A DNA stretch of 63,179 nucleotides, the filler included, from Neolecta irregularis DAH-3 (taxonomy: Eukaryota): the NCBI GenBank assembly GCA_001929475.1. It is 4 parts of 4 records of this genome, joined end to end, with 100 filler letters (N's around TTAATTAATTAA, not from the genome) between each part and the next. Parts side by side here need not be neighbours in the genome. Positions count along the whole stretch, not along the records: positions 22,586 to 48,022 come from LXFE01000280.1; 3 more parts are not named here. One strand, 5' to 3'. Both the position numbers and the translations under genes were made by a program. Below the pieces are notes generated by a model. The model saw only the letters and a program-made list of their open reading frames with translations, did no database searches and was not told the DNA's origin. Of the stretch, positions 1-63,179 are shown in pieces; position 1 is the stretch's first letter; every line of letters starts with the position of its first letter.

Positions 1-246
1 GAAAGATCGACTTTATGACCCCCATATCTGCTGAAGCAAACTGTATATCATCAGATAAGATATTAGATTGCACACCTTGCCGCCTCGTGATTGCTTGAGA
101 TCGCGGTGCGATTCAACCATTCGTCGTGCGAGTTCCATGTTTTCATCAACCTCAGCAGCTTCATTTTCTCCAGATGTTGTGGAGAGTTCTTCTTCGGTGT
201 CGTCCTCTTCACTGCCGCTGTGTTTCCGCTTTTGAACACTAGACAT
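1..246 (-). CDS. Probable Smc6 (SMC5/6 complex) N-terminus; runs off the window
   Basis: Acidic N-terminal exon, 35-nt GT-AG intron (41-75), then FASADMGVIKSIF, which resembles the G-x-I-x-x-I strand preceding NFMCH in Smc6; only a fragment is visible. Confidence 0.5.
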
Positions 247-503
247 AGGACCTGTAGTTTTCCTCCGTTTTCTCGAGGGACTATACTTTTCTGTTATAAC
301 CTTGAAATTTCAATGAGCGCACTTCTTGTGCTTCCTCCGCTTCCTCATCCCCAGATTGCATCTTACGTCTTGGTGGTCTGGAACTCCAGGGGCCGATTGG
401 AATGATATCTGTTGAAGAGATATTTGTATGGGTCGGGTTGGAGGCGAGATTCAATCCAATTGTATAATTTCGCGCTCGGTTCGTGTTGTTACTAGTCTAC
501 ATT

Positions 504-2525
504 CTAAACTGAAGCATCTAAAGCATCTGTCACTATTTTAACCAACTGATTTCCTTCCTCGAGTCCAACACTCATACGCACCAGAGAAGCCTCTACTCCG
601 TAGTTGGAAGCCTTGCCCGATATGAATAAGTAGTTTAAGTAGCGCTGTCATACCCATGGGAGTTCATTGTAATGAGCTAGTAGCGTATATGGGGAGCATA
701 AAGTGAAGTTAGTGCCCAGTGAAGGGCCTTTGGGTAGGGGTAACGCATCAAAGAAGCTTTTGGCTTGGCCTACAGTTTCAAAGGTGAGCGATAATAGTCC
801 TCCGTATCCAGCACCTTCAAGGCGAATATGATCATAAAATAGTCTTGATGGATTGATCTTGGGATAATATACTCGTTTTACTAGTCATGAGCCAGACGCA
901 CAATTCATCAAGACCCTGCCTGCAGGATGTAATTGAATGGCCTCACATAACATCTCGGCATTGGAATTGATCCTGTGGATTCGGTCAACGAAATCTCGAC
1001 TATTGCGTTCCAAATGTACTGCATCAGTAAGCCAAAGGGTATCTTCATATTCAAGCTTCATGGCCTTCTTTAAACGCTGGTAAAATCGCGATCTTGGGTT
1101 CAAGACCAAACTAGAATTGAGCCGGAACTGGGACTCATTCTATTACCTGCCACCCATAACATTGCTGTCTCCGCTGAAAACTTTTGTGAGACTACTAACA
1201 ATAATATCTGCATATGGGAGAACATTGATGTTGGCGAATGTTCCAATCGTCTCATCAACAACGACGCAAAAATCAAACTTATCAGCGAGTAAATGTATTC
1301 GGCTGAGATCAGGAGTTGTAAGAAGTGGATTCGAAGGGGCCTCGCAAAACAATGCAAGAATTTTCTCTCCAGAGTTTAGCAATCTTTCTATCTGGTCGAG
1401 TTCCTCCGATGATGCAAAGCCATAAAAGTAACTCCCTGGACCAAACTTGTCAAGAATCTTCAAAGTATCCGAATAAGGAAATCTATGGTGTTAATATCTA
1501 TGCAACTCAAATTACCCTTAGATACCCATAGCATAAACTTTTGAACTCGCCAATGATATTGAGAAGGATTCGATGGGCATTATAGATGGCACTCATACCA
1601 CAAGGATATAAGTAAACATCGTCCTTGCACAGCCCATTCCACTGCCTTGACTGCAAAGCGAGATCTTGGTTGACGATTGATTCATGAGACGACAACTGTT
1701 TCAGTATTCCAGAAATTCTTTGTCTAAGCGCCGTCTTTGCTCGATCTGCAAGTTGAACAATTACGTTTCTTCCATAGTGCTCTTCGAGATAAGTGAGATG
1801 ATCACTCTGCAATGTCTCTTGAGTGATGCTGAGTGTTGTTTTCTCTGCATTGTAAGGCTTCCTTGCATAATGACTATGAAAATGTGCAAACGACATATTG
1901 GAGTTCGGATCAATCGCAGATTGCTTGTGCTTGCTAGTTCTGAGCTGTTGCAAGAAATACTCTGCCATTCTACTTGAGATTCCTTCTCCAGTATGCTGCC
2001 AGAAAGCTTTCGCAACTTTTGAGAGGCTAGGATGGAAAAAAGCAACGAATATGTGAGCGGTCAATTCTGACTTTCCATGATCAAGACTCTCGTTTGTGTA
2101 ACTGGAAGCCAACAAATGAACGGTGTGTATATCGGAGACAAAGCGACCATTCAACGAATCAGAATATCTACCAACAAATTGTTTAAAACGCTGAGAGATC
2201 TGCTCGGAAGGAAATATCATGGCTTCTTCTTCGGGTTTACCAAACTTTTGAAGACAAGCTAGACCAAGCTGTAGCGTCAAACAGCATTCTACTTCAAAAA
2301 TGCAGATACTTGCCGAATAATTGGGTTTATAAAAAATCTAGGCGTCAATTCGCGCATCTATAACACCTACCGTGGATAACCAGATTTCATGCATTCATGA
2401 ATCCACCTCTCGCCCTCCTCATAGGCCACATTATCAGACCATTTAGGCAAAGATACAGATATGGCATGCGGAGTGTCTTGGGGCAATTCATTACCAACAT
2501 CGATACCAACGGATGCAGTAGTCAT
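504..2525 (-). CDS. Cystathionine gamma-synthase (Str2-like, PLP-dependent), multi-exon
   Basis: N-terminal [47 protein letters not shown] (PLP lysine), [12 protein letters not shown]-terminal [12 protein letters not shown] at 504-506. Confidence 0.9.
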
Positions 2526-2582
2526 GGTTAGAAGCAGTAACCTTGATCACGTGTATACACGCCTCCGTCAAATTTTTATGCA

Positions 2583-5500
2583 ATGGTCGGCATATTGATA
2601 AAAAGAAAAAGAACAGAAGAGGATTCTGTTGCAAAATGCAGCGAAACCGGAAGAGGAGCAGTAGCTACGGCATCACAGGATCCGATATCGGCGCCGCAAT
2701 CTACTGGATCTTTCACTGCTCCAAACACATACGACGAGGCATATTCACACAACATGCTCAAGCTGGAGACGGACGAAATTTTGGACGAAGTCAAGATAAA
2801 TTTCGAGCGTCTTGGTGAGGTTGATGAGTTACTTCGAAAAGTGAAGAGTTTGATCGAAGAGATTCCTCCTTCTTCTGAGATGAAGGTACGTTTGTCTTTT
2901 AGAACTACGACTCAAACATTCAGATTTTGGACTATGCCCAGCGCTTGCACGAGAAAGGCAAGATTAAGGTGCCTTTTTGCGAACCAAAGCCCTCGAAAGA
3001 AGCGTTAAACATGTTTGCCTATGAGAAACCCATACGAGTTTCAGTTATTGGGAGCTTCCTCCTTCAAACCATGGCAAAACACCCGGCTGGCCTAGTGATT
3101 GATCTGGCTGTATGTATGCCAAAGGTACGAAAGCCAGTTCACTGTTGCGATTTCTAATCCAGACTGCGTTTCAAGAGAAGGATTACCAAGATTACCGATA
3201 CTTCCACAAAAGAGCATGTTATGTTTCTGTTATTGCTTCAGAGATACAGAAGAAAGCGAAAAGTCTAGATATCACTGCTTCATTTGATGCATGGCATGGA
3301 GACCTTCAAAAACCAGTACTCCTTATCCGCCCCAAGACCAGTAACTTATCTATTATTTTGTTCTAAACTTATTCTCAAGAAACTAAGAAGGTGAATTTCT
3401 CAATCCGAATAATTCCTGTACTTTCGGAAGATGCTTTTATAATCAAGAAGCTTAATTCAACTCGATGTAATATCCGACATTTACAGCTAGAGAACCCCTC
3501 GAAAGAATCCACGCCAAGATATAACGCTTCGATCTTGGCAGATATGCAAACACAAAAGAGCCTCGAATTTTTGTATGCACAACAAAAACTTTGTGTAGGA
3601 TTCAAAAATGCCTGTGTTCTAGGACGAATTTGGTTAGAACAACGAAAGTTCTCTGGGAATTACTCAGAAGGCGGCTTCGGAATTTTCGAGTGGTCTATGT
3701 TGTTGTCGTTTTTACTTCAAGGCGGTGGCCCTCGTGGCGGTAAGTTGCTTGCTGGAGGATACACCTATGTGCAATTGTTTAAAGGGGTACTTCAATACAT
3801 TGCTACGCATGATTTGATTGAACAACCAATCAAGTTCGATACAGGAAAGTTGGCAGTGGCAGTGGCAGTTACTGGTTGTCCTGTTCTTGAGGATGCTAGC
3901 TCCGGTTTGAATTACCTCTATAAAATGACTAGATCTTCATATCTACAGGTATACCAATTTCTTTTTCGACTGACAATCAAGTTAAAATTTGAGGCCGAAA
4001 AAGCGCACCTTGCCTTGCACAATAGTTCGAATAACTCTTTCGAAGCTCTTTTTTTGAGAGAAATTCCACATGATCATTTGCGCTATGATATGTTTTTCAG
4101 GTTTGACGACCTTTTCAATTATCGTCGTCGCTTATGATGATAGATTATCAATTTCTCCTGATATAGCAGTCTCTACGACCGATATTATCGAGCCTACATT
4201 ATCTAGAATCGCGAAGATTGAGGATGTCATCCGAAAGACCTTATTAGATAGAGTTTCTCTAATTTCTATTCGTTCTGCAACAATTCCAACATGGAGACTG
4301 AACGAAGTTACTCCTTCATACAACAACCGGGCCCTAGATGTCGGGTTTATTCTGAACCCTGAACGTTGTGACAGAATCGTCGAAAGAGGTCCTTCCGCGG
4401 ACAACAGGGAAGCTGCAGAGGAGTTTAGAACATTTTGGGGAGATAAAGCAGATCTTCGAAGGTTTAAGGATGGAAGCATCAAAGAAAGTGTCGTTGCTCA
4501 ATCGGAACCATCGAAGTTTTACCCTGTCATCATCGAAGAATTCCTTGACTGGACGCTCCAGAGACATTTTGGAGAGCAAGTTGCAAAATGTTCTAGGTCT
4601 ATGGGGATGGTCGTAGCATCATCTCTCGACTTTGCAACAGAATATCTTCCAGCCGTGAAATCATTAGCTTCTCAAGTGGAATCGTTTTCGCCGATTGTTG
4701 CTGCATATGATGACATCGGTAAAGCAATCAAAGGACTTGAAGATTTACCTTTACGAGTATCGAGTATTATGGGATCTAGTCCAGCTCTGCGGTACTCTTC
4801 CACTCAAATTCCCCTTCCACATCCCCAAACAAATGCTGCAAACCTTCCAGAGTCCTGTCAATATCTTCAGCCAATCGATTTTATCTTGCAACTGGAAAGC
4901 TCAGGCAAATGGCCGGATGATCTCGAAGCTATCAAGAGAGTTAAAGTGGCCTTTCTTCTTGACATCTCTAGGCGATTACAAAGTCAGAAATCAATCCCAT
5001 CTCAAATTCACATTCAAACGTCCCGACATGGCCGAGAATTTCCAGTGCTTGAAATATATCACAGCACTGGATATGTCTTCCGTGCTCAATTACATCATGA
5101 TCGAGACGCTACGCTGTACCAGAATAAGATTAACCAGCTCACGGCATTGAAAGATCCCTCTTTTAGTCGTTACAAAGATCTCTTGTCCGACTATACCCAA
5201 ACGTTCGTGGCTGCCCCACGACATACTTTGCAGATTCAGGCGTTATGTCAGCAACATCCTTACTTATCACCGACTATTCGTCTTGTCAAACGATGGATGC
5301 ATAGTCATATGCTGAGCCCTCACATTGACGATGAGAGTATCGAACTCCTTGTCGCAAGCGTATTCACAAGCCCTTTCCCCTTTCATATTCCATCTTCGGC
5401 GGTTACGGGATTCTTAAGAGCCCTCCAACTTCTCTCTTCTTGGGATTGGAGACTTGATCCAACTATTGTGACTACTATTGATCCCATTGATGCGAATGAA

Positions 5501-6282
5501 CGAGATGAAATTTCCCAGAATTTCAAGAATATCCGAGGTCAAGATCCTGCTGTCTCGCATTTCGCGTGGTTTATCGGCACCAAGCACGACCTTGCATCAA
5601 TATCACATACAAAAGAACGACCAAGTCGAGTAATTGCCACGCGGGTTACATATCTTGCCAAGATGTCCCTTCAGGCACTATTGCAAGATTCGACAGATCT
5701 GGCTCAGGTATAAAATTGTGTAGAATGACTAGTGATTTGGTAGAGCACCTTCCTAACACCCTTAAAACATTTTGATTTCATAATCCACTTGAACTCAGAT
5801 CTAAATCCTCGGTCATACCAAAGACTTTCGTGGAAAACTTCAATAGATGGCATAATTAAGCCGGTTAAAGTGTATAAGAACGTCACGGAGGAATCATTAG
5901 TACTTCCGAAGGTTGATTTTGATGTCGTAAAGGAATTAGTCAAAGAAATTCACGTATGTCTTGATTAATGAAATCTCGCTTATTGCAAGGATATATATGG
6001 GGAAACTCTCGTCCTTCTTTTCGATGAATTTGGTGGCAATGTAATTGCTGGACTATGGACACCCAAAATCAAATCCCAGAAAACTTGGAAGGTAAATCAA
6101 GGCTGTTCGACTATCCCTGTGTCGACTTTTGGAACAGAGAAGGTATACTTTTGGGCTCCTAATTGAGTTAATGTATACAGGCCGATTCCATAATCTGCAA
6201 CAAAGCGGCCATTCTTGCAGAACTTGAAGAGTTAGGTGGGTCTCTAATCAACAAAATTGAGGTCATCACTGAGCTCAGTTGA
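2583..6282 (+). CDS. UTP22: U3 snoRNP-associated protein Utp22 (Nrap/NOL6 family)
   Basis: FQEKDYQDYRYFHKRACY, TPRYNASIL, FWGDKADLRRFKDGSIKES, LESSGKWPDDLEAI, SPTIRLVKRW across several short-intron exons. Confidence 0.95.
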
Positions 6283-6385
6283 ATGGACTTTTGCTAAAAA
6301 GAGACGTGTATCACTGTTTATTATTCCGCATTTGCGCCTTCATGAATAGAACTACAATATATTATAATGAAAAGATATGAAATGG

Positions 6386-9300
6386 TCAGAGTGCGTTTTT
6401 TAATAACTTTTGTGACGTTGACAAGTCATGTGGATATCTGCGAACATCAGTCCACAAACTTGGAAAGACAGATTACCGGCATCTTGCATCTTGCAGAGAT
6501 ATTACTTCGTAAGAACCTTCTTGAGAAGTAAAGAGACTGTAGACGTGCTCATTCGTCTGCACAGTATGCGTCTCATAAATTTTGGGTTTTGTTTTTCGTT
6601 TCTTATCTACGACTTCAGTTCGAGCGTAGGTGAACGAAAAAGGCGGCTCTCCATAGAAATGGAAGTTCAGTTCTGCTTGTTCACCTACCAGTAAGCATTA
6701 TCATGTACCAATAACATGCCTTCGTGAATGTCTTCCACAATGCTATTTCCCTGAGCTACACGTACGGAGGGAATGTCATAAATTGGTTTCGAAAGTCCTA
6801 CTGTTGCCTTGCAATTGCTCCCTCTGTCACTTACAGAAATGATAGTCCAATTGCCAGGCTTCTCCGCAATTCTTGTAAATGTTCCAGTAGGACTGGATGC
6901 GACTCTTCTCTTTCCTTGAAATTCATATTCAATTTGCCAGGGTGCTTGACCGGCGAGATTGTAGGAAACTTAAAGTTAATGCTTTCAGGACTCTTGACAT
7001 ACTCCTATCTCCTACACAATACCAAGTCCTTTCGTCAACTGGATGAATCGAAGGAATTTCAGTGACAGAAATGGTAATGTGTCCTGCAGAATTAGGGTCG
7101 ATGTATCTCGCACAGCCATTTGCGTCGGTAATTTTAGCGATTCGTATCCGATGTCTTCCAAGAGTCATCGCTTGAGCTGGCAAGCGCAGTTCATAACTAT
7201 TTTTGGTGATCGAAAAGGAATTAAATGAATCAGTACGACCACTGATTTCATGTTTGATCTCAATTTCGAGAGCAAAGGGAGCAGTCCCTTCTAGTTTAAG
7301 AGGAATTCCTTCGGTATCTGTATCTTCCGGGTCTGTATTAAGACAGTAGGAATATGTTTTGCCAGGATTTGCGAAATTTGCGGTTGGCTTAGGGTTGACT
7401 CGCTGCTTGACGAGGAATAAAGAATCAGAGTCCGGGCTGTTAATATCTGTGTAAAGTGCATCTGAAATTTTCTTGAAGCGATACTGGACTTCTCCTGATT
7501 TTGTACTAGTTATTCGAATTGATGCATGAGGCAACGCCGCAGTAAGTTCTTTGTGGATAGGTCTTTCAGCGTAACCATCTTCGGTAAAATGGATAATGTC
7601 ATAGTCTACCGTGAATGGCGGATTTCCTTCGCATTAGCGATAATACTTGAGAGCATTTATATACCAGAGAATTCTACGGTGAAGATATCCTCGTCACCTT
7701 CGCAAACATCGTTTCGTGTAATTACACGTTCATCTCCAGAAATAGATGGCATTCTCAAAGAAGGTTTCTCCAACCAACCAACTTTGAAGCGCTGACCTTC
7801 AGGATCAAGAGTACCAGGGCAGCTGGAATCCTTGATCTCGACGAGCTCGTATTCGCCTTCTTCCGTAACTGTCAAAAAATCGTTCGCATCTGCAATTATC
7901 ACGACTACAGGCATGTTATTGGGTTTCGGGCGATTCAAATTTCGATAAGAGACTTGCCATGGCTAAAACCTAAGCATTTCAACTTTAGCAGACATACCTT
8001 ATTGCCAGTCAAGCGCAAGGGAATTTTTACTGAAGATCCTTCCGTGACCTTCATCTCTCTGGATCCATCTAAAATGTAGAAATGCCCCCTGGGTCTCTCC
8101 CTCCTGACTTCTAATTTGACGTCCTTCTCCTTCAGCATTGTTTTGCAACCATTTGAGTCAATAACTGTAGTTAAAGAAACTGTATATGTTCCTCCACTTG
8201 TCAATTCAGGTGTTTCTATTGTGAACTTATAATTCGAGATGTTATTCGCCGTCTTCTTATCATGTTTACCGTTTGGATATATAAAATCATAATGTAGTTC
8301 AAACGGTGCCGACCCAATGAGCTTCACACCGATCTTATCGTTGGACCCCAGGCATATTTTTCGTGGAGAATGTCTATTACCCAAGTCAAAGGCTGCACTA
8401 GCAAGTGGGAAGACAGTCTGTTCGGTTCGTAGTTTCTTTCGGTCCAGTTCAATATTATTATAATTTGCATCATTCAAGTTCGTAAATTCATAAATATAAT
8501 GACCCGCTTCTTCAGGCGTGAATCGTAGTTGCTGCCGTAATCTCTCCACCTTTGTACGATGCGAGGAAGCATGTTTCTGGTCCCTAATAATACGGTAATC
8601 GACAGTGAAAGGTGGTTCTCCGATGAGAATAAGGTCAACCGAAGTACCAATTGATCCTGTGCACTTATCTTCGATTGAATCAAAAGATACATCGAGACTT
8701 GGATGAGGAGGGGTAATGACTGTACAAATCGAAGGCTCGAGAACTTCTCCGCTGCAGAACGAAGTGTGGATGGAACGAAGGGAATAGATCCCAGGTTTGC
8801 TAATGGCAAGTTTGTCGTTTGGTTCCTTGAGCGCAATAATCTTTTTGTGCACTGTGGAGCCTTCACCGACCTTATATTCCAATTCAACGCTAAAAGGACC
8901 TGGGTCCTGTGATCGTACTTGAAACGGTAACTCGCATTTGCGACCTTCAAGGAGCTTCAAGGTTGGATGACAATCCTGAAAGAATACTCTTGGTCGTTCG
9001 TGGACTCTAAAGATTTGTGACTGTTCATTACCAAGCGGCATTGGATTATCGCCATCCTTATACGAGACGATATTTCCACAGGCATCCTGGACTTCTTCAA
9101 TTCTGTACATACAGTCACCAGCAGTCGTAAGTGAAGAGTTGAGTCGAATATCAACAACGTGTGTCTGAGCCCAAGATAGATCAGAGTCTTCCATTTTTGC
9201 GAGAGCATTCGAGCCTTGACTGAATAAAGGAGATGAATAACCATCCGGCTGTACACTTTCGATGGTAGAAATTGACTGACGGTCCGTTACTTTCCGGCTG

Positions 9301-10292
9301 TACTGGACTTTCAGAGGAGGCAGACCACTGACTCGTATTCTCATCTCATCGAAATCGTTAGTACATCGATCAAAATTGGATTCAGTATTCAATGTTCCAA
9401 ATACAGCGCCTGGGCAAGGTACAACAAGAACGTCGGAGCGGTACACTCTAATTTCAAGCTTATGGTCGTCCAGTGCTTTCTCTAACCGGTATAACCCGGC
9501 CTTGTCAGCAGCCAACGGAATGGTGTAGGCAGCGGAATGAACTGCATCAGGCTCTGCCTGTTCGACGAGTTTCCGCAGTTTCCGGCCCTTAATCTCATAG
9601 AATGTTTTCTTGCTCGTTTCAAAGTCTGTGACAGAGTAATTTACCATGGTAGGGACCGTGGAATTGAAACGAAGTGGTATCGGAATGGTAGAACCGGTGT
9701 TGACACAAAGGCATGAGCCTCCAATTGAAGCTCCAAGCTTCACGGTACTCTCAGGCAGCACATGGACTGTATGTTTACCAAGAATTCGAGAGGAATTGAA
9801 TACGATATCGTTCACCTTCACTCTCCGTTCATCGATCGACATTTCCCGATTCAAGATGACCTTCCAGGCTGAACAAACTAGAGCACTCAGGGGCACCTGT
9901 ACATTAGCGGGACAGAATCCAGAAAGAAGAACCACCTCGTATCGCGAGCTTAACATCAAATCAATTGCAAACATTACGGCAATCTGAATCAGCGTTGTCG
10001 AAGGCTGGAAGCACAACCACGGTATCCGAAACACTGGAAGAAGATATAATGCCAATCCATCCGTCAATAACCATTTAAATGCAAACGCGAGCTCCGTCAT
10101 GTCGTCCGTGGGAGAAGTTAACCGATAAAAGTCGTATAGTTTAAGTGCTTGGAGCATGCCCAGGAAGGCAATTGCATACATGCGTTGAGTAGGTATATCA
10201 ACCATGGTATCTGGTATGAGAGGACTCCCATTTGGAGTAGCTGCTGGCCGAGCAGTATTTGTCTCCTGCACAGGCGTGGGTGGTGTAGACAT
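6386..10292 (-). CDS. POM152: Transmembrane ring nucleoporin Pom152
   Basis: DIPTQRMY N-terminus, TM segment (LPVFRIPWL), ILGKHTVHVLPE, repeated Ig-like units with G-x-PPF and D-x-x-GC motifs; hand-spliced C-terminus ending at TGA 6386-6388. Confidence 0.93.
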
Positions 10293-10461
10293 GGAGGTTG
10301 CGGGAGTTACCGGCTCAGGAATATGGTTCAGTTTCCACTCTTGCCGGAATGTCTCGAGATTTGAGGAAGTTGGAAAAGGCAGTCACGCCAACAGATAAGC
10401 CCGCACACCCCTCCAAAACACTATTATCCCTTCAGTCACCTTCTAGCTCTTTTCAACGAAA

Positions 10462-11004
10462 ATGAGTCACGGTACTCCCGGGTTTTTCTGCGTTGTGGCT
10501 CATACCTATAGTCGCTAAAGGAGAAAAGCAAGGCGAAGAACCCGCCATCAAGGTTCACAGAATCCGGATCACCCTCACTTCTCGAAATGTCAAGAACCTC
10601 GAGAAAGGTATGGTGTGGTTTTGGATAGCTTATCTTACTAGTAGTCTGTCATGATCTTATTTCTCGCGCGAATGATAAACGACTCCGAGTAAAAGGACCT
10701 GTCCGTCTTCCAACGAAAATATTGACTATTTCTACCCGAAAATGTACGCCCTTCTTTGCTCCAAGCCACATATTAAATATCCAAGCTCCCAATGGTGAGG
10801 GTACTAAGTCTTATGATCGTTTCGAAATGAAAATCCATAAGAGATTAATCGAGTAAGTTCTTCTAATCACGAAATAATCATTAATCTTTCAGTCTCGACT
10901 CACCTTCCGAGACTGTGAAGCAAATCACATCAATCCAAATTGAACAAGGCGTAGAGGTCGAAGTGACGATCCAGTCGTCTGGAAACGCGCCAGAATTTCA
11001 ATAA
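10462..11004 (+). CDS. RPS20: 40S ribosomal protein S20 (uS10), 5 exons
   Basis: Spliced translation [55 protein letters not shown]. Confidence 0.95.
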
Positions 11005-11112
11005 ATGCTATATATTTTGAAATAAAAAGTGTATCTGCGTGAATTATGAAGCCGCCGCACAGCTTTATGCCTTTAAATGAAACCCATTTCTCCCAGAGTT
11101 GAAACATGGACA

Positions 11113-12746
11113 TTACCGCACTGAAAGAGGTGGTTCAATCTCCGGTATCTTTCCTATGACAAACTTAGTGGCCTTGAAAGCCTCCAAAATTTCGGCTGGA
11201 AGATCGCTCTCTAAGGGAGGATCTGGAGCGCCTTGTTTAAGAAGTTTTCCACTGCTTTTTGTTGAACTTTGTGCTGGATTGCTGCCAAGTGAGGAGGCAG
11301 ATGTTGACCCAAAAGCGGGTTGTGTGGTTCCAAAACCACTGGTATTGGATCCAGATGCTGGCCAGGTTGATCCCGCTTGACTTGGTAAGGTCGCTGTTTG
11401 ATTGGCCGTTGGTTGATTCATTTGCTGATCAAACGTTGATTGCCCAAACACAGAAATTGGTCGTGATGATTGCCCAAATATTGATGTTGATTGAGCTGTT
11501 CCTGTTCCAAAGGCCGGAACTGAGGTGCTTGAAGTACCGAATGTGGTAGCATTCGCCGGAGCTGTTGTATTCGGCTGTGAAAATGGTGACTTTGGCTGAG
11601 TGGATTGGCCAAAGACTGCAACTTGCCCAAATGTTGAGCCAGTAGATGAAGTGGCCGAATTGGCGCCAAAAACTGACTTGGGTTGGCTGGTCTGTCCAAA
11701 ACATGACGTAGGAAGATTCGTCGAACCGAATACTGAAGTTGGTTTTCCTGTTTGACCAAATACAGATGCGGGTTGACTAGTTTGTCCGAATGTCGTCACT
11801 GGTGTGCTGGTCTGACCAAATGTTGAGGTAGCAGACGGTAGTGAAGTTTGTCCAAAAACTGAGGTGGGTTGATTACTAGAGAATGGCGATTTTGACGCTG
11901 TTGAACCAAATGTGCTTTGTCCAAAGACGGAATTTCCCAGCTGCGAGGGGGCTCCAAAAGCAGGCGTTGCACTGGATCCAAAGGAACTCGTAGCCTTGAA
12001 AGGAGAAGCTTGAGCAGAACTTTCGGATACTGACGAACTTTGTCCAAACGTCGAACTAGCTAATTGACTATTACTGCCAAATGTTGGTATTATTCCGCCT
12101 AATCCACTGACACTACCAAATGCAGATGGTCGAGCTGATTGACCAAGGGTTGAAACAGTAGTCGACCCAAATTTTGTACTATATGCATCCGTCTGCGTTG
12201 AAGCGGCGGGTTGAGTCGTCGCGTTTGAGGAGGAATTACGAGATGTGAGAGTTGCGAGCGCTGTTTTAAGATCGCTTAGTATATTGGACGTCTCGTTTTG
12301 GGTTTCGTTAATCATAGTTTGTACTTCACTTTCCTTGATATCAGTAGGTTTAATATCCAAGCCGTACGTATTGTTGCATCCTCCTAGAAGCCTGATACGC
12401 ATAAGCCTTTAATCGTAATTCTTCCGGCGAAATATCTCGACCGCTGATTAAAGCAAGGCCATCCCCTCGACCAGGAGTATAACTCGAAAATGGCCATAAT
12501 GGCCTCTCGGTCGTCAAATCTGTTCTTACCGAGTCTTCTCTTGTATGTAAGCCAAGTTTCTCGCCGTGATACTTGCGTAAATTGAGGAACACCAACTGGC
12601 TTTGAAACTGGGCTGTTTCCAATCAAAGCAGATTTTGTAACTCCCGGCGGTAATGCCTCGCCAATAAACGGCTGCCGATGTTCAAACCGACATGTTGAGG
12701 CGGTATTTCTGCAGTTTCCTTGGAGATAATACTTGCAAAGTGTCAT
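11113..12746 (-). CDS. FG nucleoporin Nup42/Amo1 (CCCH zinc finger plus FG repeats)
   Basis: CKYYLQGNCRNTASTCRFEH zinc finger, ERPLWPFSSY..DISPEELRL, many (V/T)FGQ repeats, C-terminal Gle1-binding-type F..GKIPEIEPP. Confidence 0.88.
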
Positions 12747-12846
12747 TTATGGTGTGACAACACACGATTTGGGTTGCAACCAACAACGACCCAGTCGGTT
12801 TTGACTTTTTACTCTTTCTAAACAACCAAAAGTATATTATAGCTCC

Positions 12847-13919
12847 ATGGAAGATGCATGTCAACCGAATCCAAACCAATGATTTATGCTGACGCTTGAT
12901 GCAGATTGATCGCTTCGCTACCACTTTTTCCCTAAACCCGTCTATTTTCCCATATTCGAAATCCCTTGTAGCTACGATCACCCGTCGCAGAGAACAACTA
13001 GGCCAATTATTCATTGATCTATTCTTGACGCAACTCGCGCAACTTCCGAATGCACCGTCGTTTTATCCTCCTAAGTCGCTGCCGGATCTCAAGAATTTGT
13101 ATGCACAAATCGATCAGAGCAATTTAAATCCACTACAGAAACAGTCTTATTATTACTATTTATTAAAAGATTGGGGTGCGATGGCTGAAAAATACGCAAA
13201 TTCGATGCAAATTCCCGAGACATATAGACGTTTAATAGATGGATTCTTTTCCATGGATCGCTTTGAATTTGAGGTATATCGATTACGCCTCGAATGATTT
13301 GACAGGATCCAGGACGCGGTTCGACATCTTTCTACGCCATCTCTATACCCCAACTTTTCAGATAAGATAATCGAGACCTTTATTCGGTTTGGAGGAGAGA
13401 ATGGCGCGTTGTTAGCTCTAACTTTTATCAATTCTGCGCAACCTCCTTTGACTTTGGATAATACAATCAAATTGTATGTTTTAGCGATGGTGGACATGAA
13501 CTTGGCATCTGCTTTCATGTACTATGTGAGTGGCAATTGTACAATTAATGCTAACTGCTTAGAGAACATGTCCCGCACATTTACGACACGACCTTTTCAC
13601 TAGCATAATAGACTTTTGTCTTGATCGGAATTCAGGGTCACATATGATGCAGTTACTTGACCTCCCAATGTCTAAAGGTGAACAACAAATCTTTTCATCA
13701 CATCTAAAGGTCTCTGCACATCGACTTGCTTATGAGACTTTACTAGTTTGGAACATCCAACGTGGAAATCCTGTTGCTGCACTATCAATTGCTTCAAGTA
13801 TTGAATCTCGATCAAGCTCGCATGAGCATGGAAAGACTGCCCAGAGAAGAGAATTGATCAACGGACTAGAGAAGTCATTGACTTCTTTGCAGAGAGTAGC
13901 TCAACAACTGAATGTATGA
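12847..13919 (+). CDS. ELYS-domain nuclear pore assembly protein (Ely5-like)
   Basis: LFIDLFL, FYPPKSLPDLKNL, KQSYYYYLLKD, IDGFFSMDRFEFE match the fungal ELYS domain; start inferred through a GC-AG first intron. Confidence 0.8.
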
Positions 13920-14031
13920 TGTCAAATAGTAGTTTTCAGAGGGGAGAAAATTTTGAGCTATTCTTTCTCAGATGACAAAACTTTGTTAGTGCCATACAGT
14001 ACATACACCTTGGTTTCCTTAAAAGGATTGC

Positions 14032-15070
14032 CTATACAAAGTTTGCTACACCTAGAAAATTTGTTAGCACCCAAGAGGAGATGACGGGAGCATACTCTTC
14101 AACCAGTTCAGGTACTCCTTTTGATCTTTTTGTACACAATATTCTGGAAGGAACGAAGCCATGGCAGTGTTGATTCCACGCACCTCAAGGTATCCTTCGA
14201 AAAGTGTTTGGATTTCCTGGTCGATCATGCGGAAATCAGGTCCAGGATAAAGCACTTGACGCTGATATTGCCCTTCGGCGGATTCGTAGGGAGCAATCTT
14301 GTTGGGGTTCATGAAAGAGACCGAATCGATTATGAATACTCCTTCATGAGCCGTAGTTTCAAATAAAAGTGAACCAGAGTTGGGCTGGGTTCTGATAAGT
14401 AGAGTTTACAATAATATGCTCAAACCTTTTCAACGAGGATCGAGCAATGTAAGGGGAAAGAGCGCGATTCTTCATCCTCATCCTCGTCGTCGTTCTCGTT
14501 CTCGTTCTTGTTCTCATCCTCATCTTCATCTGATTCCTCATCTGACTGGGCAGGTCGTCGAGCTGGCTTGCTTTCTTCATCTTCATCTTCATCCTCTAAT
14601 TCATCTTCAAATCTATCCAAATCATCATCCTGGCCGCGAGATTGGAGATCAGATATGTCAAAAGTAATTTTAATGCTGAGTTGATTAATATATTACTTAA
14701 AGTCACGGGGACATACTTTTCATTTCCATATTGTCGGGTGAGGGTAACTACACCATGGCCCTCTGTGTCATGAATTTTAAAAGGGCTGTTCTTGAAAAAC
14801 TCCTCAAAGCCACTTAGCTCGTCGAGTGTTTCTCTCATTTGCTTCTCATATGATATTTCTGACTGGAGTTTTGATTTTAATTGCGCTTCGACTTTTTTTA
14901 GCAAGATTTTACCCAGAGATGTATTTACCTGAGCTGGCATATCGAACTTGGCATGTTGAAAAGCAAGATGTCGATGGTTTGTAGAGCGTAGACGTGGACG
15001 GTCTAGTCAATGATGATATGAATGGCCTGACTGAGGTGGTTCGAATAGCTTTTCTAGCGATGGAATACAT
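14032..15070 (-). CDS. MAM33: Mitochondrial acidic matrix protein Mam33/p32 family
   Basis: Arg/Ser-rich presequence, LQSEISYE, VTLTRQYGNE, acidic tract, YPGPDF..YLEVRGIN..KEYLNWL. Confidence 0.88.
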
Positions 15071-15908
15071 GGCGGCTAAGCGGACGAGAGTGGATGAGAT
15101 TTCAGAAAATTTAAATATTACTACTAAAAGTCACCGTTTGAGGAATATACATGAATTTGTAAAAGAGTACCGCAAATCTATGATGGAATATTATTGATAG
15201 ATATTTCAAGCCGTACTATATATTTCTCAGCGTTTTCGTCTTTGATATATAGTATGATGTGTAATAACTGTATAGAGAAAATTTCTGGTGAAGAATTTGA
15301 GAGAATAGCGAAACCCACTGGTTCTGATCACTGTGATATATATCTACACATAAAAGTGCTGGAAACTATCTATTGTTTTAAATCATTCTCTGTCGCAAGA
15401 GTGAGGTGGAAAAAGCTCGGCTGGAAATTTCTTTGCTAGAAAAACCATGCGTCCAAATGACCGAAATTTTTGAATTCTACAGTTTGAATGGCCACTTTAA
15501 GCGCAAAGAACGACATTTTTCTTGAATCTTATACTTGAATGTTGACTGAATTTGATATTCATTAAATGAGATTCGATATATCTGTGCCAACAATACAAGT
15601 TTACAGTTGGTCTGAGCAAGTCTCTTGAATAAATCTAGATACTATTTTAATAACGAGCTTGCTTTTTTAAGGACTGTTGTTGATTGGATTATATATATGG
15701 CGATGAAAAATATTTTCCTTGGTCATGAGATCCGATATTAAAATTCACGAATGCATTTCTCATTAGACCAACTAGGTAAATTATATATACGATCACGGTA
15801 ATAGTAGAAATGGAATACAAATTGCGTGTGGTAATAACTTGATCCGACGCATCAAATTCACCGACTCACAACCGCACTTTAGTCTCATACCCGCGACTTT
15901 AGGTTAAT

Positions 15909-16433
15909 ATGAAGCTCGTTCGGTAGAGGTTGCGCTGCACGGTCATTGCTAAAGATCCAGATTTTTAATGAAGTTGACGAATGAGAGTGTTCAAATTGAA
16001 CTGAAGAATGGTATTTCCATGATCAAATTTTCCACATCGACTTATGGGGAAATCAGGAACTGTCGTCAACGGGACGATTACTGCGGTTGATATGCAAATG
16101 TAAGAGCGATTTTCCCAAATGCAGGGGTATTGAAGATGTAGGAACACGCATGTCAAAAATGTCAAAATGACTGTCAGAGGTCGGGATCCGATTTCTCTCG
16201 ACACCTTGTCTATTCGAGGGAATAATATTCGCTATTTTATCCTACCAGACTCGCTACCTCTAGACACACTGCTGATCGACGATACGCCCAAACCGAAAAG
16301 ACGAACAAAAGAGGGTGCGTCTGCTGTTTCGTGCTAGTTTTTGTGCTGACGAGTCGGTTTAGGACCACGTGGACGGGGTCGAGGCCGTGGAAGAGGCCGT
16401 GGGGCGCCCAGAGGCCGAGGCCGAGGGTTTTAG
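15909..16433 (+). CDS. SMD1: Small nuclear ribonucleoprotein Sm D1
   Basis: Spliced [49 protein letters not shown] plus GR-repeat tail. Confidence 0.95.
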
Positions 16434-16804
16434 GGACAGAATACGGTAAAGATTGTATAAAATCCGCTGTTTGTGAGTAAGAGTGGATGCATTCGAGACG
16501 TTAAATATTGATCTGTCTGTTTCCATCTTCCTTGCCAATAACGACTATATTCCTGCTAGTGAGATGCAGAATCTACTGCCGCAATCCATCTGCTGCTCTA
16601 TATCGCATCTTCAAAAAAGCCATAAATGGGGCAATTTTCCTAAAAAGGCGAAATCTGGTGGACTCTCAAAAGTGCGACAAAACGAAATGGCGCGCCTTGA
16701 TCCGAGTTCGCGCCAAATTCGTACATAAATCAACAACCACCACCCACCCGCGCACCACCTCCCCAATCTGATCTCCTCTATTTTGCTATTCGGAAATCTA
16801 AAAC

Positions 16805-17578
16805 ATGCCCCCAAAGAAATCGCCTAAATCCATAAAAAAGGCCACCTCCCAGGCGGACCATCCTGCATGGAAAGACATGGTTGCCCAGGGAATCCAGCAG
16901 GTACGTTGTCTTTGTCGCATTGTCGTTGATGTCGCAATAGCTTAAAGAACGCCATGGTTCTAGCAGACCAGCCCTCAAGAAGTTTATTGCCTCTAACTTC
17001 AAGATCAATCCAGACAGTCTCGATGTACAATTCAATATGGCGATTCGAAGAGGCGTCGCACATGGTCTCTTTGTCTTTCCCAAAGGTTTTTCGCATCGAT
17101 ATATACAGTAACTAAGTTCACAGGGCCCTCTGGTGCCGTAAAATTGGCAAAGAAGGAAACTGCTGGTTCTGCCGAAAAGAAGACGGTTGTTGACAAGGTA
17201 CGTAACACTTCGCATGTTGACTTATGCCATAGAAACCAGCATCAAAGAAGACTCCCCCTACCAAGATTCCATCTACCAAAACTACAACTAAAAACCCAGT
17301 TGCAAAGAAAGCTATTGTCTCTAGAAAGGCGCCTACCGCCAAGAAACCGGTCGCGAAGAAACCTGGTGCAATGAATACACCAGTAAGTTCTTTTATATAA
17401 TAGCAAAGTTGCTTACTGTCAGACAAAGAAATCTGGTACTATGCACAAGATGGCCGAATCGACGCCTGTCGTCAAGACTAAATCAGGACGCGTATCAAAA
17501 CCCGCGGTAATATCTCAAAAAAAGAGTGCGACATCCGCGAAGAAGCCTTCACCCCGTAAATCACCAAAGAAGGCTTGA
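16805..17578 (+). CDS. Linker histone H1
   Basis: Globular domain HPAWKDMV..LKERHGSSRPALKKFI..FVFPKGPSGAVKLAKK followed by a K/A/P/T-rich tail. Confidence 0.9.
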
Positions 17579-17891
17579 TTAATCTCTTTCATCTTCTCTT
17601 TTCCGCGGTTGTGTATTACTGCTGCCTCTCCATTTTCTCTTCTCCATCGTTGTGTATTACTACTACCTCGTCCACCTTGTAATCACAAGAATTATCCATT
17701 TTCTGTACAAAGTGATTTCTCTTTTGTTTTCCTGTCAAAGTCGTCTTGTAAATAGACCCTCATATTTCCTAGGGATTGATATTCCTCTGTTTTATTTATG
17801 TGGTGATACGATATCAAATATACATAATTCTGTGATTTTTTATTGGTTAATGATACAGATCAAGACTTGAAAATGAAAACATATTATGCTT

Positions 17892-18984
17892 TTAGACGCG
17901 TTCTGGGGACTTGTAACGCGTACGATAATTATCTACATCTTTCTGAAGATCAGCCAACTGAGCAGCTAAATCCGATGCTGGTGATATCGCGCTTGTATCG
18001 AGATATGGCGACCTTCGTGGTGGCGGGAGTGGTGCTGCTGTAGAAGTGCGTTTGGAAAAAGGAATAGATATGGGTAGTTGTGAGTTTGATACTGCCACTT
18101 TTTCTGAAGATCGATGCCGGTTATGTGGAGGAACGGGAGCTTGAGATCGACCTGGGCTTTGTGAAATTTGGTTTCTGGACGCTGGTGGGATAACAGATGG
18201 TATGATTACGGGCTGCGGGCTTCTTATTGGAGGAGTAGGCGGTCGTCTTCGTGTTGAAGATGATCTTGACGTGCTTTTACCCTGCTGTTTGACTGATTCT
18301 GTTGCGAATGAAGGCTGGATAGCGTTCGAGATACGCGCAGTAACCATTTTCACAAAAGTATCGTGATCAATCTTGTTTGGTGTTTCATGGGGAGAAGGAC
18401 TTTGGGTGGTAAAACGACGAAAGGGGTTCTTGTTGGATGGATTATGAGAAAGACTTCTTGCTCGTTCGATCTCGGTATTATTATTTGGTGTTGGGCTGGT
18501 CAAAGATCGATGGCGTTGGGGTGGATTAGAAGTGGAAATTGGATTCACGGTACGCAACTTTGATCTTGGAGAACCGTGAAAGAGTAGTGCAGCTGGAACC
18601 GGAGCTGTATGGTAAACTTCTATTTCAAAAGCATAAATACCTTGAATGTGAATTAATGAGGTATCGACGAGCTCTCCTTGACTGACATGACCTGCCAATC
18701 GAAAAAGAGCATAAAACCCGGCTCTGTCTAGGCCATCTGTATGTTCCACGGCGTTTATCAACTACAAATCAGCCTGCTGATCTCCCATAGAATACCTCTG
18801 TCAATTCCTCAAGGTTCAAGTCCAGTCTCCGCAATATATTCAATACTTTACTCAGTGGCACAATCTCGGACGACCGTCCTTCCGCGTCGCAAGACTCTAA
18901 AGCCCGTTCAAAAGCAGCACTATACGAACGGAGTTCTTCGCCAGTAAGTTCCGAAGACTCCAGACTCAAATTGCCGTTCATCAT
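17892..18984 (-). CDS. Hypothetical protein with N-terminal EH-like domain and Pro/Ser-rich C-terminus
   Basis: EELRSYSAAF..VLNILRRLDL..GLDRAGFYALFRLAGHVSQG resembles an EH fold; PPxPP-rich tail. Confidence 0.55.
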
Positions 18985-19189
18985 GGAGGTCAAGTTTAGT
19001 TTTTCGCGATATGGTTCGGAACTTACAGCTTGTCTTTACAAAGACGTCAATACCCCGGATCGGACGCACATGCCCCGGTGCCCATCTCGATAATTTAAAA
19101 CAACACTAAATATCCTGCAAATTCATCTACTACTTGAACAAGTCTATGTACAGATCAGAGTTGGTAGTTTGTAAATATATATAGAAAAA

Positions 19190-19214
19190 ACGCGGGACGC
19201 GGTTCGGTTCGCGT
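19190..19214. promoter_or_regulatory. Cluster of MCB-like (ACGCG) elements upstream of RAD54
   Basis: ACGCGGGACGCGGTTCGGTTCGCGT contains three CGCG cores about 70-90 bp before the RAD54 ATG; MBF control of repair genes is established in yeasts. Confidence 0.5.
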
Positions 19215-19280
19215 CCGATTGTCAATCCAAAAGTCCTCGCCACATTTAATAGATTCCTTTTATTTAAAACAACCTTTTGA

Positions 19281-21885
19281 ATGCGCAAGAAACCCGTTCC
19301 TGTCGCTTTTGAACCGCAGTTCATCAATACACCAACTCAACCTGCTGGAGATATTCTTGCGAAACCATTCAAAGTTCCAGGTTCTGCTACTCGTTTAACG
19401 ACCCGCGATCAACCCGCCCGCAAACGCCGTAAAATCAGTTATACAGAGGCCGCGGTAGATATTAGTGATAACGCGGGCGATGATTCAACGTTTTTTGATC
19501 CTAAAAGGCTACCATTGGTCGAGTTCGACGTGAATAAATTCCCCGTCTTTAGACCGTCCAAGGATCGCGGTTTCATATTTAAACAGAAATTCACAATTCC
19601 AGTATCAAAAACAAACGTCAAACCCCAATTTATTCTCCCCAATCGTCCTTCACCGTCTCTTGGTATGCGACGTAAGGCCAATTTTGTTCCGCGACCTTTA
19701 CATGATCCGAGCGGTGAATTCGCTATTGTCCTTTACGATCCTACGATCGATGATATCCAGGAAGAAAAGATTGAAAGTGAAGTTGCACAAGAGGAAAAAC
19801 CTGTATCAAAAGTGCACAAGTCGTTGGCAGAAATCCTAGGTTTAAAGAAAGATAATGCGCCTCCCGCAAAAGTCGCAGTTGTGATTGACCCTCGTCTTGC
19901 CAAAGTTCTACGGCCGCATCAGGTTGAGGGTGTTAAAGTATGTCTTCCCCTGATTAAACTTTAACAATTGTCTAGTTTCTGTACAAATGTGTTACTGGGA
20001 TGATTGATAAACGTGCAAACGGGTGCATCATGGCGGACGAAATGGGTCTCGGGAAAACTGTATATCCTCTCATAAAGTTGACTAATCTGTAGCTTCAATG
20101 TATCACACTCATGTGGACGCTGCTCAAGCAATCGACAGAAGGCGGCAAACATACAATTGAAAAATGCATCATTGCGTGTCCATCATCTCTTGTGCGCAAC
20201 TGGGCGAACGAGTTGGTCAAATGGCTTGGAAAGGATACTGTCACGCCGTTGGCGGTTGATGGCAAAAGTACAAAAGCTCAATTAGTTGAATCGTTTCAAC
20301 AATGGGCAACTGCTCACGGCCGCAACGTCGTTAGACCTGGTATTATGCGAGTTGTATGTGCTGACTCTAGTTTTGATTATTTCTTATGAAACTTTACGGT
20401 TAAATGTTTCGGCTCTTGAGGGACATGAGATTGGACTGTTGTTGTGTGACGAAGGCCACCGTCTCAAGAATGGGGAATCCCAGACTTTTACCGCACTGAA
20501 CTCTCTCAATGTTCGGCGACGAGTAATTCTCTCGGGAACGCCTATACAAAACGACCTATCCGAGTATTTTTCCCTGCTCAACTTTGCGAATCCAGGTTTA
20601 CTTGGCACTCGCAATGACTTTAGAAAGAATTTCGAGTTGCCGATTTTAAAGGGTCGAGACGCGGATGGTACAGATAAAGATCGAGAAAAGGGAGATCAAA
20701 AATTGCAGGAACTGTCTGCTCTCGTCAATCGCTTTATTATTCGACGGACAAATGAAATTTTATCGAAATATCTGCCGGTAAAATATGAACACGTTGTTTT
20801 TTGTAAACTGTCTCCTTTTCAGAATGCACTTTACGAGCATTTCATCACGTCTCCGGAAATAAAAAAATTGCTAAAGGGTGTTGGATCTCAGCCGTTGAAA
20901 GCTATTGGTTTATTGAAAAAGTTGTGCAATCACCCAGATTTGTTGGATTTACCACAAGACATTGAGGGTTCTGAAAACCTTTTACCCGATGACTTTGTTG
21001 GACGGGACTCTCGAGGAAGGGACCGCGATGTCAAGACGTGGTATTCTGGAAAATTTCTGGTTCTTGATCGGTAAGGAATATAAAGGTCATGCTGATGTGT
21101 AGTATGCTTACTAGGATTCGACAAGATACAAATGACAAGATTGTGTTGATTAGCAATTACACGCAGACACTGGATTTGTTTGAAAGGATGTGTCGGGCGA
21201 GGAGGTAGAGTCTCCAATTTGCAACAGACTAACAGTAGATACGGCTGTTTACGTCTCGATGGGTCGATGAACGTCAATAAACGTCAAAAATTGGTTGACA
21301 AGTTTAATGACCCAGAAGGAGACGAATTTATCTTTTTATTGAGTAGCAAGGCGGGTGGATGTGGGCTCAATTTGATTGGTGCAAATCGGCTTATTCTGTT
21401 TGACCCAGGTATATTTAAATTCAAATAAGCGAGATTGATTGATAAAAGATTGGAATCCCGCGGCTGACCAGCAGGCGCTTGCTCGAGTATGGCGAGATGG
21501 GCAACGCAAGGATTGTTTTGTATACCGATTCATTGCTACTGGGACGATTGAAGAAAAGATCTTTCAGCGTCAGTCTCACAAACAATCGCTTTCGTCTTGT
21601 GTGGTTGACGAAGCACAAGACGTTGAAAGGCACTTTTCACTTGACAACCTTCGACAGTTGTTTGAATACCAAAAGGGTACTGTGTGCGAGACGCACGAAA
21701 CGTTTAAATGCAAACGATGCAAAAATGGAAAGCAGTTTGTCAAGGCGCCCGCTTTTCTCTATGGAGATACGAGCAGCTGGAACCATTTTACGAATGGGTG
21801 TTTGGAAAAGATTCAGGACCTGCTGTTGAGGCAGGAGACGGGAATAGCGGATGTCAGCTTTGTATTCCAGTACATTTCGCATTAA
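19281..21885 (+). CDS. RAD54: DNA repair translocase Rad54 (SNF2 family)
   Basis: [86 protein letters not shown]. Confidence 0.97.
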
Positions 21886-21955
21886 CAGCAGATGGGTAGT
21901 GATTAGGCCGAATAGGTGGAGCATATCTACAAAACAACAGATGCATACACATGTG

Positions 21956-22402
21956 TCAATGTTCGACCTTTGTCTGGGCAATGGCATTGAGCTTTTGCTG
22001 GTAGGCGTGTGTGGGGATGTGTTTCTTGACGGGGCGAACCTCGTCTGGCGCATAGCCGGGCACCCTGATGCCCCAGTTGCGTTCGAGATGGAGCTGGACA
22101 TCTTTTACGTCTAGCGTAGTAGACTTTCGGTGTTTAGCAAGACGGCAGGCAAAAGTGATGACCGAGTCGATGAACTCGTCTGCCACGTCCAACAGGAACT
22201 GGGAGGTGAGTAAGTTTTTTGAAGGTTAGATCTAAGAGAGTGCATACATCTTCGACGTGGGGGTCCAATCGCTCGTGGGGGTCAATTTGCTGCACCAGCT
22301 CTTGCAACTTGCGTTTGCCGAGAACGCGATTCGGATTGTCCACTTCGTAGTGTGGCGGCCGTGTGGCTGGGGCTGTGGCGAGCAGGGGGTGCGGGCCGCC
22401 AC
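21956..22402 (-). CDS. TAF12: TFIID subunit TAF12, 5' end lost in gap
   Basis: [61 protein letters not shown] histone fold. Confidence 0.93.
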
Positions 22403-22485
22403 NNNNNNNNNNGTACGTTATTGCACACCTTGCCGCCTCGTGATTGCTTGAGATCGCGGTGCGATTCAACCATTCGTCGTGCGAG

Positions 22486-22584
22486 NNNNNNNNNNNNNNN
22501 NNNNNNNNNNNNNNNNNNNNNNNNNNNNNTTAATTAATTAANNNNNNNNNNNNNNNNNNNNNNNNNNNNNNNNNNNNNNNNNNN
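22486..22584. other. Artificial contig spacer (N-run, TTAATTAATTAA, N-run)
   Basis: The same six-frame-stop 12-mer embedded in Ns occurs three times in the window. Confidence 0.95.
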
Positions 22585-23454
22585 NTGTGGCGTTGACCAA
22601 AAAGGTAATATTTTATTTCACTGTGGCGGCGAACGCGGTTAGTGGCGTTTACGAAGAATATAGTTCGCAAAATGTTAATTTCCACCAACAAGTATGATAT
22701 TCCCTGTTTTAGAAAATGGAGATATTCTTTTTGTGTGGCTGGCGAACGCAGCCTTAGAGATCTATAGTACTTTGGTATCGCTTGTCACAGGAAAAAACCC
22801 GTGGCTTTTCCGGGCACTAACACTGACAGAGAAGTTTACGCTGGGAGACTAGGTGCTGCTATCGACCAGAAATTTGACGCCAAAGGATGGCAATATAAGA
22901 AACTTTTTGCCCAGGCAGATAGGGCCATTCCCAATTGTGCATGTTGGGAGCAGTAAAAATTATGGAGTGAGATTGCCGAGTAACATGAAATGAATGAAAT
23001 CATCTTTGTGCAAAAATAATTGTTCACGAACAAGCTTCGTTTTCGTTATTGTCTTCATAATCTGAGTACTATAAATTCAATAGGTTCTATTCTTCAGAGA
23101 TCATCCTCAAACATCATTTTTATTTGTCCAGCAATCAGGGTGCTACATGCCTTCATCCGTTACGCCGTCGCCATCACAGAAGGATCTCTTTTCCTGCAAA
23201 TATAAATTATTTGGTTATTACAGGCTTGAAGTATCGGGTTAAGTTATAACAGTTAAGAAACCCGCAAATTGTCTAAAAGAAATATCTGTTAGCAGGATTT
23301 CAAGTTGCATAGGTATTCCTGAGAGGTGACGCCTAAACCATTCAGCCATGCTGCCCTTGCAATTCTTCTTTGCAATAAGTAAGCTAGAGCTATACTAAAG
23401 TAATATAGGTCTAAATCTTTGGATACATCAAAAATGAACGGAATAAAAGTCTGT

Positions 23455-23536
23455 CGACAACAGCAGGATTTGAACCTGCGCGGGAAAATCCCATGAGATT
23501 TCTAGTCTCACGCCTTAACCGCTCGGCCATGTTGCC
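23455..23536 (-). tRNA. tRNA-Ser(AGA)
   Basis: GGCAACATGGCCGAGCGGTTAAGGCGTGAGACT-AGA-AATCTCA, long variable arm, GGTTCAAATCC, acceptor stem closes. Confidence 0.95.
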
Positions 23537-24157
23537 CTCAGATGTTTTCTGAGACAAATGAAATTATATTATTTAACGCAAATAAAGTGGACTATTTTGC
23601 AAGCCCTGTGACCAAGACCTTAACTGCAAGATTAACAATTTCCCCGCTCGTTCCATTCCGCTCAGATATTCCATTAGCATAATGTTAAAGACTTGAGAAT
23701 TTGAAGATCCGAAGCAATTATATGCTCTTCACTGTGGAAAGGGCAGATTCTAGTAGTTCTCAAATTTTTGAATGCTGAGTCCATGCGTGAGTCGCAATGA
23801 GGGATGTGAAATACTTTGACAAAAAGAGATATTAATGAGACAAGGTTAATGATGACAGAACAAGTTAACGTGTAGGTCCAAGACAAGAGTCCGTATTTTC
23901 TTCTTCGCCATGACCAGTTGCATCCTGTGGCAATGGAGAGCTCCAACCGAGACTGAAGCGACGATGTATGTGGAGGGCGGTTGGGCTAGACGTGGGTGTC
24001 AATGCCCACTCAAGAACCGAAAGAACGGCCGAGGATGCTTCACCTACACAAGCGCCGGCTAGCATGTTTTAGCGCAGAGCAGGGATTGGCCACAAACGCT
24101 ACACCACATTTGCCTCCGGATCTCACCGTACACCCAGATTTCTGTACTTGCTCCTTC

Positions 24158-26065
24158 ATGGCTGCTGCTATTTTGCCCTCGTCCCGCTCAACCATTGCGT
24201 CCACCGCGTTTTCCGCACTTAAACACCCGTTTAGTGTGCCTGTTACGCCGCCTGCAAGTCCGCCGTTGCTGCTCAAGAAAACAGTGCTGCATCCCCCTGA
24301 CCGGCATCCGCTGCTGCAAGCGAGTCCTGCTGTCCGGGGCGTGTCTGCATCTGTTCTTGCAAATGCATATATCCAGTCGTTGCAGGAACCCCTTCCCGAG
24401 TCAAACACCGTCTTTCCCTGGCTGCATGGCCTCCATCCGCACAACCTCCTCCAGCTGCAGTTCCTCACCGCCATAAACACAGACATGCTCAATCCGCCGC
24501 CCGTTAGAGGCCTCACAGTCATCCACGTGGATGGTCCCGGACGGCTCATCATGTCCTTCAACCCAGACGACATCCTGCAAAAGGATCAAGACTTGTTCCT
24601 GGACGTGGATCCTGTGAAAGGCGTGGGTCTGAGAAACTTCAACATCCAGCACGTCAAATGGGCCACCGTGTCGGACATCGTGGTCTATGGCCGGAGCAAG
24701 AATGCAGTCATGGCGGTTGCTGCGCGGCTATCCGCTGCCCAGGCCCAGTGGAAGAATGACCACAACTCAGCCCTGACTTACTCCACATTCGTTGTCACTG
24801 GTATGACTCTCCTTGGAATAGGGGCACTTATTTCTGAGAACCATTTTCGGTCTTTGAATCCATGTTCCCTACTCTTTGTGGTCAGATAGAAAACGGAGCC
24901 ACCCCTTATAAGCTTGATTTCTTCAACACAGAGCGGGAGGAAATGCGTATTCTTACCGCTGCAACATCCATTGCCAACAACGTCGACCTGGGTAACTTTG
25001 CCGATTTTGAACTTAACGCTCGTGAGAGACGCTATAAAATATGCATCGAACCTTCTGATAGTGCCACAATCCCCACGATTGAGCGCCTTCAATCAGTGCT
25101 TAGCGCGCTCGACGGTTGCTCTACAGTACTATTTAGTTTTCCTGCATCGGCTAGCATTGAGGCAACTGAAACACATAAATTTGAAGGAATCGTTCGGAGC
25201 TGTAAGTGGTTGTATGACCGAGCCACGGAAGGATTCAAAATCCTAATTCATTGTGGGGATGGCTATACCGAATCCAGTCTCCTCGCCATCTGTTACTGTA
25301 TCTATGCATACGGGTGGTGCGTATCCGAAGCTTGGGTTAAACTCCACCGAGATCTTCGCCGGGACTTTTTCGCATTTCCAACCGATTTGAGGCTTGTAAA
25401 GGCTCTAGAACCGCATCTCCTAGCTGCATCGCCAAACTCCAAGGAAGCTATTCCCCATCCTGAATGGTTTTGTGAGCCTTTCAATGGGAGTTTTCCAAGT
25501 CGTATTTTACCTCATATGTACCTGGGAAATCTCCTGCATGCGAATAATCATGAAATGCTTCGACAGCTGGGGATTTCAAGGCTGTTGAGTGTGGGAGAAC
25601 AGGTCGCCTGGAGCGAGGCTGAAGGATTTGAAGTTATGTATCTTGATAATATTCAAGATGATGGGGTTGATAATCTTGCCCCGGCGCTGGAGGTTGCTCT
25701 TGCATTTCTTGGTACCAGCATTTATCATAAACCCCTGACTCTCTAGATGACGGGTATCGCAATGGTAAGATAACATTGGTCCATTGCCGTGTTGGAGTAT
25801 CCAGAAGCGCAAGTGTATGCATCGCGGAAATAGTCCGCAGAACAAGAATATCTTTGCCTAGAGCCTACTTGCAAGCTCGAGCGCGACGTAGGCTTCCTGC
25901 TAATTCAACGGGTAACATGTAGGTCTCAACATCATTTTGCAGCCCAACCTTCTCTTGATGTATGAGCTTCTTAAATGGGAAGAGCAAGAACTCGGCAAGC
26001 GAGAGCTTGGGTGGGCAGAAATGGCCCATGAAGTAGCTGAATTAAACAAAGTCTACATGGGATAA
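24158..26065 (+). CDS. Dual-specificity protein phosphatase, Pps1-like
   Basis: VFPWLHGLHP, LRNFNIQ, first domain HCGDGYTES, FPSRILPHMYLGNL, catalytic VHCRVGVSRS, LNIILQPNL. Confidence 0.88.
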
Positions 26066-26349
26066 AATTCGCTGGTTTGTTTTGGGTAACGGAGTATCGA
26101 TATGCATTAGACGAACGACGAATTTGGTTTTATCTGTTTTCTGATGTAAGATTTGAATGGCGAGTTTACCAGACTTCGTGTTGGGGCTGGTCAAAATACT
26201 CCACTCCACACCAATCTCCATTCCCATCGTCACAACATCTACATCTATACACCTTCTCTGCATCTTGCTTGCCGTTTATCTTGATATATCAGTACCTGTT
26301 TACCCCCTCGACACCCTTCAAACCACTCCTCTTATAGAGACACTACAGC

Positions 26350-27455
<1,106 letters not shown>

Positions 27456-27641
27456 AATAATGACGATAGCCCATTTTCTCTTATTTTGAGATTAGATTCT
27501 TAAGCTCTTGTGATCTCCTTATCAGAAGAATAAATTATTGGGAAAAGGTCAATATTCATTGTTATTTGCATTCAATATGGGGGTTACAATATCCGTATGA
27601 ATGAATTGCATTTATTCAACAACCAATTTGCTTCCTGTCTA

Positions 27642-28469
27642 TCACCCAATAACGACTTTTGATTCCTCAATAAATTCATATTCAGGAAGTAACTAAAAAT
27701 CAGCTCAAGGAGAACTTAACAAGGTAAACATATTTTCCAAGTTCAATGGGGCTGGTCCTTTTCTGATTCTTCCAGCTACGGGATCAGTTCCAAATATCCA
27801 AAATATTTATCTTACAGATGTCGTAGTGTGATCCATGACAAGGACAGAACCACCCACCAAATTCTCCACTGTCACCAATTGGAACACAACCAAGATGCTG
27901 ATAAATCAATTCATACTTCCAAATGAAATAATTACCGTGCAAACGCCCACCATGACCAACCACTCAGGCCTTTTGACCCGTTCAGCATCTGTCTGCGGAT
28001 CCCGCAAAGACTTGATGTCAACTTGATTAGCTTCCTCAATTTCTTCCTGAGTTCGATGTCTGAAAAATACTGGCTTCCCTCTCCAACTGCCAATTAGATA
28101 TTTTCATAAAACTACTTACTTAACGGTAAGATTCTGTCCCTCGGGAATTGTAGACAAGTCGACTTCAACTTTTGCCATTGCCAAAACATCGGCAGAAGCA
28201 GCCAAACTGGAAACGAAATCGGAAACTAGCGCTTTTGCGCCTGCAGCCGTAACAAAGCCCATCGTTCCCACCATAATATAGCTGAAGGTTCTTGATGTGT
28301 CTATGTCGCTTTGTTTCTTATAGTGGGAAAAATCTGGGATTTGAGTGGTTCTTGTGCTGTTGGTTCGAAGGGCAGTCATTGCCGGTAGCACCGGAACATT
28401 GATCGGGGAAAAACGTTTAGATATTAGAGGTAATGAGGATTTGAGGGTTGAAGGGACGCGAGAGGCCAT
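27642..28469 (-). CDS. RIP1: Cytochrome bc1 Rieske iron-sulfur protein
   Basis: [61 protein letters not shown] (last junction needs an AT-AC intron). Confidence 0.96.
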
Positions 28470-28578
28470 TATTGAGTGATTAAACAGCGGAGTGGAATTA
28501 CTCTGAGGTGGTGAGTATTCTGGGCTTTGAGATATCTTCCGGGATTCTCCGACATAAGTATTTCACTTTAGGTTACCC

Positions 28579-28956
28579 ATGCGTTTGGATCTAGGTCAGC
28601 TGTCGCCAGCGGATGAGGATGAAGTTCGGAAAATAGTCAGGAAAAATGCGTTGCTCCACTGCAAACCAGTCGTTGAAGGTGGGGTTATTTGCCTTTGTAA
28701 CTAAGATGCTAGACTACGTTGAGTGTGTCAAACCTCGTTTGATTTCTATGATCTGGCATTGTGGAGACAAGAAGAATGAAATGTTGAAATGTCTGGGATT
28801 ATAGTACATGATTTTGCAGCAACTGAACTTACGCTGAATAGCTCGAAGCAGAGGGATTATGATCTCGCGCGGGACGAATATATTGCCATACTCAAGGGAA
28901 AACGCAAGGCAAGAGAGGCTGCTAGACATACTAGACAGCCTCAAGAGAATTTCTGA
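28579..28956 (+). CDS. Twin CX9C COX-assembly factor, Cmc1-like (3 exons; not in ORF track)
   Basis: Spliced LSPADEDEVRKIVRKNALLHCKPVVEDYVECVKPRLISMIWHCGDKKNEMLKCL..YDLARDEY has twin CX9C spacing. Confidence 0.8.
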
Positions 28957-29034
28957 TCGAAAAATGGGCTTATATATCGTTTTTACTGGCGTTATGGTAT
29001 AATTAATTCCTGGGTCGGAAAGCATCTAAATAGA

Positions 29035-30329
29035 TGGAAGTCTTTCGGGTTCTTCAGATAATCCGGCAATGAACGAGAAACTCAGATGCATTTACATTCG
29101 CTTCTGTAGAAACATGGATTCTACTTTTTTCGTTTCAATATTTAGTCGTGGGCCCATCGTCATCAGATAATTGATGATCAACCAGAAGGTTTCTGACCGA
29201 GATCATCGGAGTATACTCTGATTCATCGCTTACGCTGTGACCAGTTCTTTTGAATTTAAGAGATACGTGCATATTTTTCACTATTTTTCCAATCCAAAAT
29301 ATTTAATCGATATCGGGAGCTTCGTTTACTTTTGAAAAGTTAAGGAAACGCCTTTTCACATATTGACATTCAATATTTGAAATTTACCCTGATAGAAGGC
29401 TGGATGAGAAGGATTGAGCGATGGCAACGTCCTTAGCCGCTTGTCTCTCCACCATATCATATCTTCACAACTCCGAGACCAACCAGCACACCTGCACTAT
29501 TATTATCCTTAGTGTTGAATAGAAATTAGCTTGAAATTGAGGATGGCATCCACGACAATCGAATTATGAAGATCAGAATTCCGAATAAAATTGACGTTGA
29601 AGAGGGTCTAGTCGGGAATATTTGGATCCTTCGTGATTTTGATGACCAGATGGGAATGAAAACAGGTTCCCGCAGAAAGGTGGAAAGATTCCAAAAAATG
29701 GGTGAACTCATTTTTTTCTTGAACGTCGTATTCTTGATGCTAATAGCAATTTCACAACGACTTTTATGGAGCATATTCTTGTCAAGGATCCAAACGCCCT
29801 TTCGATTATTCGCGTAGTTGTTCGAGCGACGACGAAATTATACTTGGACTTCGACCCGTTCTCACTGACCAATTGTCTGGAACAATTTATCAAAATCAAC
29901 CTCAACTTCTCTCTTCCTTGAATGAACAACAGCAGAGAGATAATCGATACCTCGATTGGGACTTCACAATGATTGCTAGAGGATCACCTGAAAATTTCGA
30001 GATATATCAACCCTCTCCAGTGTGTAGCTAGTTCAATAATCCAAGAGTTTTCCCTTTAAGCAGTGGAGCAATATCGACAACACGAAGCATATCATCCTAA
30101 ATGTCAACAAACCAGTTACCCAAAAGCTTTTATGGATGGATCCAGAAATATTGTCCATCGTGCTACTATTAGGAACATGTTGTGTAATCCACACGATATA
30201 CTTCCTCTGGCGATGGAGTTAGGCAAGAAATTTCCCGAGGTATTCACTTCTTCCCGATATTGTGCTTAGCCGATTTAGCTTGCGCCAATTAGGATCGTGT
30301 CGCCGTTTGATTTATATGAGTTGGACTGA
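29035..30329 (+). CDS. Hypothetical multi-exon protein; 5' structure uncertain
   Basis: Open segments separated by intron-like GT..AG stretches, ending ..GKKFPE|LAPIRIVSPFDLYELD*; no family recognised. Confidence 0.4.
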
Positions 30330-30444
30330 GGAGATATCCAAGTCAAGGGGCAGGAGGATCAAGGTCTATATGTGAAAACATCCAGCACATAAATTAAATA
30401 AATCGTTCGATGTACCAGACCAATGCGGAAATCCGAAATGATAA

Positions 30445-31241
30445 TTATTTAAACACCATGATCAAAACCAATAGTATCACGATTAAGATCACGATGGTGG
30501 TAATTTGACCTGGTGCGTTATTGATTTCTAGTAAGAGAGCTCTACCGTTGTCTCTGGCTTTCTGGGATATCCTCCTCAACCTTCTCTTGGCGATATCTAA
30601 TCTACTCTGACTTCGATCCACCAGTCCATCCATTTCTTCTAGTATTTCACCATGGTGTTCCAACTCATTTCCTATCTGCAAACTCAAATCGCGTTGTCTA
30701 CCGATGCTCTCGGACAAGTGATCCAGTGAAATATCTTGGTCGTTCATTATTTGCTGTTGAAACTGGAGGACTTCATGATCTTCCATTTCCTCCGCTTCTT
30801 CTCGGAATCTAACCTGTTTCTTTGCAACAGGTTGAAAAAAACTGTTCAAGTAAACATTGCAGGGCGTGTTGCAGATAACCTTTCTTCTGCAACAGCTCGT
30901 GTTGGAGGCAACTGAAGCGAGCCCTGATGAATTTCTCCGTCCAACATTCCAACAAGATTATCATATTGATTATGTAGTCGTATCAACAAGTCTTCCCGTT
31001 CCTTTAATTGTTTGGATGGATAGCGGTCTCCTGATTGCTCGAAGCGAGACTGTTCCTCTTCGAGTGTTCGCACTCCGTTCCGAAGTGTTTCCAGACCTTT
31101 CTGAATTTCGTCTTTGTCTTGCTGCGATGGTTCTAGTGACAGGGATTTCAAACGATTGTATTCCTGAATGGAACTGTAGAGAACGGAGTCGGCGAGAAGG
31201 GTTAAATGGGAGATGACGGGATCGCTCTTAAAGGTGGTCAT
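30445..31241 (-). CDS. SYN8: Qc-SNARE syntaxin-8 (Syn8/Fsv1-like)
   Basis: Helical N-domain, SNARE motif QQQIMNDQDISLDHLSESIGRQRDLSLQIGNELE, C-terminal TM helix. Confidence 0.85.
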
Positions 31242-31525
31242 GTCGGAAGATATGGAGGTTTACGAGACGGACACACATCAATCAATCAATCCCAATCCAA
31301 GGCCCTTGGATTGATTGATTGAATAATTTAGTCAGTATCGCTGAAATGATGGTCTGCTAAGCAACGATCTGTTCTTGGAACAATACTACCTCTGGACTGG
31401 GTATTCATCTCTTTTAATATTGCTATTTTTACATCATAGATGCTCCACTGCTCTCGATTACACCAAATCTTTGCGAATTTTGACCGATATACTATCGCCA
31501 CTTTATTTGTGAATCTGCTGCAAAC

Positions 31526-31615
31526 TCCCGCCCGCCCGCCTCGCTCTCCCGCCCGCCTCGCTCTCCCGCCCGCCTCGCTCTCCCGCCCGCCTCTCTCGCT
31601 CGCTCTCCCGCCGCC
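31526..31615. repeat. GC-rich minisatellite, 17-bp unit CTCGCTCTCCCGCCCGC, about 4 copies
   Basis: Directly visible tandem units in an intergenic region. Confidence 0.85.
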
Positions 31616-31852
31616 ATCAACTGCGTACACTTTAAGCGACGATAACCCTGGATGTAGTATCTCATGGAGGTTAGTATCATACCGTAGTTCCCTGGTCGCA
31701 TATGAATTCGATAGATGCAACCAGAGGACTACGTGAATGCCATATAGTTTTACCCAGATTCTGCCATTGCCCAATAATGACGTCATGTCAAACCCATCCC
31801 CACTCATTATGTATATATAAATGGCTTATCTTTTCAGCAGTGGTGCGTTAAC

Positions 31853-32274
31853 ATGTCTCTCTCTGCCCTTGCTCGCACTCTCCGTAGTCGTGTCAGTCCG
31901 TTATATTCTACCGTCATGCGGTACGGTTCGTCTGGAAGGTACATACTCTACGACCCAGTCAGTGTTAATGGGGTATCTAGTTATATGTCCAATAATGATC
32001 CTCATGTGCTTGTTCTCTGAAATTAGCAAGTGAACTCACTGTAAGATCCTTGAAAAGGACAAAGAGAAATCGCTCAATGATGAGTCTGAAGAAAGTCTTA
32101 TGAAAAATGCACCAAAATGGGACGAGAAATTGGCCAGTGAAAGTGAGGCATATGTATATCCCAACCAAATTACACATCTCATGTACTTAGATCAAAGCAG
32201 ATAAAGAGGATGTTTCTAGTATTAGCGAGTTACAACGAAAGACAGTAGAAACGGTCAAGAAGAAGTACAAGTAA
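31853..32274 (+). CDS. Small (about 100 aa) putative mitochondrial protein, 4 exons; not in ORF track
   Basis: Spliced MSLSALARTLRSRVSPLYSTVMRY (presequence-like)..NNDPHILEKDK..APKWDEKLASESEAYIKADK..ELQRKT; resembles a conserved small fungal family. Confidence 0.7.
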
Positions 32275-34139
32275 ACTTCAGTCATCGTTGCAAATATGTC
32301 TTGTAATGCTTGCCAAAAACTATTTTGGATCCGCAAAATATTGGATACTTTAGGTATCTTGGCTATATAACATGGACAGTATATATAACCACGATCCACC
32401 TATCAATTACCAGAATGTTTAGTGTTCTTAAAAGCTATCTGGGTGATATTCATAAGCAAACACAAGAATGATCAACGCGCCAAGAAGAAAAATACCCTGT
32501 GAAATTCGTAACAAGATCCTTCCATAAGTGCTTTCATTACCTTCTCCTGTTGGTCGACCTGGACGACGATGTAATTCTTCATTCCTTTGGCGCGTGTTCC
32601 TGCTTCCTGCAGACTTATTTTTATTCCATTCATTAAAGGAAATGTGTTGGAAAATGTCCGCTTTGGAGCCAGATTTACAAAAGGGATCGTCCAGACCCCT
32701 CTGTGTATGCTATATATAGATCCTTTTTCATATGAACTTATGCTCGCTAGCAAATGATAGATTCTTTCTATCCTCAAATATGCGCATCAGATAATAACCT
32801 GTTGCGCCGCCAACGTTGCCTCAATAGTTAGATGGTCTTGACTAAACTTCAGGCCAAAATAATATTCTCGCTCCGGTTGCTCATTGCTGGCTTGCTGAAA
32901 AGGCGCATTAGCAAAAGCACCTGTCAAAGAAATCTTCAGCGGTTAAAAACGTATCTTAGATGGATACCAGAGGTAAAGAAACATGAGGCCTGCTCACGAG
33001 AGTGAAAGGAATAGACTCGCTCATACCAAGAACTTAGAGGAATCTGAAAAATTTGAAAAATCTTTGAGTTGATAAGCTGTTGTTTTGTCTCTCCTCTTGA
33101 ACACGAGACAGCTCGGTGATTCAGAAAGTAAGAGGAATAGGAGTCGAGATGTCATCTACAGAGGAGTCTCTTTCGAGTAGCAACAGAAATCAGCGCCATT
33201 GTACTGCGAAAGCAGGTCGCCGATGGTGCAGAAGACTCCCTATAAATACAGGTTTTCTTGAAATAAAAAGAAAGACTAAAAGGTCACACTCTTTCTGCAG
33301 AGAACTAAGAAAGCGGCGATATCGTAGAGTCTAGTTTTTAGAATATATGACATCAGGGGAAGCTAAGAACAACTTTGGAACACTTATGCACAGAATTATG
33401 CTAGAGTTTTGCTAGGATAGTTCTGCATGGTTTTTTCGATTGTTGGATCTGCACACAAATACTCAACTATGGAGGCAAGTAAGTGCCAACAGACGATCTA
33501 CAGATATGTTAGGACTTTGACTACTGAAAAAGTAATCAGTAGTGATGTCTTAGCACACAATAAAGGCGAGAAATTACAGAATTTGGGCGGAAGCTTGAAG
33601 AACATTGAGAGCTGTTAAGTTCACTTGAATTGCCTGCGATCAATTTTTAAGACTGAGTGCAAAAGGGGGAAACGTACGACTAATTAGAGCCTCTCTGTCA
33701 AATTTCTGACATATCCTACAATTCGAAAGATGTTCCACAAAATAAACTGTCTCAACAAATGATAGACGTTTCAATTTGCTTAATCAACTGTTCAAGCCCG
33801 AATGAGACTGGAAAGTACAACGACCAAGTTCCAGCTCCTTCAACCATCATGTACCCCTGAATTATAGCGGAAATTGTATAAGACCATCCAAATACATTAT
33901 TCCAGGATTCTTATCGTTTCACATGATCTTTCTTGAACCAAGCATTTAGATGTCGAGACTGAAAGATCGTGAGACTTACTAAGGTAGGCATGCGAAAAAA
34001 GGCTGAAAGGTTCAACGACTACAAACAAATATGGAACTAAAGTCCAGACGCATTCATCGGGGTTGGCTCGTATTTTTTCTGCTTTGTCCTCCAATCCTCC
34101 CCACTGCCACGAATTAACAAATCACTGCCCTGCTAAAGA

Positions 34140-34616
34140 ATGTCGGACTTGTCAAGAAACACTTCGACATCGTCTTCGGCGTCCATATGGTCGTCTTTAA
34201 AGAGACCCCGTTCCCCGTCAGTAACCACGTATGCAATTCTTTGCATGAAGCAAATTAACCCTTTTTCCAGGATTGACGTGTCCGCTGAAAATGAACAGCC
34301 TCCCCAAAAACGCCGCAGGTCAATCAGAGATTTTACTCTAACGACTTCAGCCGCATTAAAGAGACTCTGCATCAAAAGGCTCTTTGGTATCAATGGCAAC
34401 GAATACAAAGAGACGGAAGCAGCGCGACGCCGCCGTCTCCGTGCTAAACAGGCATCTCCTCGCCCTAATAGCCTTGCTTGGCGGGCATCGTTGCTAAGAG
34501 AAACAATTCAGGGGTCGCTATTCTCTCCTGGCAACGCGCCACCTGTCCCTCAACTTCCCCGAGTGCCGAACATGACGATAACATCGCCCGCATCGACCCA
34601 GAGGAGAACAGCGTAG
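34140..34616 (+). CDS. Hypothetical basic Ser/Arg/Pro-rich protein
   Basis: 158-codon ORF with NLS-like PQKRRR; may contain an in-frame intron near 34229-34270. Confidence 0.45.
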   Translation: MSDLSRNTSTSSSASIWSSLKRPRSPSVTTYAILCMKQINPFSRIDVSAENEQPPQKRRRSIRDFTLTTSAALKRLCIKRLFGINGNEYKETEAARRRRLRAKQASPRPNSLAWRASLLRETIQGSLFSPGNAPPVPQLPRVPNMTITSPASTQRRTA

Positions 34617-34847
34617 CATTGGTGCAGGGACTGTTCTATGGAGCCCATACCTTGGGAATTCATGTGCATATACCCCTGCTGAAGATCTCTAGGCATAGTG
34701 GACATGTATATATATAGAACATTCTGATAACGTACCAATCCGAACCAACCCATCCCGGCATGCGCTGTTCAAGGAGCTAGCGATGGAGGAGAGCGATCCA
34801 CAAAAGAGCGGGAGGAGAGAATGCAGTGTCTGTGGCACGCTGCAGAC

Positions 34848-34917
34848 TGCATACAGTCCATGCAGAGCATATACGGCGCATACAGTCCATGCAGAGCACA
34901 TACAGTCCACGCAGCAG
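34848..34917. repeat. Imperfect tandem repeat (CATACAGTCCATGCAGAGCA-like, about 3 copies)
   Basis: Visible repeated units upstream of the 35050 gene. Confidence 0.6.
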
Positions 34918-35049
34918 CGAGCGACGGCAGTAGCAGTGGGGCGGAGAGGCGTTGACCACGCGCGCTCTGATTGGCTCGCCACATTCTCGCGCCTTAAAAA
35001 CATCGCCCTCCCGCCGCCGCTCTCCACCACAACCCGCTGTTCTCGCCTC

Positions 35050-35471
35050 ATGCTTTCTACAGAACGCTCCATCCGCTTTCCGCACCACACCAACTCCTAC
35101 AGCCATGCTGGTATCCCCATCCACCACTATGCGTACACTCTTACCTTCGTCCTAGATACCCAGTACATGCACCGTCTCGAAGCCGCATTGGGCTTTTCCG
35201 ACGAGGACGATTTTGAATTCTGCGGCCCACATATGCTCTCCGCAGACCAGGTCCGCCTCTGCTCATACGCGTCCTGTTGATGTTGTAGCTGAACAGATAC
35301 TGGGAGACCAGTTCTCAGCGGAGCAAGTCGCCGTCAAGTCCTGCCTCTAGAGCCCGCAGCGCCGCTGTTCCTATCATCAATCCAAGTAGCGGGCGTCCGG
35401 TATCCAGTTCCTCTTCTACAGTTAGTGTGAATAATACCCCCATGCGTTCGCAGCGCCATAAATTCTACTGA
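35050..35471 (+). CDS. Small conserved-looking fungal hypothetical protein, 3 exons
   Basis: Spliced ..LEAALGFSDEDDFEFCGPHML..AVPIINPSSGRPVSS..; GT-AG introns restore one frame to TGA 35469-35471. Confidence 0.6.
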
Positions 35472-36497
35472 ATTCCTGACACTCCTTCAACACCTCGAAA
35501 AAATCTGAAGATACTTTCACGGACTTTCATGTTGTATGTTACAAGGATTTGGATTGGCATTTATTTCTTTTCTTTTTCTTGTGTATTGTGTCGGTGTGGG
35601 TTTGTTTCTCATTCATTCATTCATTCTTATGCTTTTTTTGTTCGTTCCGCTGGGGTTATCGGGAATGGACTGGTGGGTGTCATTTATCTCTTCTGGTGTA
35701 GATCTTTTTTTCATGCTTATGAATATAATGCCTCTCACGACGATACCAAATTCTCCATCTGTCCCATTTGAGATTAAAGAATGGCACTTTCACGTCTATT
35801 TTTTTGTTGGCAAAAATAAATGCAAGTGGTTAGCGTTGTGATGACACGTTAATAAGTGATACAGCATATCAGGAGGCAGCACTCAGACTACGAGACAATA
35901 TTCAGCAGCTGAATAATGAGGGCTTTTTCACTGCTGTTCCTCTAGAGACGTGGAACAGCTCACCAGTTGGTCCTCATCCCATGGCATCTTATCAAATGGC
36001 CAGTTTCTTGACGTTATAGGGAAGTTACGAAATATGGGTCCCTATAGAAAGCTTCGCCAAGGTTCATTCATACGTATCGACATGTGATAGGTCATAGCAG
36101 CTGACGGGATAAGATGGAACTCAATCGAGGGGATCTCAGCGTCTTGATACATGTATTTCATCTTTCCTTATCACGGTCATTCACTTGTATAGCCACTGAC
36201 TCGATATGAAATTCTTGATCACACAGTTCGAGCTTCTTGGCTAGGGCCAAGTATAGCTCTTGATCCATCTGAATTGAGGCAAGATATCGGACAGACGCCG
36301 TTACAGTATCCGGAACTGAAGATGGGATATTCGAAGAATCCCCCTTCCTTTCTCAATATAAGCTCGTTTGTGTAAAAAATTGATATATAGCAAAGAATTC
36401 ATTGACACGTAATCCAAAACGCCAAAATGCTTCGAGATACATGCAAATATGACCATATGCTCCAACTCAGCAAAACGTCCCGACCCTGGTGCTCATC

Positions 36498-37488
36498 TCA
36501 TCTGGCCATCATTCTGGCAACTAAATCCTTCAAATCCTTCTCAATATATGTCTCCCAAATAGCATAAAAACTGATCATTTCTTGAGTGCAATTCACAATA
36601 CTCTCCATCTCGACGCCATTATCCGCGAACCAACTGATCATTTTGTCGTTATTGCGTGATTCTAGCGATGTGGAAGTTATTCCTGATTTTGACATCTGGA
36701 CGTTGGGAAGAACAATAGAGAGATAGATTGCTGTCAGGGCGATAACATGCGGTGGATATAGAAGGGGAAGATCCGTCATATATGAATCATTGATAATTGC
36801 CCTAATGCTTAGCCAAGCGTTTTGCAGGAGTTGGACCAAGATGTCTGAGTTTCCTCAGGCGAGAGATCCAGTGGTTTGTTCAACTGGGTTAACGTTCGAT
36901 ATGGATGATGTATGATTAAATAACTGCTCATTTCTGAGATGACATAGAACTCGCACTCGGCGAGTTTAGAGGAGTCAAGGGTTACATAGTCTGCCTTGAT
37001 CAGTTCCACCATGTGTCCGCGAATATACCTTGCCAGAGACTCTTTGCTTCACTGACAACTGTGCGGATATGCTGAGGGCATTCTTCCATTTTAGAAGCAA
37101 TGTATACGCAGGTTGCACAGACAAGATAAGGATTTGTTTCTCTGATTGCAACTCTGTTCGCAGATCAGAATGCAGTTGCGTACAAGTGGCTACTTTGTGT
37201 AGAATCGCGCCATGTATACAGCTGCTGTTGCCATCGGCTGCTGGCGAAGCTGAAGCCTTCTACCGAGTCGCTGAATCACTGCATATTAGAGCAGATTATG
37301 GATTCGTTATACGCGAATAGAGATATATTCTGACTAGGCGCAAGTCGTCCTCTTGGCAAAACAGTAAATCGGCTCGCCGCGTATGCTCGAGCTGTGTCTT
37401 TGTTAACTGCCATTTCAATCTATGCCCTTAGAAAAATATCTGACTCTGGCTCGTGCCTTTGGCTCGATGTCCAGTAGTTTGCAGCCAT
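36498..37488 (-). CDS. SSN8: Cyclin C (Ssn8/Srb11), Mediator kinase module
   Basis: [67 protein letters not shown]. Confidence 0.93.
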
Positions 37489-37632
37489 TACACAATATTC
37501 AACATAAATGCCTTGATCGGCCTTTTGGCAGAATCAGAGTCACGTGCCGCAAGACAGGTGCATCAATAACATCTTTCGAATTATCGGCAAATCCGTATAC
37601 CTCTCCCTAATATTTTTGGAAAATGGCATGAC

Positions 37633-39426
37633 ATGCGGCCGCAAAAGGAATCTCAGAAAGACCGGGATGTCAGAATCAAACAGTTGTACGACAAACTCAA
37701 TACCCGACAGGAAGATTCCCTCGATCTCAGTTCGCTAATAGAGGGATTGAAGAAAATTAACCACCCTTTGCAAGACGATCAAGGCGTGCTTAAAGAAATT
37801 CTTCGAAGCGCAGACCTTGACGGGGATGGTAGAGTCACAGCATGAACCCTTGGTATTTACTTGGGGTAATTAATGTCAAGTTTGTCGAGTTTAAGACTTT
37901 CATGGAGAAGAGCGAGATGCATTTGTTTCAATTATTTCAGAGTATTGATAGAGATCGAAATGGAAACTTGTCAATGGAGGAAGTCGAACATGCGTTACTA
38001 CAAGCCAGCGTCACAGTGTCGAAGAAAAATTTACAAGCTTTTTTTAAAAGCGTGGATACTGATAACGATGGAGAGATAACGTTTGAAGAATGGAGAGATT
38101 TCTTGTTGGTACAATGATCCTGATCAACCTGCGGCTAATAAAAGTTTACACCTCATTCATCATTAACAATTAATGCGGTATATGCGTATTATCAAGCAAC
38201 TCATATGTCGTCAGAAGGAGATATCACTTTATCCGATAAGGCGCTTCATGGAATGGGCGACTTTATAGCCGGAGGTATCGCTGGAGCGGTGAGTAGAACA
38301 TGTACAGCTCCACTCGATCGGTTAATATGTCTTGAATGTCCGCACCTAATTTCTTTTCAGATTGAAAGTATACCTTATCTCGCAAACGTCTTCGGAAAAA
38401 CGGATCTCTTCTACAATGAAATCCAGAATATCCAAAGCAGTCTATGTGCCGTCGAAGAATCTTCTCAAAGCGATGATTCAGATATATCGCGAGGGCGGCG
38501 GTATGAGGAGTTTTTTTGTGGGTAATGGATTAAACGTGGTCAAAATATTCCCGGAAAGTGCAATCAAATTTGGCGTATTCGAAGCTTCGAAACGGGTCCT
38601 TGCGCAAATGGAAGGATTACCCCGCGAGAGTTTAGGAGATTTGTCTAGTCTGTCTGGATATTTAGCAGGTGGATTAGCCGGCTCTGTGTCCCAGTTTGCT
38701 ATCTATCCGAGTATTTAATCCACTAGGAAAAGCAGGCTCATTGTTTAGTCGATACCCTGAAATTGTATATTCCTATTCTTCGGAAGCAATCTTAGGTTTA
38801 GTCGTTTGCAATGCGAATGCGTACAAGGCGGAGACCGGGGGAATGTACTTCTTTGCATGATAGTGAAGAGTATGTGGTCAAATGGCGGCATAAGGAATTT
38901 CTATCGAGGCTTGCCTGTTGGCTTGATAGGAACTTTTCCATACGCTGGTACTCTCTTTGAAGACAAAGAGTTGTTAATATTACAGCCATCGATCTAGGGA
39001 CCTTTGAAGGATTAAAAAAAGCATATATCAAAGCCAAAGCGAAGCGTCTGAGGATCCCCGAGAGAAAAGTCCAACCAGGAAATTTCGTAGTTTTGGGGAT
39101 CGGTGCATTAAGTGGGAGCATCGGAGGTACGTCCCTTTTCAGGTGCATTTCATTTAAGATATAGCAAGTCTGGTATATCCCCTGAATGTCTTGCGAACTC
39201 GGTTTGACTCCTTTCGATGCATAAAATTCACTTTTATAGTTTACAAACACAAGGAACTGCGGCTCATTGTCAACAATACGCTGGGATCCGTGACGTTTTT
39301 CAGAAGACTGTTAAGAATGAGGGATATAGAGGGTTGTTTCGCGGACTGCTGCCGAATTTATTGAAAGTCGCACCGGCAGTCTCGATTTCATATGTTTTAT
39401 GGGAAAATTTAAGACCAAGGTATTAA
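37633..39426 (+). CDS. Ca2+-binding mitochondrial ATP-Mg/Pi carrier (SCaMC/Sal1 family)
   Basis: EF-hands (DLDGDGRV, DRDRNGNL, DTDNDGEI) plus carrier repeats AGAVSRTCTAPLDRLK, GNGLNVVKIFPESAIKF, PNLLKVAPAVSISY. Confidence 0.92.
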
Positions 39427-39924
39427 CATGCATTGGTCTCTTTTTTGCAAATCTCCTTTTCCTTCAGAGTCGACGACATGCGCATTCATCCATCTAAACT
39501 GCATTTTTTTTCGCTCCATCGTCTAATCAAGGTCCTCTCCCAGCCTTTGCCTTAACAACTTCTGGGAATCACCTAAACTAAAGGCTTGAAATGTTTGTTC
39601 ATTTGATTCTGTGGGACTGCTTCTCACTGAGGATTCTACCTCGTTTGGAAATTAAAGGAGGTCAATGGGGTTCACCATTGTTCCCCTCATACACCAACAC
39701 TGTCTTTTGAGAAAAGCCCTCTCGATAGAAAAGATTTCATATTTTCCAGCGAGGTACGTCAAGCCCTATTCTGGGAAATACAGGAACCATTCCGTGGGTA
39801 TTCATAAAGTATGTTGTGGTTTGCTTTGTTAAGTTGGATGCTGATATGGAAACTGTTCCATGACTCTTGAGAGTGAACTAAGAACGTCTTAGGCCATTGT
39901 TTCATGCTCTTCCCATATTTCCAT

Positions 39925-40811
39925 TCATTTTGAAGCTTTCAGTTTGCTTTTAGCAACAGATTCCTCGATCCAAAGTTCAAAAGGGATAGCGTCACCAAAG
40001 GTAACACTGCGAAGCGGTATCGTTGTCACGTCCTGGGAGTAGCTTGTACCGACATTGCGCTGCGATTCAGGAAGCCACGAGGTAGACTATTTGATCAGAA
40101 AAATGAAAAACTCACTGGACACACAGAATGAGGATAATTGGCTTTTTGTCGCAATTCAATTGTAATAGTAAATGTACAGTCTTCAGGTAGGGTACCGAGA
40201 GTTGCTTCGCATACTCCCAGACGCACTATAGCTGCTCTGTATTGTTCTTCTAGGTCAAAGGGTGACATCTTGGCATTCTCTATTCTCAACTGTCAGAAAG
40301 GACCTGCAGATATATATACGGAATATCGAACTGATTCTGAGGTAAGTCTGGAAATCCGGAGACATCGAAAATGAATCTCTCAAAAGGAATATCTGCCGTG
40401 GAAAGTATCACGATGCTGATACGGCTGACGGTTCCCTTCTTTGTGAGACCTATTGGAAATTCGCATGTTTACCTTTTCGAGTTCTTCTGTGCAGCACTGT
40501 ACAGCATCCCGGATCCACTGGCATAAAGTCGGATGCCGACATTGTTGGACATGTGAGTTGTACTTTCTTGCTCGAATGAATAGCTCTGTCTTTCAGATCC
40601 ATGTCTATAATACTTACCTGCAGGATAAATATTCCTAGAGTGTAGGATTGTATGTAATGCAACTGTGACTTTAAAGTTATCTATGTGATCTTCCACGAAA
40701 TTTGATACAAAACTCCGTGAAACTTTTCAGGACAGCTTGCGAGTTAGTTTTTTTTATCCCAGATTTCTTTCTACCTCTATATGTCCATTCTCTCTCAGCA
40801 TTTGCACTCAT
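39925..40811 (-). CDS. REV7: DNA polymerase zeta subunit Rev7 (HORMA domain)
   Basis: FTVALHTILHSRNIYP, ERFIFD, LEEQYRAAI..LPEDCTFTITIE, IPLRSV..FELWIEES. Confidence 0.85.
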
Positions 40812-40859
40812 CGACGCCGATAGGTTAAAGTCACGTTTACACCGAGTTGAGGGTTTTTG

Positions 40860-42027
40860 ATGTCAATATATCTCGCAACCTCAAACCTCGAAAACCTGGA
40901 AACCCCAATGATCGATTTGCACTCTGTTACTTATAAACTTGAGCCAAGCGACCATCTTGTATGTCCAATATGTCGAAATGTCTTCGTGGAGCCTGTTCAG
41001 ACAGAATGCGGGTATATCCACCAGCATGTTATGACCTTGATACCTGATAGACATATCTTCTGCCAAATCTGTATCACTACGGCCCTCAATACTTCCAGCA
41101 CATGTCCAGTCGACAGGCGTCCAATGAATGACGAAGATCTAAAGCCAGTTCATAGAGTTATTTCAAACTTATTGGACGATCTGGAAGTTCGATGCATAAA
41201 TTCGAAATGCGGAAAGAGTATGAAGCGGTATCTGCTCAAATATCATCTGCAGGACTGTGAGTTTGGAAAAATAGATGGCAAAATGAAACAGAATTCCAAG
41301 GAAGTGGAAACCATACCCGATTGTACGGAGAAGATATCGGCTAAAGTATACTTCTGACAAGGATGCTGTACAATTTAACCCAGTAGCTACCCTTTCCGCC
41401 CACAGACTGTTGGCATTGTCAAAGTTCTCTTGAGCCATCCGAGTATCGTCAACATCGCCTGGTCGACTGTCCAGAGATTGAAACCAGTTGTTTAGCGACA
41501 TCAATAGGTTGCCGCTGGCATGGCAAACAACAAGATTTAGAAACTCATAAAATGTCGTGTATTTTGGTTTCTCTTAAACCTTTCCTCGAAACTCAAAGAT
41601 CTAAAATAGAACATCTCGAATTAGAGAACAGAGCTTTGAAAGATCAGATCTTCAACTTAGAGTCAGTATTCAAGGGGCCTTTCTTAGAAAATCAAAATCA
41701 CGTTCTTCTTGAAGTTGAGCATATACGTGGAGAAATTGAGAATCTAGGCCAAAACATCAAATTATCGGAAATCAAGCAGAGTGTAACATCCATGAATGAA
41801 ACGTTGAGAACACGGGAAGACATTCAGTCGCTTCGATTACTTGTCCAGCAGTTACGAAATTCACAGCACCATTTGGTTTTGAGGTCGCAAAGCCTCTGCA
41901 GAGACGGAAACTCGAATATTGAGGAACGGAGGATAGACAGGCAGCCGACTAGGACACTGAGTGGTATGATTGTTCTCAGGATTTACCTTATTGTATAGAT
42001 GGATCTCGACAGGAAACGAAGCTCTGA
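40860..42027 (+). CDS. RING finger plus TRAF-type zinc finger and coiled-coil protein (probable E3 ligase)
   Basis: [41 protein letters not shown], coiled coil, C-terminal RQETKL. Confidence 0.8.
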
Positions 42028-42187
42028 AGCCTATAGAATAATATTGATCTGGTTGAGGTCAAGATGTTTGAAAGAAGAGTTACAAACAAGACTCTGCTTT
42101 GATAAATTTCATGTAGAGAACATTTTGTACATTCACACCTCCAGTTTCTTGACTCTGTAGACATTTGAGGACTTTAGCCACTATTTG

Positions 42188-42291
42188 TCACTATTACATT
42201 ACATCTTAGACCGCTACTATAGCATCCATCTTGTCAAGATATAGTACAATTAGGTGCTATAGTAGCGGTCTAAGATGTAATGTAATAGTGA
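42188..42291. repeat. Perfect inverted repeat: 37-bp arms, 30-nt loop
   Basis: 42188-42224 TCACTATTACATTACATCTTAGACCGCTACTATAGCA is the exact reverse complement of 42255-42291. Confidence 0.95.
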
Positions 42292-42354
42292 GGATAATCA
42301 AGGCTAGGGAAAAGGATGGAACATGCCGTATGAACTAGTGCATGTATAAAATAC

Positions 42355-42433
42355 TGCCCACAGCCGGAATCGAACCAGCGATCTTCGCTTGTCGTAGTAC
42401 GAGAGCGACGCTATACCACTAAGCCATGCGGGC
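42355..42433 (-). tRNA. tRNA-Thr(CGT) with a 7-nt intron
   Basis: GCCCGCATGGCTTAGTGGTATAGCGTCGCTCT-CGT-A[CTACGAC]AAGCGA..GGTTCGATTCC..GTGGGCA. Confidence 0.92.
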
Positions 42434-42710
42434 TAATTAGTGTCTTGGAGATGCCAGACATGTCTATAAGATCTTTGCCACCTTCCTGTCATTTGATTGA
42501 AAGTTGAAGAAGCTAGAAGATGCATTATGGTTCGCTTAATCTTCTACAAGAATAGTCAAACAAGAATAAACTGCAGGTCTAATTAAATTCAAGAGTTGTT
42601 TGTTATATGCCCTTAATTCTCATGACCATCAATTAGTCCAAGAACCGAGAGTACTTCTCCTCAGCGCCTGAGGTCTGAATATCGATTCCTGAAACGCTAC
42701 AACAGCTACA

Positions 42711-44595
42711 ATGTTCCAGGGTGAACGCGCGAATTTTCTCGCCGGTATCAAAACAGATGCGGAGGACATTCGAAACCAAAACGGTACAAAAGAACCTAAA
42801 AGATCGATCAAGAATTAATTTTAGTTTTGGCTACTCAATCTATTGCAAATGTTTTAAAATCATCGCTCGGGCCGGTTGGACTGGACAAAATGCTTGTAGA
42901 TGATATCGGAGTATGATCGAGTCGTTCTGATGATCATTAATCGAGCAGGATGTGACAGTGACAAATGATGGAGCTACTATTCTCAGCCTTCTCGACGTTG
43001 AACACCCTGCAGGTCGCATTCTCGTTGAACTAGCCCAGCAGCAGGACAAAGAAGTGGGTGACGGGACTACTTCTGTCGTTCTTGTTGCAGCGGAGCTTTT
43101 GCGGAGAGCGAATGAATTGGTCAAGAATAACATCCATCCTACTACCATTATTACCGGTTATCGATTAGCATTGAGAGAAGCTACCAAGTATATCATCGAA
43201 GTTATGAGCAACTCTGTTGAGAGTCTTGGAAAAGAGTGTCTTCTTAACGTTGCAAAGACTTCAATGTCGAGTAAAATTATTGGGAGGTCTGATTTTCCAC
43301 CTATAGTCTCACTGATTTTCAAAGTGATTCGGATTTCTTCGCAAATATGGTAGTCGATGCTATGCAATATGTCAAAGCTACAAACAACCGTAATGAAGTG
43401 CGGTATCCAGTAAAAGCTGTAAATATTTTGAAGGCACATGGTCAGAGTGCTCTCGAATCGATATTAGTTAAGGGCTACGCCCTTAATTGCACTGTTGCCA
43501 GTCAAGGTATATATCACATAAGTATATGTTCTAAGCTCTAGCAATGAAGACAAAGATCACTGGAGCCAAAATTGCCTGTCTCGACATGAATTTACAAAAA
43601 ACAAAAATGGCCCTTGGCGTTCATGTTACAATTGATGATCCTGATCAGCTCGAAGCGATTCGCAAACGAGAAGCTTCAATCACTTTAGAACGTATCCAAA
43701 AAATCCTTAACAGCGGTGCCAACGTTATCCTTACGACGAAGGGCATTGATGACTTATGTCTAAAGTCATTTGTGGAAGCTGGTGCCATTGCGGTAAGAAG
43801 ATGCAAGAAGGAGGACTTGAGACGTATTGCAAAGGCTTCAGGAGCGACTCTAATCAGCACTCTATCAAATTTAGATGGCGAAGAGGTATTTGAAACTTCT
43901 TCTCTTGGATATGCGGAGGAAGTTATCCAAGAAAAGATCTCGGATGATGAATGTATCCTCATTAAAGGAACAAAGGCGTTTAGCTCGGCGAGTATCATTC
44001 TTAGAGGGCCCAATGGTTATTATGCCCGGAGATACAAACAGCTGATTTTTAGATTATCAGTTGGAAGAAATGGAACGCTCGATCCATGATGCACTTTCCG
44101 TAATCAAACGAGCGCTCGAAAGCGGCCGCGTCGTTCCTGGCGGAGGAGCAGTTGAGACGGCATTGAACATATATTTGGAAAATTTTGCCACCACTTTGGT
44201 ATACTGTTCCAAGATAATGTTCTAATCGACAGAGCTCTAGAGAACAGCTCGCTATTGCCGAGTTTGCTGCTTCACTACTAACAATACCCAAGACTCTTGC
44301 TGTCAATGCCGCGAAAGACTCTTCTGAACTTGTTGCCAAACTCAGAGCATACCATGCTGCTGCTCAAGGTGCTCCGGAAAGTGATATCAAACGACGAAAG
44401 AGAAAGAACTATGGTTTAGATTTAATCAACGGGACCCTCCGGGATAACATAACCGCTGGCGTCCTTGAGCCTACTATGTCTAAAGTGAAGAGCTTGAAGA
44501 GTGCAGTTGAAGCTTCAATCTCGATCTTGAGAATCGATAGCTACATTGAAGTAGACCCAGAAAAGCAAAGGGAAGATGATGGGCATGGTCATTAG
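42711..44595 (+). CDS. TCP1: Chaperonin CCT/TRiC alpha subunit
   Basis: [60 protein letters not shown]. Confidence 0.96.
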
Positions 44596-45695
44596 ATTTT
44601 CCACTTGATTTCACAGTTGCTGTATGTGAATAAGACTCAGTAGAGACTCGAAGGAATAACGACAATGAAAACTTGAGTCTACTGTCCAAGATTCTCACAG
44701 CTCATAGCTGTAATAAAGACCGCAGCAAGAGAATGATCAGAGGGATGATAGAAATTCACTTAAACTACACTCGTTTGCAGAAAGACCCACAAGAACCGCC
44801 ACATTGTTATCGAAAAAAGTAAGTTAATCCTTTCCTTACCAATGAATATTATGATTGAGCATCTTGTTCGTCTGTTGGTGAGATAGAGTGATGATGTTCA
44901 TTTTATTTGAAAGTGTCTTGAGTTGGTCGTGAGACTTTGTGACGACACTCAGTCGACATATACCTGACAGCCCGAAAAAATTCATTCACAAGGATCAATA
45001 GATCTACTGTTGTGAAATTCCGTTGATCTTTTTCGGAAACGAGTAGCTTAAAGGATCCACGTGATCAGCGGACTCTTGAAGCAAGCCCTCTGATATGACC
45101 CAGCATTGTCCATACGGAATATGCTGTTCTACATTACACTGGCCACCTTCTTCGCTCTCGTTGTTGATGTCCTGGAAATAGTCAGCTCAAATGCTGTTGG
45201 CTATCCTTAAAACGGAATGTAATACATTCCCTGATCTTGGTGTGTTCTAACAACAGACATTGTCACTCCGACTCATTTTTCAAGATCTACTTGTGAAATT
45301 TATGAAAAAGATCTCCTCTTGATTGCTATCTAGCAATATAATGTCTCGAGAGGTGTTTACCAACTTCGAAATTGCATAATGATTCTTTGCGCCTCGTGAT
45401 TCATCCGAGTCAAGATTTATTTTCTGTACCCTGGAAGATAATTCGAGAAATCCAGACAGATAGCCTAGAGAACCTTTGCATAGTAATATCGGATTTCAAT
45501 TGCACGTTTGGTACTTGATGGTCATCAACCCAAGGGATGTTTTTTTCTTTTGCACCGAGAATACTTTTAATGATTGTATTTCGGCATCTTGTGTTGGTAG
45601 CTGAAACATATAAAAACCCTCTTTTTTCCTTCATCACTCCAGTTCCAGAAATGTTCATCGTATCTGCCTTTCTCGTCGCTTCCGCGGACGTTATG

Positions 45696-46033
45696 TGTGG
45701 GGACTTGGAGTTTCCCCATACTAACTCGAATCCCAGGCACCACAGCCTCCACGTAACCTTTGTGGGTAACTAAAGGAACTGTCAAGGGAAGCCGCCAGCG
45801 TCGTGGCCTCGCCCATTCTGGATAATCATAGGATTTGCCACCGGGTACGTCACAGGGAGGCAAAGAGGCAAATGACGGTAGTGTGCATATGTGCTGATTT
45901 GTATATAAGTAGCACCTACCCTGACTAGCAGGCTAGCCTTTCACGAGATATAGTTACATCTCTTCTAAGTAACTACGCTAGAATACCCAATCAAAGTCTC
46001 ACCCAGCATCAAAACCAAGTTCGCGTGCTGACA
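45696..46033 (+). mobile_element. Degenerate solo LTR, related to 52815-53128
   Basis: TGTGGGGAC..GCTGACA termini, flanks TTATG/CTATG (4/5 TSD match), shared ATGACGGTA..TGTATATAAGTAGC..GACTAGC-GGCTAG core. Confidence 0.7.
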
Positions 46034-47746
46034 CTATGTCTACGCACAAACCCTGCTTGATTTTAACGAGAACACCAGATCATTCAAGGTTTTCTGAATC
46101 AAAACGCACTGCAGTTCGAACTGGACGTTTGCCGAAAACTCCTGTCGCTCCAGCGGTTCCAGTCCCCAAGTTAATGGAAAATACAAAACGTTCCAAGTCT
46201 GTATAAGGTACTGTGCTTGGAGAAGAGTTGTATGGATGGTTCTGCTTGTCGTCAATTGTATATATAAGCCAAGATGTATATATAAGTCTAGATATTGCAA
46301 ACTATCTAGGCTGTTTAAATTCTCGACTGCATGACATCCGTAGTATGTCTTCATTTACGTCCAAGATACGTCAGACTCATAGCACGGCAATCCTTTTTTT
46401 GAGAGATTGTAGAACGAGGAGCATTTTCGCGGGTTTGCACCATAATCCTATAGTCTTCCCCGAGACTTTTTTGAGTGCAGCTGACAGAATTATCGAACTG
46501 GTTTGCACTTTTTATTATAACTTGACTAGAAATAGTCTTTATCATTTCCAAATCATAATCATACTCTCTGGGTTGTGCAGCGATAGTGCAGCGCTCTTTG
46601 CAACATGCATTGACATCGGTTTCGAGGCAATTTCCTTTGTGTAATTTGCCACAGCCGACTAGTTCAATATAAATCTCTCGAAGCCTAATCACTTGATTAC
46701 AAGGGTATTAGAGAATGATGGACTAACAGGTTCCGCGCGAAATGTAAAATACTTCTTACAGCAAGGGAATGGGCTTGTTGAGTCACTTCTAAATATTCCT
46801 TACTTGCTGCATTTAACTGACAGACAATACAACGTGGCAATAGCCACTTGATATTCTCTCAGCTAATTCCATAAGCATACTTCTTAGTTCAAGGTAAGTT
46901 TTTTCTATAGCACCATGGTTCAGATCTTGATGAGCCTTTAGAATCCAATTGTATGCATGATTAATAGTGCTGCTGGTTCCTGTAGAGGTGGATCACGGAT
47001 AACAGGCATCTAGGTGGGTTAGAAAGCTTTGAGTGGGTGTGGTGGCGGTGATTATTTCCCTTTAGGTTCTCGTATTTTACATTTCGCGCGGAACAGATGA
47101 CATGTGATGTCCATATCACCACCAGTATCCGTGAAAGCCAACAAGAACGATGAGAAAGACCAAACAAAATTTTCACAAGCTTTCTAATTTCTTTTCAAAA
47201 AAACCTGTGTTAGAAGCAGACTTGAGACCCGGAATGGCAAAATTACTCGATAAATTCTATAGGAAGAGATGGATATCCAGACCACTTTAGATACCATCGA
47301 CACTACATGTCGTTCCATGAAACATGTTCGAGTTCGATTGATTGGGTTGATTTGGGATTTGAGAATTTAAAAATTGTTAGATGATTTTCAGATATCCTAA
47401 TCTAGGACTCAAGTCGCCCTATAGTGGTTTGCGATTCAAATAATTGTGCCAACTGATTTATCTAGAAAAGATCCTTCTGTAAGTATTCCTTGTTATGCTG
47501 TGCATTAGTTCATCTCATTCTACCGTTGGTGCACTTTTCTAGCCTGCCTCATATACTTGCCCGCCTTACGGATCTCGCACAAGTTATATTTCACATAACC
47601 AGTTCTGGCATATGCCCAATATCGCAGACGCAATTACTCGGTTGCTCCTTCTTTTAAAATGGAGATCAACGCTAAGTATCCTCAATAAGATAAACAAATA
47701 TACAAAGGCAACCCCTGCTCTGCTTCCACTCGATACACATATCGGA

Positions 47747-48005
47747 ATGTTGTACGTCTCCTTGAATGATTTGCATAAACGTCATGAACACCACAATGAG
47801 AATATTACCATGGGTGAAATGATTTCCGAGGATCCGATTGATATGATTTTATGGTTACATATCATATTCATGTTTTTATCGTTTGCGATTATTTTTCCAA
47901 TTGGAATGGTAGTGATTACTCTGGCAGTTGTTGATGCTAGATATTTGGATTGAAAAAGTCTCGATGGCATGTTCCTGTGCAGATTACAGGGACGGTATTA
48001 ATGGG
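47747..48005 (+). CDS. Ytp1/DUF2427-like membrane protein N-terminus, truncated by gap; start uncertain
   Basis: HEHH..SEDPIDMILWLHIIFMFLSFAIIFPIGMV|FGLKKSRWHVPVQ. Confidence 0.75.
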
Positions 48006-48021
48006 TACGTTGTCGTTCCGA

Positions 48022-48122
48022 TNNNNNNNNNNNNNNNNNNNNNNNNNNNNNNNNNNNNNNNNNNNNTTAATTAATTAANNNNNNNNNNNNNNNNNNNNNN
48101 NNNNNNNNNNNNNNNNNNNNNN
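48022..48122. other. Artificial contig spacer
   Basis: N-run, TTAATTAATTAA, N-run. Confidence 0.95.
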
Positions 48123-48354
48123 GGGTGGACACTAGTCTCAACTAGTTATATCCTCACCGCCACTGAAGGTTAGCTGTATAACAAGAGCGGTTCTCCTGCA
48201 AAAATTCATCAAAAGCATTGCTTTCCATGATATAAAAATTAACAATATCAAAACATTAGCAATGGTCAACCATAAAATTATCAACCTCCATTATTAACTA
48301 TCTTACCATCGGGCTAAAACAGAGACATGTAAATACTGTCGATTTAATCAAATT

Positions 48355-50804
48355 TCAAATCTGATTCCAATCCAGCCTCACGACTAGACCGAGAAGCGAA
48401 CTCGTCTCTGTGGCAGCGTAATAATTAAGGGCATCCATGAGAATTTTCAGATGGTGCGTAAAATTCTCCTCGTATCTACGCAGCACATCTTCAAGTTTCT
48501 TCATGCGGGTTTCATCAAAGAATGGTTCATTATCTCCTGATTTTGCATCTGGATTTGTTATTGCCAATGTGAGGGAACGGGCGAGCTGAGAGGTGTATTG
48601 GGCAAAAATAGTACAAGTCGACATAATTTTTGTGTGTATCTTATCATTAGCAAAATAGATGACAATATGATACCTTCAAAAGTTTCGTGTTGGTCAACAT
48701 ACATTCCTTCAGGCATGTATCCAGTGTATCAATATGTTCATGCAAAAGTTGGTCCACAGTTTTGATCTCTCCAAGTTTCGAAATCCATTCAAGCCATTTC
48801 TTTTCAACAACTTCAGTTGTGGAGAAATATGACAATTGTTGGACATAAATCAGCATCCTCGCCCTGAGAGCCCAAACTCTGGTTTTCCATTTCTCCACTG
48901 CTTGATGAGATGATTTATTGCGCCAAGTTGCAAGTTTCATATGATCCAGCCAAGCGGCGCCAAGTTGCTGTTCGAGATATTTCATTGAGATGAGGTGTCG
49001 AAGCAGCAGTTGGTATCGAAGAACAGCTTTTCGAGATATAACGAGGGATAGAGGGAATGGAACCTTGTAATTGAATTGAAGTGCAGACATTCCTTAATCA
49101 TAAACAAACAAAAAAAGGTGTGGGTTGATACCGCTAATTGGTTTTTTATCGCTATCCTTTTCCTTATCTGCAGATCCTGGGGGCCCGCTGTGCCAGCCCC
49201 CGTCAAGAGGAATAGCATCCTCAGAAATACCACTAACGCTCATAATCTTCATCAACCATTCCGTTAGCCCGACTTCGTTCATATCTACCATGATATCGTC
49301 TTTGAAGGGATCACTAGCGGCGATAGAACCGGGCATTCGGATTGACAAATCCAATAAACTTTGTAGTTTCGTTAAGGAGACCTGTTTATAGGCTTTCTTC
49401 AGTTCATGAGAAGCAAGATCTAGAAATGTGGTGAAGAAATCGGACTGATCAAGAAAGAAATAATGCTTAAGAGATTGAAGGCGCGCAGGAAGTTCGTGTG
49501 TTGATATGAGAAGAGATAGCAGGGAAGCATTTGCGTGGGCATATGCCGAGTTGATATTTTCAAGAAATCTGAAGGTCAGCTGGGGAATTGCATTGCAGCT
49601 ACTTTTGATCGTCAAAGGTTTTAGGGACGTCAGCTCCGGTTCGTTTCGAAACATCTACGCCGCCACATTCCCTTACGACATTAAGGTATTTTCCAGCAAG
49701 CAGGACTTGTTCTTTTACGCTTTCGAGCTGAGGCGGGATGTCGACCTCTTTGATTGTATATCTTTTTTCCCAATACTCATCCGTATAGTCCTCGTCCAAG
49801 CCGTCCTTCTTGATGCTTTTTTGTTCTTTAATCATGAATTCCTGATGCGGATCTTTGATTTCCCCTCGATGTAACCAGTCATTCAGCATAGTCATGTAGG
49901 GTTTTGACGCTTCGTGAAGTAAGTGACAAAGTAATTTCCGAGCATTTGGATCTCCTCCGGTTGTTAAGAGCTTTGCAGCCAACAATCCGAGAATCGCCCC
50001 ACCCTTGCATATCTTGTGTTTTTGGCCCGTTACCGCAGCTGCAATATCGTTTCCTTCCCGCAGTGAATTTAGTATTCCTTCAATATCGTCGAAGTCGTCA
50101 GCATCGTCTTTTTGTATCATGTTTTGCTTAAGCACGTCCTTTACAAGCGAATTGATATGGAACATAGAGTAGGACATAGGAAGAGTATGAAGATGAAGCG
50201 CGTGAAGAGTGATACTCGACGGTGACAAATATTGGTGTTCCAGCTGGGCCACTAGTGTGAGATATTCCTGTGATGAGATCTAGAGAAAACATATGGTTCA
50301 AACCTTTAGCAGATTTCGTATGGATGCGCATAAAGAGTGGTTAATCGATCCGTATTCCGACTTGCTATGGATATTGACAAAAGTCTCAATACTAATGAAC
50401 CATGAAGCCATTTTAAGCACTGAATAGGTGAGGTCGGACAGGCTAGGGTCTGACAGGTCAATTAACGGGCGTAAGGAGTCTAGCAACCTAATCCAGGCAC
50501 TAATCGATATGCAGGCCCCACGACACAATGTTTCTCGTTCTGTGGATCATACGTCTCCACGAATTTGATATAATCGCCTTCAAATCCCCATTGTAAGCCT
50601 AAATGGCTGAGTGCTGTGGCATACAAGCAGAACGTATAGCAGATCACTAATGATAATAGATTCCTGGGCTTCCAGCGACAATCCCTCGATTGTATCCTGA
50701 AAAGTAGCTGCGTCAATTGCTGCAGACGAATACGTGATCTGAATGCGCGAAGCTAGTGGAGCGGTGGTGTGGGGATTTACAATTACCTTTGTGAATACAG
50801 ACAT
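48355..50804 (-). CDS. Gamma-tubulin complex component GCP2 (Spc97/Alp4); start approximate
   Basis: QESIIISDLLYVL..GFEG, WLHRGEIKDPHQEFMI, YTDEYWEKRYT, VLLAGKYLNVVRECG, LKHYFFLDQSDF, YKVPFPLSLVISRK, LDTCLKECMLT. Confidence 0.92.
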
Positions 50805-50975
50805 CTATTGGATATCAATATGGGATCTGCGGATGACGGAGTGGAGCAAACAAATATAGTTAATTAAGGGCCTTTCCAAAGGCCGCCAATTGTCGCTGTG
50901 ACTGAGCAAATGTAACCCCGAAATTCCAAGCCAATCAGTAGGCAACCACCACACGCAAAGTCCCGTACTCACCAA

Positions 50976-51707
50976 ATGACCTCCAACTTCCAGAACGTCG
51001 TCGTTGTCGATGGAAAGGGCCATCTCCTCGGTATAAGGCGTCTTCAATATTTGCGGTCTTCTGATTTTGCTAACAGGCCGACTTGCGTCCATCGTAGCCA
51101 AACAACTACTCAGCGGTCAACGGGTTGTCGTTGTTAGATGCGAAGATTTAAATATATCTGGAGAATTCTTCAGAAACAAATGTGTGAATTCATTTATCCA
51201 TAATGAATACTGACTTCCTCCCAAGTAAAGTTTCATGCATATCTACGAAAGCGATGTCGATATAATCCAACTCGAGGACTCTTCCACTTCAGAGCCCCAA
51301 GTCGTGTTTTCTACAAGGCCGTCCGTGGCATGATCGCACATAAGACCGCACGCGGAGCTGCCGCTTTAGAACGATTAAAGGTCTTCGAGGGTGTCCCTCC
51401 TCCATATAGTCGAATGCAACGCGTGGTTGTACCTCAGGCTCTCCGAGTCCTAAGACTTAAACCTGGTCGAAAATACTGTACCGTCGGACGCTTATCAAAG
51501 GAAGCATGTTCATGGTTATCAGAAAAGCATACTGATGTGATTTAGGTCGGATGGAAGTACCAAGATGTTGTCAAAACCCTCGAGGAACGAAGAAAAGTCA
51601 AGGGAGCCGCTTATTATGCCAAGAAGAAGGCTCAACAACAAAAACTGGAGTCGGCAAAGAAGAGCGCTGGGGAGATCAATGACAAACTTGCTGCCTTTGG
51701 TTATTAA
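50976..51707 (+). CDS. RPL16: 60S ribosomal protein L16 (uL13)
   Basis: [59 protein letters not shown]. Confidence 0.96.
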
Positions 51708-52814
51708 ATGTCGTAATCATTGTTGGATAAAGTTATGTGCTTGCTTGTTGAAAATACAAAATACCCTAAAATTTGAGCTTGCTCAATTTCTCTATAACAT
51801 ATGTACTCCACATCTCAGCCAAAATATTTTGTATTCTTGTGGCCGAAATCATATCTCTCCATCCCACATTTCTGCATTCCAGTCCATGTATATTTTCTCT
51901 TACTCCAGTATCGGAGGGGTTAAAAAATTGGTTGGAACGATCTCTTTACCGCAAAATTATCTCCATGAAGCTATCTCCCACCAACGATGTAATTTTTTTT
52001 AAAACACCTCGCAGTAGGCGTGTTTCACTAGATTGAACACCTTTCGGCACGCTCACAACATATATGCAGTGCAGTCAATCATCCGACTATTATATTAATT
52101 AATCCATATGTAACACTCAACCATTCCTCTAATGCTCATAAGCACAAAGTCAAAGGATCGTATCCTTACCTGCCTTCTTTGTCAGCTCATTTGAACTGGT
52201 CCACCAGTTCCTTGAGTAATATCCGGTTTTTTGTGATTGGCTGGATATAAAGCATTTATCTAGCTAAAGACAAACGAGACATTGATCATGACATTTAATA
52301 TTCTGCCTAACTTTGTTTCTTTCCCGATGTCTCATTTCAGCAAACTTGATATATTCTTGGACTACATCTTTTTCCCCGCTAGATCCGTTTAGCGAGCAGG
52401 ATCATTGATGTCTACATGTATGAGGGAGGATAAGTTAGATTGGGAATAAAACATATGTTATATTTTAGGACTTACGATCGAATAACGTTGCCCGAGAGGC
52501 ACAAAATGAGCTACATCTTCGAGCTTTGTGTCTCTAAGACAGCCATTCTTGGTCTAGTCGCACTCTCTTTTTGCATGGACTGATAACCTTTGTCGAGGAT
52601 TTTAGTATGACCAAAAAGATCATTGTCAGATTCTCACCAAATCAATAATTCCCATTCGTCTTCACTTATGAGTCGTTCTGTATACAGAAATAGCAGGATC
52701 AAATCAATGGTCCGTCAATTATGAGTCAGTCTATATCCTTGAATTATGAATAGCAGGGATGATGCTAAGCTCTCGAATGTTTTGGATCTGGAACATTTTC
52801 CATTGTTCCATTAA

Positions 52815-53128
52815 TGTGAGGACACGACTTTACCCCAACGCCGCAACCCCCACCAGCTTGCCACCGCCACCGCCAAAGTATCGGAACCAGCACAAGCAGC
52901 AGCAAGGGTCGCCGATCATCCCAGTCGGGCCTGTCACAGGCATCGCCACCCGGCAGATCAATAGGGAGGCAAACGGGCAGATGACGGTATCAGCACATGT
53001 GCCGAATCTGTATATAAGTAGCGTCTAGCTGGACTAGCTGGCTAGGCTTTCGGACTCTTACTTGCAGTATCTACGTCGGCATATCCAATCTAAGTCCACA
53101 GCGCCCAACCTAAGGTCGTGTTGAGACA
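52815..53128 (+). mobile_element. Solo LTR (314 bp) with perfect 5-bp TSD
   Basis: TG..CA ends with imperfect terminal inverted repeat (TGTGAGGACACGAC / GTCGTGTTGAGACA), ATTAA on both flanks, internal TATATAAG, homologous to 45696-46033. Confidence 0.85.
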
Positions 53129-53237
53129 ATTAATATCCGAGTCTTTTTTCTGAGACAACCCTTTACTTTTTTTCGCCTTGATTTATACCAGATATAACGA
53201 GCTTCCCCCATGATCAGACATCATTTCATTCTCCATC

Positions 53238-54000
53238 ATGATTCACATCATAAGTTTCTCTATTTTGGCAGTTGCCTTGGCGAAAACAGATTTCCAAACC
53301 TGTGTTGACGGTGCCAAACCATTTGTCAAGAGTTATAAAGCTTGCTTGACCACCTCCAAAAGTGACGAGATCTTCAGGGATTGCATTTGCACCGATGCCA
53401 ATAAAGCTGAAATATCAGTGTATCTTCCTTCTGTGATCATTTGTGACAATAAAGATGTGCCAAAGCTATTCCCTCAGTACCAGCACTAGCGGATTATTTT
53501 GGCGAAATGGATATCTCAAAAGTGGATGACAACATTCAATTCTTTTGTTCAGCTCCAATAAATATGCTTAAAGAACACCTCAATATCAAGGACCTCCGGG
53601 AAGAGTTGAAAGAATCAACCCATAAGCTATGCACTGTCCCTGAAACCGAAATGGTGGAATTCCTAGAGCAAATTGGCCTTCCCGAATCAGAAATTTTGGA
53701 TATATTTAAAGAACTTTGCCCTTTTAATGAGGTACAACATGCAAAGGCTAAAAATGTTATAGAAAACAAGGTAGAAATGATCTCGCTCTCGCATAATACT
53801 AATCGAAGGAAAACAAGATCGCAGAAACAGTTGGGAGTTTTTCATCTGTCTCGGCTCAAACCACGGCGATCGCGACTCGTAGCAATGTTAGTACTGCCAC
53901 ACCAACCGAAACAAAGGTTGCAAAGGCAACCTCTGGCGCAATTGTTGCCCATATCGCAGGTTTAGTTGGTGGAGTTGCTGCACTGGGCGCAATGCTTTAA
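53238..54000 (+). CDS. Secreted Cys-rich protein with probable GPI-anchor signal
   Basis: Signal peptide MIHIISFSILAVALA, spaced cysteines (CICT), Ser/Thr-rich linker, hydrophobic C-terminus SGAIVAHIAGLVGGVAALGAML*. Confidence 0.7.
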
Positions 54001-54329
54001 AATGCAGAAGATGAATCTAGATTAGTGGAAGTTAATAGACATCTTATTAATTACCTATACATATTGATTCACTTCAACCAAACAATGGAACCTGTCAAAT
54101 TTATGATGACTTTGTGCAACTGGGGGTTGTTCTTTGTGGCATGAAGATATCGCCGGAGTCAGAAGTACCCTACAGCCTGTACTACAGGTGATTAGGAGGT
54201 CATGGCATGGACAAGCTTAAAACATGTTGACATTATTTCTCCAAATGTTTTATCTTCACAGTTGACTCACAGTGATTATGCAATGAACCATTATAATTGA
54301 ACAATATGGATGTCACAAAAGCCAAACTA

Positions 54330-57300
54330 TCACCTAACGTAAAATCCATCCCTTCTTGAACAACGACAATCACAATCTGGCACTGCGCAAGTCTCATGCT
54401 TCTCGAACCATGCTCTAGAATGACCAGCATGCATACCATGGCTACACCCAAGACAGATATTGAATGATTTCTCTGCCGGGAATTCTTCAGTTGTTTCAAT
54501 AGGAGGTACTCCAAGCGGTAAGAGACATAAGGCACAACGAGGAAGCGGCTTGTTGCAATTTGGACAATGAGTTGACTTCAAAATCAAAATCAGAGATAAA
54601 TGAAAAGAACCTTATTGATGTGCTGAAGACCACTGATTCCATTGCGTGAATACATCTGTGGGAAACGCTTTCCCCTGATGTTATCATCGATATGTGTGAT
54701 ACTCTATATTGTTAGCAAATGTGGTAATTATTTTGTTTGCACTACCTGGTCGCAATGGTTACATCTCACGACAAATCCACGCTCAGTTTTCATGAAATTT
54801 CCGTTCATCCGAGATATTTTTCCTCTTTCAATATCAAATTTGGACCGCTGGTAAAATAACCTCCAGCTGTTCAGCAATTCACGGTAACTATAGTCAGACA
54901 GGGCATCCTAGAAGTCTCACCTCTCGATCCATATGTTAAATCTATCATCCAATTTCTTAGCAAAAGAACAAACCAAAGCAGCAGTTTGAACATCACCAGT
55001 TCTATCCACGTAAATTTGAAGAAGGTCGCCAAATTCAGGAGTAAGTCCGGTGATATATACACCCTCAAAATCTCCACTGGTAATAACTTCTTTTCCCAAA
55101 GTTAACAAATAATTTGAGAGCTTTCCCAAGTCAGTTTTACCCAAACGATATTATCAATCTTACATCCTCGTCATCGAGAAACCTGAGCGCGATACCAAGT
55201 CTATCCCGTAAAGGCAAGGCCGCATCATCAAGAACATCTCTCCATTCCCCGTTCGCAATGAAAGCATAAATTGCTCTGAGATAGGGTTCTTCGAGTTCAT
55301 TACTCAGTTTTCGACATAAGTCTCTCCAGATAGGATTTTTGTTCGTTTTTGTATTGAGATGTCCCGCTACCGCGGTCGACATGAGTTTGAGTTTGTCAGT
55401 TCCTTGAGAGAGAGAGCGAATACAACGATCTATGTCACCATGAAAGCAGGCCCATGCTGCAGCCTTTTCATATTCCTTTCGGGATTCGATACTTGGTGTT
55501 GGTTGGGGATAAGGCGGGATACGTACGCTTGAAGTTTCTCTTCGAGTTCTGGAAGTGCAAAGTCCCAACCACAGAGAATGAGAGAAAGCTGTCGTTGTTC
55601 AATCCTTGACGGGACTGCGCAGAAGATTCGGTTTGGATAGCGATGAACTATGTCTGTGACTGCTTGGAGATAGGCGTTATCATTCGTTGGACCGTTCGTA
55701 TATCGCATCTGATCTCGGGTGGAAGATGGCCTTGAGTTGGCACCAGATACGCCGAACCAAATCCCCCAAACACCTTGAAAGGAAAGATTGAATTGTCCGG
55801 ATTTCAAGGACCCGTTCTGAGAACGAAGCTGAGCAAGCGACAACCACATCCATAAATCGCGCTCAGGTTGATCTATTGACAGGTCCATGTTTTTACTCGG
55901 CTGTAGTATCAGTGAATTCATCCTAAAGCAATCTCACATCCATAGAATAACCAATTTCGGCTTTCCTTTTCATCCTACTAGAGACATCTCGATCAAGAAT
56001 ACCATTGGTCTTATTGATTCCTTGAATCGCAGCGTTAGGTGTTGGTGAGATACAGGATCCCCCAGGACGAGTTCTTTTTTGCGGTTTGAGGGCATCCTCA
56101 TCTTCAGATGAGTCGATATCCCATTCGTCAAGATTGGGATTTCTGGGAGTAACTTTGAAAGATACCAAGTTTTCTTGGCGGGAAATTGTAATTGAATTGT
56201 ACGGGTTAACCGAAAATGATCTTAGAGGTTTGAAAATTACTTCGGTTTGAATAGATGAGTTGTCATGAATGGTCAAGATTTTGTTGGGCTTTTTGTCTGG
56301 AAATTCGCTGTCGAGGATCCAATCAAAAGATCTAATACGGTCCATTCCCTCGGAGTTTGAAGGTACTTGAATGTCAGCCGCATTTTCGATAAAATAGATG
56401 CACCGTCAGCAGTCCTCCAAACTTGAGCCAATGTTTCACTCCGTTCTTCAACACGATAGACTTTGCTGCTTTTCTCCTCTATTATTTCCCAAGCCTTTAT
56501 CATTCCATTTGAATTCAGAATTGCCAAGGTTCCGTTCTCAATCCGTAAATCGAGAATAGGAAAGGTTCGACCGTGTTCTTCGGCGCTCGCTTTGTTAAAC
56601 TGTAGAACAGGTTCTCGAAAACTCCGCCGGTCCCAAACTGCAACTGAGCCGTCATCAGAACTAGAAGCAAAGAAATTTCCAGCTGCAGGGATTGCTATGT
56701 TATACATGCATCTCGTTGAAACAGACTTCGAGGGATGTCCGAGGGGTTCTGTTTGTTAACCAGGTGTTGAGGAAAACCTTGCCTCGGAAATCATAAATCC
56801 TAAGAGCTTTCGAAGCACCTGCTACGACTTCATTGGTGTCAAGAAAGCCTAGAGAACATATAGTCTCGGCATAAGCAAATTGGACAATTTGTCCATGATG
56901 GACACTTTCTCGACTGCTGCTTTCAGGTCTGCTACTCGGATTTGAGGTAGTCCTTTCGATATCCCATATCACTAATGAATAGTCATTGCGAACTTTATCT
57001 AACCCTGTAGCGAGAAAGTTCTGTGAGAAGGAAATAGTAGTGCAGGGTCGTTGATGTTTCACATCAAGGGGAATCGACGATTCCCGTTCAACTAGTCGCT
57101 GGAGATAGGCGGTGCCAGAACGTGTGCCGTATGCGATGAGATCTACTGTAAGCTGAAGTAAACTGAGCCTCAAGTACTGGACTGAACCGGGGACCAAGCA
57201 AGACACTGAGTTTTCAGAGACGATTAAACAACAGATGTACAGTTGCCCCTACTTCGACTCTCTTTGCAAGTTCCTCTTCGAAGTAAACATCCTGAAAGAT

Positions 57301-57453
57301 CAAGGTTTATCCTCTGTGTAATGATATTCCTACATGTGTATATTCATTTTGAACAATCTTGTAAAGCGTTACTTCTTTTCCCTTCGTATCCAATATAACA
57401 AACTCCGCATTCAAGGGATTTTTCCTTAGAAAAAAAGACCTGCGATCATCCAT
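54330..57453 (-). CDS. SEA4: SEA/GATOR2 subunit Sea4 (MIOS)
   Basis: WD40 with LATGLDKVRNDYSLVIWD, YLRAIYAFIANGEWRDVL..LPLRDRLGIALRFL, YVDRTGDVQTAAL, C-terminal LPRCALC..CSHGMHAGH..CAVPDCDC. Confidence 0.93.
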
Positions 57454-57537
57454 TGATAATCATTCAGAGATGCGGAGTTCGTTATGAAAGTTTCGGACTG
57501 GTCGATGTCGACACTTTTTTAACTTCCACAAATAAGG

Positions 57538-58261
57538 ATGAAAGACACGCGTCCCAAAACTTTTACAAACCAATACGAAAATGATCTTCATGGAAATATC
57601 GGTGTTAGTAAAGTCAAGAAACAGGTAGTTTTTCTTCTGTAAAGAAGGATTAATGAGATGTCAGATTCGAGATACCTCTCGTTTGTTAAAAAAGGTATTT
57701 ATGAATAGGGATAAACTCCTGACAGAAGGACTCAATACCTGCGAATGTTCGGATAGATAAAGAGCGAGAGCTCAAAGCACTGAACGAAAAGCTTGCTGAA
57801 TTGTCACAAGGATCCTTGGAAAAGAAGATATCCAAAAAATACAACATGGTTAAATTTTTCGGCAAGCACACTCCTCAAAAACATTCTGACAGGTGGAGAA
57901 AGGAAGAAGGCAGTCCGGAAGATTGAGCAATTGGACAAGAAGATGAAACATTGCCAAGATGATGAGCAAAAGAAGAAGATACAGGCAGAAATTAAACGGT
58001 ACCAAGTGGATATCAACTATACCCTGGTATTCTATTTAAAGGGTCCGACTGACCCTTGAGTTTTTCCCGCGTGCAGAGAAGTACGTGTCGTTGTACAAGA
58101 GCGGAGAATCCGGAGTACGAACTCGTGTTAGACGTGATATAGAGAATAGGATGGACGAAGGTAGGCTAGATGTTGCAGCCCCTTCTTTATTAAAGAATGC
58201 AGAAAAGTGCCCATTACAAGAACACCAGAAGGAAGCCGCCCAAGACGACTTCTTTGAATAA
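57538..58261 (+). CDS. EFG1: rRNA-processing protein Efg1
   Basis: KVKKQIRDTSRLL, ERELKAL, KKYNMVKFFERKKA, DINYTLFFPRAEKYVSLY, C-terminal DDFFE. Confidence 0.88.
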
Positions 58262-58402
58262 TCTCTGTTTTCAGGCGTTGGGGCGGTTAATGAAAGACTA
58301 TATTATATTCACAATTCATTCGATATGACTAGAACCATACGGCAAGTAATTATACAAGTCCATTCAATATTTACCGTCCGCCTAAACAACGCCCCTGTAT
58401 CT

Positions 58403-60486
58403 CTAAACTCCACCGAGCACGTTCAACACTCCCTGGCCTAACGCTTCCAAATCCTGTCCTTTGAAACTCATTTTCGCGTCGAAGTGCGTCCTCATGGAGA
58501 TCCCACATGTATTTATATTCGCCTTGATAGTTAGACTCAAATACGGAGGAGATGTACCATAGTAGCCCGGCCATGTCGGAATTACGGACATCTTTTGTCG
58601 TGCAAGAGCGTCAGTGAATCGTGGCTGCCAAGCTGCTAACATCTCCATGGCCGAAGATGATATTTGTTCAGAGAGCAAGTTCTACTATTAGCACTGTTGA
58701 TAGATGCAACTAGATTCCTGACTGAGACTTTTTTCTTCAGACTTTGGTATGGCGAGATCAGTATCTTGACGAATGAGAGTATTATCCATCATTTCGAAAT
58801 ACATCTCTCTTAATTCAGATACTTTACTATTTGATCGTGGATGACTCAGAGGAGATGGAACGGAAGAAGTAATAGCAAAGGTTGATGAAGTTGAAGATAC
58901 TGTAAGAGGGGAGTGACTACTGTTTGGTCGATCAAATATTTCATCATCACCGAAAGAATTGATTGACGACGCTTCTGGATGGCGTACTGGGATCGGTTTG
59001 ACTTCGAGTTGGAATAGTATGTCATCTATATCAGGTTCAGCTGCGAATGGTGATTGAGGCATCGACAAGAGTTGCAGGGGTGGAGTAGCCAATCCAGCTT
59101 TAGGAGAGAGAGAGTGAGTCAACGAGGGAGTTTTGGCCTGTTCAGTAGGAATAGTTATAATGGCCTCTTTGAAATCGGGGGAGCAATCGCTTTCTGTCAG
59201 CGATATCGTCTCGAATTCGTCCTCCTTCAGCTTTGTACTTTCTATTTTATTGTCGACTTGCTCTTGAGCATGATGGCTCTCAAACTTTGTATATTCTCGG
59301 GTGAGAATGAATGAGACGCTTTTCTTTTGGCCGCTGGAGTCGCCCTTTTTCAACAGAGCTGTTTTGGGCGTATTGACATAAAGTGTCATCCTTGGAAGAG
59401 TTTTCGGTTCAAATTGTCGACTGAGATCTCTTACTTTTCCAAGATTATCCCGCAATCGATTGATCACAGGCGAATGCCTCTCTTTTGGAATTAAGAATTT
59501 GTTTGAAGCGGTCTTTTGTGCAGCAAGAGGAGTCAAAGGTTTTTGTGCGTTTGCTTTGTGCGGTCTCCGGGTTGTTCTTTTCACAGTGGCTTGCGCTTGC
59601 AAGCCTGCATAATTCCCTTGATCGACAATAAGAGTATTCCTCTTTGACGTCAGCGTGCTATTACATTCTTTCTTTGGGATTGACGCATGATAATAGATTT
59701 CTATCAACGCGCTACAGGAGGAGATTTTGAAATCCATTTCTGCAATGCGGCTTAACAAGTGCAAGTGTAGGGATTCTAGAGCATTGAACGAATCAGAGGA
59801 GTACTCTTTGATCAGATGCGAGTGAGATATTTGGGGTGAATGCTAAATTAGTTAGCTTGTGACATGAGCCATTGTGAACTTGTTCACTAGCAGGTGGCGA
59901 TGACGATGAGAGTTTTCTGGAGGTCTTTGAAAATGATTAGTAAGGCTACATGCGTATATACGGCCTACCGAGTGATCTAATTTCAAAACCCTTGGTTGAG
60001 GGCTTCCATTGTTGTTCGCAACAGACCTTTGCGATATTTTATTGGACATACCGGATAGATCTCCTCGCGTAGTTGGGGAAAATGCTTGAGTAGTTTTGAT
60101 GGAAGATAGATCCTACTGCCGAATATGATGGATTTGAGTTTCGTATAGTCGCTGGTAGTCCTGTGAGTATGAATCAGGATGTCATGCTTCCGAAAGGGGA
60201 CCCATCGAGGAATGTACGGGACGCGTCTTACATCTCTTTCAGGTGAAATACACATTTTTGAAGGGATTAAGGCTTCATGGCGACTGTTCAAGGCAGTAAC
60301 GATCGATAAAGATGCAGTTATATAACGGGATACCACTTGAAACGAAAAGAAATTTGTCCTAGATAACGGCGGTTGGGATTTCTGCACTTTTGAAGCATCC
60401 TTTATTGTAACGCGCGAACTTGACGCGACTCTTTTTTGAACTCGAGGATCGTTTGCAGCAAATCGGCCCCTTGACAAGTACAGCAA
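58403..60486 (-). CDS. Hypothetical multi-exon Ser/Thr/Pro-rich protein (possibly two genes)
   Basis: Consecutive long minus-strand ORFs (167, 358 and 91 aa) separated by intron-sized gaps; no family recognised. Confidence 0.5.
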
Positions 60487-61127
60487 AGACGAGACAATTT
60501 ATGAGCTGTTTTAGATTGCGCAATCCCATGATCTCGGTAAAAGCAATAGTGGATTTCTAATGCAAATGTATTTTTTTCAAAGCGATTACAGGACCCTTCA
60601 GTTCTCCAAGACGCATTGCGCCCCAATGTTGTCAAACAAAGCCAATTTGAAGAAAAAGGAAATAAAACCTCGCTTAATCTATTTTAAATAGGGGGAAACA
60701 GAATGTTTTCGGTAATTGCGAAAAAACTATGCTGATTAATTGCTCCAGTCGCCAGTAGAATTACAGCTCGCAGAATCTAATGTCCGAGGTATAGCGTGCT
60801 CTTTGGGACTAGTGTAAATCGATTTTTGGTCTCTTGCTAACTTGTAGTCATCCAGATCTGCAAAAATGGAATTTAATCAGAGTAGAACAAAGTATTCTCA
60901 TTCTATTAATTCTTTTATCAAAGGTTTCTATAGGTGAAAAAGAAAAGATGTCTCACTCGAAAAGTGTAGCAAGGCCATGACAAAAATAGTTGATCACTAT
61001 TAGTGGAGACTACTGACGGATCCCCCACAGCTTCTATCGGCGGTGATGAGCTGACTGTCAGCTCAGAGGTACTAGTGTCTGTAAGGATGATGGCTAACCA
61101 GGCCTCCTTACAGTGGCTTATATAGCC

Positions 61128-61219
61128 AAAGGTGCCCCTATCCTATAGGCCCCTGTCTCAGGAATTGCCCCTGGTTAATAGTGGGCCCCTGTCTCAGGTA
61201 CTGCCCCTGGCTAATAGTC
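61128..61219. repeat. 36-bp tandem repeat, about 2 copies, at contig end
   Basis: GGCCCCTGTCTCAGG(A/T)A(T/C)TGCCCCTGG(T/C)TAATAGT repeated up to the gap. Confidence 0.7.
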
Positions 61220-61221
61220 CG

Positions 61222-61321
61222 NNNNNNNNNNNNNNNNNNNNNNNNNNNNNNNNNNNNNNNNNNNNTTAATTAATTAANNNNNNNNNNNNNNNNNNNNNNN
61301 NNNNNNNNNNNNNNNNNNNNN
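61222..61321. other. Artificial contig spacer
   Basis: N-run, TTAATTAATTAA, N-run. Confidence 0.95.
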
Positions 61322-61566
61322 AAAAAGTGTGCTAAAGCATGCCTTGACGCCAAATATTCGTGCAAAGTGTTCATAGTAGCCTCTTTCACTCCAAATCACC
61401 AGGTTTGCATGATGTTTAAGATTCCGGCATCACTGCTAATCTCTGAATTTGATGACACTGTTGGGTCGTCGGTAATATTCGAGTATGTGCTTGCGACCAA
61501 TGGTAATATTTCTCATAGTCTAGGACTGTTGAACCTGTTATTGAGAGATTCTTTTATGATTATAAA

Positions 61567-62439
61567 ATGACAGAAAACGATTGGTCCAACAGACTTGTTA
61601 ATGGGTATTTCCCAGCAAGTGAACCTATACCTGAAGATCTCCTGCATGTGATAAGAGCTTGCAAGACTGTCATGTATAGTGAACAGGCAATCGCAACCGA
61701 TTTCGATAAATGGACTTCTTTGGGGGATATTTCCGAGTCTCGGATACCAATTACCGAACTTGAGGAATTTTCTGACAAGAAAGTTTTGGAAGGTGTCAAG
61801 TCTTGGGAAGAATTTTCAGAAAAAGAGGAAATTGATCCTTCGGAATCGTTTGCCACTATTTTGTTGACCTTTCTCGATATATTTTGTCCTCATATTCGTC
61901 GAGGCACAACAACTATTTATGATCCAATCAAAAAGGTTCTTTTCATTGATAACGAGGATATACACATACTCGTCACTTCACTCGGGCCTCGTCGTTATGC
62001 GACAGTACGAGACCAGCCAAAGTCCAAAGAAGATTCAAGATATTTCGTATATATGATGAGAGACAGAAACGATGATTATGACATATACGATAAAATAGCT
62101 GCGGACCTCTTTCAACAAGCAATGAACCTGAAGACGACCACACAGTATGCCAAGACCGTCAAATACAATACTGGCCACATACATACTGACCACGACGAGC
62201 AATCGCAAGCTATACTGGTGTTGTTCAACGTTCTCCGGTTGCTTATTGAACCTGAATTGGGGTTTCCTGACTATCCTGATCCTAGCCCATCTTGGTCGAT
62301 ATTCTATCAAGACCTTGTAACAGCTGTGCTCTCCCACATTTATGGCAAAAAGTACGAGAGAACTCGAATCTTTTCCGCGTTGAAGACGAGATTACAATCG
62401 AATAACTTTGCAGACACCTCAGTGTCATACCAGAAATAA
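61567..62439 (+). CDS. Intronless hypothetical protein, 290 aa
   Basis: Uninterrupted ATG-TAA ORF with globular-looking composition; no family recognised. Confidence 0.6.
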   Translation: MTENDWSNRLVNGYFPASEPIPEDLLHVIRACKTVMYSEQAIATDFDKWTSLGDISESRIPITELEEFSDKKVLEGVKSWEEFSEKEEIDPSESFATILLTFLDIFCPHIRRGTTTIYDPIKKVLFIDNEDIHILVTSLGPRRYATVRDQPKSKEDSRYFVYMMRDRNDDYDIYDKIAADLFQQAMNLKTTTQYAKTVKYNTGHIHTDHDEQSQAILVLFNVLRLLIEPELGFPDYPDPSPSWSIFYQDLVTAVLSHIYGKKYERTRIFSALKTRLQSNNFADTSVSYQK

Positions 62440-63179
62440 TTATTTGATGTATTTTATGAAGTTTCAGTGTTTTTGTAACGGATTTTTATGCATGATGAAC
62501 GTTAGTTTTTCTTCAATTTTGAAAGTATTGCTAAAATATGAACTTTGAGAGAGCGCACCCAACACGAGTCCAGCACAACTTCGGAGAATGACCTCGCCCA
62601 TCGATAATTTGTTAGATGAGTCCGGCCCGATAGATCCACGCAATCAAGGCCCACAAGGGCATGCTTTAAGCGTAGTAATTAAGCGTAGTTACTCGTGCTC
62701 GAGTACCTATTCTGAAGCAACCTAGAACCCAAGTCGAAGTAGTGAAACAAACTATCAATACACACAATCAGTTTATACTCACAATATTCATCATCATTCT
62801 AATGAAAAAAACACCTATCGCAAATTGGGCTAGCATTAAAATTAATTGCTGTTTCAAATATAACTACTATTGATTGATTCTATTTACTTTTATATGATCT
62901 AGTTTGATAACACATGCTTTGGTTGTGCAGTCACTGTGCTATGACAAAAAGAAACAGCAAAGGCATTAGAAAGAGCTAGTATTGATAACTGCTTGTTTTT
63001 TGAATGGCAGCTAAACTTTGAATAGAACATTGGGTAGACAAATATATGTATCACACAATTCTTCTTGGGTGGCGGGTTTCGGGGGGTGTCGGTTAAATCA
63101 CTGCTGAGCTTTATCGAGATTGAAATCAACTGGATTTCATGTTCTTCTCATATACACTAGAGACCACGAATGCAACGAG

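Follow-up and report, generated by a model that had tools for sequence, protein, structure and literature searches.

GC-AG introns with near-consensus donor sites in a genomic window of Neolecta irregularis DAH-3

Introduction

Introns with GC-AG termini were found to account for 0.37-0.86% of introns in five model species (PMC1557818) and for 1.3% across 61 species (PMC3033335), and 98.7% of fungal introns are of the GT-AG type (PMC7072748). A compensation rule has already been described for GC-AG introns, according to which the rest of the donor lies nearer to the consensus, and U12-type GC-AG introns are known to carry GCATCC donors (PMC1557818). Much larger shares were reported for algae, namely 39.6% in Aureococcus anophagefferens, 22.2% in Micromonas pusilla, and 7.7% in Chlorella sp. 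(PMC3033335). The GC-AG-rich algal genomes have a G+C content of 66-70%, to which the authors tie the excess, and its origin was termed an enigma (PMC3033335).

The genome of Neolecta irregularis comprises 14.5 Mb (PMC5309816). In the literature on GC-AG introns mentioning Neolecta or Taphrinomycotina we found no report of such an excess, and the words "intron" and "splice" have zero occurrences in the main text of the genome paper, whose supplementary methods may cover the handling of GC-AG introns (PMC5309816). Here, we follow up a sequence-only reading of a single 63-kb stretch of N. irregularis DAH-3 DNA, referred to as the window, in which eight GC-AG introns and a permissive spliceosome had been proposed. 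Junctions were judged by collinearity of the predicted proteins with homologs or profiles.

Results

GC was present on the predicted strand at all eight proposed donor coordinates, and GC-AG termini were found at the intron ends of 8/8 candidates (Table 1). Removal of the GC-AG intron resulted in an open frame and a homolog-collinear protein at six sites (919, 6719, 37456, 37840, 51504, and 57862), with intron lengths of 35-42 nt. Eight GC-AG introns had been claimed; these six were confirmed and that of SEA4 (56782) appears probable, whereas the one in the ELYS-like gene (12856) found no support. An in-frame GT-AG alternative with zero net change in residues was absent from all seven testable sites. 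At six junctions a collinear protein is predicted only with GC-AG boundaries, and probably at a seventh. Judged from protein collinearity, these six, probably seven, candidates are very likely ordinary U2-type GC-AG introns, which the major spliceosome would excise in vivo.

Table 1. GC-AG intron candidates in the window and rival GT-AG introns of public models. A slash marks the exon-intron border.
Feature	Coordinates	Strand	Length (nt)	Donor and intron sequence	Phase	Status
CGS (cystathionine gamma-synthase) GC-AG intron	881..919	-	39	cag/GCAGGG...CTCATGACTAG	1	confirmed
CGS rival GT-AG intron	881..946	-	66	GTGAGG		public model P0001
POM152 GC-AG intron	6685..6719	-	35	aag/GCATGT...GCTTACTGGTAG	1	confirmed
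POM152 rival GT-AG intron	6647..6708	-	62	GTACAT		public protein P0242
ELYS-like proposed GC-AG intron	12856..12904	+	49	gat/GCATGT...TGCTGACGCTTGATGCAG		unsupported
Cyclin C GC-AG intron	37420..37456	-	37	aag/GCACGA...TTTCTAAGGGCATAG	2	confirmed
SCaMC-type Ca-binding mitochondrial carrier GC-AG intron	37840..37880	+	41	aca/GCATGA...TAATGTCAAG	0	confirmed
RPL16/uL13 GC-AG intron	51504..51545	+	42	gaa/GCATGT...CATACTGATGTGATTTAG	0	confirmed
SEA4/MIOS GC-AG intron	56749..56782	-	34	gag/GCAAGG...GGTTAACAAACAG	1	probable
SEA4 rival GT-AG intron	56683..56722	-	40	GTTTCA		public model P0121
EFG1 GC-AG intron	57862..57898	+	37	tcg/GCAAGC...TTCTGACAGGTGGAG	1	confirmed

The GC-AG splice product of CGS aligned without a gap to 24/24 homologs listed (the alignment held 40 sequences, and the rows listed comprise these 24 homologs and P0001). 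Left unspliced, intron 919-881 leads to a stop after 11 codons, and the GC donor at 919 was also picked by a gene finder permitted to use all 16 donor dinucleotides. The rival intron 946-881 reproduces P0001 exactly and is, with 66 nt, outside the reference intron range of 32-46 nt; it removes 9 residues that all 24 listed homologs keep. At the POM152 junction, both flanking exons match Pom152 Ig-like Pfam domains. The GC model is free of gaps there against 29/29 other homologs, whereas a GT-only model is 14 residues short. The intron 6708-6647, which yields P0242 exactly, introduces the intron-derived residues GMLL at a net loss of 9 residues. A YTNAY branch motif was not found in this 62-nt length outlier. 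Before any GC prior, the combined signal and coding score favored GC over GT by 8.1 nats in CGS, 11.4 in POM152, and 8.0 in SEA4.

The GC model of cyclin C preserves a 7-residue W..W spacing common to 80/80 homologs with a recognizable N terminus (39 of 119 ids were dropped for failing the N-terminal pattern); the GT alternative is a 25-nt intron adding 4 residues. This GC-AG intron (37456-37420) is already part of public model P0122, which is reproduced exactly. A further GC candidate in the gene, at 37033, was rejected, as the public model uses GT at 37028. Against human SCaMC-1 (chain 4zcu_A), the alignment of exon A of the SCaMC-type gene reaches residue 66, which places the last residue of this exon at 67, and exon B starts at residue 68 on its first base, 37881. 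Splicing restores the 12-residue EF-hand loop (DLDGDGRVT/FVE); 2 residues of this loop are lost with the nearest GT alternative, and reading through 37840 meets a stop after 1 codon. All of the other five SCaMC junctions have GT-AG solutions of 37-38 nt. In RPL16, exon A ends with GRLSKE at residue 146 of 7olc_LO, VGWKY opens exon B at residue 147, and the TAG of the intron itself is an in-frame stop. Residues 2-62 of the upstream EFG1 frame match positions 14-74 of the Pfam Efg1 profile, so that residue 46 falls on position 58, and the split-codon Glu, with which the downstream frame begins, falls on position 59; positions 58 and 59 hence meet at the junction. With the GT alternative (57849-57906), 7 residues are lost.

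The SEA4 intron 56782-56749 is probably a genuine GC-AG intron, contested by a GT rival. In the upstream exon, the match to MIOS_WD40 stops at the last residue before donor 56782, and the residues kept by the GC model add 4.8 bits to the WD40 match. Among them is STRCMYNIAIP, which by eye fits positions common to yeast Sea4 and human MIOS. The intron and coding score, without Pfam bonus or GC penalty, was 7.97 nats for GC versus -0.07 nats for the GT rival. The rival 56722-56683 gives exactly P0121 and produces KVFLNT, similar to human KMFVNT; its fit to the spacing of the MIOS_WD40 profile is exact, compared with an excess of 2 residues in the GC model. The rival donor scored -1.43, and no YTNAY motif was found in this intron. 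A SEA4 homolog search returned P0121 itself as the sole match. Cross-strain conservation as support for the GT model was dropped, since the window itself codes for exactly these public proteins.

In the ELYS-like gene, only three codons (ATG GAA GAT) precede donor 12856, and an in-frame ATG at 12899, inside the proposed intron, would start MQIDRF... with no intron at all. The proposed 49 nt exceed the range of 32-46 nt, and chance alone places a branch-like motif and YAG downstream of about 12% of XYANGN hexamers of any kind.

Three of the GC donors had been said to be GCATGT, which proved correct (6719, 51504, and 12856). That several are weak beyond +2 was not borne out: all eight hexamers read GCANG, i.e., +3A and +5G, compared with 8/33 reference GT donors. 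This enrichment is significant for the six confirmed GC donors (Fisher P = 0.0009), and both bases were present in 24/70 GT donors of the gene-finder set. Position weight matrix scores of the eight placed them in the 63rd-96th percentile of the GT donors of the genome (Mann-Whitney P = 0.009), including those singled out as weak (GCAGGG, 81st; GCACGA, 96th; GCAAGC, 81st). The local donor consensus is aaG/GTATGT. Degeneracy is very high among the reference GT donors (+3A in 22/33, +5G in 13/33, +6T in 14/33). The 33 reference GT-AG introns are 32-46 nt long and the confirmed and probable GC-AG introns 34-42 nt. YTNAY precedes the 3' end by 7-21 nt in 6/7 GC-AG introns, with CTAAG instead in cyclin C, and the 3' ends of all seven read YAG.

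The proposal that GC-AG introns are several-fold above about 1% held within the window, where 6-7 of an estimated 100-120 introns amount to about 5-7%. This denominator is an extrapolation from the 74-79 introns called by the gene finder, which recovers only about 19/30 public introns in four genes. At a background of 1.0-1.3%, the binomial probability is 0.0021-0.0073 for at least 6 in 130 introns and 0.00007-0.00035 for at least 7 in 100.

Four public proteins (P0001, P0242, P0121, and P0122), three of them named Neolecta irregularis DAH-3, are encoded exactly by window DNA. Their models contain 29 GT-AG introns and 1 GC-AG intron, and the only length outliers are the GT substitutes of 66 and 62 nt, the other 28 introns being 33-46 nt long. 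Both outliers, in CGS and POM152, remove residues kept in every inspected homolog. Comparison with homologs suggests that the public models replace at least two, probably three, GC-AG introns by GT-AG substitutes that harm conserved residues. After correction, three or four of the 30 introns would be GC-AG, a share biased by the choice of these genes because of the GC claim.

The gene finder used Pfam-guided bonuses and assigned an equal penalty to 16 donor dinucleotides. GC was chosen 3-4 times per run, which amounted over all runs to five different sites (919, 6719, 37840, 51504, and 56782), and the remaining 14 non-GT dinucleotides together received 0-4 picks, one of which spans an N run. 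A non-GT pick in Rad54 was on checking an ordinary GT-AG intron. The finder misses tiny exons, for example at five SCaMC introns and four cyclin C introns; purely ab initio gene finders were dropped because they under- or overcalled introns. ORF-pair bridging (1586 pairs) had no power to tell real from chance GC candidates, and neither had an ORF-joining scan per donor dinucleotide. A shuffle-controlled composite scan for donor, branch motif, and YAG was equally powerless, as GT itself did not exceed the controls (37 versus a shuffle mean of 37.4). A GC candidate at 35822, in a DOPA-dioxygenase gene, was rejected, Pfam coverage preferring the GT donor at 35826.

Discussion

In a GC donor, the C at +2 would remove one base pair with U1 snRNA, and +3A and +5G, present in every GC donor of the window, would compensate for it. 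With this offset, the GC donors lie closer to the local consensus than do most GT donors of the genome. Tolerance of C at +2 above the usual 1% might arise where 5' splice sites are loose overall and introns are tightly constrained in length.

The sequence-only reading had gone further and, citing also AT-AC, GG-AG, and GAG cases, proposed a lineage-specific permissive spliceosome, for which donor identity matters little, GC is one of many tolerated deviations, and length and branch point mark out the introns. Part of this stands, as the GC-AG introns appear real, introns are tiny, and GT donors are degenerate; definition largely by length and branch point is compatible with introns held to 32-46 nt and with such degenerate GT donors. 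However, a free +2 position predicts weak GC donors and the use of other dinucleotides, yet +3A and +5G are present in every GC donor, with scores that exceed the GT median throughout, and the gene finder made at most 4 picks per run over the 14 other dinucleotides, the one examined being a finder error. Strong donors of the form GCANG are what the known compensation rule describes, so that the GC class lends no support to a specially permissive spliceosome, and we consider this proposal improbable. A snRNA gene was not found in the 63-kb window. Still less likely is that the cell uses the public GT-AG alternatives in CGS (946-881), POM152 (6708-6647), and SEA4 (56722-56683), the GC sites there not being donors. 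Exact reproduction of P0001, P0242, and P0121 speaks for it, as do, in SEA4, the resemblance of KVFLNT to KMFVNT and the exact profile spacing; RNA-seq support was reported for 99.4% of genes (PMC5309816), a figure that is silent on individual junctions. The losses relative to all listed CGS and POM152 homologs, the aberrant intron lengths in these two genes, and the scores in all three genes argue against it. An artefact, with +2 C due to assembly error or to C-to-U RNA editing of donors that are truly GU, is scarcely credible, with nothing found in its favor: six or seven independent T-to-C errors would each have to fall precisely on +2 of a real junction, the window DNA reproduces four public proteins letter for letter, and the assembly coverage is described as 199-fold (PMC5309816).

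The individual introns may also be real and their genome-wide share ordinary (about 1-2%), the window being a selected chance cluster. It is one 63-kb window, picked for looking unusual, and its P value, about 0.0001-0.007 depending on the denominator, is not negligible over a couple of hundred windows. Against this, GC-AG introns occur in six or seven unrelated genes across 57 kb and make up the above-mentioned three or four of 30 introns in the public-model genes, a biased choice of genes. We regard a chance cluster as rather unlikely, if deserving serious consideration. Tentatively, and with slightly less than even confidence, we propose that the GC-AG share in Neolecta may reach about 5% or more genome-wide, which would be the highest reported for a fungus, at a G+C content of only about 43%. 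The cause might be intron definition by 32-46-nt introns, with U1 pairing at +2 nearly dispensable given +3A and +5G; as a corollary, hundreds of public models would contain wrong GT substitutes. A genome-wide excess would mean that GC donors are frequent for reasons other than G+C content, and would provide a useful natural test of how loose U1 pairing at +2 may become in tiny introns.

In the intron-rich genome of Neolecta, gene finders restricted to GT donors, or accepting GC only with hints, are liable to misbuild proteins. Among the four genes compared, two, probably three, public models appear to have lost or replaced conserved residues, and such sequences spread in protein databases.

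With U12-type GC-AG introns the candidates share the GC-AG termini, but the Neolecta branch motifs are of the ordinary YTNAY type of the host. Assignment to this class, with its GCATCC(T) donor and TCCTTAAC-like branch site, was rejected, ATCC being found at +3 to +6 in 0/8 donors. The GC-AG-rich algae have in common with the window a share far above 1%, although the Neolecta figure stems from one window and is not genome-wide. The G+C content of the window is 42.6%, which lacks the high G+C that accompanies the algal excess and makes the algal explanation inapplicable. The closest counterparts are the U2-type GC-AG introns found in animals, plants, and fungi, with the same GC at +1/+2, the same AG at the 3' end, and host-like size and 3' signals. 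The individual Neolecta introns obey these textbook rules; what sets the window apart is a share of about 5-7%, higher than the about 1% of surveys, in introns of 34-42 nt whose neighboring GT donors are unusually degenerate.

Results

Six junctions, in the genes for RPL16, SCaMC, EFG1, CGS, POM152 and cyclin C, are backed as GC-AG introns by protein continuity across the splice. Against solved uL13 chains, the upstream RPL16 exon aligned as far as ...GRLSKE, which ends on residue 146 of 7olc_LO, and the next in-frame piece starts with VGWKY at residue 147; the intron's 3' end is an in-frame TAG. In SCaMC, the upstream frame aligned to human SCaMC-1 through residue 66 of 4zcu_A, placing its last residue on 67, and the downstream frame begins at residue 68 with the first base past the acceptor. 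This splice rebuilds the 12-residue EF-hand loop, of which the nearest GT alternative costs two residues. Positions 58 and 59 of the Pfam Efg1 profile adjoin at the EFG1 junction; the GT intron initially picked by our Pfam-guided gene finder removes seven residues.

For CGS, 40 of 120 listed hits were aligned, and the GC model is ungapped against all 24 homologues printed beside the public protein P0001, whose GT donor, 27 nt upstream, leaves out nine residues kept in 24/24 of them. The POM152 GC model shows no gap at the junction relative to 29/29 other homologues; P0242, the public protein of this gene, translates four codons of the intron before losing residues, and a GT-only model loses 14. 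Among cyclin C homologues, all 80 with a matching N-terminal motif share the GC model's 7-residue spacing (39 of 119 ids had no such match and were left out). The sole nearby GT alternative, a 25-nt intron, adds four residues, and the public model P0122 already contains the GC-AG intron.

Introns, rival models and further features discussed in the text
Feature	Coordinates (strand)	Basis or comparison
RPL16 GC-AG intron	51504-51545	solved uL13 chains
SCaMC GC-AG intron	37840-37880	human SCaMC-1 chain 4zcu_A
EFG1 GC-AG intron	57862-57898	Pfam Efg1 profile
CGS GC-AG intron	919-881	homologue alignment
POM152 GC-AG intron	6719-6685	homologue alignment
Cyclin C GC-AG intron	37456-37420	N-terminal motif spacing in homologues; public model P0122
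SEA4 GC-AG candidate	56782-56749	profile, score, sequence fit
SEA4 GT-AG rival (probable substitute)	56722-56683, i.e. 56683-56722 (-)	public model P0121
CGS GT-AG substitute	881-946 (-)	P0001
POM152 GT-AG substitute	6647-6708 (-)	P0242
ELYS GC-AG candidate	12856-12904	
ELYS possible upstream ORF	12847-12882 (+)	
Gamma-tubulin complex AT...AG candidate	50599-50644 (-)	two all-dinucleotide runs
CCT subunit gap	44030-44218 (+)	Pfam
Loci of tiny introns/exons	21071-21102 (+), 38711-39239 (+)	
tRNA genes	23455-23536 (-), 42355-42433 (-)	Rfam
Pairs of 44-N runs	22486-22585, 48023-48122, 61222-61321	
10-N run	22403-22412	

The SEA4 junction has five in-frame solutions, among them a GC and a GT model. 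The GT model is used by the public annotation, its KVFLNT is similar to human KMFVNT, and it keeps exact profile spacing, compared with two extra residues in the GC model. In favour of the GC model, the upstream exon's match to MIOS_WD40 stops on the residue preceding the donor, and the residues retained add 4.8 bits to a generic WD40 match. Its signal and coding score, calculated with neither Pfam bonus nor GC penalty, is 7.97 nats versus -0.07 for the GT model, a margin comparable to those for CGS (8.1) and POM152 (11.4). By eye, its STRCMYNIAIP fits the pattern T-[KR]-x3-[GD]-[VI]-x-[VL]-[DN]-P shared by yeast Sea4 and human MIOS, and the GT model's sequence does not. The intron is contested, with the GC model the probable structure.

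The sequence-only reading had proposed at least eight GC-AG introns, among them one in the ELYS-like gene that we found unsupported. Upstream of this donor there are only three codons, and reading from an in-frame ATG at 12899 yields the same protein start with no intron needed. The candidate's length (49 nt) lies beyond the observed intron range, and its combination of signals is frequent by chance. If it is unspliced, an upstream ORF of 11 codons runs from the first ATG to a TGA just before ATG 12899.

With all 16 donor dinucleotides permitted under a single penalty, each run of the gene finder selected GC 3-4 times, at five different sites across the runs, all within the proposed eight; 0-4 picks per run went to the remaining 14 non-GT dinucleotides combined. 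One such pick (22430-22373) is an artefact lying across the 10-N run, and another, in Rad54, was a finder error over an ordinary 32-nt GT-AG intron. For a GC candidate in the DOPA-dioxygenase gene, a GT donor is the better solution, and five further SCaMC junctions are all 37-38-nt GT-AG introns. In the gamma-tubulin complex gene, an AT...AG candidate (ATCTGC, 46 nt) was picked in two runs. In the CCT subunit gene, one piece stops at 44086 and the next opens at 44218, with Cpn60_TCP1 positions 353-390 left uncovered; the gene finder placed an "intron" beginning with AG at 44030-44060. This region may hold a tiny exon or two, or else an unusual junction.

Where Pfam-supported exons join, the introns between them measure only 31-43 nt; their GT donors are loose, and a branch-like YTNAY motif lies just upstream of YAG. 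Our reference set of 33 GT-AG introns (26 undisputed from public models, six from SCaMC and one from Rad54) is uniformly tiny, at 32-46 nt. Its donors carry A at +3 in 22/33 cases, G at +5 in 13 and both in only 8, and 5' splice sites of Neolecta irregularis are hence very degenerate past the GT. Exons can be as short as ~20-60 nt, e.g., in SCaMC and cyclin C.

The window (63,179 bases, 42.6% G+C, 274 N in seven short runs) holds ~30 densely packed eukaryotic genes on both strands, as judged from Pfam scans of open-frame pieces. Those mapped include CGS, Nrap/Utp22, POM152, RPS20, the ELYS-like gene, MAM33 and Rad54; a PP-type phosphatase, cyclin C, the SCaMC-type carrier and the CCT subunit; and the gamma-tubulin complex protein, RPL16/uL13, MIOS/SEA4 and EFG1. 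The Rfam search of the window returned two tRNA genes only and no snRNA genes. At 82 and 79 nt, both tRNA genes match a 71-position model end to end; a long variable arm or short intron may account for their length. Six of the N runs form three pairs of 44-N runs with 12 bases between members, a regularity that looks like masking or scaffolding, not biology.

Homologue searches returned Neolecta irregularis DAH-3 proteins as closest relatives. Spliced window DNA reproduced in exact blocks 708/709 residues of P0001, 901/902 of P0121 (SEA4), 267/268 of P0122 and 1231/1232 of the unnamed protein P0242; thus, the window sequence is that of the public annotation. The public introns of these four genes comprise 29 GT-AG and one GC-AG (n = 30), and only the CGS and POM152 substitutes, at 66 and 62 nt, exceed 46 nt. 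On our gene models, GT-AG substitutes take the place of GC-AG introns in P0001 and P0242, and probably in P0121, so that these public proteins lack, or carry replacements of, residues conserved in homologues.

Discussion

Our gene finder placed 74-79 introns in the window. It finds only ~19/30 public introns of the four genes, and a total of ~100-120 is therefore an extrapolation, close to the rough count of about 100 made from sequence alone. The accompanying claim that GC-AG introns exceed the usual ~1% several-fold holds for this window: six or seven correspond to ~5-7% of the extrapolated total (binomial P ~0.0001 to 0.007 against 1.0-1.3%). Published surveys give GC-AG frequencies of 0.37-0.86% in five model species (PMC1557818) and 1.3% over 61 species, with only very G+C-rich algae named as exceptions (PMC3033335), and a GT-AG share of 98.7% in fungi (PMC7072748). 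Within this one window, which was selected for looking unusual, the excess is real. Our literature searches found no report of it in Neolecta or Taphrinomycotina, and the main text of the N. irregularis genome paper (PMC5309816), which reports RNA-seq, nowhere mentions introns or splicing. Plausibly, the GC-AG frequency is raised because the short, length-constrained introns of this lineage would need little full U1 pairing.

Several of the proposed GC donors had been described as weak beyond +2; on the contrary, all score above the GT median. All eight match GCANG, a pattern enriched in the six confirmed donors relative to the GT reference set (Fisher P = 0.0009), and none resembles the U12-type GCATCC donor. 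Together, these features point to ordinary major-spliceosome introns as the best reading of the GC-AG introns in this window. The GCANG pattern corresponds to the compensation known for GC-AG donors, as described in PMC1557818.

Follow-up and report, generated by a model that had tools for sequence, protein, structure and literature searches.

Introns with A as their first and C as their last base were reportedly engineered in yeast by Parker and Siliciano in 1993. PMC5029451 states that an engineered intron with AT-AC ends is spliced in yeast, and describes a nested AT-AC intron in S. cerevisiae RPL30, which lies inside an annotated intron and gives a minor isoform of ~1-2% of the transcripts. 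AT-AC introns are rare in fungal annotations (PMC7072748), and the closest precedent for the intron described here is that of S. pombe lea1 (SPBC1861.08c), an RT-PCR-confirmed AT-AC intron which is ascribed to the major spliceosome (the one that depends on U1 and U2) because S. pombe lacks the minor one (bioRxiv 10.1101/226894). In animals, U2-type ('type II') AT-AC introns are known from human SCN4A and SCN5A, and 24 in five species are recorded in SpliceRack according to PMC1557818. The U12 class, in turn, is defined by its 5' splice site and branch box (PMC3584512), and a survey of >3000 genomes is reported to contain no convincing minor introns in Ascomycota (PMC10639083). Neolecta is absent from those supplements of PMC10639083 and PMC7072748 that could be searched as text, although other supplements could still list the species, and no literature on non-canonical splice sites in Neolecta was found among the titles and abstract openings retrieved.

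The locus which we compare with these systems lies in a stretch of DNA of 63,179 nt from Neolecta irregularis DAH-3 (assembly GCA_001929475.1, four parts joined end to end), the whole of which is called the window here. The fourth intron of its Rieske (RIP1) gene begins with ATATGT and ends with TTTTTAGTTAC, with AT at 27733-27732 and AC at 27690-27689 on the minus strand, and going by its sequence it is very likely a genuine spliceosomal AT-AC intron that is removed by the major (U2-dependent) spliceosome. It most likely belongs to the known, rare type II (U2-type) AT-AC introns, where we infer splicing at the junction from the sequence. Compared by description, it resembles the lea1 intron in being a coding-region intron of a Taphrinomycotina ascomycete, with A first and C last, that was missed by earlier annotation; the host genes differ (lea1 versus Rieske), and whereas RT-PCR, Sanger sequencing, RNA-seq and spliceosome footprints are given for the lea1 intron in that preprint, the evidence for the Neolecta intron is protein colinearity only. 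With the yeast cases, which come from a fungus without a minor spliceosome, it shares the same compensating terminal pair, but those are artificial or a minor isoform, whereas in Neolecta the AT..AC cut is the only route to the full-length Rieske subunit of complex III. Like the animal type II introns it has AT-AC termini, while its 5' splice site is otherwise of U2 type, and by inspection its donor fits the U2 donor matrix with G->A at +1 by which PMC1557818 recognises this type; the metazoan type II consensus is given as ATAAGT in PMC5029451 and PMC1557818, versus ATATGT in Neolecta, a fungal flavour of the donor. Unlike the animal introns, the Neolecta intron is only 45 nt long and contains an AG that lies 4 nt upstream of its AC. 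The terminal dinucleotides and the first four bases (ATAT) are also common to U12-type AT-AC introns, but neither of the features which define that class, its 5' splice site and its branch box, is matched here, and the lineage is reported to be without the machinery.

The RIP1 gene is located on the minus strand (28469-27642), looks single-copy and has five exons, with its ATG at 28469-28467. Exon 1 (28120-28469) encodes the presequence and membrane anchor (PF02921 region) and is identical to the public protein OLL25933.1 from MASRV on; it is followed by intron 1 (28087-28119, 33 nt, GTAAGT...CTAAT...CAG, with the CTAAT motif 7 nt from the end), the junction of which aligns without a gap with P0001, a 223-aa JGI/IMG protein of a relative, encoded on a contig of 2504 nt, that was found by a search with RIP1 exon 1. 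Exon 2 (27936-28086) was placed by the enumeration of cuts and the alignment to P0001, and is separated by intron 2 (27898-27935, 38 nt, GTAATT...TTGAT...CAG, motif at 8 nt) from exon 3 (27816-27897), which carries the cluster-binding boxes CTHLGC and CPCHGSHY. Intron 3 (27776-27815, 40 nt, GTAAGA...CTGAT...TAG, motif at 8 nt) precedes exon 4 (27734-27775), which ends with the first base of an Ile codon, and after the phase 1 AT..AC intron 4 (27689-27733, 45 nt) exon 5 (27642-27688) starts with the last two bases of that codon and runs to the TGA stop codon at 27644-27642. Joined in this way, the coding sequence of 672 nt encodes a Rieske iron-sulfur protein of 223 aa with the CTHLGC and CPCHGSHY boxes, the Rieske subunit of the cytochrome bc1 complex; the P0001 protein contains PF02921 and PF00355, and its best PDB match is a mitochondrial Rieske subunit (E = 4e-92).

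Within intron 4, the minus strand at 27733-27689 reads exactly as in the initial annotation, i.e. ...GGACCAGCCCCATTGAACTTGGAAA before the cut, ATATGT...CTGATTTTTAGTTAC as the intron and TTCCTGAATATGAATTT... after it. The 5' splice site ATATGT (27728-27733) follows exonic AAA, and a putative branch motif CTGAT is present at 27699-27703, whose branch A (27700) is at a distance of 11 nt from the terminal AC and of 7 nt from an AG that would be bypassed. This AG is part of a TAG (27693-27695) which, when combined with the AT donor, gives an intron of 41 nt and a truncated tail (...NLEITS, then a stop), while the terminal AC (27689-27690) is taken as the 3' splice site from the sequence and the enumeration of cuts. 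Both the AG at 27694-27693, 4 nt upstream of the AC, and an internal box with a weak resemblance to a U12 branch site, TCCTTGAG (27711-27704), had been pointed out in the initial annotation and are found at these positions. RNA folding of the intron with its flanks gave no structure beyond that of shuffled sequences (z = -0.22), and hence no sign that the upstream AG is hidden in a hairpin.

To establish whether the AT..AC cut is forced, donor/acceptor pairs around the intron 4 site were enumerated, and the products were compared with the conserved tail. It had been claimed from the sequence that reading through the intron meets a TGA, that GT donors spoil the frame and that removal of 45 nt restores the conserved tail, and all three claims held: read-through adds NMFTLLSSP before a TGA, all four GT..AG candidates (27729-27704, 27729-27693, 27720-27693 and 27715-27693) shift the frame or stop early, and the AT..AC cut was the sole one enumerated which restores the tail. 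The join at this cut is GAA A/TT CCT, giving ...NLE-I-PEYEF.... Among three GC..AG candidates, one (27752-27693) kept the tail, but was rejected as it changes the conserved APLNLEI into LL, and an AT..AG cut of 39 nt (27731-27693) was rejected as well, with two extra residues (ENLLP). Reading the 45-nt cut in other registers from the sequence gives AA..TA with Leu at the junction when shifted by -1, and Asn when shifted by +1 or +2, so that it is the AT..AC register which combines a common junction residue with a known splice pair.

The comparison with homologues bears on the same choice. The spliced product aligns with the P0001 protein without gaps over 223 aa, with 205 identical residues (92%) and Ile at the junction where P0001 has Val, and in a tblastn search of the window with P0001 the gap at the intron 4 site measures exactly 15 codons. 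As P0001 is an uninterrupted open reading frame that is colinear over the four junctions, its contig must be without all four introns, and is most simply a transcript of a close relative. A metagenome scan provided 80 further related loci with at most 76% identity, which do not include the P0001 contig, and 79 of these keep the GPAPxN..[I/V/L]P spacing without interruption; at the junction the Pro is preceded by V in 43 loci, by I in 34 and by L in two, thus by I or V in 77/79. Among the 46 matched Rieske sequences from the PDB, the best matched stretch extends to the last residue of the P0001 tail in 45, which means that the fold includes the 15 residues that read-through would remove. It is against this background that a main product from another cut has to be judged, be it the 41-nt AT..AG cut (...NLEITS, then a stop), the 39-nt cut at 27731-27693 (...ENLLPEYEF...) or no splicing at all. 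The AG used by the first two does have the usual distance of 7 nt to the branch A, and OLL25933.1 is the read-through form; however, the 41-nt cut and read-through lose a tail that is conserved in 79 of the 80 loci, and to whose last residue the alignment extends in all but one of the matched solved structures, the 39-nt cut keeps the tail but alters a spacing that is conserved in the related loci and needs a donor (ATGTTT) unlike the local ones, and neither change is seen in the P0001 protein. We consider it highly improbable that any of these gives the main product.

The public record, annotated as 'Cytochrome b-c1 complex subunit Rieske, mitochondrial, partial [Neolecta irregularis]', is in the 90%-identity cluster of P0001. 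It equals our spliced product for 208 residues from MASRV, and then continues with NMFTLLSSP, which is intron 4 read as coding sequence; it also has its first residue in open frame 31 positions upstream of the probable ATG (P0140; window 27642-28562, minus strand). With an upstream start and an end inside intron 4, both ends of the OLL25933.1 protein are wrong.

The comparison of this intron position in RIP1 orthologues, as proposed in the initial annotation, placed an intron there in none of the 79 loci with uninterrupted spacing. In the remaining locus, L012, which is a fungal contig, a GT-AG intron (3497-3540) falls within the Ala codon of GPAP, five codons upstream, and L007, L008, L011, L014, L018 and L019 have match spans that exceed the coding length, hence they contain introns elsewhere but none at the intron 4 position. 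The position of the Neolecta intron is therefore not widely shared among the related loci. We also observed that the Rieske gene models break off after GPAPL in Pneumocystis canis (P0002) and after GP in P. wakefieldiae (P0009); together with L012, several intron positions seem to cluster within 10 codons of the Neolecta AT-AC intron.

The signals of intron 4 were compared within a set of 13 introns, itself included, that were curated in three neighbouring genes with a homologue as the check on every junction (P0001 for RIP1, P0145 for PP2A, and P0261 and P0264 for RAD54). A de novo intron survey based on continuity of open reading frames was dropped for lack of discrimination, as GT..AG gave 14 matches and AT..AC 12, and arbitrary pairs came out about as often. 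The curated introns are 31-45 nt long and 11/13 are GT-AG, with GTA[A/T]NN-like donors, namely GTAAGT, GTAATT, GTAAGA, GTGTCT, GTATGT (twice), GTATAT (twice), GTATTA, GTAAGG and GTAGAG, while the distance between the 3'-most [C/T]T[A/G]A[C/T] motif and the end of the intron is 6-12 nt. RIP1 intron 4 agrees with this pattern: its 45 nt are also the length of PP2A intron 3, and its CTGAT is the 3'-most branch motif in three of the 12 other curated introns (RIP1 intron 3, PP2A intron 3 and RAD54 intron 4). The distance of 11 nt between its putative branch A (27700) and the AC belongs to the longer ones found locally, and is the same as for the 3'-most motif of RAD54 intron 1. As had been suggested, ATATGT is GTATGT with G1>A, and inspection finds GTATGT in two of the 11 local GT-AG introns; one of these, RAD54 intron 1, has the context AAA/GTATGT and thus equals the context of RIP1 intron 4 except for +1, the other being PP2A intron 3 with CTT/GTATGT. 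When read from their sequences, the 12 other curated introns contain no skipped AG at least 6 nt beyond the 3'-most branch motif, and the bypass would therefore be specific to RIP1 intron 4.

The U12 branch box has the consensus TCCTTAAC. Against this consensus TCCTTGAG agrees in 6/8 positions, but the A in it lies 16 nt before the end of the intron, and the U12 5' splice site [A/G]TATCCTT is not matched by ATATGTTT, which deviates from the U12 donor at +5 and +6, in line with the earlier remark that the 5' end is not of U12 type. Of the two readings that had been offered from the sequence, that of a U2-type AT-AC intron whose splicing skips an AG is favoured by the donor and by CTGAT and its distance, whereas that of a converted or retained minor intron is disfavoured, as the U12 sites are missed. 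A U12-type AT-AC intron spliced by the minor spliceosome, or a relic of one converted to U2-type, could account for the AT-AC termini and for the resemblance of TCCTTGAG to the branch box, and it could also appeal to the fit of ATATGTTT to 6/8 positions of ATATCCTT, the consensus as quoted in PMC5029451, and to the branch A of CTGAT, which at 11 nt lies within the U12 optimum of 11-13 nt given in PMC3584512. However, the mismatches at +5, at +6 and at the last positions of the branch box concern features which that same paper treats as defining the class, the A of the look-alike box stands at 16 nt from the end, and none of the 79 related loci has an intron at this position, with the nearby L012 intron, five codons upstream, being GT-AG. 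PMC10639083 reports neither convincing minor introns nor their snRNAs in Ascomycota, which agrees with the initial statement that most ascomycetes lack the minor spliceosome; a search of the 63-kb window with Rfam returned two tRNAs only and no snRNA, with the window being a small part of the genome. Taken as a present-day or converted minor intron, RIP1 intron 4 thus is extremely unlikely, and as a matter of history a minor-spliceosome origin is conceivable, but there is nothing in support of it. The two tRNAs, both on the minus strand (23455-23536, 82 nt; 42355-42433, 79 nt), are longer than the 71-position model and may contain introns or long variable arms.

Removal of RIP1 intron 4 by the major spliceosome could proceed as follows. 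From +2 to +6 the ATATGT donor is the same as the local GTATGT, and so U1 and later U6 could still pair with it, with UGU at +4 to +6, while U2 would pair with the CTGAT branch motif. The first and last bases of an intron normally form a G-G pair, for which A-C is a known replacement (review PMC11585973). In the second step, where these two bases would form a non-Watson-Crick pair, an A at +1 would fit a C and not a G, and in RIP1 intron 4 the A1/C-last pair would take the place of G1/G-last. Since an A at +1 needs C as its partner, the AG at 7 nt after the branch A would be rejected and the AC at 11 nt used.

An artefact would provide another origin for the AT-AC termini, if base errors had made a GT-AG intron look like AT-AC or if the locus were a decaying pseudogene. 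There are N runs in the assembly and the neighbouring gene also has a non-GT intron, both of which could be held in favour of this explanation, but it needs two substitutions, independent of each other, that fall precisely on the first and last bases of the intron, and an error would only by luck have produced, as the sole fitting cut, the one non-canonical pair that is known to compensate. The five exons are intact, their product is 92% identical to and colinear with P0001, and no frame errors occur in the exons of the three genes that were checked, all of which makes an artefact or a pseudogene very unlikely. With regard to the assembly itself, the window has seven runs of N (22403-22585, 48023-48122, 61222-61321), of which six are 44 nt long and paired, and which represent masked or unresolved sequence.

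The convergent neighbour of RIP1 is a gene for a PP2A catalytic subunit on the plus strand (26350-27455); the stop codons of the two genes are separated by 186 nt (27455-27642), and their 3' untranslated regions probably overlap. Its intron 1 (26509-26544, plus strand, 36 nt, GGACAT...CTAAT...CCAAG) has no possible GT start, and since AAGG is repeated at both ends, four cuts are equivalent: AG..CA, GG..AA, GG..AG and GA..GG. Its removal is needed for colinearity with the homologues, which have LC[D/E][K/R]-ARE[I/V]L around the junction (such as LCEK-AREIL, with the hyphen marking the intron). At the place of this intron the PP2A protein of a relative (P0143) carries an in-frame insert of 11 codons, with Val first and Gln last, which would be consistent with a GT...CAG intron in that relative. 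In the PP2A model of P. wakefieldiae (P0181) nine residues are missing which correspond to IDVKRLCEK and lie immediately upstream of where Neolecta has the intron, and it looks as if the gene finder took an upstream GT there and the true donor is unusual in that species too.

For the public record, the result corrects a protein, as the OLL25933.1 model of this essential respiratory subunit has nine spurious residues in place of its 15 last conserved ones, and it indicates that gene finders limited to GT/GC-AG introns truncate proteins in the intron-dense genome of Neolecta. For splicing, RIP1 intron 4 offers a natural A1/C-last compensating pair in an obligatory intron, and what stands out in this case is the combination of an essential respiratory gene with an AG 4 nt upstream of the AC; because this AG is at consensus distance and must be rejected, the intron would make a compact substrate for the study of second-step 3' splice site proofreading. 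RIP1 intron 4 and PP2A intron 1 together are the two non-GT-AG introns among the 13 curated, and they add to the case for an RNA-seq-based survey of splice sites in Neolecta. It is possible, if rather doubtful, that the AT-AC intron is one symptom of a generally relaxed choice of terminal dinucleotides by the major spliceosome of Neolecta on introns of 30-45 nt. If true, this would make Neolecta a natural system in which introns are recognised by branch site and length rather than by their terminal bases.
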